Shown: one piece after another, positions 1 to 43,142 of the stretch
Position numbering within the stretch: position 1 is the stretch's first letter
How the letters are laid out: each line of letters begins with the position of its first letter
From: Candidatus Omnitrophica bacterium CG1_02_40_15
Lineage (GTDB): Bacteria > Omnitrophota > Gorgyraeia > Gorgyraeales > Gorgyraeaceae
Assembly (NCBI GenBank): GCA_001871815.1
Contig: MNVP01000075.1
Span: 1 to 43,142 of the forward strand
DNA length: 43,142 nucleotides
Direction of reading: 5' to 3'
Made by a program: the position numbers and the translations under genes
The notes under the pieces: generated by a model
The model's input: only the letters and a program-made list of their open reading frames with translations
What the model was told of the DNA's origin: nothing
The model's database searches: none

Positions 1-1
1 A

Positions 2-841
2 CAAGGGATAGATTTAAAAGGCCTGGAGATAATAGACAATAAAAAATCAAAAGATTTAGATAAATACGTAGAGCTATATTGTGAAAAGCGTAAGCACAAA
101 AAAGTCAGCCATGAAGATGCATTAAAAATAATCACAGGAAATCCTGTTTTTTACGCCAGCCTTATGGTTAGCGCCGGAGATGCAGATGGATCTGTGGCTG
201 GCGCTTCTATAACTACCCGCGATGTTGCAAAGGCGGCTATCTATTGTATAGGCCCTGCAGAGAATATAAAAACAGTTTCTAGCTCAACGCTTTTAATACT
301 GGGTGATAAGGCTCTCGGGTCTAGCGGTATCTTTATATATGCTGATGCAGGCATCGTGCCTGATCCAACTGCAGACGAGCTGGTAGATATTACAATATCG
401 AGCGCAAGGATGGCAAAGATACTACTGGATGACCAGCCAAAGATTGCGATGTTAAGTTATTCAACTAAAGGCAGCGGCGGCTCTGGTAAAAGTATACAGA
501 AAGTCCAGGAAGCTACAAGGATTGTAAGAGAGAGAGAGCCAGACTTACTTATAGACGGAGAAATACAGGTCGATTGCGCAGTAGTGCCGGAAGTAGCTCA
601 GAGAAAAGACCCTGATTCCAGAATTAAAGGCAGAGCAAATATTTTTATATTCCCGAATTTAGATGCTGGGAATATTTCGTATAAATTAACTCAGCGCCTC
701 GCAAGAGCGCGCGCTATCGGGCCGCTTCTTCAAGGCCTTCAAAAACCAGCCAGCGACCTATCGCGCGGCTGTGATTTTCAGGATATTATAGATGCAGTTG
801 CGATAACAGCTGTCAGGGCACAGGGCGAGGACATTCAGTAG
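2..841 (+). CDS. pta: phosphate acetyltransferase, C-terminal part (5' end outside window)
   Basis: Frame is open from nt 2 (QGIDLKGLEIIDNKKSKDLDKYVELY...). Pta motifs SLMVSAGDADGSVAGA, IAMLSYSTKGSG, FIFPNLDAGNISYKL are present and ackA lies directly downstream. The TAG stop lies inside palindrome A1. Confidence 0.85.
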   Translation, partial: QGIDLKGLEIIDNKKSKDLDKYVELYCEKRKHKKVSHEDALKIITGNPVFYASLMVSAGDADGSVAGASITTRDVAKAAIYCIGPAENIKTVSSSTLLILGDKALGSSGIFIYADAGIVPDPTADELVDITISSARMAKILLDDQPKIAMLSYSTKGSGGSGKSIQKVQEATRIVREREPDLLIDGEIQVDCAVVPEVAQRKDPDSRIKGRANIFIFPNLDAGNISYKLTQRLARARAIGPLLQGLQKPASDLSRGCDFQDIIDAVAITAVRAQGEDIQ

Positions 842-866
842 GGACAGAACATTGTTCTGTCCCTAC
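838..866. repeat. Family A 29-nt palindrome, copy A1
   Basis: GTAGGGACAGAACATTGTTCTGTCCCTAC: 14-nt arms around one central base. It contains the pta stop codon. Confidence 0.9.
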
Positions 867-883
867 AATAACCGACATATCTA

Positions 884-1930
884 ATGTTAATCCTTGTTTT
901 AAATAGCGGAAGCTCTTCAATAAAATATAAGCTTTTTGATGTGCAGGAGAAATCTGAAAAGCTTTTAGATAAAGGCCTTGTGGAAAGGATAGGAGAAAAG
1001 ATCCCGGGCCATAAAGAGGCAATTAACTTTATATTAAATAAAATAGGGACTAAAATAGATGCTGTGGGCCACAGGGTTGTGCATGGAGGCGATAGATTTA
1101 GTAAATCTGTTCTGATAGAAGATAATGTTATAAAGGCAATAGAGGATTTTACTGAACTGGCGCCGCTGCATAATCCACCAAGCCTATTGACAATAAATGA
1201 ATCGAGAAAAATACTCTCAGGCATCCCTCATGTGGCTGTATTTGATACAGCTTTTTATTATAACATGCCTGAGTATGCGTATTTTTATGCGATTCCCTAT
1301 AAGTTTTATGAAAAGTATAAGATTCGTAAATATGGTTTTCATGGAACCAGCCATAGGTATGTATCTGAACAGGCAGGATGTCTTTTAAAGAAGCCTTTAA
1401 ATGAACTTAGGCTTATCACATGCCATCTTGGGAATGGGTGCAGCATAACTGCTGTAAAAAATGGCAAGGCAATTGATACAAGCATGGGTTTTACTCCTCT
1501 GGAAGGCCTTGTGATGGGTACGCGTTCAGGCGATCTGGACCCGGCGATCATACCTTACATAATGGAAAAAGAAAATATAGATGTAAATGCAGTTATGGAT
1601 ATTCTAAATAAAAAAAGCGGGCTTTTAGGTGTTTCCGGGTTAACTAATGACATGCGCGAACTGATGAAAGAAAAAAGCGCAAATAAAAAAGCAAAATTGG
1701 CGTTGGATATTTTTATTTACAGGATAAAAAAATATATAGGCGCTTATATGGGCGTAATGTCAGGATGCGATGCGGTGATTTTCACAGGGGGCATAGGAGA
1801 GAATAACCCTGCTCTTATTGAGGAAATCTGTAAAGGCGTTGTTTCAAAAAAGACGAAGATCCTGGTGATCCCTACGGACGAAGAATTAATGATTGCTCGC
1901 GACACCTATAAAATCGCGCATTTATTATGA
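884..1930 (+). CDS. ackA: acetate kinase (compact, 348 aa)
   Basis: MLILVLNSGSSSIKYKLFD N-terminus, AVGHRVVHGG, FDTAFYYNMP, YGFHGTSHRY, GFTPLEGLVMGTRSGDLDP, PTDEELMIARDT. Confidence 0.9.
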   Translation: MLILVLNSGSSSIKYKLFDVQEKSEKLLDKGLVERIGEKIPGHKEAINFILNKIGTKIDAVGHRVVHGGDRFSKSVLIEDNVIKAIEDFTELAPLHNPPSLLTINESRKILSGIPHVAVFDTAFYYNMPEYAYFYAIPYKFYEKYKIRKYGFHGTSHRYVSEQAGCLLKKPLNELRLITCHLGNGCSITAVKNGKAIDTSMGFTPLEGLVMGTRSGDLDPAIIPYIMEKENIDVNAVMDILNKKSGLLGVSGLTNDMRELMKEKSANKKAKLALDIFIYRIKKYIGAYMGVMSGCDAVIFTGGIGENNPALIEEICKGVVSKKTKILVIPTDEELMIARDTYKIAHLL

Positions 1931-2364
1931 AGATATATGTTGATAAGATACCAGAAGGCGGGCTAGAACTATCCGAAAAGATCCAACCGGAAGCGTTTTT
2001 AATAAACATGGAAGGTATAAGTTTTATTAAACCTATAAATGTAAAGGCGGATGTTTCAAAGATCGGCGCCGAGATTTTTGTGGATGTTGTGTTGGAAACG
2101 CATGTAGAATACACATGCGGGAGGTGCCTTAGCAAATTTGAAGATATTTTTAGAAAAAAGTTTAACATGGCACAGGAGGTCAGGCCTGCGGAAGTAGTGG
2201 AACTGGACGATGAAATAAGGCAGGAGATAATACTAGATTGTCCTGTGAAAATTATTTGTAAAGCTGAATGCAAAGGGCTTTGCCCTAATTGCGGGCAGAA
2301 TCTAAATACAGGAGAATGCGGTTGCGAACATAATGGGCCGATTGAGAATCGGCCTCTACATTAA
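1927..2364 (+). CDS. yceD: YceD/DUF177 family protein
   Basis: Cysteine pairs CGRCL ... CPNCGQNL, in the conserved position just upstream of rpmF. ATGA overlap with the ackA stop. Confidence 0.75.
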   Translation: MKIYVDKIPEGGLELSEKIQPEAFLINMEGISFIKPINVKADVSKIGAEIFVDVVLETHVEYTCGRCLSKFEDIFRKKFNMAQEVRPAEVVELDDEIRQEIILDCPVKIICKAECKGLCPNCGQNLNTGECGCEHNGPIENRPLH

Positions 2365-2450
2365 ATTTAGCTTCGTCCCGCCCTTTTTGGACGGGTTACT
2401 AAGAAGACTCGCCAAAAGAGCGGGGCTTCGCAAAAATTGGGAGGTTTTAA

Positions 2451-2651
2451 ATGGCTTTACCAAAAAGAAGGCATTCAAGTTCAAGGCAGGGTAAAAGAAG
2501 AGGTTCTCAGAAAGTTCATATGCAGAGCACGTCTATTTGCCCTAATTGCAAATCACCCAAACTGCCTCACCGCGTATGCAGCGTATGCGGCTATTACAAA
2601 GGCAGGCAGGTGATACAGATTAAAGAGAAGAAAAAAGAAGAGAAAAAGTAG
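2451..2651 (+). CDS. rpmF: 50S ribosomal protein L32
   Basis: MALPKRRHSSSRQGKRR plus zinc ribbon CPNC...CSVCGYYKGRQV. Confidence 0.95.
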   Translation: MALPKRRHSSSRQGKRRGSQKVHMQSTSICPNCKSPKLPHRVCSVCGYYKGRQVIQIKEKKKEEKK

Positions 2652-2686
2652 TTAAAAGTTTAAGGTTTTAAGTTAAAGGTTAAAGA
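2652..2686. repeat. Family G heptamer array, copy G1 (single arm)
   Basis: Five tandem 7-mers TTAAAAG TTTAAGG TTTTAAG TTAAAGG TTAAAGA fill the rpmF-plsX gap exactly. TAA occurs in all three frames. Confidence 0.8.
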
Positions 2687-2687
2687 G

Positions 2688-3689
2688 ATGATCAAAATAG
2701 CGCTAGACGCCATGGGTTCTGACAATGCCCCGTTTTCAGACGTAGAGGGAGCTGTTTTAGCAGCTCGTGAATTTAGTTACGAGATTACATTGGTGGGAAA
2801 TCAGGATTTAATAAAAAAAGAGCTCGAAAAATACAAACCTATCCCTTCCAATATATCAATACATCATGCCTCTGAAGTCATTGGGATGCATGAGCAGCCT
2901 GTTTTAAGCGTAAGAAGAAAAAAAGATTCGTCTATAGTCAGCCTGTCTAATCTTGCAAAAGAGAAAAAGGCAGATGCTATAGTAAGCGCTGGTAACACCG
3001 GCGCAATGGTATGCGCTGCAACGCTTAAATGCAAGCTTCTCAGCGGGATAGAAAGAGCTGGGATAGGCATTATTATGCCTACTCTTAAAGGGCCTATGGT
3101 AATGATAGACGGAGGCGCAAATATAGACGCTAAACCATCTCATCTTTTACAGTATGGTATCATGGCAAGCGCTTATTCAGAGTATATATTTAATAAAAAA
3201 TCTCCAAAAGTCGGGCTTTTAAATGTAGGCGAAGAAGAATCAAAAGGCACAGGTTTTTTAAAAGAGGCTTACAGCCTTCTTGAGTCTTCAGGGCTTAATT
3301 TTATAGGTAATGTAGAAGGAAGAGATTTTTTTGTTGGCGATTGCGATGTAATAGTCTGTGATGGGCTTGTGGGCAATGTAGCTTTAAAGGTTACTGAAGC
3401 AGTTGTTTATGCGTTTGAAGAAATGCTTAAGAAAGAATTAAAGAGCAGATTCTTATCTTTAGTAGGGTCTATGCTGGCTAAGAATGCTTTTATATCAATG
3501 AAGAAAAAAATGGATTATGCTGAGTATGGCGGGGCTCCGCTTCTCGGGGTTAATGGCGTTTGTATAATAGGGCATGGTTCATCAAATCCCAAGGCAATAA
3601 AAAACGCTATTCGAGTTGCAGGAGAAGAGGTAGTTAAAAACATAAACCAGCATATTATAGAAACAATTGCTATTAGGAGGGAGCGATGA
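2688..3689 (+). CDS. plsX: phosphate acyltransferase PlsX
   Basis: MIKIALDAMGSDNAP, SAGNTGA, GGANIDAKP, NVGEEESKG, LLGVNGVCIIGHGSS. Confidence 0.9.
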   Translation: MIKIALDAMGSDNAPFSDVEGAVLAAREFSYEITLVGNQDLIKKELEKYKPIPSNISIHHASEVIGMHEQPVLSVRRKKDSSIVSLSNLAKEKKADAIVSAGNTGAMVCAATLKCKLLSGIERAGIGIIMPTLKGPMVMIDGGANIDAKPSHLLQYGIMASAYSEYIFNKKSPKVGLLNVGEEESKGTGFLKEAYSLLESSGLNFIGNVEGRDFFVGDCDVIVCDGLVGNVALKVTEAVVYAFEEMLKKELKSRFLSLVGSMLAKNAFISMKKKMDYAEYGGAPLLGVNGVCIIGHGSSNPKAIKNAIRVAGEEVVKNINQHIIETIAIRRER

Positions 3690-4666
3690 TGGAACAGGCT
3701 GGCATACTTGGATTAGGTTGTTATCTACCAGTCATGAAGCTGACAAATAAAGACATGGAGAAGATGGTCGATACATCAGATGAATGGATAATGACAAGGA
3801 CTGGGATCAAGGAAAGAAGGATTGCTCCAAAGGAATTTGCTGCGAGCGACCTTGGAGTGGAGGCTGCCAGAGCTGCCATTAAAGACTCAGGGTTAAAGCC
3901 TGAAGATATAGATTTGATTATTGTTGCTACAGTAACGGGCGATATGGCATTTCCATCTACCTCATGTATTATACAGGATAAGATAGGCGCTCGTAACTCA
4001 GCCGCATTTGATATAAATGCGGCGTGTTCAGGTTTTATATTCGGTATAATTACTGCGAAACAATTTGTTGATTCAGGGTTTTATAAAAATGTGCTGGTTA
4101 TAGGCGCAGAAAAGATGACCAATCTTGTTGACTGGCAAGATCGGTCTACGTGCGTATTGTTCGGAGACGGAGCAGGCGCATGCGTTGTAGGAAAGAGTAA
4201 AGATAGGCGGATTATCTCTTATTTTATAGGCTGCGATGGTTCAGGCAGTAATCTTTTAAGGCTTCCAGCAGGGGGCTCCAGGATTCCTACAACAGAAGAG
4301 ACTGTTAAGGCTAAGCTTCATTTTTTAAAAATGGAAGGCAACGAGGTATTTAAAATCGCGGTAAAGGTAATGGCAGATGCTGCGAATAAGGCAATTACAA
4401 AAGCAGGGCTTTTATGTAGCGACATAGATTTATTGATACCGCATCAGGCAAATATAAGGATATTAATGGCTGTTGCAAAAAAGATGGGCTTGCCGGAAGA
4501 AAAGATTTTTCTTAATATAGAAAAATACGGCAATATGTCATCGGCTTCAACAGCTGTTGCGCTGGCAGAGGCAGATAAAGAACATAAGATTAAAAAAGGC
4601 GATAATGTCGCGCTTGTTGCGTTTGGAGCAGGATTGACTTACGGGGCTGTTGTGATTAAGTGGTAA
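3686..4666 (+). CDS. fabH: 3-oxoacyl-ACP synthase III
   Basis: TSDEWIMTRTGIKERRIA, active-site AACSGF, HQANIRI, GNMSSAS. ATGA overlap with plsX. Confidence 0.9.
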   Translation: MMEQAGILGLGCYLPVMKLTNKDMEKMVDTSDEWIMTRTGIKERRIAPKEFAASDLGVEAARAAIKDSGLKPEDIDLIIVATVTGDMAFPSTSCIIQDKIGARNSAAFDINAACSGFIFGIITAKQFVDSGFYKNVLVIGAEKMTNLVDWQDRSTCVLFGDGAGACVVGKSKDRRIISYFIGCDGSGSNLLRLPAGGSRIPTTEETVKAKLHFLKMEGNEVFKIAVKVMADAANKAITKAGLLCSDIDLLIPHQANIRILMAVAKKMGLPEEKIFLNIEKYGNMSSASTAVALAEADKEHKIKKGDNVALVAFGAGLTYGAVVIKW

Positions 4667-4672
4667 AGGATG

Positions 4673-4761
4673 GTTCTCGACTGGGCGTGCATGCATAGCC
4701 AGTATGTCCACTCGAACAATATTTATATTCTTCGAGCGAGGCCGAAGGCCGAGTCGAGAAG
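4673..4761. repeat. Family B TCGA-rich composite element, copy B1
   Basis: GTTCTCGACTGGGCG ... CTCGAACAATATTTATATTCTTCGAGCG ... AGTCGAGAAG as nested inverted repeats. Fills the fabH-fabD gap. Confidence 0.85.
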
Positions 4762-4770
4762 GAAATAATT

Positions 4771-5715
4771 ATGAATAAAATATGTTTTATTTTTCCATGC
4801 CAGGGATCGCAGTATGTGGGAATGGGGAAAAAGCTGTATGATAATTCTCCGGAAGCAAAAACTATATTTGACCAAGTAGAAAAAAATTTACCGGGATTAG
4901 ATCTAAAGAAACTTTGTTTTGAAGGCCCGATAGAAAAATTGACACAGACGGCAAACAGCCAAGTCGCGATACTTGTTACGAGCATCGCAGCTTTGCGGAT
5001 ATTAGAGACTGTAGGGACAGCACAATGGGCTGTCCCTACAGTGAAGGCGGGGCTAGTATGCTGCGCAGGGTTGAGTCTTGGGGAATATAGTGCGCTGGTT
5101 GCAAGCGGCGCATTGGAATTTTTAGACGCTGTAAGATTAGTTAGGCGAAGAGGGGAATTAATGGAACAAGCGGCTTTGAATAATCCAGGAACTATGGCGT
5201 CTATACTTGGGATTTCCGCAGAAGATCTGAAAGAAATTTGTAAAGAGACAGGGGCCGAAATAGCAAATCTAAATTGTCCGGGACAAATAGTTATATCAGG
5301 TAAAATTGAATCTGTCCAAAAAGCCATGGCCCTAGCTGAGCAAAAAGGCGCTAAAAAGGCAATTATATTAAATGTAAGCGGGCCTTTTCATTCATCATTT
5401 ATGAAAGAAGCTGCAAAGGAGTTTAAAAAAGAGCTTGGTAAAACAAAATTTTCCAGCCCCATGGTACCTATTGTAAGTAACGTTACAGCTGATTACGAAA
5501 AAACAGTTGATGAGATAAAAGAAAATCTTGTAAAACAATTATACAGCCCTGTGAGATGGGAAGAGTCTATACTAAAAATCAGCCAGGAAGGCTGCGATAC
5601 GTTTTTTGAGATAGGGCCCGGAAAGGTGCTTAAAGGATTATTGCGCAGGATAAATCCGGAATTAAAGGTTTATAATATAGAAACTGTGGAGGATATAAAT
5701 AATCTAACTTTGTAA
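4771..5715 (+). CDS. fabD: malonyl-CoA:ACP transacylase
   Basis: FIFPCQGSQYVGMG, nucleophile elbow GLSLGEYSAL, NCPGQIVISG, SGPFHSSFM, VRWEES. Carries in-frame palindrome A2. Confidence 0.9.
   Translation: MNKICFIFPCQGSQYVGMGKKLYDNSPEAKTIFDQVEKNLPGLDLKKLCFEGPIEKLTQTANSQVAILVTSIAALRILETVGTAQWAVPTVKAGLVCCAGLSLGEYSALVASGALEFLDAVRLVRRRGELMEQAALNNPGTMASILGISAEDLKEICKETGAEIANLNCPGQIVISGKIESVQKAMALAEQKGAKKAIILNVSGPFHSSFMKEAAKEFKKELGKTKFSSPMVPIVSNVTADYEKTVDEIKENLVKQLYSPVRWEESILKISQEGCDTFFEIGPGKVLKGLLRRINPELKVYNIETVEDINNLTL
5011..5039. repeat. Family A palindrome, copy A2 (inside fabD, in frame)
   Basis: GTAGGGACAGCACAATGGGCTGTCCCTAC, translated as VGTAQWAVPT. GTA is codon 81 of fabD. Confidence 0.9.
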
Positions 5716-5722
5716 AAGAATA

Positions 5723-5837
5723 GTTCTCGACTGGGCGCGTATGTATAGCCATAATGTCCGCTCGAACAATATTAGAAGCATCCAATATTCTTCGAGTGAT
5801 AATGATAACATATCATGAAAGCAAAGTCGAGAAGAAC
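5723..5837. repeat. Family B composite element, copy B2
   Basis: Roughly 85 percent identical by eye to B5 over about 110 nt: GTTCTCGACTGGG...TATAGCC...CGCTCGAACAATATTAGAA...CCAATATTCTTCGAG...CATATCATGAAAGCA.AGTCGAGAAG. Confidence 0.9.
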
Positions 5838-5854
5838 TGTAAAGGGGAAATATT

Positions 5855-6604
5855 ATGTGCGAATTAGTTTTAGAAGGCAAACTGGCTATTATAACAGGAG
5901 GGGCGAGAGGTATTGGCAAGGAGATAGCAATGCTCTTTGCAAAAGAAGGAGCTAATATTGCCATATGCGATGTAAATCTGGAAGAGGCTGAAAAAACAGC
6001 AAAAGAAATCCAGGATTTAGGCCGCGAAAGCCTTGCTTTTAAGGTTGACGTTACTGAACAAAGCCAAATACAGGGCATGGTGGATAAAATTCTTGACAAA
6101 TTCAATAAAATAGATATACTTATTAACAACGCTGGCATAACAAAAGACAATCTTCTTTTAAGGATGTCAGAAGAAGAGTGGGATAAGGTAATAGCGGTAA
6201 ACCTTAAAGGCACTTTTCTATGCACAAAGATAGTTTCAAAGGTTATGCTCAAGCAGCGTTTTGGCAAGATAGTTAATCTTGCGTCGATCATTGGGATAAT
6301 GGGCAATGCAGGCCAGGCAAATTACGCAGCTTCAAAGGCAGGCATAATAGGGCTTACAAAAAGCGTGGCAAAAGAGCTGGCTTCGCGTAATATATGCGTG
6401 AATGCAATAGCCCCTGGATTTATAAAGACAGATATGACAGCCAGATTGCCTGAGGAAGTTCAGAAAAAAATGCTTTCTGTGATACCTCTGGCAAGGTTTG
6501 GCGAAGCAAAGGATGTGGCGGATTTAGCTCTATTTCTTTCGAGCGGAAGCTCTTCATATATAACAGGCCAGGTGATACAGGTAGACGGTGGAATGGTGAT
6601 GTAA
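5855..6604 (+). CDS. fabG: 3-oxoacyl-ACP reductase
   Basis: TGGARGIGKEIA, NNAGIT, YAASKAGIIGLTKSVAKE, PGFIKTDM. Confidence 0.9.
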   Translation: MCELVLEGKLAIITGGARGIGKEIAMLFAKEGANIAICDVNLEEAEKTAKEIQDLGRESLAFKVDVTEQSQIQGMVDKILDKFNKIDILINNAGITKDNLLLRMSEEEWDKVIAVNLKGTFLCTKIVSKVMLKQRFGKIVNLASIIGIMGNAGQANYAASKAGIIGLTKSVAKELASRNICVNAIAPGFIKTDMTARLPEEVQKKMLSVIPLARFGEAKDVADLALFLSSGSSSYITGQVIQVDGGMVM

Positions 6605-6617
6605 AAATAAAAAGTTA

Positions 6618-6681
6618 GTTAAAAGTGAAAGGTGAAAAGTTAAAGATTTTTACCTTATACTTTAAACTTTACACCTTTAAC
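6618..6681. repeat. Family G heptamer hairpin, copy G2
   Basis: 5' arm GTTAAAA GTGAAAG GTGAAAA GTTAAAG, short loop, then a 3' arm of complementary 7-mers (..ACTTTAA ACTTTAC ACCTTTAAC). Imperfect pairing, about 21 of 28. Confidence 0.7.
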
Positions 6682-6709
6682 CAACATTTATACCAAGGAG
6701 GAATTAGAC

Positions 6710-6949
6710 ATGGCAGTTGCTGAGAAAGTGAAATCAATAATAGCAGAACAGCTTGGCGTGAAGCAGGAAGAGGTGACTCCGGAAGCGTCTTTTATAGACG
6801 ATCTTGGCGCAGATTCTCTTGATACGGTAGAGCTTGTAATGGCGCTTGAAGAAGAATTTGCTATAGAGATTCCTGATGAAGATGCTGAAAAGATCACTAC
6901 TGTAGGCGACGCTATTAAGTATATAGAAGAAAAGGGCACAAAAAAGTAA
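6710..6949 (+). CDS. acpP: acyl carrier protein
   Basis: [19 protein letters not shown] phosphopantetheine-attachment motif. AAGGAGG RBS upstream. Confidence 0.95.
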
Positions 6950-6964
6950 TATTTTGGATACATA

Positions 6965-7019
6965 GGGGTTAGGAGGGCTATTAAATTTATTTTTATATCT
7001 CTTCTGACCCTTTATTTTT
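6965..7019 (+). terminator. possible intrinsic terminator/attenuator after acpP
   Basis: GGGGTTAGGAG ... CTCTTCTGACCC pairs with G:U wobbles and is followed by TTTATTTTT. The loop is long (about 22 nt), so this is a weak call. Confidence 0.35.
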
Positions 7020-7024
7020 AATGA

Positions 7025-7075
7025 GCCCCTACCGTTTTGATTCGCTTTGCGAATGCAAAACGAATCAGTAGGGGC
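7025..7075. repeat. Family C 51-nt hairpin, copy C1
   Basis: GCCCCTAC CGTTTTGATTCGC TTT GCGAATGCAAAACG AATCA GTAGGGGC. Its reverse complement is 49/51 identical to C2. Confidence 0.9.
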
Positions 7076-7138
7076 GAATTAATCCCGCCCTTTTAGCAAT
7101 TTTTCTCAGCTTGTTATTCAAAAGGGCGGGATAACTTC
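7076..7138. repeat. Family D hairpin, copy D1
   Basis: GAATTAATCCCGCCCTTTT-(25-nt loop AGCAATTTTTCTCAGCTTGTTATTC)-AAAAGGGCGGGATAACTTCGG. Matches D2. Confidence 0.85.
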
Positions 7139-7179
7139 GGCCAAATAAGTTACGTCGTTTCACTCCGTAACTTATGGCC
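7139..7179. repeat. Family E hairpin, copy E1
   Basis: GGCC AAATAAGTTACG TCGTTTCACTC CGTAACTTAT GGCC. Same stem as E2, and the loop motif TCGTTTCACTC is shared with E3 and F2. Confidence 0.85.
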
Positions 7180-7185
7180 TCACTT

Positions 7186-8424
7186 ATGAAACGTAGAGTT
7201 GTTGTTACGGGATTGGGTGTAATTTCTCCGATAGGATGCGCTAAAGAGGCTTTCTGGGCTAACCTCATAAAAGGAAAGAGCGGTATAGCGCCCTTGACTT
7301 ATTTTGATGCTAGCCAATATGAATCCCGCATTGCAGGAGAGATTAAGGATTTTGCGCCGCACCCTTTTATTTCCGTTAAAAACCTCAGAAGAATGGAGAA
7401 ATTTGTACAGTTTGGCGTAACTGCTGCGAAAAATGCTATCGATGATTCAGGCATTGATGTATCAAAGGAAGATCCTTATAGAATAGGCATTATAGTGGGT
7501 TCAGGAATAGGAAGCCTGAGAATAATAGAGGAAGAGCATAAAGTAATACTTGAAAAAGGGCCTTCTCGCATAACTCCGTTTCTTATCCCAATGCTTATAG
7601 TGAACATGGCAGCAGGCCATATATCTATCATGATAGGTGTTAAAGGCCCGAATCTATGCACTACAACAGCGTGCGCGTCTGGTTCTCACGCTATAGGCGA
7701 AGCAATGAGAATTATCCAATATGGCGACGCAGATATAATGATAGCAGGCGGAACAGAGAGCTGTATTACTACGCTTGGCATAGGAGGTTTTTGCGCATTA
7801 AAAGCTCTTTCTACTAGAAATAACGATCCAGAAAGAGCTTCCAGGCCTTTTGATAAAGATAGAGATGGCTTTGTAATGTCAGAAGGATGCGGCATTGTAA
7901 TCTTAGAAGAATTGAAGCACGCTAAGAAAAGAAACGCCAAGATATATGGCGAAGCAGTAGGATATGGCATGACCGGAGACGCATATCATATGACAGCGCC
8001 TGATCCTAAAGCAGAAGGGCCTGCCAGATGCATGCTGAATGCGTTGAAGGACGCTAATTTGAAACCCGAAGAGATATCCTATATAAATGCCCATGGAACA
8101 TCTACTCCACTTAATGATAAGATAGAAACTCTTGCTATAAAGAAAGTATTTGGAAATTTTGCGAAAAAGGTTCCTATCTCATCTACAAAATCAATGCTAG
8201 GCCATCAATTAGGCGCAGCAGGAGCAGTAGAATTTGTTATCTGCTGCCTTTCCATAGAAAGAGGCGTTATTCCTCCTACAATAAACTACGAAACCCAAGA
8301 CCCAGATTGCGATCTTGACTATGTGCCTAACAAAGCGCGCCAGTTAAAGGTCAATACCTGCCTTTCTAATTCCCTTGGCTTCGGCGGCCATAATGCCACA
8401 TTAATCGTTAAAAAATTAGCCTAA
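7186..8424 (+). CDS. fabF: 3-oxoacyl-ACP synthase II
   Basis: MKRRVVVTGLGVISPIG, TACASGSHAIG, NAHGTSTPLND, SMLGHQLGAAG, GFGGHNATL. Start set to ATG 7186 because ATG 7174 lies inside hairpin E1. Confidence 0.9.
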   Translation: MKRRVVVTGLGVISPIGCAKEAFWANLIKGKSGIAPLTYFDASQYESRIAGEIKDFAPHPFISVKNLRRMEKFVQFGVTAAKNAIDDSGIDVSKEDPYRIGIIVGSGIGSLRIIEEEHKVILEKGPSRITPFLIPMLIVNMAAGHISIMIGVKGPNLCTTTACASGSHAIGEAMRIIQYGDADIMIAGGTESCITTLGIGGFCALKALSTRNNDPERASRPFDKDRDGFVMSEGCGIVILEELKHAKKRNAKIYGEAVGYGMTGDAYHMTAPDPKAEGPARCMLNALKDANLKPEEISYINAHGTSTPLNDKIETLAIKKVFGNFAKKVPISSTKSMLGHQLGAAGAVEFVICCLSIERGVIPPTINYETQDPDCDLDYVPNKARQLKVNTCLSNSLGFGGHNATLIVKKLA

Positions 8425-8496
8425 TATCTGTTATTGATTTACATCTTGATAAGGGGTGATAAATAGTGTATATTATATTTACGCAAAAAGAGTGAT

Positions 8497-8682
8497 ATGA
8501 GAAGTATATTAAAATTAGCCCGGCATAATACGGAAAAAGAGATAGATTTTGAATTAAAATATCTCAGGTCACTTTCGGTAAAAAAAAGATTTGAGATGAT
8601 GTTTAAAAAGACAAAAGAGATAGTCAAACTTCTGGAGAGGCATGGGCACAGAAAGCCTTTTGAGATTATTAAAAGAACATAA
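8497..8682 (+). CDS. hypothetical small protein (61 aa), coding status uncertain
   Basis: ORF only; I recognise no family. It overlaps by 41 nt a truncated nucleotidyltransferase-like fragment in another frame, a layout typical of small two-gene modules. Confidence 0.3.
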   Translation: MRSILKLARHNTEKEIDFELKYLRSLSVKKRFEMMFKKTKEIVKLLERHGHRKPFEIIKRT

Positions 8683-8737
8683 GGTTGATTTTGTGATAAT
8701 TGGCGCGGCTGCTTTTCCGGTTTATGGATACCGATAG
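8642..8737 (+). pseudogene. truncated nucleotidyltransferase-fold gene fragment (31 codons)
   Basis: MGTESLLRLLKEHKVDFVIIGAAAFPVYGYR* resembles the N-terminus of small nucleotidyltransferase-fold proteins. It stops before the catalytic Asp region. Confidence 0.3.
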
Positions 8738-8783
8738 TGTATAATAACAACAGATAATAAATACTTTTTAAAATACTAAAATC

Positions 8784-11700
8784 ATGAAAAAGTTTATAAT
8801 TATAATTTTTATTATATGTTCTGTTGATTTATTCACCACAAATGCCATCTTTCCTTTAGTAGATGATGCAGAAAAAAATACAACACAGGATAATCTATTA
8901 AATCCTATAATAAGGCCGCCTGATAATGCTAATCCCAAACCTCCTGAATATGCCCCAGGCGAGTTGATTGTCAAGCTCAAGCAAGGCCAGACTCTGCAAG
9001 ACATAAAGGGCTTAAATACCAAATATAATGTGAATTCCGCAGAAAAAGTTTTCCAAGATACCTCTAATCCCAAAGACAGCCTTAAGCAGATGAAGGACAA
9101 ATTAGCCAGCTTAACTGCAGAACATCAAGGATGGTATTGGCAGTTAGATAAGGATTCCAAAGAATACAAAGATTATGTTGCCAAACTTGAGAAAGAAAAA
9201 CAAGGCCTTCAGGAACAAATAAAAGCCCAGGAAGAACTTATTGCTAAGTTAGAAGAGAGGCAGAAAAGAGCTCCTGAAGGAACTACTGCCCCAAATCTGG
9301 AAAATATTTATCTTTTAGATGCTGGCCAGGATGCAAATATACCTTTAATGGCTAAGGATTATGCTAATAATCCAGCAGTAGAATACGCTGAACCAAACTA
9401 TAAAGCAAAAGCCCAGATGGTTCCAAATGACCCGTATTATTCTTCAAATAATTCATGGGGACAGGGCTATGATGATTTATGGGGCCTGAAAAAGATTCAA
9501 TGTGAAAAAGCATGGGATATAAGTAAAGGCAAAGGAGTTATCGTAGCAGTAATAGATACTGGCATAGACTATAATCATGAAGATATTGCAGGTAATATTT
9601 GGATTAATCCAGGAGAAATCTCAGATAATAATATAGATGATGACAAGAATGGTTATATTGATGATGTGAGAGGCTATGATTTTTCCTACAATGACAATAA
9701 TCCTATGGATGGCCATGGCCATGGGACTCATGTAGCAGGCACAATTGCTGGTATAGGCAATAATTATAAAGGTATTGTTGGTATTGCGCCAGAGGCTAAG
9801 GTAATGGCAGTAAAAGGCCTGGGCGATGATGGAAGCGGCTGGGATTCGGATCTTGCAAAATGCCTTATCTATTCTACTAATAATGGCGCAGATGTAATTA
9901 ATAATTCATGGGAAGGACGAGGCCTGTCAAGAATGTTAGAAGAAGCAGTGGATTACGCTTATTCTAAAGGCTGTGTTGTGGTGGCAGCAGCAGGCAATTC
10001 CAATAGATATGCTGGAGATTATTCGCCAGCAGGTTTTTTCAATGTTATCAGCGTTTCTTCCAGCAGCCATAATGACCTAAAATCAGATTTTTCAAACTGG
10101 GGAAAGATAGATGTAGCTGGGCCTGGAGGAGATAGTGGAGCCACGGGCCATATAGGAAGGAATATACTTTCTTTACGCGCCAATGGCACAGATATGTATA
10201 GAGACGGCTTATGCATTGTAGCTGACAATTATTATCGCAGCCGAGGAACTTCTATGGCTTGCCCGCATGTGGTAGGGCTAGCTGCTTTAATAATATCTAA
10301 GCATCCTGAATTTAGCAATGAGGCTGTCAGGCAGGTTTTAAGATCCTCTGCAGATGACATTGGACAGGCAGGATGGGATAAAGATTCAGGTAACGGAAGA
10401 ATAAATGCTTACAGCGCGTTAAGCATGGATTCTTACTGTTCTGCCAGGATAACTTCGCCAAAGGAAAATGAATTTAAAAAAGGAGGAGTTATTCAGATAA
10501 AAGGCAGCGCCTATGGAACAAGCTTCCAGAGTTATAAACTGGAATATAAAAAAGCTAATGACAGTTGGGTTCAGGCAGGGCCTACTTCATATAACCCTAT
10601 AAAAGACAGTATATTGGGGAATGTAACTATACCTCCTTCTACTTTTTTTGGCACGTATTATTTATCTCTTACTGTTACTGATACAAAAGGCCGCAGATTC
10701 AGGGATGTGGTAAGTATTTTGGTTGAGGCAGACAAGGACTTGCATCCAGGATGGCCATTTATTATGGAGTCAGATGGTCAGTCTACATTAAAGTCTTCGC
10801 CATTAATTGTTGATATTGACAAGGATGGCAGGAAAGAACTTGTAATTAATGATACTTCTAATAAAATATATGTTTTAAATGAAGATGGAACTTATAAAAA
10901 AGGTTGGCCTGTTGTAATTTCTGACTCTCTTGAGAACATTGGTATTAGCAGTCCAGCAGCAGCTGATTTGGATAATGATGGAAATTTAGAAATAATAATA
11001 CATGGCCTTAGATATGTTTATATATTTAATAAAGATGGAATTCCTTTACGTGGATGGCCTATAAGAGTTCAGCCTGAATATCCAAGTTTTAGCGGTTTTT
11101 CGCAAATTCCTGCTCCTGTCATAGCAGATATAGATAAGGATAAAGAATTGGAAATAATAATAGCAGGGACTGATAGGACACTTCATGTTTTAAAAAAAGA
11201 CGGGACATATATTGCTGGTTGGCCAAAGACAGATTTAGCTAATTCTGGAGCTGGGATGAGTTTTACGCTTTCAGTTGGAGATATTGATAATGATGGGGAT
11301 ATGGAAATTGTGTATATAGATGGCCTTTGTTACGAGGGGATTAAAAGAATTTTTGTGTTTCATCATGACGGTAGAATTGCCAGTGGCTGGCCTAAGGAAC
11401 TTAATGAGTCTGTTGTTTGCTCTCCTGTTATGGGAGATATAGACGGAGATAATGATCTAGAGATTATAATAGGAAGCAGCGCGCTAGAAGCAGATTATAC
11501 AGGGACGCCCGTAGTATATGCATATCATCATAATGGCGAGATTGTGGCTGGCTGGCCTAAAAGACTGGACAATAAAGAGCAAATAGCAGGCATTTCTTTA
11601 GCTGATATTAATATGGATGGATATCCTGAGGTAATTGTTTCGGTAAATATAATAGATTTTACTAATCCGTTTTTTCCTTGGCCTCGCTATGGCGTTATTT

Positions 11701-12728
11701 ATGTCCTTGGGAAAAATGGAGAGATTATTTGGAAAGGAAACAGAACAGACGGAGCGCCGCTTTATTCTACGCCCATTGTAGCAAATATTAATACAGACAG
11801 CCGCATGGAAATAATTATCGCAGCAGGATTGTGGCAGACAGGAGAAGGGGCTATTGTTGTATTTGATGATAAAGGCAGGCAGATTGAGAATCTGTCAAGA
11901 TATGCGCCATATTTGTTCTGGGCATCTCCTGCAGTAGGGGATATTGATGGCGATGGAAAATTAGAACTTACTGCAGTTACTGCTAATGGCATGATCTTGG
12001 CATGGGATACAAATGGTGAAAATAAGATAGAAAATACGCCATGGCCGCTATTTCAGCATGATGTCCAGCGCGCAGGGGTTTATGTAAAGGCATCTTTCGC
12101 GCCTGATCTCGCAGTTAGTAACATTAAGTTCTATACGCCAGGGACAGAACAGGAAGTTATCCCACAGCCAAAAAAGCCAGTTACCTGTAAGGCTATTCTT
12201 AAAAACCAGAGCAATGTTACTGCAAAAGGTTTTAAGATAAAGTGGTTCTTAGATGGCAAAGAGGTCAAATATGCCAGCCATGATAAACTGGCTGCAGGTG
12301 AAGTGTCTAATGACCCGAGTGTTTATTTTGAATGGATACTTTCAGTAGGTAATCACATTTTAAGGTTTGTTGCTGACACTAACAATGAAGTTCCAGAATC
12401 TAATGAGAAAAATAATTTTTATACTAGAGTTGCGAGGGTTAAATTCGTGCCGCCTGTTGCTATTATTGGAGCAAGCCCTAAATATGGAAGATCTCCGCTT
12501 TCTGTCCAGTTTAAAGGCGATAAGTCTTATGACCCTGACGGAACAATAGTAGATTATTTATGGAATTTTGGAGATAAGGCTATTTCTAAAGAGATAAATC
12601 CTCAACATGTTTATGTAAATGCCACTAAAAGGCCCAAGGTTTATATAGCAAAACTTACCGTAACTGATAATCAAGGCGCTGCCAAAACCTCATTTACTAT
12701 TATAATAGTTTATCCAAAAATAAAATAG
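8784..12728 (+). CDS. secreted multidomain subtilisin-like (S8) serine protease with FG-GAP/VCBS-like repeats, CARDB-like and PKD domains
   Basis: Signal peptide MKKFIIIIFIICSVDLF and an I9-like propeptide. Triad D258 (VIDTGID), H313 (HGHGTHVAG), S490 (GTSMACPH). Eight DxDxDG-type repeats at about nt 10740-12060. CARDB-like DLAVSNIKFY...NEKNN. C-terminal PKD WNFGD...TVTDNQG. Confidence 0.9.
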   Translation: MKKFIIIIFIICSVDLFTTNAIFPLVDDAEKNTTQDNLLNPIIRPPDNANPKPPEYAPGELIVKLKQGQTLQDIKGLNTKYNVNSAEKVFQDTSNPKDSLKQMKDKLASLTAEHQGWYWQLDKDSKEYKDYVAKLEKEKQGLQEQIKAQEELIAKLEERQKRAPEGTTAPNLENIYLLDAGQDANIPLMAKDYANNPAVEYAEPNYKAKAQMVPNDPYYSSNNSWGQGYDDLWGLKKIQCEKAWDISKGKGVIVAVIDTGIDYNHEDIAGNIWINPGEISDNNIDDDKNGYIDDVRGYDFSYNDNNPMDGHGHGTHVAGTIAGIGNNYKGIVGIAPEAKVMAVKGLGDDGSGWDSDLAKCLIYSTNNGADVINNSWEGRGLSRMLEEAVDYAYSKGCVVVAAAGNSNRYAGDYSPAGFFNVISVSSSSHNDLKSDFSNWGKIDVAGPGGDSGATGHIGRNILSLRANGTDMYRDGLCIVADNYYRSRGTSMACPHVVGLAALIISKHPEFSNEAVRQVLRSSADDIGQAGWDKDSGNGRINAYSALSMDSYCSARITSPKENEFKKGGVIQIKGSAYGTSFQSYKLEYKKANDSWVQAGPTSYNPIKDSILGNVTIPPSTFFGTYYLSLTVTDTKGRRFRDVVSILVEADKDLHPGWPFIMESDGQSTLKSSPLIVDIDKDGRKELVINDTSNKIYVLNEDGTYKKGWPVVISDSLENIGISSPAAADLDNDGNLEIIIHGLRYVYIFNKDGIPLRGWPIRVQPEYPSFSGFSQIPAPVIADIDKDKELEIIIAGTDRTLHVLKKDGTYIAGWPKTDLANSGAGMSFTLSVGDIDNDGDMEIVYIDGLCYEGIKRIFVFHHDGRIASGWPKELNESVVCSPVMGDIDGDNDLEIIIGSSALEADYTGTPVVYAYHHNGEIVAGWPKRLDNKEQIAGISLADINMDGYPEVIVSVNIIDFTNPFFPWPRYGVIYVLGKNGEIIWKGNRTDGAPLYSTPIVANINTDSRMEIIIAAGLWQTGEGAIVVFDDKGRQIENLSRYAPYLFWASPAVGDIDGDGKLELTAVTANGMILAWDTNGENKIENTPWPLFQHDVQRAGVYVKASFAPDLAVSNIKFYTPGTEQEVIPQPKKPVTCKAILKNQSNVTAKGFKIKWFLDGKEVKYASHDKLAAGEVSNDPSVYFEWILSVGNHILRFVADTNNEVPESNEKNNFYTRVARVKFVPPVAIIGASPKYGRSPLSVQFKGDKSYDPDGTIVDYLWNFGDKAISKEINPQHVYVNATKRPKVYIAKLTVTDNQGAAKTSFTIIIVYPKIK

Positions 12729-12732
12729 GCAT

Positions 12733-12821
12733 GGTAGTCGCAACCTTTACCCCGTTAGATAGTAAACATCTAACGGGGTTTAGGTTGCGTAACATATCGC
12801 AGGCTAAAGCCTGCGGCTACC
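12733..12821. repeat. Family H-related composite hairpin, copy H1
   Basis: Outer stem GGTAGTCGC/GCGGCTACC encloses the hairpin GCAACCTTTACCCCGTTAGAT-AGTAAAC-ATCTAACGGGGTTTAGGTTGC and the hairpin CGCAGGCT-AAA-GCCTGCG. TTTACCCCGTTA/TAACGGGGTTTA ends are shared with H2. Confidence 0.8.
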
Positions 12822-12846
12822 GATAGCACAGAATATAGTATTTATA

Positions 12847-12875
12847 TTGTCATGGTATGCATTTTATGATAGAAT
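12847..12875 (+). promoter_or_regulatory. candidate sigma70-type promoter of gspE (possibly leaderless mRNA)
   Basis: TTGTCA (12847-12852), a 17-nt spacer containing an extended -10 TG, then TAGAAT (12870-12875). The ATG at 12882 starts 7 nt after the -10 and there is no Shine-Dalgarno. Confidence 0.4.
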
Positions 12876-12881
12876 TTTTGC

Positions 12882-14573
12882 ATGCCTGATAAAAAGACAA
12901 GTCTTTTGGGCGAGATATTAATCCAGAAAAAACTGATTACCAAAGAGCAGCTGGAAGTTGGCTTGAATGAGCACAGAAAAACAGGGGAATTTTTAGGCGC
13001 GTCATTAATAAAGCTTGGTTTTATAAAGGAAAATGATTTATATAGCGCGCTTTCCAAGCAGTTAAATATCCCATATATTAAATTAAAAGAGCTTCAAATA
13101 GACGCAAAGATTTTTGAAAAACTTCCTGCCAAATTTACCTGCCACTATAAAGTCATGCCAGTAAAATTAGAAGAAGATACCCTGACTATTGCGACAAGGG
13201 ACCCATTAGATGTGAGGACGCTTGATGATATTAGGCTGTTTTCCGGGTTTAATGTGATTTTAGTTTTGGCAGCTGAATCTGATATATCCGAAGCTATTAG
13301 AAAATATTATGGGCTAGGCGCTGAAACAATAGAAGAGATTATAGATACAAGCGATAGGGACATGGTAATGCCTGAGACAAAAACAGAGACAATAGATGAA
13401 ATGGCAGAGGATGCGTCTATAATTAAATTTGTAAATCAGATCTTGCTTCAGGCGGTTAAGGATAATGCTACAGATATACATTTGGAGCCTTATGAAGGCG
13501 AACTTAAGACTAGATATAGGATAGACGGGGTGCTTTATGACATTCCTGTGCCAGAGGGTATAAAATATTTTCAATCTGCTGTTGTTTCCAGGATAAAGAT
13601 TATGTCTAATCTGGATATTGCAGAGCGGCGGCTTCCTCAAGATGGAAGGGTAAAGATCAGAGTAGGCGCTAATGAAATAGACCTTAGAATATCAATACTG
13701 CCAACCCAATTTGGAGAGAGCGTTGATATCAGAATTTTGAGCGGCAGTATGTTGTATAGTTTAGAAAAATTGGGGCTGCTGCGGCCTGACCTTGATATTT
13801 TAGAAAAACTTATAAAAAAGCCGCATGGCATTATTTTTGTTACAGGGCCTACAGGCAGCGGGAAAAGCACTACTCTTTATGCGTGTTTATCCAAGATAAA
13901 TAATAAAGATAGAAAGATTATTACGATAGAGGACCCTATAGAATATCAGATGAAAGGTATAACCCAGCTTCAAGTTCATCCAAGGATTGGATTGAGTTTT
14001 TCAACAGGCCTTCGTTCTATGCTCAGGCATGACCCTGATATTATGATGGTTGGGGAGGTAAGGGATTTTGAAACAGCCGAGATAACTATAAGAGTTGCGC
14101 TTACAGGGCATCTTGTATTTAGCACTTTACATACTAATGATGCCGCAGGTGGAATTACAAGGCTTCTTGATATGGGTATAGAGCCGTTTCTTGTGGCAAG
14201 TTCTGTAGAATGTTTTATTGCGCAGCGCCTTGTCCGAATTATTTGCCCTGGCTGTAAAATTGAGAAAAAGATAGATAAAAATATATTAGCCGAGTTTGGA
14301 ATAGAAAATAATACAGATAACATATCTGTATATGAAGGCAAGGGTTGCGATTCTTGTAAATTTACAGGGTATAAAGGCCGAACAGCCATATATGAATTCT
14401 TGCTTATGGATGAAGGCATTAGGGATTTAGTTTTAAAACGCGCTTCATCTGATCAAATAAAAAAGAAGGCCTTGGAATTCGGCATGCATACACTTCGCAT
14501 GGATGGCTGGGAAAAGATAAAAAAGGGCTTAACCACTATTAATGAAGTAATAAGGGTAACAGAAGAAGATTGA
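12882..14573 (+). CDS. gspE: type II secretion / type IV pilus assembly ATPase (GspE/PilB family)
   Basis: N-terminal MshEN/T2SSE_N-like domain, Walker A GPTGSGKST, Asp box, Walker B MMVGEVRD, His box, tetracysteine CPGC...CDSC. Confidence 0.9.
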   Translation: MPDKKTSLLGEILIQKKLITKEQLEVGLNEHRKTGEFLGASLIKLGFIKENDLYSALSKQLNIPYIKLKELQIDAKIFEKLPAKFTCHYKVMPVKLEEDTLTIATRDPLDVRTLDDIRLFSGFNVILVLAAESDISEAIRKYYGLGAETIEEIIDTSDRDMVMPETKTETIDEMAEDASIIKFVNQILLQAVKDNATDIHLEPYEGELKTRYRIDGVLYDIPVPEGIKYFQSAVVSRIKIMSNLDIAERRLPQDGRVKIRVGANEIDLRISILPTQFGESVDIRILSGSMLYSLEKLGLLRPDLDILEKLIKKPHGIIFVTGPTGSGKSTTLYACLSKINNKDRKIITIEDPIEYQMKGITQLQVHPRIGLSFSTGLRSMLRHDPDIMMVGEVRDFETAEITIRVALTGHLVFSTLHTNDAAGGITRLLDMGIEPFLVASSVECFIAQRLVRIICPGCKIEKKIDKNILAEFGIENNTDNISVYEGKGCDSCKFTGYKGRTAIYEFLLMDEGIRDLVLKRASSDQIKKKALEFGMHTLRMDGWEKIKKGLTTINEVIRVTEED

Positions 14574-14586
14574 TAGGATACTATAC

Positions 14587-14684
14587 TGTTCGAGCGGACA
14601 GGGTGACTAATTGACAAAGCCCAGTCGAGAACTTCTCGACTGAGCTTACATTTTATGCCAGCTATGTCCGCTCGAAGAATATTT
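14587..14684. repeat. Family B element, copy B3 (head-to-head dimer of half elements)
   Basis: TGTTCGAGCGGACA...GCCCAGTCGAGAAC | TTCTCGACTGAGC...ATGTCCGCTCGAAGAATATT. The left half is an inverted copy of the B 5' module. Confidence 0.8.
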
Positions 14685-15884
14685 ATGGCTAAATTTCTAT
14701 ATAAAGCAAAAACAGGGCCTGATAAAACCATAGAAGGAAATATTGAAGCAGATTCAGAGCAAATGGCTGCAAATAAATTAATGCAGTCAGGTTATTATCC
14801 TATATGGATCAAAAAAGAAACAGCTCAAGGTTCAGAGTTCAGGGTTCAAAGAATCAGGGCAAAAGAAATAGCCGCTTTTACAAGGCAGCTTTCGGAACTT
14901 TTAAATTCAGGTTTAGCGCTTTATAACTCATTAAATGTAATAGAGAATCAGACAGAAAATGCTCAGTTAAGATTAGTTATAAGGGGCATGAAGGATAGCA
15001 TAAAAGACGGGAACTCTTTTTCAGGTTCTTTAAAAAAATATCCAAATGTTTTTTCAGATGTGTATGTGAATCTTGTTAAGTCAGGCGAGGCAGGGAGCTT
15101 GCTCAATGAAGTGCTTGGGAATATAGCTGATTTTTTAGACAAAGAAGAAGATATGAAAGCCAAGATTATGGCAGCTTTATCTTATCCTATATTAATGGGC
15201 ATTGTAGGGGCCTTAACAATATTTATTTTAATAACATTTGTGGCGCCGAGATTAGTTAATATGCTTACTGATATGGGCCAAACCCTGCCATTAGCAACCA
15301 GGATTTTAATAGGCCTGAGCGATTTTATTAAGCGCTACTGGGTTTTGATAATTGTTTTTATAGGCGCCAGCGCGTTGCTGCTAAAAAGCGCTATGCAGCA
15401 GCCAGTTGTAAAAATGAATATAGACAGGTTAAAATTAAAACTTCCAGTTTTTGGAAACATGGTTAAACACGCAGAACTGGCAAGATTTACAAGAATGCTT
15501 TCAGCGCTTCTTAAGAACGGAGTGCCGATGTTAAGCTCTTTAAAAATAACATCCGGGATAATAGAAAATAGGATTATAAAAGAAGATTTGGATTTCATTC
15601 ATGATGATGTTAAGGCAGGTTCTACTTTAGCGCTGGCTATAAAGAAAAGAAAAAATTTTCCAATACTTATATCTAACATGACTGCGGTGGGCGAACAAGG
15701 CGGTTTTTTAGACAGGATGTTATTAAACATTGCTCATACATATGAAGTTGAGCTGGATAGGATTGTTAAAGTAATTACATCTCTTCTGGAACCTATTTTT
15801 ATTTTGGCAATCGGATTGGTGGTGGGTTTTATTGTTATTGCAATGCTTTTACCGATATTTCAGATATCGCTTACAGCGCATTAA
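14685..15884 (+). CDS. gspF: type II secretion platform protein (GspF/PilC family)
   Basis: MAKFLYKAKTGPDKTIEGNIEA N-terminus, two T2SSF repeats, three TM segments. Start set to ATG 14685 because ATG 14655 lies in repeat B3. Confidence 0.9.
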   Translation: MAKFLYKAKTGPDKTIEGNIEADSEQMAANKLMQSGYYPIWIKKETAQGSEFRVQRIRAKEIAAFTRQLSELLNSGLALYNSLNVIENQTENAQLRLVIRGMKDSIKDGNSFSGSLKKYPNVFSDVYVNLVKSGEAGSLLNEVLGNIADFLDKEEDMKAKIMAALSYPILMGIVGALTIFILITFVAPRLVNMLTDMGQTLPLATRILIGLSDFIKRYWVLIIVFIGASALLLKSAMQQPVVKMNIDRLKLKLPVFGNMVKHAELARFTRMLSALLKNGVPMLSSLKITSGIIENRIIKEDLDFIHDDVKAGSTLALAIKKRKNFPILISNMTAVGEQGGFLDRMLLNIAHTYEVELDRIVKVITSLLEPIFILAIGLVVGFIVIAMLLPIFQISLTAH

Positions 15885-15887
15885 TAT

Positions 15888-15979
15888 AGCTGTAAGCGAT
15901 AAGCCGTAAGTTTTAAGCTATAAACAAAAAATAAAATTTCAAGCTTTTCTTACAGCTTAAAGCTTATAACTTACAGCTT
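15888..15979. repeat. Family G heptamer hairpin, copy G3 (empty form)
   Basis: 5' arm GCTGTAA GCGATAA GCCGTAA GTTTTAA GCTATAA, an 18-nt A-rich loop, then 3' arm TTCTTAC AGCTTAA AGCTTAT AACTTAC AGCTTAA. The 3' arm is nearly identical to G4b. Confidence 0.8.
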
Positions 15980-15998
15980 AATTTATGGAGGTTTTAAC

Positions 15999-16412
15999 AT
16001 GAGAAATAAAAATGGTTTCACGTTAATTGAACTTATGCTAGTCGTTATTATTATCGGTGTTTTAGTTTCAATGGTAGTACCTCGGCTTGCAGGCCGCTCG
16101 GAAGAAGCAAGGATAGCTGCGGCAAAAGCAGATATACGCTCTAATATTTCAGTAGCGCTTGATCTTTTTGAGCTTGATAACGGGAAATACCCTACTACTG
16201 AAGAAGGCTTATCCGCATTGAGAACAAAGCCTGGGTCAGCTTCGAACTGGAAAGGCCCATATCTTAAAAAAGAACCTGTAGATCCATGGGGCAAAAAATA
16301 TGCGTATCGTTCGCCAGGGGAACATAATCCTGATTATGATCTTTACTCTTATGGGTCCGATGGCGCAGAAGGCGGCAGCGATGATATCACTAATTGGGAA
16401 GAAAAGAAGTAG
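15999..16412 (+). CDS. gspG: major pseudopilin GspG
   Basis: MRNKNG|FTLIELMLVVIIIGVL prepilin site, DNGKYPTTEEGL, GSDGAEGG. GGAGG RBS. Confidence 0.9.
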   Translation: MRNKNGFTLIELMLVVIIIGVLVSMVVPRLAGRSEEARIAAAKADIRSNISVALDLFELDNGKYPTTEEGLSALRTKPGSASNWKGPYLKKEPVDPWGKKYAYRSPGEHNPDYDLYSYGSDGAEGGSDDITNWEEKK

Positions 16413-16749
16413 CGGGTTTTTGTTTGTTGAGTTATTAATAAGCGTTTTAATAATGTCCGTCGGTTTGATATTAATATTGAATTCGTTTATCCAATCTTTA
16501 AGGGCGATAGAATATTCAGACGATTATTTTAAAGCATGCCTTTTCTTAGAGGACAAGGCATTCGAGGTTTATAATAGCGACAAGAAAGAGGGTTTTTCGA
16601 AAGGCTCATTTAATGATTTTAATGATAAGTTTTCATGGGAATTAAATGTGGCAAAATTAGAAGAAGCTGGCCTTAATGAAATTTCCCTAAAAGTAATGTG
16701 GTATGAAAGAAATAAAGAACACGATGTGCCTATTTTTACATACTTATGA
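16381..16749 (+). CDS. minor pseudopilin, GspI-like
   Basis: KKRSSG|FLFVELLISVLIM prepilin-type N-terminus and about 120 aa in size. Start ATG 16381 is inferred and overlaps the gspG end. Confidence 0.6.
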   Translation: MISLIGKKRSSGFLFVELLISVLIMSVGLILILNSFIQSLRAIEYSDDYFKACLFLEDKAFEVYNSDKKEGFSKGSFNDFNDKFSWELNVAKLEEAGLNEISLKVMWYERNKEHDVPIFTYL

Positions 16750-17402
16750 GAAAAAGTGGTTTTACCCCATTACAAATTTTAAAGGATTCTGATAGGTTGA
16801 TAGGTCGTCATAGAAAATTTGTAACGGGGTTTACCTTTATAGAGCTTATAGTTTCGATTTCAATATTAGCTATAATAGCTGCTTCGATATATAGCGCTTT
16901 TAATATAGGGCTACAGGCATATAAAAGGTCATCCGCAGATGAGGGAACTCAAAAAATCAGGACAAAGCTTGCTAAAATAGATAAAGAGCTTAAAAATTCT
17001 TTCTTTTTTTCTGAAATACCCTTTAGTGGCACATCCTCAGAAATTGTTTTTCCATCAGTTGTCTTTAAAGAAGATGTAGAAAAAATCTACATAGTCACTT
17101 ATTATATAGAGAAAGATAAAAATAAAGATTTTTTTAGGCTTATAAGGAAGGCGAAAATTTATACTGATAATCCTCAGGATGAAAAAGAAGAGATAACCGA
17201 CGTATTCTCCGCAATATCCATTAAGTTTAAATATGCATATAAATCAAGCGGCCCTTCTAAAGGTTATGAATGGCAGGAGGCATGGGGAGAAGATCAGAAA
17301 ACGCTTCCTTCTGGGGTTAGGATTTTTTTTCAAATAGATGATGGAGGCGAGATTTACAATAAGACCATTTTTCTTATGCAGGGAGCATTAGGGGCAAAAT
17401 GA
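16746..17402 (+). CDS. minor pseudopilin, GspJ/GspH-like, with repeat-expanded leader
   Basis: G|FTFIELIVSISILAIIAA prepilin-type segment. ATGA coupling to the previous gene. The leader carries inverted-repeat element H2. Confidence 0.6.
   Translation: MRKSGFTPLQILKDSDRLIGRHRKFVTGFTFIELIVSISILAIIAASIYSAFNIGLQAYKRSSADEGTQKIRTKLAKIDKELKNSFFFSEIPFSGTSSEIVFPSVVFKEDVEKIYIVTYYIEKDKNKDFFRLIRKAKIYTDNPQDEKEEITDVFSAISIKFKYAYKSSGPSKGYEWQEAWGEDQKTLPSGVRIFFQIDDGGEIYNKTIFLMQGALGAK
16758..16835. repeat. Family H inverted-repeat element, copy H2 (inside the pseudopilin leader, in frame)
   Basis: GGTTTTACCCCATTACAAATTTT ... AAAATTTGTAACGGGGTTTACC. The GFT codons are duplicated at both ends (GGTTTTACC / GGGTTTACC). 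Confidence 0.85.
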
Positions 17403-18256
17403 CAAAAGAAAAAGGCAGCATACTAATAGTTACTTTATGGATTTTAATAATACTTTCAATATGGGCTGTAATTGTATCAAGCCGCGCTTCTACAGATATA
17501 GCGCTTGCAAAACATGAATCTGAAAATATAAAGGCATTATATCTAGCAAAAGCAGGGGTCATGAAGATGATAGCAGAGCTTAATAAAGATACAAATGCTT
17601 ATGATAGTTTGAACGAAGATTGGCGTAGAACGAATGATAACCCAAAGGAATTTAAATTTGGAGGGGGTACGGTTTTCTATGGCGCATTAGATGAAGAAAG
17701 CAGGTTAAATCTGAATAGCCCAATCTTACAAAAGGAATATCTGATTAGATTAGGCATGGATGAAACTATTAGCCAGCGTGTTTTAGACTATAAAGTTAAA
17801 AAAGGCGATAAAGGTTTTGAATTTATGGAGGAATTATTTTTAGTAGAAGGCATGACCTCTGAGATTTATTCAAAGATAAAAGATTATGTTACAATTTATA
17901 GAGGCAATGATGCAAAAGCGAATATAAATACAGCAGGCGAAGAAATGCTAGATATTATTCTTGGAAATGATGTACAGATAATAGATAAAATACTGGCATA
18001 TAGAAAAGGCCCTGACGCCAAAGAAGGCACAGAGGACGATGGCATCTTTACAGATGATAATTTTAGTTTGGTTTTTTCAGGCTTTGGAGTAACGCCAGAA
18101 AATATTGTTAATTACCAAAGTTTATTTAGCGTCAAGTCCAATTTTTTTAGAATATGGGCAGAGGCGTCTTTTTCTGAAGACAAAAAAATAATCAAGAAAA
18201 TTACCAGTATAACAGATAGGGCGGGCAAGATTTATTACTGGAAAGAGGATAAGTGA
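17399..18256 (+). CDS. gspK: minor pseudopilin GspK-like
   Basis: GSILIVTLWILIILS hydrophobic N-terminus, ALYLAKAGV, helix-hairpin-helix-like NINTAGEEML. Position after the I/J-like genes. Confidence 0.7.
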   Translation: MTKEKGSILIVTLWILIILSIWAVIVSSRASTDIALAKHESENIKALYLAKAGVMKMIAELNKDTNAYDSLNEDWRRTNDNPKEFKFGGGTVFYGALDEESRLNLNSPILQKEYLIRLGMDETISQRVLDYKVKKGDKGFEFMEELFLVEGMTSEIYSKIKDYVTIYRGNDAKANINTAGEEMLDIILGNDVQIIDKILAYRKGPDAKEGTEDDGIFTDDNFSLVFSGFGVTPENIVNYQSLFSVKSNFFRIWAEASFSEDKKIIKKITSITDRAGKIYYWKEDK

Positions 18257-18307
18257 GCCCCCACTGATTCGTTTTGCATTCGCAAAGCGAATCAAAACGG
18301 TGGGGGC
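18257..18307. repeat. Family C 51-nt hairpin, copy C2 (inverted relative to C1)
   Basis: GCCCCCAC TGATT CGTTTTGCATTCGC AAA GCGAATCAAAACG GTGGGGGC. Starts immediately after the gspK TGA. Confidence 0.9.
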
Positions 18308-18341
18308 GAACTTATCCCGAGCCGCTATAATTCTGGATGAT

Positions 18342-19496
18342 ATGCGGCGAGGGGTTAATTTGGACACCAAAAGAAATATTTTAATTATTCCAAGGCACCT
18401 TGTTTTATTGAGATTCATAGAGCTTCCATCAACTGATGCTTCTGAGGTAAAGAATATGGTTGAGTTCCAGGCCTTTAAAGAAACGCCGTATTCAAAAGAT
18501 GAGATTATAATTAGTTATAGAAATCTTGGCTCTTACAAAAAAGGGTTCTCGTATATAATGTTAGCTATTGTAAAAAAAGAAATTATAGAAAATATGATGC
18601 AGCAGGCTAAGGATGAAATAGAGGGCATAAGGCTTGAAACAGAATTATTGTATTCATTTTTATTACAAAAGGATATCGCGAAATCTAATAAGGTAAGTTT
18701 AGTTATAAGTATTAAAAAAGAATATGTGGAGATTATTATTACAGATAATACCAAGCTTATTTTTTCGCGCTCTATTAAAAACAGGACAGATCTTATGAAA
18801 GAACTAGCCAACTCAATGCTATTTTATAATAGAGATAAGGCCAATAACGCGATAAATGATGTTAATGTCATCTATTCTAAAGAAATAGATGTCAAGGATA
18901 TGAAACTTCAAATAGAAGATTATTTTAAGATGCCGGTAAATTTTTATGAATATAGCGATGATTTGATTAGCCTTGATATTCCTTTATATATAAGCTTTTT
19001 GCCAAAAGAATACAATGACAAGATGGCAAATAAAGAGAATAAAAAAGAATTATGGTTAACATCCTGCCTTATACTAACAGCTATATTAGCCTTATTATCC
19101 CTATTAATTTTTAAATTACACGAAAAAGATAAAACTTTAAACTTGCTTTCTAAACAGATAAGCTCAATTCAATATGACATTGATCAGCTGAGGGATTTTC
19201 TTAGAAAAATCGAGATTTTAAAATCTCAAAAAGAAAAGGGCGATTTTATTATAAAAATTTTAAAAGGGTCTTATGATTTAACACCTTCAGATATTTTCTT
19301 ATACCGGCTGGAATACGACGGCCGCTATGATTTTTCATACAAAGGCACTGTAAGCAGCGCGTCAGGAGTTTTTGATTTCGTAAAGAGGCTAGAAAAATCA
19401 AAGTATTTTAAAAAGGTAGAAGTAAAATACACTACGAAAAAAGTAGTGCAGAATCAGGAAGTTACTGATTTTAACATATTATGCCAGATAGATTAA
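18342..19496 (+). CDS. GspL / PilM-PilN-like bitopic assembly protein
   Basis: Cytoplasmic domain of about 240 aa, single TM LWLTSCLILTAILALLSLLIF, periplasmic domain of about 120 aa. Position after gspK. The assignment rests on topology and context. Start ATG 18342; upstream codons overlap hairpin C2. Confidence 0.5.
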   Translation: MRRGVNLDTKRNILIIPRHLVLLRFIELPSTDASEVKNMVEFQAFKETPYSKDEIIISYRNLGSYKKGFSYIMLAIVKKEIIENMMQQAKDEIEGIRLETELLYSFLLQKDIAKSNKVSLVISIKKEYVEIIITDNTKLIFSRSIKNRTDLMKELANSMLFYNRDKANNAINDVNVIYSKEIDVKDMKLQIEDYFKMPVNFYEYSDDLISLDIPLYISFLPKEYNDKMANKENKKELWLTSCLILTAILALLSLLIFKLHEKDKTLNLLSKQISSIQYDIDQLRDFLRKIEILKSQKEKGDFIIKILKGSYDLTPSDIFLYRLEYDGRYDFSYKGTVSSASGVFDFVKRLEKSKYFKKVEVKYTTKKVVQNQEVTDFNILCQID

Positions 19497-20002
19497 TTCA
19501 TATAAAATTATCAAAAAGAGAAAAATATATTGTTGTAATAACTATAAGCGTTATTATAATGGGCATGCTATATAATTTTATATTTGTGCATCTGTTTAAA
19601 AGATGGGAGGCGGCGGATAGCGAGATAATTGCAAAAAGGGCTAAATTTAATAAAGAAATAAGATTATTAGAAAATAGAAATTCTATAATATCAGAATATA
19701 ATAATTATGCAAAAGCTTACAAAAACAGCTCAAGGGTGCTAAATTATATAGAAAAATTAGCGGATTCTTTGAACATAAAAACCAGCAATATAAAACCAGG
19801 ACAAATTACAGATAGGGATTTTTACCAGGAATACTTTATTGAGCTTCAAATAGAAGGCCGGTTCCCTGAAATTATTGAATTTTTATCTGGCATTAGTAAA
19901 CTGCCATGTTTTGTAGCTATTAAAAAATTTGATTTTAGAAGAGGCCTAGACAATCCCCATCTTTTAAAAGGCACAATAATCCTCTCCAAGATTACCTATT
20001 GA
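19481..20002 (+). CDS. GspM / PilO-like protein
   Basis: N-terminal TM YIVVITISVIIMGMLYNFIFV, coiled coil, C-terminal FIELQIEGRFPEIIEFLSGISKLP. Confidence 0.5.
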   Translation: MPDRLIHIKLSKREKYIVVITISVIIMGMLYNFIFVHLFKRWEAADSEIIAKRAKFNKEIRLLENRNSIISEYNNYAKAYKNSSRVLNYIEKLADSLNIKTSNIKPGQITDRDFYQEYFIELQIEGRFPEIIEFLSGISKLPCFVAIKKFDFRRGLDNPHLLKGTIILSKITY

Positions 20003-20133
20003 CATATTCAATATCATAGTATATACTTACTCTCTGAGTGGAGAGTAAGCTATTGCTGTCTACATAGATAGCTGTGAGATTAACCCGTTGAGTTCAAGTT
20101 GCTAATGCAAATTTTGGGATTAATTCCTTAGCC

Positions 20134-20185
20134 AATTTCGTCTCCGCTGTTTCACTTTGCGAAGCAAAGTGGCGGGGGCGAAATT
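20134..20185. repeat. Family C-related hairpin, copy C3
   Basis: AATTTCGTCTCCGC TGTTT CACTTTGC GAA GCAAAGTG GCGGGGGCGAAATT. Confidence 0.7.
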
Positions 20186-20201
20186 CAGAGGTGACTATAC
20201 A

Positions 20202-20468
20202 TTGGAAAAGGTATATTTGATAAAAGACTTGGCGAGAATGAGCGGGCAGACAGTTTATACGCTTAAATATTATCTGAATATAGGGCTTATTAAAGAAGTC
20301 GGTAGAAGTCCTGAGACTAGTTTTAGGTATTTTGATGATAGCACTATTGAGAGATTGAAAAAAATACGGGAATTAAGACGGGAGAATAAATCTATAGCTG
20401 AAATAAAAGAATTGTTGGAGTTCTCGACTCCCCGCCAAAGAACCGTTGGCGGATCGCTCGAACAATAA
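20202..20468 (+). CDS. short MerR-family HTH protein
   Basis: YLIKDLARMSGQTVYTLKYYLNIGLI plus RYFDDSTIERLKKIRELR. No effector domain. TTG 20202 start is inferred. The last 16 codons (EFSTPRQRTVGGSLEQ) are encoded by repeat B4. Confidence 0.65.
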   Translation: MEKVYLIKDLARMSGQTVYTLKYYLNIGLIKEVGRSPETSFRYFDDSTIERLKKIRELRRENKSIAEIKELLEFSTPRQRTVGGSLEQ

Positions 20469-20507
20469 CCGTTATTCTTCGAGCGAACCTCTCGACTTCG
20501 CTCGGGG
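20420..20507. repeat. Family B composite element, copy B4
   Basis: GTTCTCGACTCCCCGCCAAAGAACCGTTGGCGGATCGCTCGAACAATAACCGTTATTCTTCGAGCGAACCTCTCGACTTCGCTCGGGG. Confidence 0.85.
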
Positions 20508-20537
20508 TAAACTCCGTAAGCCTAGAAGAAATTGCAT

Positions 20538-21368
20538 ATGTCATACTATAGCGTGCTAAACTTAAATAAAGAGCCGTTTTCAACAAGCCCTGACCCATAT
20601 TTCTTTTATCCATCTGTTTCACATAAGCAGGCAATGCAAAGGCTTGAAATAGCTATTAGATTAAAGAGGGGGCTTAGCGTTATTTTAGGAGACATTGGAA
20701 TTGGCAAAACGACGCTTGCCAGGGCCCTTATACAGGAGCTGCACTTTACCAATGGAGCCATAACTTATATGATATTGGACCCTACCTATGATTCTGAATT
20801 TCAATTTGTAACAATCCTCGCTAAACTTTTCGGAATAAAGGGTTCGTTTCGCTCTACTATGGATTATAAAGAGGCAATAGAAAGGTTTTTATTTAAGAAA
20901 TGTGTTAATGAAAGCCATATAATATCTCTTATTATAGACGAAGGACAGAAGATGAGTTTAGCTACATTAGAACTTTTGCGTACACTTTTAAACTACGAGA
21001 CCAATGAATATAAGCTTTTGCAGCTTGTTATCATGGGCCAGATGGAACTTCTGCCTAAATTGCAGCGCATAAATAATTTTTCAGATAGAATTAGTTTAAA
21101 ATATATACTAAATCCTTTGGATTATAATGAAACTAAAAATATGATAGAATTCAGGCTTAAACGCTCAGGCGCCATATCAGGTAAAGAGATATTCACAGAA
21201 AAGGCAATGCTCATAATATACCAATATACTCAGGGTTATCCACGCAAGATCGCTAGCCTGTGCCATAACCTGCTGGAAGAGCTTGTAATGAAAGATAGAA
21301 GGATTGTAGAAGAAGGCCTGGTAAATGAGGCAATAGAAAAGGACAGAAAGGTGATTTTTATATCATGA
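20538..21368 (+). CDS. exeA: ExeA/GspA/MshM-type AAA ATPase
   Basis: PFSTSPDPYFFY N-terminus, Walker A GDIGIGKTTLARAL, Walker B LIIDEGQ. Confidence 0.8.
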   Translation: MSYYSVLNLNKEPFSTSPDPYFFYPSVSHKQAMQRLEIAIRLKRGLSVILGDIGIGKTTLARALIQELHFTNGAITYMILDPTYDSEFQFVTILAKLFGIKGSFRSTMDYKEAIERFLFKKCVNESHIISLIIDEGQKMSLATLELLRTLLNYETNEYKLLQLVIMGQMELLPKLQRINNFSDRISLKYILNPLDYNETKNMIEFRLKRSGAISGKEIFTEKAMLIIYQYTQGYPRKIASLCHNLLEELVMKDRRIVEEGLVNEAIEKDRKVIFIS

Positions 21369-21853
21369 TTGAACTTACTCCCGAAGGGAAGCTTTTAAAT
21401 CTTATAAGAAAAAGCCAGCATAAATTCAAGTTAAATAAAGACCTTAAAATATTTACAAAGATAAATATTATATTAATAGCTGTAATTATCGTGATATTCA
21501 CTGTTTTTTTATTAGATATGTTTATTTTTAAAAATAAGAACCCTGAAATTCCGCAGAATGTTCTAATAAAGGAAAGTGAAGTGCAGCCTGTTAAAGAAGA
21601 TATTCAGGAAGACGTGGATATGGTTAAAGAACCGCATAGAAATATGGTACCCATACAAGATATTAGGGCGAATTTAAATCTATTGGGCATTGTTACAGGA
21701 GATAATAACCAGGCTATAATAGAAGACAAGAATCTCAAGAAGACATTTTTTCTTTATAAAGGCGATAATCTTGGTGAATTAAAGGTCTATGAGATAAAAA
21801 ATAATGCTGTGATATTAGATTATAAAGGCGAAAAGATAGAATTAAGCATATGA
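21365..21853 (+). CDS. GspC-HR / PilP-like periplasmic protein
   Basis: N-terminal TM. C-terminal LLGIVTGDNNQAIIEDK...YKGDNLGELKVYEIKNNAVILDY. ATGA coupling with exeA. Confidence 0.45.
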   Translation: MIELTPEGKLLNLIRKSQHKFKLNKDLKIFTKINIILIAVIIVIFTVFLLDMFIFKNKNPEIPQNVLIKESEVQPVKEDIQEDVDMVKEPHRNMVPIQDIRANLNLLGIVTGDNNQAIIEDKNLKKTFFLYKGDNLGELKVYEIKNNAVILDYKGEKIELSI

Positions 21854-21866
21854 GAGGGTAAAAAAA

Positions 21867-23870
21867 ATGAAAAAAATAATCTTTATAGGCTTGTCAATAT
21901 TGTTGATTTCTATTTTTTCAAATATATATTTAGCTATCTCTGCGCAAGATGATGCAGAATTGATATCTCTAGATCTTAAAGGTATGGATATAAGAGATGT
22001 CCTGAAGATATTGGCGCAAAAAAGCGGACTCAACATAGTTGCTGATACTGCTGTAAAAGGAACAGTTATGTTATATATAAAAGATGTAAATGTTATGGAT
22101 GCTCTTGATACAATTGTTGCTACGAATAATTTAGCCTATGAAAAAAGTGGCAGTCTTATAAGAATCATGAATGACAGGGATTATGAAATAATATATGGAA
22201 AAAGATTTAATGATAAGACTAAAACAGAGATAATTAAGCTTAATTATGCAAACGCGCAGCAGGTTAATAATGCAATAGTTCAAATGAAGACAAATACGGG
22301 CAAGATTATTTCAGATGAAATATCCAATACTATTGTCCTTATAGATTTGCCTGAAAGCATAGAAAAGATGAAGAAAGTTATTTCAGAAATGGATGTCCTT
22401 TTGATTACAGAAGTTTTTTCTCTTGATTATGCCAAAGCAGAATTATTAAAAGATAAGATAATTGAAGCGCTTTCCAAAGGCATTGGGAGCGTAAAATTTG
22501 ATGAAAGGACAAATAAGTTAATAGTTAAAGATACTTCTCAGAAGATAGAAGATGTCAGGCGCATAGTAGAAGCCTTTGACGAAAAAACAAGGCAGGTCCT
22601 GATAGATGCCAACATTGTGCAAGTTACTCTTTCAGATAAATTCAGTTATGGCATAGATTGGGCAAATGTCGCTAAGTTAGGGGATATTAAATTAACAGGC
22701 GATACTGTGCTTAGTACGGGTTTGTCAAATACTACGCCGAGCAAGCTTACAATAGCTACAACAGGAGGTAATACTACAGCAGTGATGAGCTTATTAAAAA
22801 CATATGGGGAAACAAATGTCCTATCAAGGCCAAGGATTACAGTTATAAATAATCAAGAAGCAAAGATTTTAGTTGGCGCTAAGGAAGTATATGTTTCAAG
22901 CGAGGTTACAACTACATCTGGCGGCACATACCATACCACAGATCATATTGAATTTGTAGATGTGGGTGTAAGATTAGGAGTTATCCCTACTATTAATAGG
23001 CAAGGTTTTATTACATTAAAGATAAAACCCGAGGTTAGCAATGCTGATGCTACAAAAACTGTCCAGTTAAAAAATCCAGATGGCTCTACAAGGACTATTG
23101 TTCCTTATGTTACTACATCTGAAGCAGAGACTAGCGTGATGGTTAAGGATAATACGACAATTATAATAGGCGGTTTAATGAAAGATACTCTTGTAGATTA
23201 TAAAGAAAGAGTTCCTTTCCTGGGAAGTATACCTTTAATAGAAAAGCTTTTCTCTGTTAAAGGGAAAAGCAAAGAAAAAACAGAGCTTGTAATATTTTTA
23301 ACCCCGCATATTATTGAGGGAGACAAGACTACAGAAGAGGCGCAGAAATATATAGCTGACTGGGATAAAAAGGTAGAGGAGATAAAGATAGAAGAACCGA
23401 AAGAGCCGGAGATTAAGTTATCTAAACGAACGCCTGAGAAAAAAGAAAAACAGCCAAAACCAAAGACATCCACTAAAGAAGTTGCAGCTAAGAAAAAAGG
23501 ACAACCAAAACAAAAATGGGCGCCTATTTTAGGTTCAGGTGGCAGCGAGGGGCTGGAAGACAGCGCCGGAAAATCGCCAGTTACTAATAGGACGCCTTAT
23601 GAAGAATACTATTTAAATATAGGCCAGGAAATCAATGATTTGGCAAAACAGGATAAGGATGTTAGCGGGATAAATGGAGAGGTGGAACTAAAGTTTACGC
23701 TGGATAAAGAAGGATTTTTAATAAGAGGGCCTATAGTGCTTAATCAGCCTGACCTCAGGCTTGTGAGAAGCGCTGTAAAAATCGTAAAAAAGGCATCGCC
23801 ATTCATTCGTTTTCCAAAGGCATTAAATAAGGATCAGGCAGATTTTAATGTAGTTGTGAGGTATGAATAA
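21867..23870 (+). CDS. gspD: secretin (GspD/PilQ family) with C-terminal TonB_C-like module
   Basis: Signal peptide and N0-like DIRDVLKILAQKSGLNIV. Secretin core VLSRPRITVINNQEAKILVG, IIIGGLMKD, VPFLGSIPLIEKLF, ELVIFLTPHII. Lys/Pro-rich linker. Tail GEVELKFTLDKEGFL...VRSAVKIVKKASPFIRFP. Confidence 0.85.
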   Translation: MKKIIFIGLSILLISIFSNIYLAISAQDDAELISLDLKGMDIRDVLKILAQKSGLNIVADTAVKGTVMLYIKDVNVMDALDTIVATNNLAYEKSGSLIRIMNDRDYEIIYGKRFNDKTKTEIIKLNYANAQQVNNAIVQMKTNTGKIISDEISNTIVLIDLPESIEKMKKVISEMDVLLITEVFSLDYAKAELLKDKIIEALSKGIGSVKFDERTNKLIVKDTSQKIEDVRRIVEAFDEKTRQVLIDANIVQVTLSDKFSYGIDWANVAKLGDIKLTGDTVLSTGLSNTTPSKLTIATTGGNTTAVMSLLKTYGETNVLSRPRITVINNQEAKILVGAKEVYVSSEVTTTSGGTYHTTDHIEFVDVGVRLGVIPTINRQGFITLKIKPEVSNADATKTVQLKNPDGSTRTIVPYVTTSEAETSVMVKDNTTIIIGGLMKDTLVDYKERVPFLGSIPLIEKLFSVKGKSKEKTELVIFLTPHIIEGDKTTEEAQKYIADWDKKVEEIKIEEPKEPEIKLSKRTPEKKEKQPKPKTSTKEVAAKKKGQPKQKWAPILGSGGSEGLEDSAGKSPVTNRTPYEEYYLNIGQEINDLAKQDKDVSGINGEVELKFTLDKEGFLIRGPIVLNQPDLRLVRSAVKIVKKASPFIRFPKALNKDQADFNVVVRYE

Positions 23871-23894
23871 ATGAGCAGTGCACATAATTCTGTT

Positions 23895-24014
23895 GTCATT
23901 GCGAGGTGGCTATTAAAAGTGGCCTATGAAGCAATCGCATGAAAGCAGGCTCTCTGTACTTTCTCACATGCGATTGCTTCGGATGTCGGCATCTAAAGCT
24001 CTCCTCGCAACGAC
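23895..24014. repeat. Family F nested hairpin, copy F1
   Basis: GTCATTGCGAGG ... GAAGCAATCGCATG-(loop)-CATGCGATTGCTTC ... CCTCGCAACGAC. Confidence 0.85.
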
Positions 24015-24088
24015 ATGATGTGAATTTTACGCATACTTTTTAAATAATTATCTTGACGCATCAGGGATAATAATATAATCTATCTACC

Positions 24089-25045
24089 ATGTTTAAATAT
24101 CTAATTGTTATATTATCTATATTTATAATAATTTTTACCCGGCCTGTTTTTGCTGATACAGTCGGCGCTGTTAAAGATAGTAAATCTTCATGGTATGCGG
24201 TTATTGGGAGTGAGAATAAAGGCAAAAAGCTTTACATGAAAGGAGATATCTTTTCTCCTGATAAAAATCCCGCAAATCCTCTCAGGATATTAGATATAAA
24301 AAAGGACAGCCTTGTGTTAGAGGATGTAGTCTTAAAGAACAGCATTATAGTAAGGCCTGGAGAAAATATTCCAATAGAAGGAGCTGGGATGATCTTTGAA
24401 AAAACAGTTGAATCCAGCGTGCTGGAGTATAATTATAATAAACCCCCTAAAAAATTCACAAAAAATCAGTTAGAAGATTTTACGATAAAAAGCCTGGAAA
24501 AGAAAAAGATCGTGCTGGAAAAGCCTTATAATGCTTCTTCCCAGGTGAAACAACTTTCAAATAAGGAAAAGGAGATTTTTAATAGCCCCAGAGATCAGGA
24601 TGCAGATAAAAATGTCATCATAACAGAACTTTTTAATAAAATAAATTCAAAGAAAATAGGCGATAATGTATGGGCGCTGAATAGGCCGAGCGCTGAACCT
24701 GCAATACATAATGCAGGCTTGGCGCTTATCTCTGCAATAAAAAGAGTTGAACCGAGATACAGGCTGGGAGAAGGCCCAAGCTTAAAATTTAACACAGATC
24801 TTGGAACAGCAGTAGTGAATAAAGAAGGGTTTCTGATACAGAATCTAGCTGTTGCAAAACTTACAGAGAATTTTGGCATAAAAGAAGGCGATATTATCAA
24901 GAGCATAAATGGATGCCCCGTGAATAGCCTTCTTGGGATATACAGGGCGTACGAGAATATTGCGTCAGATAAAAGCGCCAAGCTTTTAAGCATTAATATA
25001 GCAAGGGATGGAAAAGCAAAAACATTGGTGTATAAAATAAAATAA
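24089..25045 (+). CDS. GspC-like protein (HR-like region + PDZ domain)
   Basis: Signal anchor. YAVIGSENKGKKLYMKGDIF...LRILDIKKDSLVLED. C-terminal PDZ GIKEGDIIKSINGCPVNSLL. Confidence 0.55.
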   Translation: MFKYLIVILSIFIIIFTRPVFADTVGAVKDSKSSWYAVIGSENKGKKLYMKGDIFSPDKNPANPLRILDIKKDSLVLEDVVLKNSIIVRPGENIPIEGAGMIFEKTVESSVLEYNYNKPPKKFTKNQLEDFTIKSLEKKKIVLEKPYNASSQVKQLSNKEKEIFNSPRDQDADKNVIITELFNKINSKKIGDNVWALNRPSAEPAIHNAGLALISAIKRVEPRYRLGEGPSLKFNTDLGTAVVNKEGFLIQNLAVAKLTENFGIKEGDIIKSINGCPVNSLLGIYRAYENIASDKSAKLLSINIARDGKAKTLVYKIK

Positions 25046-25053
25046 GTGAGGAC

Positions 25054-25122
25054 ATAAGTTACGGAAGACGAAGCCCCGCCCTTTGTTTACAAAGGGCGGG
25101 ACGGAAGTCCGACGTAACTTAT
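25054..25122. repeat. Family E hairpin, copy E2 (with inner CCCGCCC hairpin)
   Basis: ATAAGTTACG ... CCCGCCCTTTG-TTTA-CAAAGGGCGGG ... CGTAACTTAT. Confidence 0.85.
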
Positions 25123-25127
25123 AAGTC

Positions 25128-25191
25128 CGAACTTATCCCGCCCTTTTAGCGATTGTTTCAGCTTGCTATTCAAAAGGGCGGGATTAATTCG
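25128..25191. repeat. Family D hairpin, copy D2
   Basis: CGAACTTATCCCGCCCTTTT-(loop AGCGATTGTTTCAGCTTGCTATTC)-AAAAGGGCGGGATTAATTCG. Confidence 0.85.
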
Positions 25192-25195
25192 CACA

Positions 25196-25235
25196 GTCAC
25201 TTATGTTCGCTCGTTTCACTCGCTCCATAAGTGAC
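25196..25235. repeat. Family E-like hairpin, copy E3
   Basis: GTCACTTATG TTCGCTCGTTTCACTCGCTC CATAAGTGAC. Confidence 0.8.
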
Positions 25236-25261
25236 GTGCTCATTAAAGAAAAGGAGAGAGA

Positions 25262-26416
25262 ATGGATTATCTATTGACCGAAGAACAGATAATGATACGG
25301 GATATTGCGAGGCAGATTGCGCAGGAAAAGATAAAACCTGTTGCGGCAAAGTATGACGCAGAAGGCATTTTCCCGTGGGATATAGTGAAGATAATGGCTG
25401 CAAGCGACTTATGCGGCATATATATTGAAGAAAAATATGGCGGAACAGGCGGAGGAGTTATGGAGCTGGTGCTCGCGACTGAAGAATTGTCCAAAGCGTG
25501 CGGCGGCATTTCACTTGCCTTTGCCGCAACAGCGCTTGGCACATTTCCTATAATTTTATTTGGCACAGAAGAACAAAAAAAGAAATATCTGCCTGATATA
25601 GCTAAAGGGAAAAAATTAGCCGCGTTCGGTTTGACTGAAGCAGGCGCTGGAAGCGACGCAGGCGCTATTGCTACAACTGCAGAGAAAAAAGGCGATCATT
25701 ATGTTTTAAACGGCACAAAGCAATGGATTACTAACGGCGGAGAAGCAGAAGTTTATACGGTTATTGCGTCTACAGATAGATCCAAGGGGCCGCGCGGCGC
25801 AGCAGCGTTTATTGTTGAGAAAGGCATGAAGGGTTTTGAATTCGGCAAAAAGGAAGACAAGATGGGTATACGCTCATCTGCTACAAGAGAGCTCGTATTT
25901 ACAGATTGCAATATCCCAAAGGAAAATCTGCTTGCGAAGGAAGGCATGGGATTTATTGTTGCAATGAAAACATTTGACCAGTCAAGGCCTGGGGTAGCTA
26001 GCCAGGCAGTTGGGATAGCCCAGGGCGCGCTTGACCTGACAGTTCAATATATGAAAGAAAGAAAGCAGTTCGGGAAGAGTATATCTAGTTTTCAGGGCCT
26101 GCAGTTTATGCTGGCTGATATGGCTACTGAGATAGAGGCAGCAAGGGCGCTGGTGTATGCATGCGCCCGTATGCTCGATAGTGGTAATACAAAGGTTTCA
26201 AAAGATTCTGCCATGGCAAAACTTTTTGCTTCTGATGTCGCAATGAAGGTGACTGTAGACTGTGTGCAGTTATTTGGCGGTTACGGCTACATGAGAGATT
26301 ATCCTATTGAGAAATATATGCGCGACGCAAAGATTACGCAGATATATGAAGGCACTAATCAGATACAACGTAGTATCATTGCAAATCACTTGATAAAGGA
26401 AACGGCTTCGAAGTGA
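25262..26416 (+). CDS. acyl-CoA dehydrogenase (short-chain/butyryl-CoA type by size)
   Basis: FGLTEAGAGSD, QWITNGG, catalytic-base region YEGTNQIQR. AAGGAGAG RBS. Followed by etfBA. Confidence 0.9.
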   Translation: MDYLLTEEQIMIRDIARQIAQEKIKPVAAKYDAEGIFPWDIVKIMAASDLCGIYIEEKYGGTGGGVMELVLATEELSKACGGISLAFAATALGTFPIILFGTEEQKKKYLPDIAKGKKLAAFGLTEAGAGSDAGAIATTAEKKGDHYVLNGTKQWITNGGEAEVYTVIASTDRSKGPRGAAAFIVEKGMKGFEFGKKEDKMGIRSSATRELVFTDCNIPKENLLAKEGMGFIVAMKTFDQSRPGVASQAVGIAQGALDLTVQYMKERKQFGKSISSFQGLQFMLADMATEIEAARALVYACARMLDSGNTKVSKDSAMAKLFASDVAMKVTVDCVQLFGGYGYMRDYPIEKYMRDAKITQIYEGTNQIQRSIIANHLIKETASK

Positions 26417-26422
26417 TGCAAC

Positions 26423-26492
26423 GTCATTGCGAGGGCGTAGCCCGAAGCAATCTCTATAGATTGCTTCGCTCGTTTCACTCGCTCGCAATGAC
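26423..26492. repeat. Family F nested hairpin, copy F2
   Basis: GTCATTGCGAGG GCGTAGCCC GAAGCAATCT-CTATAG-AGATTGCTTC GCTCGTTTCACTCG CTCGCAATGAC. Confidence 0.85.
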
Positions 26493-26518
26493 ATGAAAGG
26501 CGAGAAAATTCTATTATT

Positions 26519-27367
26519 ATGAACATCATTGTTTGCATAAAACAGGTTCCGGATACAACAAATGTCAGGATAGACCCTGAGACAAATACTCTGGTGCGTT
26601 CAGGCGTCCAGAGTATAATAAATCCGTTTGACATGTATGCCATTGAAGAGGCTGTCAGGCTCAAAGAGAAATTCGGGGGCCTTGTAACTATAGTGACAAT
26701 GGGCCCTCCTCAGGCAGAAGAGGCGTTGCGCGAGGCAATATCTTTAGGCGGCGATGAAGCTGTGCTGATTTCAGACAGGGCATTTGCAGGAAGCGATACA
26801 TGGGCTACCAGCTATACGCTTTCAAAGGCTATTCAAAAAATAGGAAAATTTGATATTGTAATCTGCGGGAAACAGGCGATAGACGGCGATACTGCCCAGG
26901 TGGGGCCTGGGGTTGCTGCATTTTTAGATATACCTCAGATTACGTTTGTGAAGAAAATAGAAGAGATAAATATTGGGAGCACCCCCGCACCACAAGGGTA
27001 CGGGGCAGGCAGAGTACCAGAGTACCAGAGTGCTAGTGTTGAGTATATCAGGGCAGAAAGGATGACAGAAGAAGGCTATGATATTGTTGAATCGCCTTTG
27101 CCATGCCTTATCACTGTGGTTAAAGAAATTAACGAGCCAAGGCTGCCTTCTTTAAAAGGCAAGATGAGGGCAAAGAAGATAGAGATTAAAAAACTAGAGG
27201 CAAAAGACTTGGATGCAGACCCAAATTCGCTTGGGCTAAAAGGCTCTCCTACAAAAGTCGTCAAGATATTTACGCCTCCTCCGAGAAAAGGCGGCCAGAT
27301 TTTAGAAGGCGAAGTAAAAGATATTTGCGGGAAATTGGTGGAATTATTAAAGGGAGAGATATTGTAG
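26519..27367 (+). CDS. etfB: electron transfer flavoprotein beta subunit
   Basis: MNIIVCIKQVPDT, VTMGPPQAEEALREA, DGDTAQVGP, LGLKGSPTKV. Has an extra Gly/Pro-rich segment at nt 26975-27036. Confidence 0.9.
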   Translation: MNIIVCIKQVPDTTNVRIDPETNTLVRSGVQSIINPFDMYAIEEAVRLKEKFGGLVTIVTMGPPQAEEALREAISLGGDEAVLISDRAFAGSDTWATSYTLSKAIQKIGKFDIVICGKQAIDGDTAQVGPGVAAFLDIPQITFVKKIEEINIGSTPAPQGYGAGRVPEYQSASVEYIRAERMTEEGYDIVESPLPCLITVVKEINEPRLPSLKGKMRAKKIEIKKLEAKDLDADPNSLGLKGSPTKVVKIFTPPPRKGGQILEGEVKDICGKLVELLKGEIL

Positions 27368-27478
27368 TTCTCGACTGGGTGCGCATGTATAGCCACGCCT
27401 GCCGCTCGAACAATATTAGAAATATCCAATATTCTTCGAGCGATCATAATAGCATATCATGAAAGCACAGTCGAGAAG
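27367..27478. repeat. Family B composite element, copy B5
   Basis: Begins in the etfB stop codon. It is the near-twin of B2. Confidence 0.9.
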
Positions 27479-27492
27479 CCAAGGAAATAAAG

Positions 27493-28698
27493 ATGTCAAT
27501 CAAAGTCATCAATGAAAAATGCGTTGGTTGTAAATTATGCGTCAAGGCCTGCCCATTCAACGCAATAGAGCTTGTTAATAAAAAAGCAGTCATAGACCTT
27601 GATAAGTGCACATTATGCGGGGCGTGTATAGAATCCTGCAAGTTTGACGCTATCGTGATTGTAGGGGGCGGTCGCGACCGCCCCCTACACCAGAAATTTG
27701 ATGAATATAAAGATGTGTGGGTATTCTGCGAACAGAAAAAAGGCGTTGTGCAGAGTGTTGCATATGAACTTTTGGGCAAGGCTAGAGAGCTCGCGGATAC
27801 ACTTGGGAATGAATTATGCGGAGTTTTATTAGGCGAAGATATGAAAGAGGAAGCGCAGAAGATTATTCATAGAGGCGCTAACAAGGTATATCTTGTGGAT
27901 TCCCCTGCGTTAAAACATTATCAGGATGAGCCATATTCAAAGGTGTTAATTCAATTGATAAAGGAGTATAAGCCTGAAATAGTGCTTTGCGGAGCTTCTT
28001 CAATAGGCAGGTCATTGATATCGCGGGTTGCAATAGGCATTCATGCGGGCCTTACAGCAGATTGCACAGGCCTTGATATAGATAAAAAAGAAAGGCTCCT
28101 ATTGCAAACCAGGCCTGCATTCGGCGGAAATATTATGGCCACTATTATCTGCCCTAATCACAGGCCTCAGATGTCAACTGTAAGGCACAAGGTAATGAAA
28201 GAAGCTGCCGAAAATAAACATCATAAAGGAAAGATCATAGAAAAAAATTACGGCAGTAATATTTATTTTTCGAGAACAAGGCTTATTGATATTGTGGAAG
28301 AGATAGAAGAGACAGTCAATTTAACAGAGGCAAACGTGATTGTTTCCGGCGGAAGGGGCATGCAGTCCCCAGAGAATTTTAAACTTATTGAAGGCCTGGC
28401 AAAGGCTCTGGGCGGCGCTGTAGGAGCATCGCGCGCCGCAGTTGACAGCGGCTGGAAAACTTATTCGCACCAGGTTGGCCAGACAGGAAAAACAGTGTGC
28501 CCGAAGATTTACATAGCCTGCGGCATCTCCGGCCAGATCCAGCATCTTGTGGGCATGCAGTCTTCAAAGATAATAGTGGCGATAAATAAAGACCCTTACG
28601 CGCCCATATTCAGCGTGGCGACCTATGGGATAGTTGGGGATTTATTTGAAGTATTGCCTGAATTGACGAGAAGATTTAAAGAAATATTGAAAAAATAG
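27493..28698 (+). CDS. etfA: electron transfer flavoprotein alpha subunit with N-terminal 2x[4Fe-4S] ferredoxin domain
   Basis: CVGCKLCVKACP and CTLCGACIESCK motifs, then VSGGRGM, GASRAAVDSGW, QVGQTGKTVCPKIYIACGISGQIQH. Confidence 0.9.
   Translation: MSIKVINEKCVGCKLCVKACPFNAIELVNKKAVIDLDKCTLCGACIESCKFDAIVIVGGGRDRPLHQKFDEYKDVWVFCEQKKGVVQSVAYELLGKARELADTLGNELCGVLLGEDMKEEAQKIIHRGANKVYLVDSPALKHYQDEPYSKVLIQLIKEYKPEIVLCGASSIGRSLISRVAIGIHAGLTADCTGLDIDKKERLLLQTRPAFGGNIMATIICPNHRPQMSTVRHKVMKEAAENKHHKGKIIEKNYGSNIYFSRTRLIDIVEEIEETVNLTEANVIVSGGRGMQSPENFKLIEGLAKALGGAVGASRAAVDSGWKTYSHQVGQTGKTVCPKIYIACGISGQIQHLVGMQSSKIIVAINKDPYAPIFSVATYGIVGDLFEVLPELTRRFKEILKK
27661..27688. repeat. Family A-like perfect 28-nt palindrome, copy A6 (inside etfA, in frame)
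   Basis: GTAGGGGGCGGTCGCGACCGCCCCCTAC, translated as VGGGRDRPL, in the linker between the ferredoxin and Etf domains. Confidence 0.85.
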
Positions 28699-28728
28699 CT
28701 ATAAGTTTTAAGCTGTAAGTTATAAGCT
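28697..28728. repeat. Family G heptamer arm, copy G4a (5' arm flanking the four-helix-bundle gene)
   Basis: AGC TATAAGT TTTAAGC TGTAAGT TATAAGC T. Begins in the etfA stop codon. Confidence 0.8.
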
Positions 28729-28736
28729 AAAAAGAC

Positions 28737-29093
28737 ATGGCTTACACATTTAAGAATATAAAAGTTTGGGATAAAGCTCATAAGTTAGTTTTGGAAATAT
28801 ATAAAGCGACAAGAAATTTCCCAACGGAAGAAAAATATGGTTTGATAGCGCAACTTAGGAGATCGGCAGCTCCTATACCTACGAATATAGTAGAAGGTTA
28901 TAAAAGAAAAAGTGATAAAGATTTTTTACATTTTCTTAATATAGCCGATACATCTTTAGAAGAAACAAAATATCATTTACTTTTGAGTTACGATTTGAAT
29001 TATTTGAAAAAGAATGAATATGAAAGATTATTAGATTTAATGGACGAAGTTGGAAAGATGCTTTTTGGCTTCCAACAAAAGCTTAAAGCTTAA
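28737..29093 (+). CDS. four-helix-bundle protein (23S rRNA intervening-sequence protein / Avd-like family)
   Basis: KAHKLVLEIYKATRNFPTEEKYGLIAQLRRSAAPIPTNIVEGYKR...FLHFLNIADTSLEETKYHLLLS, recognised as the TIGR02436-type family. Confidence 0.8.
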   Translation: MAYTFKNIKVWDKAHKLVLEIYKATRNFPTEEKYGLIAQLRRSAAPIPTNIVEGYKRKSDKDFLHFLNIADTSLEETKYHLLLSYDLNYLKKNEYERLLDLMDEVGKMLFGFQQKLKA

Positions 29094-29111
29094 AGCTTAT
29101 AACTTAAAGCT
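29080..29111. repeat. Family G heptamer arm, copy G4b (3' arm)
   Basis: AGCTTAA AGCTTAA AGCTTAT AACTTAA AGCT. Complementary to G4a at 27 of 32 positions. Contains the stop of the four-helix-bundle gene and ends 7 nt before the smc ATG. Confidence 0.8.
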
Positions 29112-29118
29112 GAAAAAC

Positions 29119-32100
29119 ATGTATTTCAAATCCTTAGAATTATTCGGTTTCAAATCATTCGCTGATAAGACAAGGTTGGATTTTGAGCCTGGCATTACTG
29201 CTATTGTGGGGCCCAATGGCTGCGGAAAATCTAATATTGCCGACAGCATAAAGTGGGTACTCGGAGAACAATCTGCAAAGGTCTTGCGCGGCGGCAAAAT
29301 GGAAGACGTTATATTCAACGGCACTGACGGCAAGGAACCTGTGAGTTTCGCGGAAGTTTCCCTCACGCTTTCCAATCAGGATAGGGCGCTTGCAATAGAA
29401 TACGACGAAGTTACTGTCACCAGGCGCCTCTATCGCTCAGGAGAGAGCGAGTATCTTTTAAATAAAACTCCGGTCCGGCTTAAGGATATAAATGAGCTTT
29501 TCATGGGCACTGGCATAGGCACAAGCGCTTATTCTATTATTGAACAGGGCAAGATAGACCAGGTCTTGAGCTCGAAGCCAGAGGAAAGGCGTGAGGTCTT
29601 TGAAGAGGCGAGCGGCATTACAAAATACAAGGCAAAAAAGAAAGAGGCATTGCATAAACTGGAAGATACAGAACAAAATCTATTAAGGATAAATGATATC
29701 ATAGTAGAAGTAAAGCGCCAGATCAATTCAATAGAACGCCAGGCGAAGAAGGCAGAGCGCTATAAAGAGCGCTACGAAGAATTGAAGTCAATTGAATTGA
29801 AGCTCTCGAGAATAGACCTTGAGATATTGAGAAGCAAGAACTTGAATTCCGAAAGGGATACAAGCGAGTTAAATCAGAAAGAAGCAGAGCTTAATTTAGA
29901 ATTAAATAGCTTGTCCGAGGACCTGTCATTATTAAACAAGGATAGCTCCCATGTGGAAAATAAAAGAGTGAACCTGAAATCCAGAATAGTAGAACTTAAT
30001 TCTGAAATCTCAAAAGCCAGCAATAAGATATCTATGGATAAAGAAAGGGTGGACGAGCTTACAAAGCGCCGCTCAGGCCTTGAGGCTGAGATAAAAAAAA
30101 GCGAAGACATACTTATATCTCAAGAAAAGGAGATAGCTAATCTCAAGGAAAAGATATCTACGCTGGAAAAGGAAGATAGCGCGAGGTTCAGCAAGGTAAC
30201 AGAAAAAGAAAAAAGATTCGAAGAGATATCAAAGGCAATAAAAACAAGCGAAACAACATTGTCCAATTCGAAGGCAAATATCATAGATATTGCTTCAAGA
30301 CAGGCGAAGCTGAGAAACCAGGTGGCGAAGATATCCACTACTATTTCAACCCACGACTCAAGGCTCAAGAGGCTGGAATCAGAAAAATCAACTGTCTTAG
30401 AGGAAAAAAATAACCTGCAAGCTAAATTAAACGAAATCCTGGCAGAAATAACAGCAATTGAAAAAGAAGCAGCCAGCCTTAAACTAGAAAGAGATTCTGT
30501 ATCTGGTTCCGTATCAGCTATCCGAAGCCATATAAACTCGCTTACAGAAGAATCCAAAAAAATAGAGGCGCTCCTGGCGTCCAATAAATCCAAATTAGAA
30601 TTTTTGGAAGAGGCAAGGCTTAAATACGAAGGGTTTTCCGCAGGCGTAAAGGCAATACTTGGAAGCCAGTCAAGGATAGACGGCGTCAGGGATTGCCTTG
30701 CAAATCTGTTAACAGTCAAAAAAGGCTATGAGGCTGCAATAGAAACAGCAATGTCTGAGTATCTGCAAAGCATAGTAGTTGATACTATGGAATCTGTGGA
30801 TAATGCTATAGCATATCTTAAAGAACATTCATACGGCAAGGCCTCATTTATATATCCAGGGTATTTTAACGTAGGGACAGCACAATGTGCTGTCCCTACC
30901 GAGCAGATGGCGGTTTCCGAAGTCGAAAATTATAACGACAGCCGCATCCTTGGCAAGGCAGCTGATTTTGTAAATGCAGGAGATTCTTATAAAAATATCT
31001 TGAGGTATATATTGAAAGATGTTTTTATAGTAAATGACCTTAAGGACGCAAGGGCTCTTTTGGATAATACCAAGGGGCCTGCGAGGTGCAGGTTTATTAC
31101 TTTGTCAGGTGAGGCGGCCGAGAATGGGTTCATAACAGGCGGGAGCTCTAAAAAGGAAGAGCTTGGCCTGATAAATAGAGACGCCAGGATAAATGAGATC
31201 CGTCAAATGGTTAGTGAACTGGAAGGCCATTCGCGAAAACTTGAAGAAGAAAGGTTAGAGAAAGAAAAAGAAGAGAACGAATTGAAAACTAAATTTGAAG
31301 CGCTTACAAACGTAATTAACGAAAAAGATATACTATTTGCTAATGCCTCTACCAGCAGATCCAATATAGAAGAAAATATGAAAGGCCTGGGGGATGAGAT
31401 ATCGCTTGTGAACCTTGAGATAGATGAAGTGAATTCTGAAATCCTGATTCTGAAACAGGAAGAAGATGCTTCTCTTAAGACGCTGTTAGAGCTTGAGAAT
31501 GAAACCAAGATTAATGAAGAAAGGATACGCAGCAGCGAAGCCCTTATAACAGAATGCGCAAAAGAAAGAGAACAGCTTCTTGTAGAGATCGCGGAGGCAA
31601 GGACCGAGCTGGGGTCGCTCGAAAGCAAAAAGGAAGGCCTGTCGAGCACGTTGAATATACTGGAATCATCTTTGCGTGATGCCAGAAATAACGTAGAGTC
31701 CAGAAAGCTGGAAATAACGAGCTCTATTAAAAAGGGAGATGCGCTAATCGTAGAGATAAAAGAATTTGAAAAAAACATAACTGTCCTGTCGGAAGAAGGT
31801 TCCGGGAGGAATAAAGAATTGAGCGAGGTAGAGGCCGTATATTCCGAGATAACAGAAAAAACAGCGTCTTACGAAACTAAATCCAAAGAGATAGAAAACC
31901 AGATAAATAGTATAAGGTCAAAGATGCATTCTGTGGACTTACAGAAGGCGGAGGTGAATTACAGCATAGAAAACCTGACTCAACGCATAAGGGATGTTTA
32001 CAAAACTGAGCTTTTGGAATTCGAGCTGCCAGAGGATTGGCAGGTTTTAGATAAAGCTGCCCTGAAAAATAATGTAGAGGAAATGCGCAATCACTTGGAT

Positions 32101-32745
32101 TCAATGGGCGCGGTAAATCTGGTAGCTATAGATGAGAATAAAGAGCTTCAGGATAGGTTTATATTTTTGACAACCCAGAGAGATGACTTATTAAAGGCAA
32201 AAGACAGCCTGCTGGAGGCAATTAATAAAATAAATAAAACAACAAAAGAGCTCTTTATGGAGACATTCAAGAATATTCAAGTGGAATTCAGGAACTTCTT
32301 CAAAATGCTTTTCGGAGGAGGAGATGGGGAACTCATGCTCCTGGATGATGACAATGTGCTTGAGTGCGGGATTGAAATAGTCGCGAGGCCTCCCGGGAAA
32401 AGGCTTCAAAATGTTTCGCTTCTTTCAGGGGGAGAAAAAGCCCTTACCGCAGTAGCTCTTATATTCGCAATATTTAAAGTAAAGCCAAGCCCATTCTGTG
32501 TTCTGGATGAAATAGACGCGCCTCTTGACGAATCAAATGTTGACAGATTTTCAAGAAGCCTCGATATGTTTACAAATACATCTCAATTCATTGTTGTAAC
32601 CCACAATAAAAAGACCATTGATAAGGCTGATGTGATGTATGGCATTACCATGCAGCAGTCTGGCGTATCAAAGGTCGTCTCAGTCAAATTTTCAGATTCA
32701 AAGAAACAGGAAGCGGTTGAACAGCAAGTGGAGCCGAAGGTTTAA
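29119..32745 (+). CDS. smc: chromosome partition protein SMC
   Basis: MYFKSLELFGFKSFADKT, Walker A GPNGCGKSN, long coiled coils, hinge, LSGGEKALTAVALIFA, Walker B FCVLDEIDAPLD. Start ATG 29119. Carries in-frame palindrome A3 in the hinge region. Confidence 0.9.
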   Translation: MYFKSLELFGFKSFADKTRLDFEPGITAIVGPNGCGKSNIADSIKWVLGEQSAKVLRGGKMEDVIFNGTDGKEPVSFAEVSLTLSNQDRALAIEYDEVTVTRRLYRSGESEYLLNKTPVRLKDINELFMGTGIGTSAYSIIEQGKIDQVLSSKPEERREVFEEASGITKYKAKKKEALHKLEDTEQNLLRINDIIVEVKRQINSIERQAKKAERYKERYEELKSIELKLSRIDLEILRSKNLNSERDTSELNQKEAELNLELNSLSEDLSLLNKDSSHVENKRVNLKSRIVELNSEISKASNKISMDKERVDELTKRRSGLEAEIKKSEDILISQEKEIANLKEKISTLEKEDSARFSKVTEKEKRFEEISKAIKTSETTLSNSKANIIDIASRQAKLRNQVAKISTTISTHDSRLKRLESEKSTVLEEKNNLQAKLNEILAEITAIEKEAASLKLERDSVSGSVSAIRSHINSLTEESKKIEALLASNKSKLEFLEEARLKYEGFSAGVKAILGSQSRIDGVRDCLANLLTVKKGYEAAIETAMSEYLQSIVVDTMESVDNAIAYLKEHSYGKASFIYPGYFNVGTAQCAVPTEQMAVSEVENYNDSRILGKAADFVNAGDSYKNILRYILKDVFIVNDLKDARALLDNTKGPARCRFITLSGEAAENGFITGGSSKKEELGLINRDARINEIRQMVSELEGHSRKLEEERLEKEKEENELKTKFEALTNVINEKDILFANASTSRSNIEENMKGLGDEISLVNLEIDEVNSEILILKQEEDASLKTLLELENETKINEERIRSSEALITECAKEREQLLVEIAEARTELGSLESKKEGLSSTLNILESSLRDARNNVESRKLEITSSIKKGDALIVEIKEFEKNITVLSEEGSGRNKELSEVEAVYSEITEKTASYETKSKEIENQINSIRSKMHSVDLQKAEVNYSIENLTQRIRDVYKTELLEFELPEDWQVLDKAALKNNVEEMRNHLDSMGAVNLVAIDENKELQDRFIFLTTQRDDLLKAKDSLLEAINKINKTTKELFMETFKNIQVEFRNFFKMLFGGGDGELMLLDDDNVLECGIEIVARPPGKRLQNVSLLSGGEKALTAVALIFAIFKVKPSPFCVLDEIDAPLDESNVDRFSRSLDMFTNTSQFIVVTHNKKTIDKADVMYGITMQQSGVSKVVSVKFSDSKKQEAVEQQVEPKV
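30871..30899. repeat. Family A palindrome, copy A3 (inside smc, in frame)
   Basis: GTAGGGACAGCACAATGTGCTGTCCCTAC, translated as VGTAQCAVPT. GTA is codon 585 counted from ATG 29119. Confidence 0.9.
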
Positions 32746-33887
32746 GCGCAGATTTTATTTTTGCCTGATCTTTTGGCTTCGTAGAGCGCCCTATCAGCAC
32801 GGGTTATCAAATCCTCTTTTTTTTCTCCGTCTTCAGGAAAAGATGAGACGCCTATACTTATAGTTATATTTTTAAGGCTAGGGCTTGTTTCAACAGCCTT
32901 TCTTATGCGTTCAGCCAGGATAAGCGCTTCTTCTTTTTTTGTTACAGGAAGGATTATCCCAAATTCTTCTCCGCCGTAACGCGCTACAACATCTATTTTT
33001 CTTGATGCATCCTTGAATATCTTTGAGATTTCCCTGATAATACTGTCGCCTGCCTGATGGCCATAGGTGTCATTGAAGGCCTTAAAGTTATCTATGTCAA
33101 TCATAAGAAGCGTAAAACAAAATTTCATAAGAGAAGACTTCTTTATCTCTTCTCCCAATAGGTACTGAAAATATCCGTGATTCCATAATCCTGTAAGAGA
33201 ATCAGAATTTGAAAGGACCACAGTCTGTTCATAAAGCCTGGAGTTTTCAATTGCGAGGCCTGCCTGGTTTGCGAACATAGTCAATACCCTGACAGCGTCA
33301 TTAGTTATAGGTTTTTTGTTAAACCTATTATCCGCGAGCAGGACGCCTATTACCTTATCCTTTGCTTTTAAAGGCACTGTCACAAATTCGTCCAGATCCA
33401 GGATGATGGAAAATTCATTTTTCACTTTTTGTTTTGCTTCCGGCGTATTGATTATAAAAGGCAGGCCTTCCATGACTGTGAGCGCGATTACTCCCGAATC
33501 TTCTCTGACAGGAATTTTTATTGATTTTATCGCCTGATTGAGCCTGGATTTTTTGAGATGGTCAAATTGGGTTTCTATACTTATCAGTTCCTCGAGCCCG
33601 ATTTTATTTTTCTCTATATAAGCCCAGATTTTAGAAGCGTCTTCTGCGCTGTCAGGGCCTATGCCCATCTTGCCTTCCAGCTGGTTTTCTTTTTTATTTA
33701 CAAGGAAAAGCATGGCTCTATTAAAACTCAGGCCTGTATGGGACGTGGCGGCTGTAAGTATGATATAGAGGATTTCCTCCAGATTGAGGGTGGTGCGCAT
33801 GGCATTGCCTATATCATAAAGCATTTCCAGCTCAGTCCTTGTCTTGCTTAATTTTTCCTGGTAATTTTTATCTCCCATGTTATCCAT
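32742..33887 (-). CDS. GAF-domain diguanylate cyclase (GGDEF)
   Basis: GAF-like N-terminal region. RYGGEEFGII active site with an RKID I-site 5 residues upstream. First ATG is at 33887; an in-frame TTG at 33896 is also possible. Confidence 0.85.
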   Translation of the reverse strand: MDNMGDKNYQEKLSKTRTELEMLYDIGNAMRTTLNLEEILYIILTAATSHTGLSFNRAMLFLVNKKENQLEGKMGIGPDSAEDASKIWAYIEKNKIGLEELISIETQFDHLKKSRLNQAIKSIKIPVREDSGVIALTVMEGLPFIINTPEAKQKVKNEFSIILDLDEFVTVPLKAKDKVIGVLLADNRFNKKPITNDAVRVLTMFANQAGLAIENSRLYEQTVVLSNSDSLTGLWNHGYFQYLLGEEIKKSSLMKFCFTLLMIDIDNFKAFNDTYGHQAGDSIIREISKIFKDASRKIDVVARYGGEEFGIILPVTKKEEALILAERIRKAVETSPSLKNITISIGVSSFPEDGEKKEDLITRADRALYEAKRSGKNKICA

Positions 33888-33937
33888 ATTTTGCAATTAT
33901 ACCATATATATCTAATTATGCAAAAGGTAAATAAGGG

Positions 33938-33965
33938 TTGACAGGAAAGTATAAGTTGATATAAT
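33938..33965 (+). promoter_or_regulatory. sigma70-type promoter of the riboflavin operon
   Basis: TTGACA (33938-33943), 16 nt, TATAAT (33960-33965), just upstream of the riboswitch. Confidence 0.6.
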
Positions 33966-33971
33966 ACATAT

Positions 33972-34088
33972 GATCTTCGGGAGAGGGTGAAATTCCCCAC
34001 CGGTAGTATAGTCTACGAGCTTTGCTATAGCAGGGCAGATCCGGTGTAATTCCGGAACCGATTGTGAAAGGCTAGATGGTAGAAGAGT
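33972..34088 (+). promoter_or_regulatory. FMN riboswitch (RFN element) aptamer
   Basis: TCTTCGGGAGAGGGTGAAATTCCCCACCGGTAGTATAGTCTACGAGC...CAGATCCGGTGTAATTCCGGAACCGATTGTGAAAGGCTAGATGGTAGAAGAG matches the conserved RFN cores and sits upstream of ribBA. Confidence 0.85.
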
Positions 34089-34113
34089 TTTTATATATTC
34101 TGCATATTTTCAT

Positions 34114-34139
34114 GCCCGAAGACTTTCTTCGGGCTTTTT
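34114..34139 (+). terminator. riboswitch expression-platform terminator
   Basis: GCCCGAAG-ACTTT-CTTCGGGC followed by TTTTT. Its 5' arm can alternatively pair with the aptamer P1 strand TCTTCGGG (antiterminator logic). Confidence 0.8.
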
Positions 34140-34144
34140 AATGA

Positions 34145-34189
34145 GCACATCGTTTACGAATTTTTTTGAAATTCGTAAACGATAAGTGC
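34145..34189. repeat. Family C-architecture hairpin, copy C4
   Basis: ATGA|GCAC ATCGTTTACGAATTT-TTTTG-AAATTCGTAAACGAT AA GTGC|GAATTAATCC. The flanks match C1 but the interior stem is different. Confidence 0.7.
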
Positions 34190-34301
34190 GAATTAATCCT
34201 GAAGACACGACATTGCTGGTGCGACGAATAAGGAGCACCGTTTAGCAAACCTGCCGAGATGTGAGGCAGGTGGAGTGTCTTTAGGATATCGAGACCATAT
34301 C

Positions 34302-35495
34302 ATGAAATTCAATACAATACCTGAAATTATTAAGGATCTGAGAAAAGGCAAGATGGTCATTGTTGTGGATGACGAAGATCGCGAGAACGAGGGAGACCTT
34401 GTTATTGCAGCCAGTTTTGCTGCGCCTTCAGCGATTAATTTCATAATAAAGTATGCCAGGGGGCTTGTGTGTATGCCCATGGAAGGCGAAAGGCTTGATG
34501 AACTTGGGCTGCATCCAATGTTTGAGGACAATCAGGATACTTTTAAGACTGCATGGGCTATCTCTGTGGACGCTAAAAAAAGGACAACTACAGGTATATC
34601 CGCTCATGATCGCTCAGTTACTATAAAGGACCTTATAAATCCTAGTACAAAACCCGATGATCTTGCAAGGCCTGGCCATGTATTTCCTTTGCGGGCAAAA
34701 GATGGCGGAGTTTTAACGCGAGCGGGCCATACAGAGGCATGCGTTGATTTGATGAAGCTGGCAGGATTGTATCCGGCAGGGGTTATATGCGAGATAATAA
34801 ATGATGATGGCACTATGGCCAGGCAGAAAGACCTGGTAAAATTTTCAAAAAAATATAAACTTAAAATATGCACGATCGCCAGTTTAATTAATTACAGGCG
34901 GAAATCAGAGAGGCTTGTGACTTGTATTGCCTCCAGCCAAATCCCTACAGATTACGGGATGTTTAAATTATATCTTTATGAATCAAGTATTGATAAATAT
35001 CAGCATATAGCGCTTGTAAAAGGCGATGTGAAAGGAAAAAGAGATGTTTTAGTGCGCGTACATTCAGAATGCCTTACAGGCGATATATTTGGCTCTAGAA
35101 GATGCGATTGCGGGGAACAGCTTCGTAAGACTATGAGGCTTATAGGAGAAAGGCCAAGAGGCGTTCTTTTATATATGAGGCAGGAAGGCCGCGGCATAGG
35201 GCTGGTGAATAAGATAAAGGCATATACGCTGCAGGATAAAGGCTTTGATACAGTAGAGGCAAATGAACAGCTTGGTTTTAAGCCGGATTTGAGAGATTAT
35301 GGCATAGGCGCTCAAATATTAGCAGACTTGGGGTTGAAGACAATCCAGCTTATTACAAATAATCCGCGCAAGATAGTGGGTTTATCAGGTTATGGACTGG
35401 AGGTGGTAAAAAGGGTTCCTATGGAAGTGCAGCCTAATAGCGCTAATAAGAGGTATCTGGAAACCAAAAAGAAAAAATTAGGGCATCTTATTTAA
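34302..35495 (+). CDS. ribBA: bifunctional DHBP synthase / GTP cyclohydrolase II
   Basis: [43 protein letters not shown]. Start ATG 34302 ([10 protein letters not shown]). Confidence 0.9.
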
Positions 35496-35496
35496 A

Positions 35497-35525
35497 GTAG
35501 GGCCAGCACATTGTGCTGGCCCTAC
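35497..35525. repeat. Family A palindrome, copy A4
   Basis: GTAGGGCCAGCACATTGTGCTGGCCCTAC, starting 2 nt after the ribBA stop. Confidence 0.9.
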
Positions 35526-35541
35526 AACAAGAGGGGGGCGT

Positions 35542-36006
35542 ATGTATAAAATAATTCAGGGGGAACTTATTGCAAAAGGCAGGAAATTTGGTATCATAGC
35601 ATCCAGATTCAATGACTTTATTACCAACAGGCTGCTGGAAGGATGCGTTGATGAACTTACAAGGCATGGCGCAAAAGATAGCGATATAGAAGTTGTCTGG
35701 GCTCCTGGCGCATTTGAGATACCTGTTCTCGCAAACCATATGGCAAAGAGCAAAAAATATGATTCAATAATATGCCTTGGCACTATAATAAAAGGAGCAA
35801 CGCCTCATTTTGATTATATCGCAAGCGAGGCATCGAAAGGCATTGCGAATGTTTCTTTAAATACAGGCGTGCCTTTGATATTCGGAATAATTACAGCTGA
35901 TTCAATAGAGCAGGCAATAGAAAGGGCAGGCACAAAACATGGCAACAAAGGCCGTGACGCAGCCCGCTCAGCTATTGAAATGGCTAATTTAATCAAGTAT
36001 ATCTAA
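35542..36006 (+). CDS. ribH: 6,7-dimethyl-8-ribityllumazine synthase
   Basis: [43 protein letters not shown]. Confidence 0.95.
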
Positions 36007-36013
36007 CCATGTA

Positions 36014-36042
36014 GTAGGGACAGGACAATGTCCTGTCCCTAC
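36014..36042. repeat. Family A palindrome, copy A5
   Basis: GTAGGGACAGGACAATGTCCTGTCCCTAC, between ribH and nusB. Confidence 0.9.
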
Positions 36043-36056
36043 GGACCGTAAAAAAT

Positions 36057-36485
36057 ATGCGTAAAAGGACTTTTGCAAGGGAATGCGCTTTAAAGATCCT
36101 CTATAGGATAGAGATTTCTAAGGAGTCTGTAGATTCCAGCTTCAAAGACTTCTGGTCAAAAACAGCTGAGTCTATGGACAAGGAATCCCATGATTTTGCT
36201 GAAGCGCTGGTAAAAGGCGCGTGCGAAAATATTAAGACAATAGATGAGATTATTTCAAAATATACGGATAACTGGAGTATATCCAGGATGGCTGTTATAG
36301 ACAGGAACATTATGCGCATGTCTATATATGAGATGCTTTATAGAGATGATATACCGCCGAATGTTTCTATAAACGAGGCTATAGAGCTTGCCAAAAAGTA
36401 TGGGGACGTTGATTCTGGAAAGTTTGTCAATGGGATATTGGATAAGATTAAAAAAACAGAATGCAAGAAAATCGCTTCGCGATAA
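36057..36485 (+). CDS. nusB: transcription antitermination factor NusB
   Basis: [40 protein letters not shown]...KFVNGILD. Confidence 0.9.
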
Positions 36486-36546
36486 CTTTAATGCTATTTT
36501 CAGTGGTTAGGAAAGTGTTTTATACTTTCCTATACCATAAACAGTA

Positions 36547-36638
36547 GTTCTCGACTCGGCCAAATATTCTTCGAGCGTAGTCGAGAATCCCTCGACTTTA
36601 CTCGGGACAGGGATATTTGGCCTCGCTCGAACAATATT
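36547..36638. repeat. Family B composite element, copy B6 (permuted module order)
   Basis: GTTCTCGACTCGGCCAAATATTCTTCGAGCGTAGTCGAGAATCCCTCGACTTTACTCGGGACAGGGATATTTGGCCTCGCTCGAACAATATT. Ends 5 nt before the ATG of the PHP gene. Confidence 0.85.
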
Positions 36639-36643
36639 GCTAA

Positions 36644-37489
36644 ATGGGCAAAGTAGCTGACCTTCACGTCCATACAAACGTTTCTGACGGCACCTTTTCT
36701 CCTGAAAAGGTTGTTGGATTAGCCAAGCTGGAAGGCCTGGACGCTATCGCAATAACAGACCATGACACTTGCGCCGCGATTGCGCCTGCCATTATGGCTG
36801 CAAAAGATATGGATATAGAGATTATCCCTGGCGTGGAATTGACCGCGGAACTGGAAGACGATGAAATACATATACTGGGGTATTTTATAGACTGGCAGGA
36901 GAGCTCATTTATAAAAAAACTGGAAGAATTGTGCAGGGTCAGGGAAGAGAGGGCAAAGGAGATTTTAAGAAAGCTGAACGAACAGGGTATTGATTTAAAA
37001 TATGAGGATTTGCTGGAAATCGCAGGCTCCAGGACTGGCTCTGTGGGAAGACTGCACATAGCAAATCTTTTGTATAAAAAAGGAAAGGTAGCTTGTATTA
37101 GAGAAGCATTTACAAAATATATTGGCAATGATTCGCCTGCGTATGTAAAGAAATTCAAATTATCTCCAAGAGAGGCAGCGGATATGATAAAAGCTGTAGG
37201 CGGGGTCAGCGTTCTAGCCCATCCTAAAACAATTAATACAGAAACTAAACCTTTAAAAGATATTGTGAAAATACTTGCAGGTGAAGGCATACAGGGTATA
37301 GAGGTGTATCATTCAGATCATAATAACAGGGAATTATCCGAATTCAAGAAACTGGCCGGCGAATATGGCTTGCTTATAACAGGCGGCTCTGATTGCCATG
37401 GGCTTGGGAAAAGAGAGGTACTGCTGGGCAAGGTAAAGGTTCCGTATGAGCTTGTGGAAAAACTAAGAGATGCGGCGATGGCGAGGTAA
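36644..37489 (+). CDS. PHP-domain phosphoesterase (TrpH/YciV-like)
   Basis: DLHVHTNVSDGT, AITDHDT, GGSDCHG metal-binding motifs. Confidence 0.8.
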   Translation: MGKVADLHVHTNVSDGTFSPEKVVGLAKLEGLDAIAITDHDTCAAIAPAIMAAKDMDIEIIPGVELTAELEDDEIHILGYFIDWQESSFIKKLEELCRVREERAKEILRKLNEQGIDLKYEDLLEIAGSRTGSVGRLHIANLLYKKGKVACIREAFTKYIGNDSPAYVKKFKLSPREAADMIKAVGGVSVLAHPKTINTETKPLKDIVKILAGEGIQGIEVYHSDHNNRELSEFKKLAGEYGLLITGGSDCHGLGKREVLLGKVKVPYELVEKLRDAAMAR

Positions 37490-37492
37490 TTT

Positions 37493-38617
37493 ATGAAGAG
37501 ACATGAATTTTTTATGAGAAAGGTTTTGGAGCTGGCTGAAAAAGGTAAGGGAACTACCAGCCCTAACCCTATGGTAGGCGCGTTGGTCGTAAAGAATGGG
37601 AAAATTATAGTAAGCGCTTATCATAGACGGCCAGGAGGCCTGCACGCAGAGGCTATCGCGCTAAAAAGAGCTGGCCAGAAGGCAAAAGGCGCGACGCTTT
37701 ATGTGAATCTTGAGCCATGCGCCCATTTAGGAAGAACGCCTCCATGCTCAAAGGCAATTATAAAAAGCGGTATAAAAGAGGTTTATTGCTCGATGATTGA
37801 CCCGAATCCTTTGAATAATGGAAAAGGCAAAAAGGAATTAGAGAAAAATGGCGTTAACGTTAGAGTGGGGATTTTAGCTGAAGAAGCAGCAAAGTTAAAT
37901 GAAGTTTTTATAAAATATGTTACAAAGAAGATGCCTTTTGTGACAATAAAGGTTGCCGAGTCTCTGGACGGCAAGATAGCTACAAGGACAATGGATTCTA
38001 AATGGATTAGTTCAGAGGCCTCCAGGGATTATTCGCACAGTCTGCGCAGCGAGATGGATGCTGTGCTTGTGGGCGTGAATACAATAATGAGAGATAACCC
38101 GATCCTGACTTCAAGAAGGAATAAGTCACCTATAAAGATAGTGTTAGATTCAAATCTAAGGGTTTCTGAAAACGCAAATATCTTTTCAAAAAAGTCTCCA
38201 GCCTTGAATATAGTAGCGATTTTAAAGAAATCATTAAAGGCCCCGCATATATTGAAAAAAGTAGAGAGATTTAATAAAAGAGGGATTCTCATTGTAGCGT
38301 GCCCTGGCAAGAATAACAGGATTGACCTGGAATGGCTTTTAAAAGAGCTGGCAGAACTTGAGATCAGCCGCTTATTAGTAGAAGGCGGAGGCGATACTAT
38401 AGCAGGATTTTTAGAGCAAGGATTTGTGGACAGAGTTTTATTTTTTATAGCTCCGAAGATCATAGGCGGCAGGAATGCAGTGACTTCTGTTGAAGGTAGA
38501 GGCGTAGGTAAGGTAAGCTATGCTATAAAATTGAAAAATGTGAAAGTTGAAATGATCGGCGGCGAAGATATTTTAATCAGCGGTAAGCCCAACAACTTGA
38601 CAAATCAACAATGTTGA
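37493..38617 (+). CDS. ribD: bifunctional riboflavin biosynthesis deaminase/reductase
   Basis: HAEAIAL plus EPCAHLGRTPPC deaminase zinc motifs. Reductase part KVAESLDGKIA...VEGGG. The last 9 codons and the stop lie within a 47-nt palindrome. Confidence 0.9.
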   Translation: MKRHEFFMRKVLELAEKGKGTTSPNPMVGALVVKNGKIIVSAYHRRPGGLHAEAIALKRAGQKAKGATLYVNLEPCAHLGRTPPCSKAIIKSGIKEVYCSMIDPNPLNNGKGKKELEKNGVNVRVGILAEEAAKLNEVFIKYVTKKMPFVTIKVAESLDGKIATRTMDSKWISSEASRDYSHSLRSEMDAVLVGVNTIMRDNPILTSRRNKSPIKIVLDSNLRVSENANIFSKKSPALNIVAILKKSLKAPHILKKVERFNKRGILIVACPGKNNRIDLEWLLKELAELEISRLLVEGGGDTIAGFLEQGFVDRVLFFIAPKIIGGRNAVTSVEGRGVGKVSYAIKLKNVKVEMIGGEDILISGKPNNLTNQQC

Positions 38618-38634
38618 TTTGTCAAGTTGTTGGG
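38588..38634. repeat. perfect 47-nt palindrome (23-nt arms)
   Basis: CCCAACAACTTGACAAATCAACA A TGTTGATTTGTCAAGTTGTTGGG spans the ribD 3' end and the ribD-ribE gap. Confidence 0.9.
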
Positions 38635-38647
38635 ATGAGGTGGAAGG

Positions 38648-39277
38648 ATGTTTACAGGGATAATTGAAGAAATAGGCATTGTAAAGGAAATAAATAAGAC
38701 TAGCACAGGCGTTTTATTGAAGATAAAAACAGAAAAAGTGTATTCCGACGCTAAAATAGGCGACAGTATCTGCGTAAACGGTTCATGCTTGAGCGTAGTT
38801 GAAATCAGCGGGAATATTTTAAGTTTTGATGTAATACCTGAAACGCTTAAAAGGACTGCTCTGGCCCACTTAAAGATTAATTATTCTGTGAACATGGAAA
38901 GAAGCATTAAGGCTGATTCCAGGATAGGCGGCCATTTTCTCACAGGCCATGTGGATTATAAAGGCAGTATTCTTGATATATCCAGAAAATCAGAAGGCGT
39001 TGGCTTTAAGTTGCCGCTTCCAAAAGAATATTCCAATTTTGTGGTTGAAAAAGGCTCTGTAGGGCTTGATGGCGTCAGCCTTACAGTGGCAAGCGTGACA
39101 AAAGAATATTTTACAGTATATCTTATACCGCATACACTTAAAAGCACCACGTTTTCTACAAAGAAAAAAGGCGATTTTATAAATATTGAGACAGATATAA
39201 TAGGAAAATATGTAGCAAAAGATAAAGCAAAAGCCAGTGATTTCAAAGATATCCTGAGAGAATACGGATATATGTAG
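38648..39277 (+). CDS. ribE: riboflavin synthase alpha chain
   Basis: MFTGIIEEIG and two lumazine-binding repeats (GDSICVNGSCLSV; GSVGLDGVSLTV). Confidence 0.9.
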   Translation: MFTGIIEEIGIVKEINKTSTGVLLKIKTEKVYSDAKIGDSICVNGSCLSVVEISGNILSFDVIPETLKRTALAHLKINYSVNMERSIKADSRIGGHFLTGHVDYKGSILDISRKSEGVGFKLPLPKEYSNFVVEKGSVGLDGVSLTVASVTKEYFTVYLIPHTLKSTTFSTKKKGDFINIETDIIGKYVAKDKAKASDFKDILREYGYM

Positions 39278-39284
39278 CAATATA

Positions 39285-40325
39285 ATGCCACGCCGAATAT
39301 TTGTTAAAATATTTTTTGGGTTTGTAATATTAGTAGTCATATTTTCCGCAGTAGTTTATTTTTTCGCTAAACCAATTCTTCTCTCCGTAACTCAGAAAGA
39401 ACTCCATAAGGTTTTCAAAGAAAGTTCTGTTCAGGGCATAAAAGTCACACTTAATTTCGCGGAATTCCAAAATATAAAGATCAGAGAAAAAAGGTCTGAT
39501 GTGTATATTAAAAAGGCAAGGGTTTATTATGATCTGCGCTCAATATTGGATAAGAAAATAAATAAGGCAGAAGCTATTGACGTAGATTTGAATTTCGATA
39601 AAGACGATATAAAAATAAAGGCAAAGGCGTCTTTGCGATTAGACATGGCTGCGAAGACCATTGATTACATAAAACTCAATGTTTCTTCATGTAAGACTGA
39701 TTTATTTGAGATAGAAGGTTTGATTCTAAGCGCATCTCAGGGCCAGGATACAGGAGAATTTTACATAAAAGGGATTAATTACAATAACTTAAAAGTAGCT
39801 GATGTTATGGGAAAAAGCGAGTTAAAAGGCAAGTTTCTGCGCATAAAACCTTTATTAGTAAGTTTTCTCGGGGGCAATGTGAAAGGAGAATTTAACATTA
39901 CATTGGACCAGGATATGGATTATAATTTAAGCCTTGATACGCAGGGTATGGAGATAAGGAGATTTGTGGATGATATGAAGCTTAACGAGAAATTTGACAT
40001 GACAGGGAGATTGGGCGGCGCGTTTTATCTCTCAGGTAAAGGCCAGGACATAAAAGACATAAAAGGCGATTTTAATACAGGCGCCCCAGGAGGCGTATTG
40101 ATTATAAAGGATAAAACGTTTCTTGAAAATGTTGCTAAACAGTCAAACCAATCACCTGATATAATAGTGGAAAGTTTTAAGAATTACAATTATAATAATG
40201 GGATAATAAAGCTTTTTATGGAAAGCGGGAATATAGGGCTGGATTTAAAATTAGATGGGAACTCAGGCAAGCGGAGCCTTACGGTTATTTTGCATGACTT
40301 TAACAAGGGAAAGGAGAAACCATGA
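39285..40325 (+). CDS. membrane-anchored YdbH-like (AsmA-like family) protein, short form
   Basis: N-terminal TM. C-terminal GGNVKGEFNITLDQDMDYNLSLDTQGMEI...MTGRLGGAFYLSGKG. Context immediately upstream of a ynbE/ydbL-like gene. Much shorter than E. coli YdbH. Confidence 0.45.
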   Translation: MPRRIFVKIFFGFVILVVIFSAVVYFFAKPILLSVTQKELHKVFKESSVQGIKVTLNFAEFQNIKIREKRSDVYIKKARVYYDLRSILDKKINKAEAIDVDLNFDKDDIKIKAKASLRLDMAAKTIDYIKLNVSSCKTDLFEIEGLILSASQGQDTGEFYIKGINYNNLKVADVMGKSELKGKFLRIKPLLVSFLGGNVKGEFNITLDQDMDYNLSLDTQGMEIRRFVDDMKLNEKFDMTGRLGGAFYLSGKGQDIKDIKGDFNTGAPGGVLIIKDKTFLENVAKQSNQSPDIIVESFKNYNYNNGIIKLFMESGNIGLDLKLDGNSGKRSLTVILHDFNKGKEKP

Positions 40326-40894
40326 AAAATATTTTTATAGCGCTCATAGCGCTGATTGCTTTTTTTGGATGCGCCAGGGTAAGAGTAGAGGCGCCCAAGG
40401 ATCCGATAAAGCTGGATATATCAATGAGGCTGGATATTTATCAGCATGTGGCAAAGGATATCGATGCTATTGAAGGCATAGTTTCCGGGAATGAAAAGAA
40501 ACCAGCTGTTGGTAAACAGGGAACATGGCTGGATATATTTGTAAAAGATGCGTATGCCCAGGAATCATTCGGGCCTGAGGTTGAAAAAGCAGCTTATAGC
40601 CGCAGGGATAGGAAAAGTGAATTAGATTCATGGGAGGAAAAGGGAGTTATCGGAGAGAATAAACTTGGCATGGTTGAAATAAGAGGAAGCGCAGATTCTT
40701 CAACCAAGGCTTTAATTGATGCAGAAAACAGCGACCGCATGGTAATATATAAGGCGATTGCTTCTAAAAATGGAATCTCCATAGAAGAGGTTCAAAAAAT
40801 ATATGCCAAGAAACTTCAGGATGGAGCTAACTCTGGAACACCTATAGAAACTTTAAATGAATCCAGCGGCCAGTATGAGTGGAAGGTAAAATGA
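40322..40894 (+). CDS. lipoprotein: YnbE-like N-terminal part fused to a DUF1318/YdbL-like C-terminal part
   Basis: Lipobox FFGC. CARVRVEAPKDPIKLDISMRLDI is YnbE-like. GVIGENKLGMVEI...IDAENSDRMVIYKAIASKNGISIEEVQKIYA is YdbL-like. Confidence 0.65.
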   Translation: MKNIFIALIALIAFFGCARVRVEAPKDPIKLDISMRLDIYQHVAKDIDAIEGIVSGNEKKPAVGKQGTWLDIFVKDAYAQESFGPEVEKAAYSRRDRKSELDSWEEKGVIGENKLGMVEIRGSADSSTKALIDAENSDRMVIYKAIASKNGISIEEVQKIYAKKLQDGANSGTPIETLNESSGQYEWKVK

Positions 40895-41940
40895 TAATAA
40901 TAGTTAATTTAGTAGGTTTTTTTATTATAGCTATCCTGATATTATTTTTTAACAAAAAGGCTAGAGAGTCTGCGTCAAAGGAGAGCGAAGAAAAGATAAA
41001 TACTCTTCGCAGCGAATGGAGCGATACGCTTTCTAAAAATACAGAGCTTATTTTAAAACAGCTTAATGAAAGCGCCAAGGTCCAGCAGATGGTAAGCTCC
41101 AGTATGGGCGAGAGGTTTGATAACGCGGCAAAGGTTTTCGGCGATGTGAAAAAAAGCCTTGGTTCCCTGGATGAAAAAACCCAGCAGATTTACGAGGTTG
41201 GCAAAGATATAGCGAGTTTACAGGAAATACTCAAAGCCCCTAAAATGAGAGGCGGGCTCGGAGAGCTGTTTCTGGAATCGCTTCTTGAGCAGATAATGCC
41301 TCATAAGGATTTTTATGAGCTTCAGCATTGTTTTAAGACAGGCGAGAGGGTGGATGCTGCCATCAAGATAGGGACCAGGCTTGTGCCTGTGGATTCAAAA
41401 TTTCCGCTGGAGAGTTTTAAGAGGTTTGTAGACGCGCAAAATGACGATGATAAAAAGCGCGCAAAAAGGGAGTTTACAAAAGCAGTTAAAGACCATATAG
41501 ATTCTATCGCAGATAAATATATACTTCCGGATGAAGGCACGTATGACTTTGCGCTGATGTATATACCTGCTGAGAATGTCTATTACGAAACAATCATAAA
41601 GGATGAAGTTTTTGGAGAAGAAAAGTCCATATTCAGCCACGCCATATCCAAAAAAGTAATACCTGTATCGCCGAATAGTTTTTATGCGTACCTGCAGGTG
41701 ATTATCCTTGGCATGAAAGGGTTGAAGGTAGAAGAAAAGGCGCAAGAAGTGATAAAGATGCTCATTACTTTGAAAGGTTCTCTTGGGAAATTCACAGAGG
41801 ATTTCGAAGTAATAGGGACTCATATCGACAATATAAAATCAAGCTATGAAAGGGCAGTAAAAAGTTTGGATAAATTCGAAGATAAACTGCTCTCGGCAGA
41901 TTCGCTGGAAGAAAAAAATAAAATTGAGAACAAAGGATAG
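40891..41940 (+). CDS. rmuC: DNA recombination protein RmuC
   Basis: N-terminal TM, coiled coil, RGGLGELFLESLL, VDAAIKIGTRLVPVDSKFP, MYIPAENVYYE. ATGA overlap with the upstream stop. Confidence 0.85.
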   Translation: MIIIVNLVGFFIIAILILFFNKKARESASKESEEKINTLRSEWSDTLSKNTELILKQLNESAKVQQMVSSSMGERFDNAAKVFGDVKKSLGSLDEKTQQIYEVGKDIASLQEILKAPKMRGGLGELFLESLLEQIMPHKDFYELQHCFKTGERVDAAIKIGTRLVPVDSKFPLESFKRFVDAQNDDDKKRAKREFTKAVKDHIDSIADKYILPDEGTYDFALMYIPAENVYYETIIKDEVFGEEKSIFSHAISKKVIPVSPNSFYAYLQVIILGMKGLKVEEKAQEVIKMLITLKGSLGKFTEDFEVIGTHIDNIKSSYERAVKSLDKFEDKLLSADSLEEKNKIENKG

Positions 41941-43142
41941 AGGAGGGTTTAAAACCCTTCTCTACAAAGGATTTGGTACGGGGCGTAGCGCAGTTGGCTA
42001 GCGCGCTTGCTTCGGGAGCAAGAGGTCGCTGGTTCGAATCCAGCCGCCCCGACCACATCGGATTTGACGCATTTTCTGAGGAAAAAGAGGGATTTTTAAA
42101 ATCTTTTTGGGCGAAAAATTCTTTATCGTAAGTGCTTATGTATTCGAGAGTTAAATCAAATGGCTTTTTGAAATCTAAAATCACTTTTTTATCCAGCAGG
42201 CGGCGGTTCGTTCCAATTTTTTCCATAAAAATTTTTATTTCATAAAAATTTTGCGACGAAGCAAGTTTTTCGGCGTGGTGAGCAGTTTTTATCCACTCCC
42301 GCAATGGTTCGATCCAAAGATTACCCTTTCGCCCAAAATCTGCCTTTTTCTGCATAAACTCTGCTTTAGACCTTACAATATCATCTTTCTTAGACAGGTA
42401 AATCTCTTTATCAATGTCGCCATCAAGAAAGGCATTCACTAACTTATCAAGCTTTGCGTCTATTTCTTTAATCTTTATTTGCAGATTTTGGGCGAAAGTT
42501 TGCGAAGACTGAGCAGTATCTTTTTCCCATATATCTACTTGAGCTAGCATCTTTTCTGTCCAGTCTTCGCAAAGGGCGACTTTTGAAATAGCTTGCTTTA
42601 ATTGAGCAATAACCAAGTCTTCTCTTAGATATCTCTGACTACAGGGGCCAAGCCGTTTAGTGCAGCGGTAGTATATATAAGTACCGCCATTTCCATGAGC
42701 ATACTGAGCAGTTATTGCTGCGCCACACTCGCCACATCTTAAAAGCCCAACGAATGGAAAGTTATGACCTTTTTTATTCTTTCTCGGCTTGGCCCTATCT
42801 TTCAGAACTCTCTGAACAGCTTCAAAAGTCGCTCGGGAAACTATCGGCTCGTATTTACCTTCATAAGCTTCGCCATGATAGTCTATCACGCCTATATAAG
42901 CTGAGTTAGTTAGAGTACCTTGAAGCGTAGATTTACAGATCTTCGTTCCATTCCTGCTCACCACGCCGAAAAAACTCAGACGCTCACCCAAACTCGCTAA
43001 AGTATGCTTTCCAGCGGCAAACTCTTCGAAAACTTTCTTTATTATTTTTGCTTTTACCGGGTCTGGTTCGATGTTTCTGGTCTTGGGGTTATTCACATAA
43101 CCAAGAGGAGCTAAACTAAGCCATTCACCGCGTCTGAGTTTT
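41792..43142 (-). CDS. large serine recombinase, C-terminal two thirds (catalytic domain beyond the window); 3' end reads through the tRNA
   Basis: Frame is open to the window edge (KLRRGEWLSLAPLGYVNNPKT... = start of the recombinase domain). Zinc ribbon LRCGECGAAITAQ...YYRCTKR and a coiled coil. There is no stop before the tRNA, and WSGRLDSNQRPLAPEASALANCATPR is the antisense translation of tRNA-Pro. Confidence 0.8.
   Translation of the reverse strand, partial: KLRRGEWLSLAPLGYVNNPKTRNIEPDPVKAKIIKKVFEEFAAGKHTLASLGERLSFFGVVSRNGTKICKSTLQGTLTNSAYIGVIDYHGEAYEGKYEPIVSRATFEAVQRVLKDRAKPRKNKKGHNFPFVGLLRCGECGAAITAQYAHGNGGTYIYYRCTKRLGPCSQRYLREDLVIAQLKQAISKVALCEDWTEKMLAQVDIWEKDTAQSSQTFAQNLQIKIKEIDAKLDKLVNAFLDGDIDKEIYLSKKDDIVRSKAEFMQKKADFGRKGNLWIEPLREWIKTAHHAEKLASSQNFYEIKIFMEKIGTNRRLLDKKVILDFKKPFDLTLEYISTYDKEFFAQKDFKNPSFSSENASNPMWSGRLDSNQRPLAPEASALANCATPRTKSFVEKGFKPSSILCSQFYFFLPANLPRAVYLRIYPNFLLPFHSLILYCRYESLLLRNPL
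41979..42055 (+). tRNA. tRNA-Pro (anticodon CGG), CCA encoded
   Basis: Acceptor CGGGGCG/CGCCCCG, D arm GCGC-AGTTGGCTA-GCGC, anticodon arm CTTGC-TTCGGGA-GCAAG, variable AGGTC, T arm GCTGG-TTCGAAT-CCAGC, discriminator A, CCA. Confidence 0.9.

Follow-up and report, generated by a model that had tools for sequence, protein, structure and literature searches.

Double-foot REPs are defined in Quentin et al. 2018 (PMC6006769) by the sequences GT[AG]G at the 5' end and C[TC]AC at the 3' end, and by a long stem whose foot has three G:C pairs. According to that paper they are tied to the subclass 2.4 of TnpA_Y1/RAYT (Quentin, Siguier, Chandler & Fichant 2018, BMC Genomics 19:475, PMC6006769). Their copies flank tnpA_REP genes, and are also seen in frame inside these genes, between HuH and Y (PMC6006769). 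In the literature consulted, the enzyme of E. coli, from another subclass, is the only characterised TnpA_REP. Di Nocera et al. 2013 (PMC3733652) describe GTAG REPs inside genes.

Six palindromes of an uncultured groundwater Omnitrophota bacterium are compared with these systems here. Very probably they are double-foot REP elements, of the type associated with the TnpA_Y1 subclass 2.4, a RAYT-like HUH/Tyr endonuclease of single-stranded DNA. This kind of element was already described in 2018, and the present case is a new example of it. The first-pass annotation of this DNA had recognised no described family; that view is superseded, as the double-foot REP, including its in-frame copies in tnpA_REP, is covered in PMC6006769. 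In their anatomy, the palindromes agree with the published definition.

Six palindromes and their sites

The window, that is, the whole stretch of 43,142 nt analysed here, contains exactly six matches to the pattern GTAGGG-N14..20-CCCTAC. The first-pass annotation had listed six palindromes, all of which are found at the positions and with the sequences it gave. The comparison with shuffled sequence that it had proposed was run on the window and results in 6 copies per 43 kb against 0 in dinucleotide shuffles (n = 100). A generic search for double-foot palindromes also gives 0 in 200 shuffles. When up to 2 arm mismatches are allowed, no degenerate copy beyond the six is detected in the window.

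All six window copies have GTAG...CTAC ends, as do 135 copies in related loci. In the window copies, GGG/CCC is directly inside the foot, each arm has 13–14 complementary positions, and the DNA folds into stems of 12–13 bp with −11.7 to −15.4 kcal/mol. Five of the six are perfect palindromes (14+1+14 or 14+14), and no strand is assigned to any of them. The copy at 838..866 (29 nt, perfect) has the centre ACAGAACA-T-TGTTCTGT and a DNA hairpin of −12.7 kcal/mol (z −7.5). The copy at 5011..5039 (29 nt) has a single A.G mismatch at arm position 12, with TGGG instead of TGTG. The copies at 30871..30899, 35497..35525 and 36014..36042 are perfect and 29 nt long. The copy at 27661..27688 is also perfect, but it is 28 nt long and belongs to a different subfamily with the core GGCGGTCGCGACCGCC. 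Position 7/23 is A:T in four window copies and C:G in one (35497), and position 11/19 is A:T, C:G or G:C (G:C in 36014). The earlier observation that arm differences come in pairs is correct for these two positions; the mismatch in copy 5011 had been overlooked.

Three copies are located 0–7 nt from the stop codons of pta, ribBA, and ribH, and the other three are in frame within loops or linkers of FabD, EtfA, and SMC. Coordinates and reading frames bear out the gene context as first annotated, with three copies at stops and three inside ORFs. The TAG in the GTAGGG head of copy 838 (839–841) is itself the stop codon of pta (PF01515, ORF 164–841), and ackA starts downstream at 884. Copy 35497 begins 1 nt past the ribBA stop (35493–35495), followed by the ribH start at 35542. 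Copy 36014 begins 7 nt past the ribH stop, followed by the nusB start at 36057. Copy 5011 is in phase 0 in fabD (4771–5715) and encodes VGTAQWAVPT in a variable loop ahead of the active-site GxSxG elbow. Copy 27661 is in frame in an etfA/carE-like gene (27493–28698) and encodes VGGGRDRPL in the linker joining the ferredoxin and ETF domains. Copy 30871 is in frame in smc (29050–32745) and encodes VGTAQCAVPT in the hinge region. The copies survive where little harm is done: just after operon stops, or as in-frame parts of surface loops and linkers. The TAG within the foot closes one of the three reading phases. A 29-nt insert alone cannot keep the reading frame.

Three Omnitrophota relatives (L110–L112, ~90% protein identity) are without the element at all four comparable sites, which indicates that the window copies are recent gains. 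At the ribBA-ribH junction, these relatives have other, unrelated hairpins. In them the stop of ribH adjoins the start of nusB (CTTTAATATG), while this junction in the window has ~49 extra nucleotides, copy 36014 included. At the EtfA site, L112 (~90% identical) has an unrelated sequence of similar length. The SMC of L112 has no element at the hinge site and is 9 aa shorter there. The insertion boundaries are not clean, with +49 nt and not +29 at site 36014, and with a same-length replacement at the EtfA site.

A terminator scan lists none of the six palindromes and their flanks are without T-runs, so that the earlier statement that they are not intrinsic (Rho-independent) terminators is upheld. 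Rfam 15 at gathering score finds only an FMN riboswitch and tRNA in the whole window, with no match to the palindromes.

Distribution and RAYT-like genes

Among species-representative genomes, at least 109 stretches contain the same 29-mer, and they come from more than 15 groups of phylum level. Omnitrophota, Patescibacteria/CPR, Zixibacteria, Latescibacterota, Dadabacteria, and others are among these hosts, and one near-identical 29-mer is common to all of them. The subfamily motif is GTAGGGACAG-N-ACA-N-TGT-N-CTGTCCCTAC. Several MAGs contain the 29-mer on 3–9 separate contigs each. Of 135 copies, 42 follow a stop by no more than 30 nt, some 30–38 are intragenic, and about a quarter are in frame within genes. 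The flanks show only T at −1 (41%) and A at +1 (58%), with no longer conserved sequence. The presence of one 29-mer in many phyla is hard to explain if REP-RAYT systems are inherited only vertically.

The loci were retrieved by the pattern alone, and 11 of the 109 contain a RAYT-like HUH/Tyr gene. The genes match Pfam Y1_Tnp, and their best model is NCBIfam REP_Tyr_transpos, with 54–67 bits, which is below the curated cutoff of 80. The sole PDB relative of the proteins is E. coli TnpA_REP (4ER8), and His74, His76, Tyr153, and Asn157 are invariant. An in-frame double-foot palindrome is present inside 50 of 94 RAYT ORFs, mostly between the HUH and Tyr motifs in the cases examined. These 54 embedded palindromes are read in phase 0 (39) or phase 1 (15), the two stop-free phases. 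In the alignment A5 of RAYT-like proteins, the consensus VGTExCSVPT comes after IMPNHIHGIIII. One DNA palindrome is read as VGARHAVPLQ or RGTACRAPT in different RAYT genes, so it is the DNA, not the peptide, that is conserved.

Around RAYT genes retrieved by protein, 17 of 26 flanking palindromes are within 2 nt of the embedded copy, and many are no more than 150 nt from the gene. Other genomes with the same 29-mer (L098, L013, L035, L065, L009, and L106) have a cognate RAYT gene that is flanked by this REP. The RAYT family is also encoded in two Omnitrophota MAGs (L200 and L102). Cores like that of copy 27661 are embedded in the RAYT genes of L242 and L256. Neither the window nor the contigs L190 and L191 of the same strain contain a RAYT gene. 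When RAYT genes with the C/G-type variant of the window were scanned for specifically, one genome only, a Ca. Uhrbacteria, had such a gene, and no Omnitrophota did.

The encoded peptides (VGTAQCAVPT, VGTEQCSVPT, VGGGRDRPL, and others) are repeat-derived insertions and not lineage-specific protein features. Such REP-derived peptides in FabD, SMC, EtfA, and many other candidate-phylum proteins can mislead alignments and gene calls.

Symmetry of the arms and alternative readings

Covariation was analysed with 33 distinct 29-mers (440 pair cells). Base pairs are seen in 98% of the cells, 11 of the 14 pairs vary on both sides, and every slid and shuffled control collapses. These values support the earlier proposal that self-complementarity is the conserved trait. 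There are 93 double changes versus 0 one-sided changes of G.U type, and wobble pairs are absent. At the free positions of the pattern, 11/19 is complementary in 119 of 119 copies and 7/23 in 117 of 119. The complementarity reaches centre positions that are unable to pair in a hairpin. The central 8–10 bp are free to vary among subfamilies, and the ends are fixed.

The complementarity of the centre and the lack of wobble pairs point to symmetrisation at the DNA level. Besides recognition by the RAYT, a process at the DNA level probably keeps the strict Watson-Crick symmetry, centre included. Candidates for it are quasi-palindrome template switching or an origin from inverted REP dimers. The through-centre symmetry and the lack of wobble pairs are a concrete, testable handle on palindrome maintenance.

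The palindromes could also be considered as RNA hairpins selected by the host, which would protect mRNA 3' ends or mark processing and decay points in operons, independently of a transposase. The three window copies just past stops are in co-directional gene strings, and the after-stop copies in other genomes fit the same picture. The unrelated hairpins at the ribBA-ribH junction of the relatives suggest that a hairpin is useful there, and many REPs have been argued to act as RNA (Di Nocera 2013, PMC3733652). However, RNA pairing does not account for the absence of one-sided G.U changes beside so many double changes, or for complementarity at centre positions outside any hairpin stem. Neither does it suit the quarter of copies in frame inside genes, and host-specific RNA selection does not predict one 29-mer across more than 15 phyla and in RAYT genes. 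This explanation is quite unlikely, and an RNA-level role is at most secondary and exapted.

Perfect dyad symmetry through the centre is what recognition by a symmetric dimer should require, and the palindromes might be duplex-DNA operators of a dimeric regulator or another symmetric protein, e.g., a restriction-modification control protein. Their positions are against it, as they are not at promoters but past stops or inside unrelated housekeeping coding regions, and close relatives have the same genes without copies. The variable centre between fixed ends and the specific association with RAYT genes make operators very improbable. Every source is a metagenome assembly, which might raise the suspicion of chance, of errors in assembly or sequencing, or of contigs from one organism that were mis-binned. 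Yet the copies come from different assemblers and studies, on contigs up to complete 2.7-Mb chromosomes in different phyla (L005 Zixibacteria and L091 Ignavibacteriota), and two independent assemblies of the window strain (L190 and L191) have them in identical form. Shuffles give zero copies. The independent assemblies and the preserved reading frames of conserved proteins refute an artefact, which has virtually no probability.

As a double-foot REP, each element would be a short non-autonomous DNA hairpin, both strands of which show a 5' GTAG foot and then a G:C-rich stem. An analogy with E. coli TnpA_REP and IS200/IS605 suggests that the hairpin would form where DNA is single-stranded, such as at replication forks. 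Its stem would be bound by the RAYT, and the GTAG foot would position cleavage and rejoining, which by the same analogy would permit the gain of copies at new sites. A role for the host, such as mRNA 3'-end protection, is putative and would be secondary.

It can be speculated that a RAYT gene and its internal REP form a self-contained mobile unit moving between phyla and that, separately, the symmetry originates from DNA-level copying of one arm; this joint proposal is unlikely. If it were true, the mobile unit would explain why more than 15 groups of phylum level have one near-identical 29-mer. The copy inside the RAYT gene would then serve a function, whether as autoregulatory site or as "master" copy, and would not be a tolerated insertion. 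The arm copying could be template switching or a RAYT-catalysed exchange between the two feet, and the "compensatory substitutions" would be a signature of mutation that could not be taken as evidence of structural selection.

Comparison with described systems

The GTAG REPs and REPINs with RAYT (Nunvar 2010; Bertels & Rainey 2011; Di Nocera 2013, PMC3733652) share with the present elements the GTAG foot and the G:C-rich hairpin of 20–40 nt. Shared features are also many dispersed copies, enriched just past stops and occasionally in frame inside genes, and an HUH/Tyr enzyme gene flanked by cognate copies. In canonical REPs, GTAG is unpaired and found at one end only, the stems are 6–13 bp long, and the elements are oriented, often in inverted doublets (REPIN/BIME). 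In contrast, the present elements are single, symmetric, and orientation-free. A canonical GTAG REP, with one unpaired GTAG tag (Di Nocera 2013), is excluded: here both strands have the GTAG, and it pairs with CTAC. The RAYT here is of a different subclass from that of canonical REPs, below the NCBIfam RayT cutoff.

RPE-1 is roughly 100–150 bp long and known only from Rickettsia. It is not known to have a GTAG...CTAC double foot or a RAYT. Rickettsia palindromic elements resemble the present ones as palindromic repeats whose in-frame insertion adds a peptide, and Di Nocera 2013 (PMC3733652) assigns RPE-4 and RPE-6 to the CGTC class of REPs. There is no sequence relationship between them and the present elements. 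A Rickettsia palindromic element of about 100–150 bp is ruled out by the length of 28–29 nt without longer conserved flanks. The first-pass comparison with REP/RPE-type behaviour is retained for REP, via the link to RAYT-like HUH/Tyr genes, and dropped for RPE, a different and longer element.

The ends of IS200/IS605 and their miniature derivatives (PATEs) are also single-strand hairpins on which a Y1 HUH transposase acts, and a tetranucleotide directs the cleavage. IS200/IS605 has two different subterminal hairpins (LE and RE) around cargo and a TnpA_IS200 of subclass 1.1, whereas the present elements are one hairpin of 28–29 nt without cargo, with a RAYT-type enzyme.

The double-foot REPs of Quentin 2018, as far as described there, are like the present elements in anatomy, in RAYT-flanking and embedded copies, in copies at unrelated genes, and in patchy distribution. 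The through-centre symmetry and the missing wobble pairs are quantified here; no mention of them is found in the consulted portion of that paper (PMC6006769). The current understanding is not overturned by these findings. The hosts given in Quentin 2018 are mainly Cyanobacteria and Bacteroidetes, with scattered phyla besides, and the present hosts differ from them. The known range of double-foot REPs and subclass 2.4 RAYTs is widened to Omnitrophota, Patescibacteria/CPR, Zixibacteria, Latescibacterota, and other uncultured groups.

Palindromes of the window and their gene context

The six GTAGGG...CCCTAC palindromes of the window are, judged from their sequences, double-foot REPs, that is, small DNA palindromes with a GTAG foot on both strands, of the type associated with subclass 2.4 RAYTs (REP-associated HUH/Tyr enzymes, or TnpA_REP). 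The pattern GTAGGG-N14..20-CCCTAC matches the window exactly six times, at 838, 5011, 27661, 30871, 35497, and 36014, and never in 100 dinucleotide-preserving shuffles. A generic search for GT[AG]G...C[TC]AC palindromes returns the same six sites, and none in 200 shuffles. These searches bear out the sites of the first-pass annotation. The palindromy that it described is perfect in five of the six copies; the one A.G mismatch of copy 5011 had been overlooked. The first-pass annotation is right about the paired differences at positions 7/23 and 11/19. The cores are of the ACAG[A/C/G]ACA type and the GGCGGTCGCGACCGCC type. The window originates from a Candidatus Omnitrophota of groundwater sample SRR1534154/ERZ909571, has a G+C content of about 40%, and carries almost all of its genes on the + strand. 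The copies are identical in two independent assemblies of the same strain (L190 and L191).

Three copies lie at or after stop codons and three inside genes, in agreement with the earlier placement. The TAG stop of pta falls within copy 838, just 5' of ackA. Copy 35497 starts 1 nt past the ribBA stop, and copy 36014 starts 7 nt past the ribH stop, upstream of nusB. The intragenic copies all start at codon phase 0: copy 5011 in the variable loop preceding the active-site elbow of fabD, copy 27661 in the linker joining the ferredoxin and ETF domains of an etfA/carE-like gene, and copy 30871 in the hinge region of smc. The copies have survived close to stop codons and, in frame, within loops. A terminator-like signature is absent at all six, as expected from the previous statement that they are not intrinsic terminators, and an Rfam search of the window has no hit at the palindromes.

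An FMN riboswitch at 33969–34091 (+) (94.8 bits) precedes the ribBA-ribH-nusB-...-ribD-ribE string, with a strong sigma-70-like promoter at 33938–33965. The terminator-like hairpin at 34114–34134 is probably its expression platform. Between etfA and smc, the stretch 28737–29093 (+) encodes a 118-aa four-helix-bundle protein of the 23S_rRNA_IVP/bAvd-like family. A tRNA is located at 41979–42052.

Other repeats are also present. A second palindromic family with the half-site CGCTCGAA[C/G]AAT is seen at 4709–4738, 5759–5798, 14585–14680, 20455–20485, 27403–27442, and 36566–36635. When 1 mismatch is allowed, the window contains 12 such half-sites, where 0.26 would be expected; most are arranged as inverted pairs with a 6–16-nt loop, and the C.C mismatch that these have at arm position 9 is conserved. 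Every site is intergenic and precedes the start of a + strand gene, such as fabD or etfA, by around 40–60 nt. Rfam has no match for the family, which is seen also in two other Omnitrophota loci (L018 and L072). At 38588–38634, a 47-nt palindrome without mismatches (23+1+23; CCCAACAACTTGACAAATCAACA A TGTTGATTTGTCAAGTTGTTGGG) runs over the 3' end of ribD (ORF 37493–38617) and stops shortly ahead of the following rib gene at 38648. Of the fetched loci, the same-strain contigs alone contain it. Two copies of an inverted repeat of roughly 70 nt, GCGAATTAATCCCGCCCTTTT-N25-AAAAGGGCGGGATAAsTTCGG, lie in opposite orientations at 7072–7142 (+) and 25125–25194 (-), and the Omnitrophota locus L015 also has its arm. 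The element may be a hairpin resembling a bidirectional terminator, or it may represent a further small family of repeats.

Copies in other genomes and conserved symmetry

The pattern GTAGGGNCAGNACANTGTNCTGNCCCTAC, which has five free positions, matches at least 109 stretches in species-representative genomes, some of them on megabase contigs and complete chromosomes. The matches listed come from hosts under many phylum-level labels, including Omnitrophota, several Patescibacteria/CPR groups, Zixibacteria, Latescibacterota, Ignavibacteria, Bacteroidetes, Anaerolineae, Gammaproteobacteria, Terriglobales, Sericytochromatia, Planctomycetes, and Dadabacteria. The listed loci contain 135 double-foot palindromes, most of them 29 nt long. 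Their centres differ (ACAGAACA, ACAGCACA, ACAGGACA, ACAGGTTT, GGCGGGTT, and others), and their arms match each other throughout.

Among the matches listed, all 119 copies are complementary at the free position 11/19 (A:T 80, C:G 22, and G:C 17), and 117 of the 119 at 7/23. Strand symmetry also holds for the central base (T 42, A 42, G 18, and C 17). In 33 distinct 29-mers, 98% of cells pair, two-sided changes are seen at 11 of 14 pairs (93 cells), and there are neither one-sided changes nor wobble pairs. All the shuffled and slid controls collapse. The self-complementarity is conserved, as proposed in the first-pass annotation.

The symmetry reaches the centre. With only the ten outer positions of the arm used to select palindromes, complementarity is seen at arm positions 13 and 14 in 36 of 39 28-mers each, and at position 14 in 13 of 13 29-mers. 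The predicted hairpins place these bases in a 3–4-nt loop. This complementarity within the predicted loop, together with the lack of wobble pairs, indicates that hairpin stability alone is an insufficient explanation. Three possibilities fit the centre symmetry. One is that a symmetric protein recognises the duplex. Another is that the arms are homogenised at the DNA level through quasi-palindrome template switching. The third is that the elements arose from inverted REP dimers by an internal deletion, as suggested for double-foot REPs (Quentin et al. 2018, PMC6006769).

In the listed loci, about 30–38 of the 135 copies are intragenic, and another 42 are located within 30 nt past a stop codon; in five of these, TAG of the foot is the stop itself. 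Phase 0 is seen in 24 intragenic copies versus 6 in other phases. This bias is weaker than it appears, because about 10 of the 24 are within RAYT genes and several others are duplicates in one gene; no target-site rule is claimed from it. In L008 (2444–2634), one Omnitrophota ORF contains three different double-foot variants 72–90 nt apart, all at phase 0. The flank logo of the copies in the listed loci shows T at -1 (41%) and A at +1 (58%) only, and thus neither a TSD nor a conserved insertion motif is seen. MITEs with TIRs are rejected, as there is no TSD and the elements are too short. CRISPR repeats are rejected because the copies do not form an array, integron attC sites because the consensus differs, and SOS/NrdR-type operators because the positions are wrong.

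RAYT-like genes and their palindromes

All ORFs of the fetched loci were screened for Y1/HUH candidates by phmmer. The seeds, E. coli RayT and IS608 TnpA, did no more than point to candidates, each of which was confirmed by searches with Pfam, NCBIfam, a family HMM, and PDB. The candidates are assigned to Y1_Tnp in Pfam. The best NCBIfam model is REP-associated tyrosine transposase, at 54–67 bits, below its 80-bit cutoff. The only solved relative found with the family profile against PDB is E. coli TnpA_REP (4ER8). In the protein alignment (A5), the two His residues of the HUH motif are invariant, as are the catalytic Tyr and the Asn following it. The family counts over 1,500 members in databases, named RayT in some sources.

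By the family HMM, a RAYT-like gene is present in 11 of the 109 loci listed, which were retrieved by pattern alone. In another 80 loci, retrieved by protein similarity, a double-foot palindrome is found within 50 of 94 RAYT ORFs, between the HUH and Tyr motifs in most cases examined. The alignment consensus, IMPNHIHGIIII...VGTExCSVPT...YGLLSKIIKSFK, includes a palindrome-encoded segment within the protein. Counted from G of GTAG, 39 embedded palindromes are at phase 0 and 15 at phase 1; the third phase is closed because the foot would read as TAG. The identical palindrome GTAGGGGCACGGCATGCCGTGCCCCTAC encodes VGARHAVPLQ in two genes and RGTACRAPT in two others; therefore, the conserved entity is the DNA palindrome, not the peptide. 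A Patescibacteria RAYT (P0054) has five tandem VGTEQCI(A/V)AN units followed by a full VGTEHCSVPT.

The association is specific, and flanking palindromes match the embedded ones: 17 of 26 palindromes flanking protein-retrieved RAYT genes differ from the embedded copy by 2 nt or less, and many are within 150 nt of the gene ends. The flanking copies and the gene constitute a REPtron-like arrangement with cognate specificity.

By the family HMM, no RAYT gene is present in the window or in the same-strain contigs. RAYT genes do occur in Omnitrophota MAGs (L200 and L102). A scan for RAYT genes with the window's own C/G-type variant finds only a Ca. Uhrbacteria genome (L106), and no cognate enzyme for the window's lineage. 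In L106 (1064–1672), the RAYT gene contains two copies, and a third lies just upstream.

By analogy with E. coli TnpA_REP and IS200/IS605, the hairpin would form on single-stranded DNA, its stem would be bound by RAYT, and the GTAG foot would direct cleavage and rejoining. Because the foot is present on both strands, the element has no orientation.

Recent gain and comparison with described REPs

Three Omnitrophota relatives (L110–L112), with RibBA 90–92% identical, have no copy at any of four comparable sites, the SMC and EtfA sites being compared by tblastn. The copies of the window are therefore lineage-specific acquisitions, gained recently. At site 36014, the ribH stop of the relatives abuts the nusB start (CTTTAATATG), and the window is longer by about 49 nt. 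The SMC site has a net gain of 9 residues. At the EtfA site, the palindrome stands in place of a linker of similar length. The junctions are not clean 29-nt insertions.

At site 35497, the relatives have other, unrelated hairpins. A different near-perfect palindrome (AAAGTTGACACTGTGACAATGTCAGAGTGTCAACTTT) directly follows the ribBA stop in L111 (4700–4740), and L110 and L112 have yet another hairpin at the ribBA-ribH junction. The 3' junction of ribBA seems to attract or retain hairpins from different families.

GTAG-tagged REPs were defined with an unpaired GTAG at one end, and are enriched after stop codons with in-frame intragenic copies too (Di Nocera et al. 2013, PMC3733652). In contrast, the present elements have the foot on both strands. 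Their anatomy is exactly that of the "double foot" REPs (5' GT[AG]G and 3' C[TC]AC), which go with TnpA_Y1 subclass 2.4 (Quentin, Siguier, Chandler, and Fichant 2018, PMC6006769). REPs in frame within tnpA_REP genes, between HuH and Y, are described there as unique to this subclass, which is frequent among Cyanobacteria and Bacteroidetes and has a scattered occurrence in other groups. This match places the elements in the described kind. Together with the RAYT-gene association and the covariation, it supports the resemblance to REP-type elements suggested by the first-pass annotation. The identity has some practical use in annotating proteins of candidate phyla. Relative to the double-foot REPs as described in that paper, the host range in Omnitrophota, CPR, and other candidate phyla, the one near-identical 29-mer common to several phyla, and the quantitative symmetry results appear to be additions.

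Follow-up and report, generated by a model that had tools for sequence, protein, structure and literature searches.

GTAG REPs and REPINs, together with their RAYTs, are the closest described counterparts of a 29-nt palindrome found within the fabD gene of the groundwater organism Candidatus Omnitrophica bacterium CG1_02_40_15, on a 43-kb stretch of DNA (contig MNVP01000075.1, 43,142 nt) that was analysed at its full length and is referred to as the window. Generally, the GTAG REPs of E. coli, Pseudomonas, Stenotrophomonas and others (PMC3733652, PMC3116915, PMC3479197) are stem-loops of 20-40 nt with a terminal GTAG, are dispersed in many copies mostly just 3' of ORFs within operons, chiefly where neighbouring ORFs are co-directional or convergent, can provide the TAG of GTAG as a stop codon, form subfamilies set apart by compensatory stem changes, and are linked to RAYT-type Y1/HUH transposases; all of these traits are shared by the element described here. 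Unlike in the classical elements, the GTAG of the window element is situated within the stem and the whole 29 nt is palindromic, perfectly so in its perfect form, a feature that puts GTAG on each strand and leaves the element without an orientation. Moreover, the stem is 13-14 bp long compared with the usual 6-9, the window copies are singletons whereas REPINs are doublets, and, in contrast to the known GTAG REPs, the same outer stem spans many phyla. The classical RAYT is flanked by REPs, whereas in the related RAYT genes found here the repeat is part of the reading frame.

GTAG REPs whose TAG serves as a stop codon, and GTAG REPs within ORFs, were already described in 2013 (PMC3733652), and the fabD element is therefore a further case of a known phenomenon rather than a new kind of element. 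The intragenic GTAG and CGTC REPs of Opitutus terrae, Thauera, Xanthomonas, Stenotrophomonas and others (Di Nocera et al. 2013, PMC3733652) are likewise located wholly inside the ORFs of known proteins, with one or several per gene, and are read as short peptides that were suggested to occupy flexible linkers or loops. The VGT....VPT family is absent from the intragenic-REP table of that paper (PMC3733652), as are fabD, smc, etfA and transposase hosts. Compared with those intragenic REPs, three of the six window copies are intragenic here, and one loop of one orthologous protein appears to have been hit repeatedly, with seven palindromes. O. terrae and the Omnitrophota both belong to the PVC superphylum.

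The initial annotation likened the element to the Rickettsia palindromic elements (RPEs), which Ogata et al., cited in PMC3733652, reportedly described in 2000 and 2002. RPE-1-type elements are ~100-150 bp, and they are not known outside Rickettsia, nor is any transposase known to be dedicated to them. RPEs are similar in that they are palindromic repeats carried in frame by genes for essential proteins at apparently fold-compatible sites, and the suggested insertion of about 30 nt, in frame, into a loop of an essential enzyme holds. Kinship with RPEs, however, is an analogy only, since the GTAG ends, the size and the RAYT link make the element a GTAG-type REP; an RPE identity was rejected for a 29-nt, GTAG-tagged element present in Omnitrophota and many other phyla. 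RPE-4/6 have themselves been assigned to CGTC REPs (PMC3733652). As well, IS200/IS605 elements, which are moved by the Y1 transposase TnpA through single-strand 'peel and paste', share the HUH motif and the C-terminal Tyr helix with the related transposase, and by analogy hairpin recognition on single-stranded DNA would be its expected mode; IS200/IS605 has two different subterminal hairpins, whereas the window element is a single hairpin, non-coding and non-autonomous.

Table 1. The host gene fabD and the six palindromes of the window (positions in nt of the window).
Feature	Position	Strand	Description
fabD (malonyl-CoA:ACP transacylase)	4771..5715	+	Host gene in the plsX-fabH-fabD-fabG-acpP-fabF cluster
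fabD palindrome (REP), GTAGGGACAGCACAATGGGCTGTCCCTAC	5011..5039	.	29-nt GTAG...CTAC, in frame, codons 81-90 (VGTAQWAVPT)
Extragenic copy, GTAGGGACAGAACATTGTTCTGTCCCTAC	838..866	.	TAG (839-841) is the stop of pta (164..841); ends 17 nt ahead of the ackA start (884)
28-nt variant, GTAGGGGGCGGTCGCGACCGCCCCCTAC	27661..27688	.	30 nt with T/A flanks; in frame, VGGGRDRPLH, in the EtfA/CarE-like gene (27493..28698)
Perfect copy, GTAGGGACAGCACAATGTGCTGTCCCTAC	30871..30899	.	Within the smc hinge domain (gene 29050..32745); read in frame as VGTAQCAVPT
Extragenic copy, GTAGGGCCAGCACATTGTGCTGGCCCTAC	35497..35525	.	Starts 1 nt past the ribBA stop; ends 16 nt ahead of the ribH start
Extragenic copy, GTAGGGACAGGACAATGTCCTGTCCCTAC	36014..36042	.	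Starts 7 nt past the ribH stop; ends 14 nt ahead of the nusB start

The palindrome in fabD is likely a copy of a GTAG-type REP, probably moved in trans by a RAYT, that has landed, and been tolerated, in a loop of FabD. It has perfect 11-bp arms around a 7-nt centre, reaches 35 nt when its flanks are included (5008-5042, ACT...AGT), and is predicted to form an RNA hairpin of -25.7 kcal/mol (z = -8 against shuffles); a single inner-stem mismatch, which changes TGT (Cys) into TGG (Trp), separates it from the perfect form. The insert amounts to 29 + 1 = 30 nt, a multiple of three, and its initial reading as VGTAQWAVPT, with GTA at 5011 as codon 81, agrees with the translation of the ORF. The peptide VGTAHCAVPT announced for the antisense ORF 4656..5327 is also there, as a mechanical consequence of the palindrome. 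Neither a target-site duplication nor a defined insertion footprint was found at the element, and its flanks are free of direct repeats.

The host gene, with fabH on one side and fabG-acpP-fabF on the other, encodes a protein that matches Pfam PF00698 (Acyl_transf_1) at 7.3e-36 and the solved FabD structures at E = 4e-68; Ser102, Arg127 and His207 are invariant in alignment A1, and the nucleophile elbow is GLSLG, not GHSLG, in all 59 of 59 Omnitrophota sequences. The insert is situated in the loop joining a long helix (residues 60-83) to the strand that leads to the nucleophile Ser102. In the AF2 model of FabD (mean pLDDT 88.4), the only segment below 50 is formed by residues 83-90, within the insert, and Foldseek aligned the model with solved FabDs at TM 0.90-0.92 and rmsd 1.6-2.1 Å, so that the predicted FabD fold is intact despite the insert. 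The loop placement for which AlphaFold modelling had been proposed is thus what the model gives, and the initial claim that fabD carries, in frame in a loop ahead of the nucleophile elbow, one copy of a palindromic repeat of ~30 nt that is dispersed elsewhere is borne out by this low-confidence loop together with the gaps in solved FabDs and the short loops of the closest orthologues.

Six GTAG...CTAC palindromes are present in the window (Table 1), three of them after the stop codons of pta, ribBA and ribH and three in frame inside fabD, the etfA-like gene and the smc hinge. Four sites other than fabD carry the same 29-mer with 1 to 3 differences, one of them in the unrelated coding DNA of smc, while the sixth copy is a 28-nt variant; at ≤3 mismatches the pattern has 5 matches in the window versus 0 in 100 dinucleotide-preserving shuffles. 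The stem differences among the copies are compensatory, and the hairpins tested (29 nt, 11-14 bp perfect arms) have predicted energies of -21 to -26 kcal/mol with z of -6.6 to -8.0. All window copies are singletons at a spacing of ≥517 nt, and no REPIN doublet organisation was found among them. The fabD, smc and etfA-like ORFs are intact, with their copies in frame, and the low-pLDDT loop of FabD, the smc hinge loop and the etfA-like interdomain linker are fold-compatible insert sites. The etfA-like copy is positioned between a ferredoxin domain (1-55) and an ETF domain (75-251), and the smc hinge copy corresponds to a clean gap of 9 alignment columns in 19 of 19 aligned relatives; a 291-aa smc hinge fragment used as query gave no homologue at E ≤ 1e-20.

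Beyond the window, the same outer stem (GTAGGGACAG...CTGTCCCTAC) occurs at at least 115 loci in many phyla, a count obtained with its 20-specified-base version in a 596-Gb collection, where ~0.5 would be expected by chance. The copies start with GTAG and end with CTAC in 6 of 6 cases in the window and in 133 of 133 in the fetched loci. The inner 4+4 nt are perfectly complementary in 112 of 136 copies, from many genomes and at least 10 subtypes; in these 136, the base before the element (-1) is T in 55% and the base after it (+1) is A in 58%. The Omnitrophota MAG JAUYEC01 carries many copies, and at three of its loci (L012, L040 and L050) two subtypes form doublets ~50 nt apart. A phage reservoir was also looked for, and the pattern was present in just 1 viral contig. 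The Rfam scan assigned no family to any palindrome and returned an FMN riboswitch and a tRNA only, while literature searches gave unrelated primer matches for the sequence string of the element and nothing relevant for RAYT with Omnitrophota or Patescibacteria. The one RNA run located, a lake metatranscriptome, contains an uninformative 4% of the words. Two further identities were rejected: a CRISPR repeat, intrinsic terminator or operator site (the copies are irregularly spaced, lack a T-run, are partly in coding positions, and are numerous and dispersed), and a MITE, which would measure 70-300 bp and have terminal inverted repeats and a target-site duplication (the element is one hairpin of 29 nt lacking flanking direct repeats).

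The link to RAYTs comes from other genomes that have the same outer stem; tblastn detected no RAYT gene in the 43-kb window. At eight loci the exact palindrome is located within a Y1_Tnp gene; in NCBIfam these genes match REP_Tyr_transpos best, at scores of 51-68 bits, under the model cut-off of 80. The decapeptide is encoded in 93 of 114 homologues, some of them from Omnitrophota and several carrying the JGI product name 'REP element-mobilizing transposase RayT', and its residues 3 and 8 change together in the pairs expected from the DNA palindrome (N-F 60, T-V 25, E/D-S 4). The HUH motif of the related transposase reads IMPNHVHGI; by sequence its match in the PDB, E. coli TnpA-REP 4ER8, is weak (E = 0.41), and the assignment to the family is accordingly based on Pfam and NCBIfam. 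In the RAYT-like genes, including those on the Omnitrophota contigs L129 and L130, the palindrome is inside the ORF and no flanking copies were found within 1.5-10 kb.

Such hairpins probably owe their mobility to a REP-associated tyrosine transposase of the HUH/Y1 kind, or RAYT, that would act in trans on single-stranded DNA and would be encoded elsewhere in the genome. To survive inside a gene, such a hairpin would have to add a multiple of three bases, to be read outside the TAG-containing phase, and to sit where the protein can accommodate ten additional small residues flanked by Gly/Pro; the fabD copy has all three properties. Among copies inside long ORFs, 26 are in the VGT..VPT phase and 6 in the RDR..CPY phase, the TAG phase being impossible. 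Most likely, the fabD copy is carried along as a passenger, with a neutral or slightly deleterious effect, in an enzyme that presumably still functions. More tentatively, the REP family may be a self-contained hairpin transposon with its master copy in frame in the RAYT gene of the family itself, in the stretch from the HUH motif to the catalytic tyrosine. The joint spread of transposase and substrate across phyla would then account for an outer stem, GTAGGGACAG, that is identical from Patescibacteria to Omnitrophota, Chloroflexi and Proteobacteria. The hairpin would, in some lineages, expand in a burst and give a REP population colonising intergenic spacers and protein loops, with repeated return to particular sites such as the FabD loop, while arm-to-arm correction in the extruded hairpin might keep the arms perfect and the subtypes compensatory.

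The history of the FabD loop itself was traced in orthologues. The solved FabDs aligned to the window FabD have gaps of 6-12 residues exactly at the insert, and the closest orthologues, 86-89% identical, do not have the element and carry ALGSEPKPVCCAG in place of the window's ILETVGTAQWAVPTVKAGLVCCAG; this short loop is found in L116/P0003 (86% identical to the window FabD by tblastn, 89% in alignment A1), L119 and L120. The initial annotation put other FabDs at about 8-10 residues shorter here: shorter loops do exist, but the nearest empty-site orthologue differs by 11 residues plus flanking substitutions, and not by the clean 10-residue indel that had been expected. The Omnitrophota FabD loop is variable in length, and some orthologues have a segment of equal length, which would have spoken for an ancestral loop had it been unrelated and non-palindromic; instead, these segments are palindromes of the same family. 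Across lineages, seven distinct palindromes are present at this loop, six of them perfect and that of the window with one mismatch, and all copies at the orthologous site are perfect or near-perfect hairpins. Among the assembled contigs of four groundwater runs, in which rare variants are dropped, none skips 5011-5039 as an empty-site fabD allele would.

These palindromes might descend from a single ancient insertion in the Omnitrophota ancestor, diversified in place by compensation or gene conversion, with the empty sites as secondary precise losses. Four lineages (the window, L126, L118 and L132) have the common 3' flank (A/G)(G/C)TGAAGGC(G/A)G(G/A)GC yet three subtypes, L118 and L132 are one compensatory pair apart next to this same flank, and the common outer stem of the REP subtypes would permit conversion between copies, all in agreement with such a descent. 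We nevertheless consider it rather improbable, as the flank is absent in L127, L128 and L131, and at least one loop palindrome, the 28-nt variant of L131, is slightly displaced and one base out of phase, at another position and codon phase; judged by its sequence, this variant shows that the FabD loop has been hit independently. The NJ tree of FabD also scatters the insert types and places the window beside empty-site sequences, at a poor resolution that is too low to tell independent insertions from in-place change. The best fit is a mixed history in which there were several insertions and also some change at the site itself.

Selection for a role at the DNA or RNA level, such as a site for RAYT or another protein, a translational pause, or mRNA processing or stability in the fab operon, might also keep the fabD hairpin. 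The window copy is identical to the L126 copy at 28 of 29 positions, compared with 79.7% in the rest of the gene (P = 0.012), and this conserved hairpin could be maintained and not merely tolerated. The perfection of six of the seven loop palindromes across lineages, the compensatory pair between L118 and L132, the strong hairpins (-21 to -26 kcal/mol), and the position of the three extragenic copies at 0, 1 and 7 nt past the stops of pta, ribBA and ribH, inside operons, point in the same direction; in work by Liang, Rudd and Deutscher from 2015, E. coli REPs so placed are said to influence translation and mRNA decay. However, the closest orthologues manage without the element, the host genes and positions are mutually unrelated, and recent insertion or arm-to-arm correction would also give perfect arms with no benefit for the host, which makes selection an unlikely account. 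An origin of the ten residues without any insertion, as an inherited or locally evolved stretch of loop that is palindromic by chance, is highly improbable: loop length does vary and equal-length segments do exist, but these are same-family palindromes, the closest orthologues have no element, the 29-mer recurs at four other window sites versus 0 expected, including the smc coding DNA, and the loci elsewhere far exceed the chance number. The probability of a chimeric join or adapter-like hairpin is negligible: palindromes can misassemble and the word depth in the source metagenome is ~1000 at the element versus 10 for fabD (~100 times), but a 1277-nt contig covers fabD and the element in two independent groundwater metagenome runs from different samples with 0 and 1 differences, a fabD orthologue and further orthologous copies carry it in independent assemblies from other sites, the reading frame is preserved, and the closed chromosomes OY970208 and OZ253489 contain the element.

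With the GTAG-type REP as the preferred reading of the insert, what was less expected is that the FabD loop has been hit recurrently and that a REP forms part of a RAYT reading frame. If confirmed, the hairpin inside related RAYT genes would offer a simple system to study the continued linkage and the spread of a transposase and its minimal substrate. The seven FabD-loop palindromes and the empty sites represent a natural insertion-tolerance experiment in an essential enzyme, and REPs, usually presented as extragenic, are coding in half of the window copies. When proteins of Omnitrophota, Patescibacteria and other uncultured groups are annotated, segments of ten residues with the pattern VGT....VPT or RDR....CPY should be read as repeat-derived inserts, not as lineage-specific functional motifs, and such inserts exaggerate the apparent divergence of loops. 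In-frame hosts confirmed by Pfam elsewhere include an Eco57I-type methylase, a saccharopine dehydrogenase-like protein, a P-type ATPase (two copies), a GT9 (two copies), an ABC ATPase and a GT2. In FabD of the window, the tryptic peptide across the insert is ILETVGTAQWAVPTVK.

The palindrome in fabD was found to be a GTAG-type REP that is read in frame by its host gene and is present in some orthologues and absent from others. Its 29-nt sequence, GTAGGGACAGCACAATGGGCTGTCCCTAC, has perfect 11-bp arms around a 7-nt centre and grows by 3 bases per side at this copy, while the resulting 35-mer (5008-5042) has a predicted RNA fold of -25.7 kcal/mol (z = -8). GTA is codon 81, as the initial annotation had stated, and the ORF is 4771..5715; the mirrored peptide VGTAHCAVPT is also encoded in the antisense ORF 4656..5327, which is an automatic outcome since the element is a palindrome. 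The host ORF was identified as fabD by Pfam Acyl_transf_1 (7.3e-36) and by similarity to solved FabD structures (E = 4e-68), and it is flanked by fabH on one side and fabG-acpP-fabF on the other. The nucleophile elbow of this FabD (window 5071-5085, codons 101-105) is GLSLG instead of the usual GHSLG, with the Leu invariant in 59/59 aligned Omnitrophota FabDs. As well, the window FabD has PCQGSQ where other FabDs have PGQGSQ.

Comparison with orthologues supports an insertion. Alignments to solved FabDs show gaps of 6, 12, 9 and 9 positions exactly at the palindrome segment, and the closest FabDs (P0003/L116, L119 and L120) have ALGSEPKPVCCAG where the window has ILETVGTAQWAVPTVKAGLVCCAG; P0003/L116 is 86% identical to the window FabD by tblastn and 89% in the alignment. 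The best homologues carry the name Candidatus Omnitrophota, and among the 59 aligned, the loop preceding the invariant AGLSLGE elbow is highly variable in length. The initial claim that FabD proteins are shorter here held for the closest FabDs, which lack the palindrome, and did not hold for others, which fill the loop, including with palindromes of the same family. Seven distinct GTAG palindromes occupy this loop in the DNA of the window and its relatives (L-numbers denote loci from other genomes or contigs), with the inner sequence CACAATGGG in the window, CACAATGTG in L126 and AACAATGTT in L127, the form GTAGGGGACGG...CCGTCCCCTAC in L118, GTAGGGGAGGG...CCCTCCCCTAC in L132 and GTAGGGAACGG...CCGTTCCCTAC in L128, and the 28-nt form GTAGGGACAGGTCGCGACCTGTCCCTAC in L131. 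That one loop was struck repeatedly was less expected and is worth following. The L131 copy lies at a slightly different position and one base out of phase (read CRDRSRPVPT), and therefore at least this insertion was an independent event. Four lineages have a common 3' flank, yet three palindrome subtypes occur among them, which suggests that part of the variety likely arose by change or replacement in place. The window and L126 palindromes are identical at 28/29 positions versus 79.7% in the remaining gene (P = 0.012), and a neighbour-joining tree of FabD left the insertion history unsorted. In other Omnitrophota FabDs (L117, L121, L122 and L124), the same loop is occupied by other small repeats, comprising tandem heptamers (CTATGCY x4, GGGTNAA x4, TAGGGCA x3) and another hairpin (CCCGAAC...GTTCGGG), and protein-level loops such as LKAEG...AFSLEP also give palindromes when back-translated.

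In the AlphaFold model built on the 59-sequence alignment (mean pLDDT 88.4, pTM 0.88), residues 83-90, inside the insert, form the only segment with pLDDT < 50. This segment follows helix 60-83 and precedes strand 95-100, the strand running to Ser102. The model matches solved FabDs (TM 0.90-0.92, rmsd 1.6-2.1 A), and the alignment shows no variation at Ser102, Arg127 or His207. As judged from this model, the protein is predicted to tolerate the in-frame palindrome, in agreement with the loop placement proposed initially.

The palindrome belongs to a hairpin repeat that is scattered through the window and reads GTAG on either strand. Allowing ≤3 mismatches, the pattern was found five times in the window versus 0 in 100 shuffles, while a scan for GTAG-headed perfect hairpins found a sixth copy, a 28-nt variant apparently absent from the family list of the initial annotation. 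Stem changes among the copies are compensatory (A/T, C/G and G/C pairs). Three copies are extragenic, with the next start codon 14-17 nt downstream of each, and three lie in frame inside genes. At the smc hinge, 19/19 aligned relatives have a clean 9-column gap opposite VGTAQCAVP, and the solved hinge 5H69 likewise requires gaps there. The copy in the EtfA/CarE-like gene sits in the linker between a ferredoxin domain (1-55) and an ETF domain (75-251); since this linker is just 3 residues longer than that of CarE 6FAH, the copy is only a candidate insertion.

Repeats and other features in the window (contig MNVP01000075.1)
Feature	Position	Strand	Sequence or context
REP, extragenic	838-866		TAG within copy is the pta stop codon
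REP, extragenic	35497-35525		begins 1 nt past ribBA stop
REP, extragenic	36014-36042		begins 7 nt past ribH stop
REP, in frame	5011-5039		fabD; VGTAQWAVPT
REP, in frame			smc hinge; VGTAQCAVPT
REP, in frame	27661-27688		EtfA/CarE-like gene; 28-nt GTAGGGGGCGGTCGCGACCGCCCCCTAC, VGGGRDRPLH
MITE-like element	4665-4770; 5715-5854; 27359-27492
MITE-like element, partial	36539-36637
MITE-like element, partial	14555-14690; 20440-20540	-
51-nt hairpin repeat	7025-7075; 18247-18307 (inverted)		GCCCCTACCGTTTTGATTCGCTTTGCGAATGCAAAACGAATCAGTAGGGGC; CTAC/GTAG close to ends
Hairpin set	7072-7142; 25125-25194		AAAAGGGCGGGAT / ATCCCGCCCTTTT; upstream of fabF and gene at 25262
Heptamer-like tracts	2643-2683; 6610-6648; 15902-15981; 28690-28732; 29082-29116		AAGTTTA / AAGCTTA
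47-nt perfect palindrome	38588-38634		CCCAACAACTTGACAAATCAACA-T-TGTTGATTTGTCAAGTTGTTGGG; 23-nt arms, 1-nt centre
FMN riboswitch	33969-34091		94.8 bits; upstream of rib operon
tRNA-Pro(CGG)	41979-42055	+	inside long minus-strand ORF 41792..43096

When one genome per species was scanned for exact matches to GTAGGGACAG-N9-CTGTCCCTAC, at least 115 loci were found, against about 0.5 expected by chance; because the loci were fetched by exact match, the sample leans to perfect copies. Host groups among the matches listed are Omnitrophota, Patescibacteria, Chloroflexi, Zixibacteria, Ignavibacteriota, Leptospiraceae, Gammaproteobacteria, Bacteroidetes and Clostridia, and they include closed chromosomes, so mis-binning does not explain the wide spread. 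Phages do not look like a main carrier. The sole viral contig with an exact palindrome (L133 9954-9982, IMG/VR) has the AACATTGTT subtype between two minus-strand ORFs. The central nine bases are palindromic too in 112/136 copies, with at least 10 subtypes, and the flanks prefer T at -1 and A at +1. Of the 32 copies inside long ORFs, the VGT..VPT phase accounts for 26 and the RDR..CPY phase for 6; the third phase, which includes TAG, is excluded, and in-frame copies survive in loops and linkers. Pfam-confirmed host genes in other genomes encode an Eco57I-type methylase, a saccharopine dehydrogenase-like protein, a P-type ATPase (two copies), GT9 (two copies), an ABC ATPase, GT2 and an O-antigen ligase.

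The palindrome family is associated with genes for REP-associated tyrosine (Y1/HUH) transposases (RAYTs). When ORFs around the matches were clustered, a single family recurred, with the HUH motif IMPNHVHGI and the tyrosine region WQRSFYDHIIR...NP; 4/5 sequences exceeded the Pfam Y1_Tnp cut-off, and the best NCBIfam match was REP_Tyr_transpos (E down to 6e-19, yet under the model's cut-off). Homologues numbered >1000 in the search, several being named RayT by JGI and some coming from Omnitrophota. In 8 loci, the palindrome lies in frame inside the transposase gene, between the HUH and tyrosine motifs. VGxxxxxxPT occupies this position in 93 of the 114 aligned homologues, and the covariation between decapeptide residues 3 and 8 is that expected from a palindrome in the DNA (N-F 60, T-V 25, E/D-S 4); the segment is missing from one homologue (P0154) and occurs two or three times in several. 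No palindrome copies were found flanking the RAYT-like genes. Loci L020, L032, L035, L047, L052, L070, L090, L100, L103, L129 and L130, from several phyla, are RAYT-like genes with an internal palindrome. The Omnitrophota contigs among them, L129 and L130, are organised in this way too, and no further copy lies within 10 kb of the RAYT gene; the window itself has no RAYT-like gene. The searched portions of the RAYT literature describe REPs flanking RAYT genes, not inside them, and did not yield the internal arrangement; the search also found no paper tying RAYTs to Omnitrophota or Patescibacteria. The presence of the hairpin within the coding frame of related RAYT genes is a further less expected result worth following.

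GTAG- and CGTC-tagged REP superfamilies were defined by Di Nocera et al. 2013 (PMC3733652), who reported that GTAG ends often supply TAG stop codons and tabulated REPs inside ORFs for several species, most in Opitutus terrae. The window family is alike in both respects, given the pta copy and the intragenic copies. The initial annotation, whose observation and overall reading stand, had likened the fabD element to Rickettsia palindromic elements; this label is corrected here, since RPE-4/6 were placed among the CGTC REPs (PMC3733652), whereas the window palindrome is GTAG-tagged. Intragenic GTAG REPs were already known, and what is new is the phylum, the REP family and the host genes; the VGT..VPT peptide family is absent from the table of intragenic REPs in PMC3733652, and fabD, smc and transposase genes do not appear there as hosts.

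The hairpin is probably mobilised on single-stranded DNA by a RAYT whose gene lies in another part of the genome, in the way that IS200/IS605 and E. coli TnpA-REP act on their own hairpins. Coding copies would last only where their length, phase and location are harmless, and perfect arms would reflect recent copying or arm-to-arm correction. In E. coli, REPs just after stop codons affect mRNA stability or translation, and by analogy the extragenic copies in the window probably act similarly.

Other repeats are also present in the window. On both sides, fabD is bordered by a MITE-like element (about 105-140 nt) that has the inverted ends GTTCTCGACTGGGC...AGTCGAGAAG, contains the palindrome CTCGAACAATATT/ATATTCTTCGAG and stops just ahead of the next gene's ribosome-binding site; its word depth in the source metagenomes is 600-900 versus ~10 for fabD. 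The AAGTTTA / AAGCTTA tracts are intergenic, directly upstream of the starts of plsX, acpP, the genes at 15999 and 28737, and smc, while the 47-nt palindrome is at the junction of ORFs 37493..38617 and 38648..39277. Since it contains the tRNA-Pro(CGG), the long minus-strand ORF 41792..43096 is unlikely to be a genuine gene along its full extent. Two of the REPs are in intergenic spacers of the rib operon below the FMN riboswitch.

Follow-up and report, generated by a model that had tools for sequence, protein, structure and literature searches.

The window (the whole stretch of DNA that was analysed, 43,142 nucleotides) carries the gene of a GspJ-like minor pseudopilin with a short palindromic element in its leader, here termed copy A, and a second element of the same family, copy B. 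The features discussed below, all on the + strand, are as follows.

16746–17402, +: GspJ-like minor pseudopilin gene, assigned from the list of open reading frames, Pfam N_methyl, a weak T2SSJ match and orthologues
16746–16760, +: original leader codons M-R-K-S-G, the same as the entire leader of the empty allele P0003/L002
16761–16764, +: left target-site duplication TTTA, from comparison of empty and filled sites
16765–16829, +: copy A, a 65-nt non-autonomous palindromic element of subfamily A with arms CCCCATTACAAATTTT / AAAATTTGTAACGGGG
16765–16780, 16781–16813 and 16814–16829, +: left arm, loop and right arm of copy A
16797–16799, +: alternative TTG start inside the element loop, chosen by gene callers (P0001, 201 aa)
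16827–16835, +: G-F-T codons GGG TTT ACC, taken as the working site from the sequence itself and the start of the N_methyl match
16830–16833, +: right target-site duplication TTTA, from comparison of empty and filled sites
12746–12782, +: copy B, of consensus type, TTTA + CCCCGTTAGATagtaaacATCTAACGGGG (12750–12778) + TTTA
12732–12827, +: 96-nt block without a counterpart in relatives, from alignment with L004 and L005

The ATG of the pseudopilin open reading frame overlaps the stop codon of the upstream gene as ATGA (16300–16749 / 16746–17402), as described in the initial annotation of this DNA. Orthologues of the gene were found at 45–89% identity, and the length given for the protein differs between sources (201 or 218 aa). 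The N-terminal methylation motif of a class III signal peptide is present, Gly(−1), Phe(+1) and Glu(+5) all being in place together with the hydrophobic helix, and the segment G/FTFIELIV is invariant among the orthologues. The reading frame contains two G-F-T sites. The original Gly(−1) codon is GGT at 16758–16760, and the Pfam N_methyl match covers residues 27–49, corresponding to the second site, with an E-value of 5e-6 that passes the cut-off. From this second site the mature pseudopilin would begin at F, 16830.

Alignment of the DNA with the orthologues revealed a natural empty allele (P0003/L002), which has 89% identity over the mature part and is separated from the window gene by a clean 69-nt gap. 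The initial annotation had proposed that an inverted-repeat element was inserted in frame into the leader, that its removal would restore a canonical short leader, and that a long leader without inverted repeats in relatives would refute this. Close orthologues with the short leader exist: P0003 reads MRKSGFTFIELIV, its DNA lacking exactly 69 nt, and P0003/L002 and P0005–P0010 share MRK[SN]GFTFIELIV. The insertion is borne out by these empty alleles together with the paired arms and a 4-bp target duplication. The size of 66 nt given earlier has to be corrected, as the insert adds 23 stop-free codons, or 69 nt, made up of the 65-nt element and 4 bp of TTTA. The unoccupied allele reads GTGGT-TTTA-CCTTTATAG and the occupied allele has TTTA on each side. 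The segment 16765–16829 is a transposable element inserted at TTTA within GGT-TTT-ACC, with duplication of TTTA. The repeated G-F-T had been taken as the target duplication; a direct repeat does exist (GGTTTTACC / GGGTTTACC, 8 of 9 bases equal), but the true duplication is TTTA only, and it looks like TTTACC only because the element begins with CC. The second Gly codon is likewise no part of the duplication, since this GGG (GGT at the first site) consists of the final three bases of the element. The end of copy A, ...ACGGGG, followed by the duplicated TTTA(CC), encodes Thr-Gly-Phe-Thr directly before the hydrophobic N-terminus.

The inverted repeat of copy A (16764–16780 / 16814–16830) is 17 nt long and 94% complementary, with 33 nt between the arms, so that the arms comprise 16–17 nt with one mismatch. 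RNA folding gave z = −2.2 on the + strand and z = −4.0 on the − strand, the lower value arising because the lone A·C mismatch turns into G·U there. The hairpin has a folding energy of −22 to −23 kcal/mol and starts 19 nt past the start codon.

A tree of the mature parts gave the topology (L003 +51 nt, (L002 empty, (L001 +69, window +69))), with L009 (+107) as sister to the empty L010 at 87% identity. Most orthologues are empty, outgroups included, and this pattern therefore requires at least three gains or precise losses at the same nucleotides in this gene family. The closest filled orthologue, L001, is 91% identical to the window in the mature protein, and downstream of the insert the two genes differ by 17 synonymous and 18 non-synonymous codon changes. 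Identity between window and L001 is 88% in the insert and 89–93% in the operon outside it; the insert was checked in this pair for having diverged faster than the gene and had not, so relaxed constraint on the insert is not demonstrated. Each of the two stems has one uncompensated transition. A search for the empty allele in Logan contigs of four groundwater runs recovered the filled allele only.

The initial annotation had further reported that the termini TTTACCCC(A/G)TTA ... TAACGGGGTTTA recur in the hairpin after the protease gene and had proposed a second repeat family in the window. The paired pattern is present at 12746–12782 and was obtained in 0 of 100 shuffles, and copy B, at 29 nt, belongs to the same family as copy A. 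The surrounding block at 12732–12827 is an unrelated palindromic element, GGTAGTCGCAACC-TTTA-GGTTGCG...CGCAGGCTAAAGCCTGCGGCTACC, and copy B is nested within the TTTA loop of the first hairpin of that element. No Rfam family was found at either of the two window hairpins at gathering or permissive thresholds. GTAG is present in other hairpins of the window.

Two scans of species-representative genomes, which gave at least 120 stretches each, placed the family in Omnitrophota, Planctomycetota, Patescibacteria and other phyla, many of them uncultivated. The consensus is TTTA-CCCCGTTAGA...TCTAACGGGG-TTTA with typical stems of 12–14 bp. The hallmark termini are CCCCGT(TAGA)...(TCTA)ACGGGG; about 14 bases at the ends are shared between phyla, and terminal positions outside the search pattern were conserved at 87–94% in these scans. 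A 4-bp target is duplicated, and sites where TTTA precedes a C are strongly preferred. Enrichment after TTTA is limited to this C (48% against a background of 17%), leaving an extended palindromic target GG-TTTA-CC unsupported. The duplication is genuine, because copies without TTTA have identical 4-mers on both sides (TATG, TAGA, TATA, TCCA, TGTA, TTCA, TCAG, CGAG or TGAA). Copy interiors are 90–94% identical within unrelated flanks, and most copies in the sample measure 47–78 nt, the extremes being about 29 nt and more than 200 nt. One MAG contains a short copy as well as a long one. One scan match (L049) was discarded as a CRISPR array, in the repeat of which GGGGTTTACCCC occurs.

Further copies of subfamily A were found in four unrelated prepilin genes, at the start codon of bioD and at one intergenic site, so that five of its seven loci are prepilin leaders. 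Copy A is 95% identical to the 101-nt copy at one of these (L153, in a different prepilin gene), relative to which it has a 36-nt internal deletion between ATTCT repeats. Across the family 58 of 136 copies lie within long open reading frames, and 53 of these 58 have a length divisible by three; elsewhere the three length classes hold 30, 28 and 20 copies. Judged from sequence, the inserts within open reading frames appear to be translated. No family copy was found in PLSDB plasmids or viral contigs, and full-text literature searches and a survey of the GIY-YIG superfamily yielded no publication that describes the family, which is widespread and apparently undescribed.

More than 130 prepilin genes carry a family copy at the G-F-T codons. 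Among the two-armed copies in these genes 102 of 115 (89%) are divisible by three and 95 of 115 (83%) are stop-free, while in several of the 20 with stops a new leader rich in Lys and Arg is visible behind an internal Met. In about 37% of prepilin copies the upstream G-F-T is decayed and now reads AFT, SFT, RFT, GLA or similar. Because the search required G-F-T to be kept at the second site, its presence there is not independent evidence. In the sampled loci the Gly codon of occupied prepilin sites is always GGG, with only two exceptions that are apparently degenerate copies, and unoccupied sites have GGT, GGC, GGA or GCN. About half of the TTTAC-type prepilin sites are occupied in these loci compared to roughly 4% of other TTTAC sites, an estimate that is biased by the choice of loci for carrying elements.

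The earlier proposal of a leader that tolerates insertion, with the second G/FT as the working site, is supported by comparative data only, namely the in-frame bias, the decay of the first site and the N_methyl match. Since the element terminus and TTTA(CC) rebuild T-G-F-T, the pseudopilin should remain a substrate of prepilin peptidase, which would be expected to cut at the second G/F. The whole insert would then leave with the cleaved leader, from which it is inferred that insertion is nearly neutral; insertion at this place is probably harmless. Translation is inferred to start most likely at the coupled ATG 16746 and to read through the hairpin, with TTG 16797 as a possible second start.

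The TTG had been put forward as the start of a shorter leader. If the pseudopilin begins only there, the leader has an ordinary length of 11 residues (M-IGRHRKFVTG), and the upstream ATG, the left arm and the first G-F-T all belong to the untranslated 5′ region. Gene callers chose this start, an AGGA lies ten bases upstream (16783–16786) within the hairpin loop, and about 17% of prepilin-borne copies either contain a stop or fail to keep the frame; an internal Met is present in several of them, the orthologous L009 copy included. However, L001 has TTA in place of TTG and must use the upstream ATG, from which its frame is open throughout. L001 has lost the first G-F-T as well as the TTG, which supports the second site as the working one. 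The ATGA coupling is intact in the window gene, and the filtering of prepilin copies for frame and stop codons would make no sense unless translation normally entered from the original start. The two starts are not mutually exclusive. The TTG cannot be excluded as a start for the window gene, but a pseudopilin that starts there alone is regarded as unlikely.

The only coding members of the family are long copies of 275–291 nt with consensus termini, whose sole gene encodes an 86-aa GIY-YIG nuclease. The open reading frame matched Pfam PF01541 with E = 1.5e-16 (60.9 bits, cut-off 22.6), and among solved structures it is closest to the UPF0213 protein BH0048 (PDB 1ZG2, E = 6e-9). The last four codons of the gene (...S-L-T-G) lie inside the right terminus of the element, and in most copies it is the target duplication, read as TAAA or TGAA, that provides the stop codon. 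Among thousands of homologues, 70–90% identical across phyla, 107 of the 120 best end in ...RFLSLTG, with a stop directly after this sequence in 76 of the 107. Prepilin leaders at L163 (two copies) and L194 harbour copies of 275–280 nt whose termini and flanks are the same, and termini and flanks of GIY-YIG copies were also read in DNA at non-pilin sites. In the six long copies whose flanks were read in DNA the duplication is perfect in two, matches at 3 of 4 bases in three and at 2 of 4 in one; one GIY-YIG copy has an empty allele. Copy B shares the consensus termini of the long copies fully, whereas copy A has just the outermost CCCC(A/G)T...ACGGGG in common with them and diverges after about position 8. 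No similarity was detectable between the interior of copy A or subfamily A and the GIY-YIG copies (z near 0), subfamily-A termini were not encountered on any GIY-YIG copy, and the 43-kb window has no such copy.

The short hairpins are inferred to be non-autonomous relatives of these GIY-YIG units, with the nuclease acting in trans to make a staggered cut in the target and host repair or ligation completing the insertion. That the nuclease mobilises the family is an inference and has not been shown. No GIY-YIG nuclease is known to perform strand transfer or to make 4-nt staggers, and the mobilisation step is a conjecture for that reason.

A 4-bp target duplication with terminal inverted repeats is a hallmark of DDE transposition, and both are present here. 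The hairpins could accordingly be ordinary MITEs moved by an IS1380-like or IS5-like DDE transposase, with the GIY-YIG gene as a passenger or a separate selfish gene. The termini starting with CC and the 4–5-bp duplication are loosely reminiscent of IS1380 and piggyBac, and subfamily A and the GIY-YIG copies have only their outermost bases in common. Against this, about 1.96 Mb of loci yielded no DDE-type or other long element with family termini, inspection of open reading frames beside unpaired family ends revealed no transposase, and the GIY-YIG gene is built into the termini in the 107 of 120 best homologues given above. The failure to find a DDE element carries little weight because MAG assemblies often break at insertion sequences. 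Movement by a DDE enzyme thus remains possible but is rather improbable.

The best explanation, and one that is considered highly probable, is that a family element was inserted in frame into a leader that is cleaved off. Mobilisation of such elements in trans by a GIY-YIG nuclease is the inferred and conjectural part of this explanation. A wider reading, in which the hairpins are non-autonomous members of an unrecognised class of prokaryotic transposon driven by the GIY-YIG nuclease and the prepilin leader is their safe haven, is offered tentatively, at slightly less than even chances. The autonomous form would then be about 280 bp long, consisting of two 14-bp inverted termini and one 86-codon gene for a bare GIY-YIG domain. 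Its right terminus would encode the last four residues, and the duplicated TTTA, read as TAAA, would supply the stop. The nuclease would drive movement in place of a DDE, HUH, serine or tyrosine enzyme. Rebuilding of T-G-F-T by ...ACGGGG and a TTTAC target would make the cleavable prepilin leader the safe haven, and at L163, L194, P0141 and P0149 the nuclease itself may be made as a prepilin leader and released into the cytoplasm by the peptidase.

The frequent occupancy of leaders might instead reflect co-option, with the mRNA hairpin or the longer leader regulating the amount or timing of the pseudopilin. The stability of the copy A hairpin and its position close to the start codon, the occupancy of TTTAC-type prepilin sites and the share of prepilin leaders among subfamily-A loci are in keeping with this. 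Close orthologues manage without the insert, however, interiors and lengths vary freely, and the same elements are found in many unrelated genes and intergenic DNA. There are also no compensatory changes in the stem, as seen from the single uncompensated transitions in the window and L001, and the occupancy figure carries the bias already described, making a regulatory role very unlikely. The idea that the long leader is ancestral, or the gene a decaying pseudogene, and that relatives lost the segment by deletion is close to refuted: the TTTACC direct repeats make slippage deletion mechanically possible, but most orthologues and the outgroups are empty, the segment has dispersed-family termini and a target duplication, the open reading frame is intact with a well conserved mature part, and precise loss in L002, while possible, could only be secondary to an insertion.

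Many of the odd, long prepilin-like N-termini in Omnitrophota, Planctomycetota and Patescibacteria, with the pattern ...GFTPLE...(F)LTGFT..., are insertions of this kind, and they mislead start-codon calls in prepilin genes. The case also provides a natural experiment on the upstream sequence that prepilin peptidase tolerates. The scale of the family and its link to GIY-YIG are new relative to the initial annotation: the family is abundant, crosses phyla, appears to be translated in many proteins and is tied to a minimal GIY-YIG gene. If the nuclease does mobilise it, the family would represent a new enzymatic class of transposon, with autonomous members among the smallest known.

When compared with known systems, the family meets several criteria of MITEs, having small non-coding copies (65 nt for A and 29 nt for B), terminal inverted repeats, a target-site duplication and numerous copies that have related interiors and are scattered over unrelated sites, sometimes intragenic or cotranscribed as MITEs can be. 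Classical bacterial MITEs such as Correia/CREE, ERIC and MITEAba12 have their origin in DDE insertion sequences, and each is usually confined to one genus or species (PMC10969869, PMC3184786). In contrast, no DDE partner was found for this family in the loci searched, conservation of about 14 terminal bases extends over several phyla, and the only candidates for an autonomous partner are the copies of 275–291 nt, which code for nothing but a GIY-YIG nuclease and from whose termini copy A differs after about 8 nt. The Rickettsia palindromic elements (RPEs) are about 100–150 bp long, occur in Rickettsia only and have no known enzyme partner (PMC10969869). Like them, the family consists of short palindromes that lie in frame and stop-free in many unrelated genes and would be translated as an extra peptide, and the criterion of in-frame residence in protein-coding genes is met by the 53 of 58 copies that are multiples of three. 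Unlike RPEs, the family has defined termini, a 4-bp target duplication, hosts in many phyla and longer relatives with a nuclease gene. Membership of the RPE sequence families is implausible given the Omnitrophota host and the size of 65 nt, although no RPE sequences were compared.

Four other types of element were considered and rejected. REP/RAYT elements, which are extragenic palindromes of 20–40 nt marked by a conserved GTAG or CGTC and lacking a target duplication, do not fit, as family copies have no such tag, are flanked by duplicated 4-mers and are in many cases intragenic. Elements of the IS200/IS605 type and their palindromic derivatives, which insert 3′ of a fixed tetra- or pentanucleotide and duplicate no target, were excluded by the variable 4-mers duplicated on both sides and by the pairing of the two ends with each other, without separate subterminal hairpins. 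Integron attC sites, imperfect palindromes at cassette boundaries with RYYYAAC on the 5′ and GTTRRRY on the 3′ side, were rejected because the heptamers are in reversed order (GTTAGAT at the 5′ and ATCTAAC at the 3′ side), and there is no cassette array. A serine-recombinase site with central TT (the joined ends would read ...ACGGGGT-TT-ACCCCGT...), where exchange leaves no target duplication, is not supported, the flanking 4-mers being variable and duplicated and the left target flank having no half-site similarity.

The 86-aa open reading frame corresponds to the GIY-YIG catalytic core, and GIY-YIG genes are typical of selfish elements, the known proteins including free-standing and intron-encoded homing endonucleases (I-TevI, Seg) and stand-alone UPF0213/YhbQ-like proteins (PDB 1ZG2; PMC1564403). 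The spread of homing endonucleases relies on cleavage of the cognate empty allele and subsequent homologous repair; these enzymes carry DNA-binding extensions, and their genes have neither inverted repeats nor a duplication. The family gene encodes a bare core between 14-bp inverted repeats, and its copies lie at unrelated loci with duplicated 4-mers, so that a homing endonuclease gene was ruled out. A tentative likeness exists to the piggyBac and IS1380 cut-and-paste elements, which have CC(C) termini, a T/A-rich duplicated target of 4–5 bp, possible precise excision and a large DDE transposase. No such transposase with family termini was found in the loci searched. Prepilin peptidases handle leaders of the length found here, as in type IVb and other long-leader prepilins. 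The window pseudopilin resembles type IVb prepilins in its 28-residue leader with a terminal Gly, after which come F-T-x-x-E and the hydrophobic helix, but its extra length is a recent insertion, absent from an 89%-identical orthologue, and not an inherited feature of the class.

The window, a contig assigned to Candidatus Omnitrophota and derived from groundwater metagenomes, contains a type II secretion/type IV pilus-like operon. The operon genes and other features of the window are as follows.

12882-14573: GspE
14655-15884: GspF
15879-15987: long, imperfect inverted repeat occupying the gspF-gspG gap; its 39-nt arms are 77% complementary, and CTTACAGC / GCTGTAAG motifs are abundant
15999-16412: GspG, followed by a small pseudopilin
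16746-17402: GspJ-like gene; a GspK-like gene is also in the operon
Further operon genes: PilM/N, PilO, secretin
838-866, 5008-5042, 30871-30899, 36014-36042: GTAG-tagged REP-like palindromes (GTAGGGACAGNACA / TGTNCTGTCCCTAC), two at or just 3' of ORF stop codons and that at 30871-30899 within an open SMC gene (29050-32745)
7072-7142, 25125-25194: another inverted-repeat element in two opposite orientations, arms ...ATCCCGCCCTTTT / AAAAGGGCGGGAT...
33969-34091: FMN riboswitch (Rfam RF00050, 94.8 bits) preceding the riboflavin genes
34275-35495: ribBA; the other riboflavin genes are ribH and ribD
38588-38634: perfect 23-bp palindrome (CCCAACAACTTGACAAATCAACA / TGTTGATTTGTCAAGTTGTTGGG) lying across the 3' end of a ribD-like ORF
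41792-43096 (-): ORF encoding Recombinase and Zn_ribbon_recom domains, as in a large serine recombinase; it extends to the window end and overlaps a tRNA gene (41979-42052, +), and this region may mark the boundary of an integrated element

The initial annotation described an inverted-repeat insertion in the leader of a minor pseudopilin, the product of the GspJ-like gene, and the N-terminus it read, MRKSGFT-PLQILKDSDRLIGRHRKFVTGFT-FIELIV, was confirmed by the sequence. The inverted repeat is real, with 17-nt arms containing one mismatch and a 33-nt loop, and folds more stably than shuffled sequences (z = -2.2 on the + strand, -4.0 on the - strand). The length of the bracketed segment, first given as 66 nt, is 69 nt. 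The search for homologues gave 13 proteins, and comparison across these orthologous genes identified an insertion, as the leaders of P0003 and P0005-P0010 are insert-free and begin MRK[SN]GFTFIELIV. The mature part of P0003 is 89% identical to the window protein, while P0002 contains the same 23 extra residues (mature part 91% identical) and P0004 has, at that position, 17 residues of another insert (75% identical). The empty allele reads GTGGT-TTTA-CCTTTATAG and the window GTGGT-TTTA-[CCCCATTAC...GTAACGGGG]-TTTA-CCTTTATAG, so that the element, hereafter copy A, is 65 nt (16765-16829) plus a duplicated TTTA. The proposal that the repeated G-F-T is a target duplication was therefore correct for TTTA only, since the original Gly codon is GGT and that of the second site, GGG, is formed by the final three bases of the element.

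The tree built from the mature parts was (L003 +51, (L002 empty, (L001 +69, window +69))) for the DNA loci of relatives, L002 encoding P0003, and on a distant branch L009 (+107 nt) was sister to the empty L010 at 87% identity. Insertion at, or precise loss from, the same nucleotides has therefore occurred at least three times within one gene family. The leader of a more distant orthologue (L016:1400-1460) contains a different, G+C-rich palindrome (MTKNRIPSPPLGEREKVRGEGFTFIELI), indicating that other repeat families are also accepted there.

Two scans for CCCCRTWMCAAATTYTAAAGG revealed relatives of copy A of 101–103 nt at the orthologous L009 and in three further, unrelated prepilin genes, L153 (MKNTKGFTPLQILKDS...VTGFTLIELV), L154 and L158. 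Copy A lacks 36 nt that lie between ATTCT repeats in the L153 copy and is 95% identical to it elsewhere. Further relatives, both with the duplication TGAA, were located at one intergenic site (L151) and in the bioD start codon (L148:4064-4166, L157:326-430), where the last G of the element and TGAA recreate a GTG start codon and the element itself contains an in-frame ATG. The upstream G-F-T reads GGGCTTGCCCC (G-L-A) in L001 (2845-2860) and L154 (minus strand), two unrelated prepilin genes with copies of this subfamily, and also in L032, L055 and L136; either the same two transitions arose independently or they spread via gene conversion.

The recurrence of the termini at 12746-12782, 3' of the protease gene, was also confirmed, and the paired pattern was obtained in no shuffle. 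This second copy, TTTA-CCCCGTTAGATagtaaacATCTAACGGGG-TTTA, is nested in the TTTA loop of the first hairpin of an unrelated palindromic element, a block of 96 bases between the protease gene and gspE that is present in the window but not in L004 or L005.

Species-representative genomes were scanned with TTTACCCCRT-N(36-66)-AYGGGGTTTA, which matched at least 120 stretches. The matches listed were from Omnitrophota, Planctomycetota, many Patescibacteria, Desulfobacterota, Nitrospirota, Cloacimonadota, Elusimicrobia and others; among them terminal bases outside the search pattern were 87–94% conserved, giving CCCCGTTAGA(A/G)(A/G)...TCTAACGGGG, with variable interiors and stems typically of 12–14 bp. 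One match, to a CRISPR array from a Kiritimatiellae MAG (L049:3200-4182) whose repeat contains CCACGGGGTTTACCCCGTGG, was accidental. Copies not flanked by TTTA have the same 4-mer on both sides (TATG, TAGA, TATA, TCCA, TGTA, TTCA, TCAG, CGAG or TGAA), which proves that the 4-bp target-site duplication is genuine, with TTTA strongly preferred. The sole additional bias was C immediately 3' of TTTA (48% of sites against a background of 17%). Interiors 90–94% identical in unrelated flanks indicate mobility. Given these properties, the family cannot be described as attC sites, serine-recombinase sites, IS200/IS605-type elements or REPs.

The termini are stop-free in three of six reading frames, giving the recurrent peptides FTPLE...LTGF, YPVR...SNGVY and NPVR...SNGVK. 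Among the matches listed 58 of 136 copies lay within long ORFs, 53 of these being multiples of three, compared with 30/28/20 over the three length classes outside ORFs. Searching for a prepilin N-terminus preceded by the right terminus gave at least 132 prepilin sites among the matches listed. Of the 115 with both arms, 102 were multiples of three, 95 had no stop codon from the first site onward, several of the remaining 20 had a visible internal Met and new basic leader, and the first G-F-T was intact in 73 and decayed in the rest. In one sample the codon for Gly(-1) was GGG at every occupied site, and other codons were used at unoccupied sites, with two exceptions that apparently bear degenerate copies. 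About half of TTTAC-type prepilin sites were occupied compared with about 4% of other TTTAC sites, in loci selected for carrying elements. The N_methyl match of the window protein covers residues 27–49, and we infer cleavage of the precursor at the second G|F, the insert being lost together with the leader. Translation from TTG 16797 would give a shorter leader and cannot be excluded; the upstream ATG appears the likelier start, as L001 has TTA at this position and its frame is still open.

Among the prepilin matches listed, L163 (two adjacent pilins) and L194 contained 275–280-nt versions that share the termini and flanks and include a complete small GIY-YIG ORF reading through the right terminus into the pilin. 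P0285 (MKLHSTYNHASGFSLIELMIGLGLL), an orthologue of the L163 pilin, represents the empty allele for one GIY-YIG copy. The ORF is a GIY-YIG core, the nearest solved relative being UPF0213 BH0048. Searching with the nuclease part alone gave 3945 relatives (E <= 1e-8), the closest being 70–90% identical across phyla, mostly exactly 86 aa long and falling into four clusters at 50% clustering. The C-terminus ...RFLSLTG, the translated right terminus, was present in 107 of the best 120 of the 3945, and in 76 of these 107 a stop followed immediately, supplied therefore by the flanking TAAA or TGAA. DNA at non-pilin sites likewise showed the termini and flanks, and one MAG contained a long copy together with a hairpin copy. 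This is the evidence that gene and termini belong together. Whole nuclease ORFs lie in-frame upstream of prepilin N-termini in L163 (Yanofskybacteria), L194:2563-2842 (Ratteibacteria) and L259, and P0140, P0141 and P0149 are nuclease-prepilin fusions (example junction ...KRFLSLTG|FTFLEISLV). Here the nuclease would be synthesized as a prepilin leader, and cleavage by prepilin peptidase could release it. Movement of the elements by the nuclease has not been demonstrated, and no GIY-YIG enzyme is known to transpose DNA. The window contains no long copy, and the outermost bases are all that copy A has in common with the long copies.

Overall, the reading of the initial annotation is supported and extended. 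A full-text literature search and a GIY-YIG superfamily survey gave no description of the family, no account of its residence in prepilin leaders and no GIY-YIG genes framed by inverted repeats. By structure the elements pass all criteria for MITEs except a proven autonomous partner, and in behaviour they most closely resemble the Rickettsia palindromic elements and intragenic MITEs (PMC10969869).

Follow-up and report, generated by a model that had tools for sequence, protein, structure and literature searches.

The small gene lying between etfA and smc in Candidatus Omnitrophica bacterium CG1_02_40_15 raises the question of whether it is an ordinary member of its operon or was inserted there together with the two inverted runs of 7-base repeats that bracket it, and, if the latter, whether the arrangement is peculiar to this locus. 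To address this, the whole 43,142-nucleotide stretch of contig MNVP01000075.1 (assembly GCA_001871815.1, hereafter the window) was examined and compared with related loci. The gene (28737-29093, forward strand) encodes a 118-residue protein matching PF05635 23S_rRNA_IVP (E=3e-40; 137.1 bits against a cut-off of 33.8, covering residues 6-110) and TIGR02436 four helix bundle protein (E=2e-38; 130.9 bits against a cut-off of 24), with phmmer hits to the solved structures PDB 2gsc (XCC0516, E=1.8e-16) and 2rld (E=8e-8); no structure was predicted for the protein itself. The 5' arm, AGCTATAAGTTTTAAGCTGTAAGTTATAAGCT (28697-28728), consists of AGCT followed by four heptamers (A-TAAGTT, T-TAAGCT, G-TAAGTT, A-TAAGCT) and carries TAA stops in all three sense frames, and the 3' arm, AGCTTAAAGCTTAAAGCTTATAACTTAAAGCT (29080-29111), consists of four AGCTTA-type heptamers followed by AGCT, with the last 14 nt of the gene belonging to this arm. 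The arms are complementary at 27 of 32 positions (84%) with 351 nt between them, pairing as 6-bp blocks separated by 1x1 mismatches at every seventh position.

The unit fills the space between its neighbours almost exactly. The upstream gene etfA (27493-28698, forward strand) encodes a ferredoxin-domain electron-transfer flavoprotein alpha subunit (Pfam ETF, ETF_alpha and Fer4) with orthologues of 69-92% identity in Omnitrophota, and its TAG (28696-28698) overlaps the first two bases of the 5' arm. The 5' arm is followed by an 8-nt spacer, AAAAAGAC (28729-28736), before the start codon of the small gene, and the 3' arm is followed by a 7-nt spacer, GAAAAAC (29112-29118), before the ATG of smc (29119-32745, forward strand; Pfam SMC_N and SMC_hinge), neither spacer containing a Shine-Dalgarno-like motif. 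Relatives without the insert have AAGG or GGG in the position of the second spacer, and the first 33 residues of Smc are identical to those of relatives that lack the insert. Matches of many unrelated metagenome contigs start exactly at 28697 and end at 29111-29116, and the repeat may extend to 29116.

Three further heptamer elements were found in the window. An empty hairpin of the same TAAGCTn family (15888-15978, forward strand; -25.6 kcal/mol, z=-3.2) starts 3 nt after the stop of the open reading frame at 14655-15884 and ends about 20 nt before a pilin-like gene, and the 3' arm of the gene-bearing unit shares 24 of 25 bases with its positions 15954-15978. A second empty hairpin with a different core, GTTAAAG / CTTTAAC (6616-6682, forward strand; -18.4 kcal/mol), lies directly after the open reading frame at 5855-6604, and a solo, one-armed GTTTAAG/GTTAAAG array (2658-2685, forward strand) lies immediately upstream of the ATG at 2688. 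Tandem repeat detection with TRF returned period 7 with 4.7 and 5.4 copies, TAAGY heptamer triplets gave 11 matches against 0.11 expected, and general period-7 arrays numbered 5 in the window against 0.15 in shuffles, with lags of 5, 6, 8 and 9 giving only 1, 0, 1 and 0 arrays. In the minimum-energy fold of the 441-nt filled form the long-range stem is kept, also with z=-3.2.

The preliminary description, which had reported the gene in the loop of a heptamer-periodic hairpin that also exists empty, is confirmed in what it observed, although the minimum-energy fold of the empty hairpin has a 22-nt loop rather than 18 nt. However, most of the complementarity is a property of the inverted heptamer core. 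It had been proposed in advance that the idea would fail if the arms paired no better than arbitrary arrays of the same heptamer, and within this window that is the case, as the filled 5' arm scores 21 against the 3' arm of the empty hairpin and only 17 against its own. Across 32 loci, own arms nevertheless pair better than foreign same-core arms (18.0 versus 14.0, p=1e-5). Two other outcomes that had been named as counting against the idea, namely other family members lacking flanking arms and relatives showing a conserved etfA-IVP-smc order without repeats, were clearly not observed.

To determine whether the unit is an insertion, the etfA-smc junction was compared among Omnitrophota relatives. 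Seven relatives (numbered loci L225/226, L227, L228, L231/232 and L233), with etfA 81-91% identical, have etfA and smc 1-8 nt apart, four have the same arm-gene-arm unit (L234/235, L236 and L237/238, with a homologous 5' arm in L234, L236 and L237), and one has an empty heptamer hairpin at the junction. An allele without the gene also exists in a relative about 95% identical at the DNA level, in which position 28691 is joined to 29119. The lineages carrying the unit are interspersed with insert-free ones in the etfA tree, and they do not cluster on the DNA flanking the insertion, whereas clustering would suggest spread by homologous recombination; the nearest relative of the window, L230, has a different, G+C-rich hairpin at the junction instead. 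Against the orthologous units, dN/dS of the gene is 0.07-0.18 at dS 0.7-2 while the arm cores are invariant, and the orthologous stems show one compensatory C-G to T-A change.

The same layout surrounds most relatives of this gene across bacterial phyla. Among 80 metagenomic loci selected by protein, the same 4-mer recurs at least three times at spacing 7 upstream of the gene in 61/78, downstream in 61/76 and on both sides in 51/74, against a background of 0.03 per window, whereas spacings of 5, 6, 9 and 10 give about 0 and spacing 8 gives 5. Orientation is inverted in 40 loci and direct in 8. This sample was seeded with proteins first found through heptamer arrays, but an independent, protein-only sample of 14 plasmids from cultured organisms has arrays on at least one side in 14/14 and on both sides in 11/14, inverted in 9 and direct in two. 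In a published table, a GGGAATC x4 array abuts XCC0516, the family member solved as PDB 2gsc. Arms average 29 nt and 87% complementarity in 60 of 75 loci, with cores 96.5% Watson-Crick and variable positions 51-58%. The systematic seventh-position mismatch holds in the window and in L234, but L236 pairs at two of four such positions and about half are paired overall, so it was rejected as a rule. The median distance is 2.5 nt from the upstream stop codon to the 5' arm and 11.5 nt from the 3' arm to the next start codon, and the 3' arm begins inside the open reading frame in 79% of loci. The core sequence changes between lineages, clustering with the protein phylogeny, but the period stays 7 (rarely 8), with about four units per arm. 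Hairpins with the same arms but short loops are common, with at least 8 distinct loops, in addition to the copy in the window, and exact repeat boundaries seen in metagenome contigs. The 3' arm stops all three sense frames in 43 of 53 loci against 1.6 expected, but this follows automatically from the dominant GCTGA core and fails for cores such as CTCTGCC or CCCAGTT, and is recorded as an observation only.

The explanation considered somewhat more likely than not is that 28697-29111(-29116) is a discrete insertional cassette, in which a small PF05635 gene lies between two inverted arrays of about four heptamers, dropped precisely into the normally 1-8-nt etfA-smc junction. The analysis shows that the whole arm-gene-arm unit is present or absent as one piece among close relatives, that the architecture surrounds most members of the family across phyla, that the same arms occur as numerous empty hairpins with 4-40-nt loops, and that both the gene and the arm cores are under purifying selection. 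It is inferred beyond this that the arms are the cis-acting element of the cassette, pairing on RNA or on single-stranded DNA into an interrupted stem of 5-6-bp blocks that brings the two host flanks back together, such that the insertion would be tolerated inside operons, as an IVS is inside an rRNA helix, and the promoter-less gene, lacking a Shine-Dalgarno motif, would be expressed from host read-through. It is likewise inferred that the four-helix-bundle protein is the trans-acting partner of these hairpins, in binding, maintenance or spread, which is the relation that RAYT genes have to the REP/REPIN sequences that flank them.

Several findings weigh against this explanation. The enzyme that moves the unit is unknown and none is encoded, the protein having no recognised catalytic fold and no hit among PADLOC defence models. 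Inverted arms, as required of an IS element or MITE, are present, and TGAAAAA occurs on both sides of the unit (28688-28694 and 29111-29117), but this may be chance in A-rich sequence and the spacer is variable and A-rich in relatives, so the comparison does not settle whether a target-site duplication is present, and there is no transposase. The patchy distribution could also arise from one ancient gain followed by repeated precise losses, or from homologous recombination between relatives, rather than from transposition. About half of the variable positions are unpaired, which could potentially indicate that what is selected is the array as such, for example as a protein-binding site, rather than a stem; a minority of loci, moreover, have direct rather than inverted arrays.

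The interpretation offered in the preliminary description, that the gene travels with such hairpins or is expressed and processed through them as in the RNase III-excised intervening sequences of 23S rRNA, is supported in part, namely for travel with the hairpins and for insertion, whereas processing as an RNase III / IVS-type stem is not shown. Taken as a full alternative, in which the arms pair in the polycistronic transcript, RNase III releases the small mRNA and the heptamer periodicity is incidental, it is considered unlikely. In its favour, the family takes its name from IVS-borne members according to the Pfam description, the stem is kept in the predicted fold, and the gene is co-oriented with its upstream neighbour in 53/64 loci and with its downstream neighbour in 49/63. 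Scans of 28400-29400 returned promoter-like sites at background level only and no terminator-like site, including no G+C-rich short hairpin followed by a T-run. In the orthologous stems, the two departures at core positions are both T.G, a wobble on the sense strand, alongside the compensatory pair. However, non-Watson-Crick departures in the wider sample show no excess of sense-strand G.U over A.C (48 versus 54 overall, 7 versus 8 at conserved positions), a test that was uninformative as to strand-specific structure. No RNA sequencing run was found to contain the window sequence, and excision by RNase III was not assayed here. A blastn search with E. coli 16S and 23S rRNA found no rRNA gene around any of about 100 family members in 238 loci, and an Rfam search at gathering thresholds found only an FMN riboswitch and one tRNA in the window and nothing at either hairpin. 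Nor does this alternative explain why the period is 7 in every phylum, or why solo and one-armed arrays exist.

More doubtful still is the possibility that the hairpins are generic host intergenic elements, such as STRR-like repeats, mRNA 3'-end stabilisers, attenuators or polymerase-slippage products, in or next to which small four-helix-bundle genes simply tend to land without functional partnership. Solo hairpins and one-armed arrays do far outnumber filled ones, with three of four elements in this window being empty, 114 of 120 TAAG-array loci holding no IVP gene and Xanthomonas campestris having 186 arrays. Other hairpin types also occupy the etfA-smc junction in L229 and L230, and published work treats such arrays without reference to any protein. 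Against this, about 80% of protein-selected family members carry arrays on each side, the heptamer type tracks the protein phylogeny, the 3' arm is fused to the last codons in 79% of loci, and at the etfA-smc junction the TAAGCTn arms are never seen without the gene, the unit being gained or lost as a whole. Chance flanking by two low-complexity AT-rich stretches is refuted, despite a G+C content of 39% and common TAAG-like words, by the excess of heptamer matches and period-7 arrays and by recurrence of the layout in more than 100 independent loci.

In architecture the unit is closest to REPIN-RAYT systems and to IVS elements. ORF-bearing intervening sequences of 23S rRNA, e.g. in Leptospira and Coxiella (Ralph & McClelland 1993), involve the same protein family, with the ORF in the loop of a long stem formed by flanking inverted repeats, the element interrupting a transcribed host unit and the stem re-joining the flanks; here the host is a protein-coding operon, not an rRNA helix. 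Whether true IVS stems are heptamer-periodic was not examined. As with REP/REPIN elements and their RAYT (TnpA-REP) genes (Nunvar 2010; Bertels & Rainey 2011), a gene is flanked by inverted copies of a short, hairpin-forming extragenic repeat that is dispersed as many gene-less hairpins and whose type co-varies with the gene lineage, but the protein is a four-helix bundle with no HUH/Y1 (IS200/IS605-like) transposase motifs, its only Pfam hits being PF05635 and PF22296, the arms are tandem heptamer arrays rather than a single imperfect palindrome, and the genes are often multi-copy. The Avd accessory protein of diversity-generating retroelements (PF22296, E=4e-11; bAvd, PDB 4DWL) is a homologous four-helix bundle acting on structured nucleic acid encoded right next to its own gene, and the solved homologues 2gsc and 2rld each have five chains, as does the pentameric bAvd. 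The NCBIfam DivGenRetAVD score (NF033474) is, however, 48.6 bits, below the cut-off of 80, and the neighbours are acyl-CoA dehydrogenase, etfB, etfA and smc, with no reverse transcriptase and no template/variable repeat nearby. MITEs and integron gene cassettes are likewise short units without a transposase, bounded by inverted or hairpin-forming sequence, promoter-less, co-oriented with their neighbours and conserved in structure rather than in sequence (as attC sites are), but no integrase or attI is present here, the arms lie on both sides of the ORF rather than as a single 3' attC, and no target-site duplication was shown.

Bacterial heptamer repeats have themselves been catalogued since 1990 without an accepted function or origin, including cyanobacterial STRR (Mazel 1990), GGGAATC arrays of Xanthomonas and GGGGA(C/T)T of Nostoc (PMC4692102), and TAACTGA arrays of Beggiatoaceae, Microcystis and Bacteroidetes (PMC4679880). 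These share with the present arrays their intergenic tandem heptamers with 4-5 conserved and 2 variable positions, a modal length of four units, frequent convergent (inverted) pairs and placement close behind the upstream ORF. Those papers interpret the arrays as G-quadruplexes, translational regulators or slippage products and do not mention the four-helix-bundle family (the terms 's23', 'intervening' and 'four helix' do not occur), and literature searches on the family and on heptamer repeats found no paper linking the two. A speculative and improbable extension is that PF05635 proteins are the missing trans-acting partners of these repeats generally, i.e. of STRR in cyanobacteria, GGGAATC in Xanthomonas, and the TAAGCTn and TCAGCnn arrays seen here in many phyla. 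In this view, pentameric bundles, each lineage tuned to its own heptamer, would recognise arrays of about 4-5 units and drive their spread, maintenance or function, as a REPIN-RAYT-like partnership built on a non-transposase fold; the partnership could sit harmlessly in operons, cas loci, RNase P RNA or rRNA because the inverted arms re-join the interrupted host sequence. No census of paralogues and arrays across complete genomes was carried out.

PF05635 is one of the commonest uncharacterised small protein families in bacteria, multi-copy in Cyanobacteria, Bacteroidota, Xanthomonas, Omnitrophota and CPR, with a known role only for its diversity-generating retroelement branch (Avd). If the gene and the repeats form one system, the questions surrounding both become directly testable through binding assays, knock-outs and genome-wide co-variation. 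A reported statistical association of this family with CRISPR-Cas loci may also need re-reading, as it may simply reflect cassette insertions between cas genes. Further, the arrays overlap stop and start codons of neighbouring genes and mislead gene callers: in Xanthomonas an array is listed as overlapping the XCC0516 start codon, and in the present window smc was called from upstream starts inside the cassette.

The arms at 28697-28728 and 29080-29111 are complementary at 27 of 32 positions, Tandem Repeats Finder calls period 7 in both, and the enclosed ORF 28737-29093 encodes a full-length PF05635 / TIGR02436 four-helix-bundle protein with the solved homologues 2gsc and 2rld. The unit begins in the TAG of a ferredoxin-domain etfA (27493-28698) and ends 7 nt before the smc ATG at 29119, and its 3′ arm is 24/25 identical to the 3′ arm of the hairpin at 15888-15978, which folds at -25.6 kcal/mol (z=-3.2). 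The sequence is as reported in the preliminary description, and that observation is confirmed. The 441-nt filled form keeps the long-range stem in its minimum-energy fold, as 6-bp blocks separated by 1x1 mismatches at every seventh position (z=-3.2). Chance is excluded as an explanation, since TAAGY triplets occur 11 times against 0.11 expected and period-7 arrays occur 5 times against 0.15. The window holds four such elements: a solo array (2658-2685), an empty hairpin with another core (6616-6682), the empty TAAGCTn hairpin at 15888-15978, and the filled one. The first two share a GTTAAAG/CTTTAAC-type core, the hairpin lying directly after ORF 5855-6604 and the one-armed array ending 2 nt before the ATG at 2688.

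The source is a groundwater Omnitrophota population, whose etfA is 91% identical to that of ‘Omnitrophica bacterium GWA2_41_15’, and all twelve contigs carrying the gene are identical across the region. To determine whether the unit is an insertion, a comparison that had been proposed beforehand as a check, the etfA-smc junction was examined in related loci (designated by L numbers, with etfA identity to the window in parentheses). The two genes are 1-8 nt apart, often with an AAGG/GGG ribosome-binding motif, in L225/226 (91%), L227 (88%), L228 (86%), L231/232 (89%) and L233 (81%). In L230 (91%), the window's closest relative, the junction is occupied at 4207-4254 by an unrelated, G+C-rich perfect palindrome (GTAGGGGACGGTTTGAAACCGTCCCCTAC, -26.6 kcal/mol), and in L229 (81%) by an AT-rich, heptamer-like empty hairpin similar in type to the GTTAAAG/CTTTAAC elements of the window. 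The site seems to attract hairpin-type insertions of several kinds. A homologous arm-gene-arm unit, encoding a protein 73-84% identical, is present in L234/235, L236 and L237/238; in L236 and L237 the 5′ arm reaches into the last codons of etfA and supplies its stop codon. In L234 and L237, but not in the window, smc additionally carries an intein with a LAGLIDADG homing-endonuclease domain near its N-terminal ATPase head (1761 aa against about 1200 aa). A contig from a relative about 95% identical at the DNA level joins 28691 directly to 29119 through GAGATAAT. Comparison with relatives also places the true start of smc at the ATG at 29119 (MYFKSLELFGFKSF...), whereas the ORF listing and public gene calls (window 29050 and position 8816 of locus L001) start it at upstream TTG or other codons inside the cassette.

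In an etfA tree, bearers and non-bearers of the unit are interspersed, and the window's sister, L230, is a non-bearer even when only the last 100 residues next to the junction are used. The unit is an insertion, and has therefore been gained or lost as a whole several times, although these data do not distinguish between transposition, precise loss and recombination between relatives. 

Whether other members of the protein family are flanked by comparable arms, which had likewise been set out in advance as a test for the paralogues in the genome, was examined in three samples, and the layout is a property of the protein family. In the first, which was selected by arrays, a scan of one genome per species for four TAAGY heptamers returned 120 loci from many phyla, of which six held a PF05635 gene; in five or six of those the array abuts the gene, with different heptamers but inverted arms. 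In the second, comprising 80 metagenomic loci selected by protein similarity only, the same 4-mer recurs at least three times at spacing 7 within about 110 nt upstream in 61/78 loci, downstream in 61/76, and on both sides in 51/74, against a background of 0.03 per window. Spacings 5, 6, 9 and 10 give essentially nothing, and spacing 8 occurs in five loci; L168, L172, L179, L183 and L200 represent a clade of the family in which the flanking arrays have period 8 instead of 7 (for example GTCAGCnn), while periods 6 and 9 were essentially never seen. The two sides are inverted in 40 loci and direct in 8, although several of the ‘direct’ cases have an additional complete hairpin upstream. Arms average 29 nt at 87% complementarity, the modal arm has four units, and core positions are 96.5% Watson-Crick while the two variable positions are 51-58%, against 43-45% for arms of different loci. 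The third sample consisted of 14 plasmid loci from cultured Cyanobacteria, Gemmatirosa and Azospirillum, chosen only by tblastn at 27-49% identity, in which arrays are present on at least one side in all 14 and on both sides in 11, inverted in 9. An exception to the inverted rule is L241, a Pseudanabaena galeata plasmid locus with very long direct arrays on both sides of the gene (AAAGCTA about 16 times upstream and AAAGCCA about 10 times downstream). The cores seen are TAAGC, TCAGC, TTAGC, TGAGC, TCGGC, GTCAGGA, GGAGATA, CTCTGCC, GGGAATT, CCCAGTT, TGGTCAC and GGTGACA, and while the sequence varies, the period stays 7 outside the loci with spacing 8, and the core type clusters with the protein phylogeny.

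Across 62 loci, the 5′ arm starts a median of 2.5 nt from the stop codon of a co-oriented upstream ORF, with 75% within 10 nt and many overlapping it, and ends a median of 29 nt before the start of the gene. The 3′ arm begins inside the last codons of the gene in 79% of loci and ends a median of 11.5 nt before the first start codon of the downstream ORF. Neighbours are co-oriented in about 80% of cases. The arrays also place stop codons in all three frames, the 3′ arm doing so on the sense strand in 43/53 loci and the 5′ arm on the antisense strand in 42/53, against about 1.7 expected; in the window and in L236/L237 the 5′ arm supplies or overlaps the etfA stop codon. Other loci include an orthologous series of metagenome loci upstream of a GMC-type oxidoreductase (L140, L142, L145, L146 and L189), in which a complete short hairpin (TCAGC array + GCTGA array) precedes the gene, a TATAAT box lies 7-8 nt before the ATG, suggesting a leaderless transcript, and a further GCTGA array follows the gene, so that alternative pairings are possible. 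In L155, L194 and L199 the upstream flank repeats the C-terminal codons and 3′ arm of another copy, and these look like tandem or partially duplicated cassettes. At L087:6085-6590, nested heptamer arms (GTAAGTA outside, GGTAATT inside) enclose about 400 nt with no recognisable ORF, which may be a decayed cassette or a different cargo.

In the four orthologous etfA-smc cassettes, the gene evolves at dN/dS 0.07-0.18, with synonymous divergence of 0.7-2. Every core pair of the stem is nevertheless conserved, with one compensatory C-G to T-A change and two T.G wobbles, whereas the seventh positions vary freely and are unpaired in 13 of 16 cells. The arm cores are therefore under selection.

Besides the two empty hairpins in the window, the TAAG scan shows short-loop hairpins in many organisms. 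Alignment of contigs from related groundwater runs to the region revealed at least eight distinct contigs with the same two arms separated by only 5-40 nt, and many matches that start exactly at 28697 or end at 29111-29116, with a depth over the arms 4-20 times that of the gene interior. The arms are thus a dispersed repeat with boundaries exactly where the preliminary description placed them.

The interpretation offered there, that the gene travels with, or is expressed and processed through, such hairpins, is supported in part: that the gene travels with hairpins is supported and generalised, whereas RNase III processing was not tested here and stands as an analogy. Complementarity of the arms is driven mostly by the inverted cores. 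When arm pairing was compared with that between arrays of the same heptamer, a criterion stated at the outset, the filled 5′ arm of the window scored 21 against the 3′ arm of the empty hairpin and 17 against its own, although across 32 TCAGC-type loci own arms still beat foreign ones (18.0 vs 14.0, p=1.3e-5). There was no evidence that the sense RNA in particular is the folded species, as G.U-type and A.C-type departures are equal (48 vs 54 overall, and 7 vs 8 at conserved phases). There are no transcript data, no Rfam match was returned for the unit, scans gave no promoter or terminator signal, and none of about 100 sampled family members lies in an rRNA gene. 

While the insertion, the family-wide layout, the empty forms and the selection on the arm cores rest on direct sequence comparison, the mechanism proposed here is inferred. 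In this view, the arms are the cis element of a cassette which, by pairing, place the upstream stop codon and the downstream start codon back within about 15 nt of each other, the distance at which etfA and smc sit in insert-free relatives. A ribosome terminating at etfA would have to melt the outer part of the stem, freeing both the SD-less start of the small gene, 38 nt downstream, and the SD-less smc start next to the other strand. This would explain why the unit is tolerated inside operons, including cas operons, why it abuts stop and start codons, and why the same family is found in rRNA helices. The periodic arms can pair in several registers, so gains or losses of single units would not destroy the stem. 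The protein family is homologous to Avd, which acts on structured nucleic acid next to its own gene, and its solved members each have five chains; it is suggested to be the partner that recognises arrays of about four or five heptamers. The closest known architecture is a RAYT gene flanked by REP/REPIN sequences, although the fold is different and no catalytic activity is known.

Heptamer arrays have been described piecemeal, for example GGGAATC in Xanthomonas and GGGGA(C/T)T in Nostoc (PMC4692102), and TAACTGA in Beggiatoaceae, Microcystis and Bacteroidetes (PMC4679880). The STRR of cyanobacteria are a further example. The Xanthomonas arrays have a modal length of four units, include 70-75 convergent pairs, and sit close behind the upstream ORF. 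Neither paper mentions this protein family, yet supplementary table row 15 of PMC4692102 places a four-unit GGGAATC array on XCC0516, the protein of PDB 2gsc. Literature searches combining the family names with repeats found nothing else and, as far as the literature searched shows, the association is undescribed. The instance in the window is one member of a widespread, apparently unrecognised cassette class.

Four-helix-bundle cassettes also sit between cas10 and cmr3, and twice between cas6 and cas4, in L224 (a Picosynechococcus PCC 7003 plasmid), L241 (Pseudanabaena) and L243 (Anabaena sp. 90), which may account for the published statistical association of ‘23S rRNA IVP’ with CRISPR loci without any functional link. 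Elsewhere in the window, an FMN riboswitch (33969-34091, 94.8 bits) lies upstream of the riboflavin operon (ribBA, ribH, nusB, ribD), and a tRNA is located at 41979-42052.
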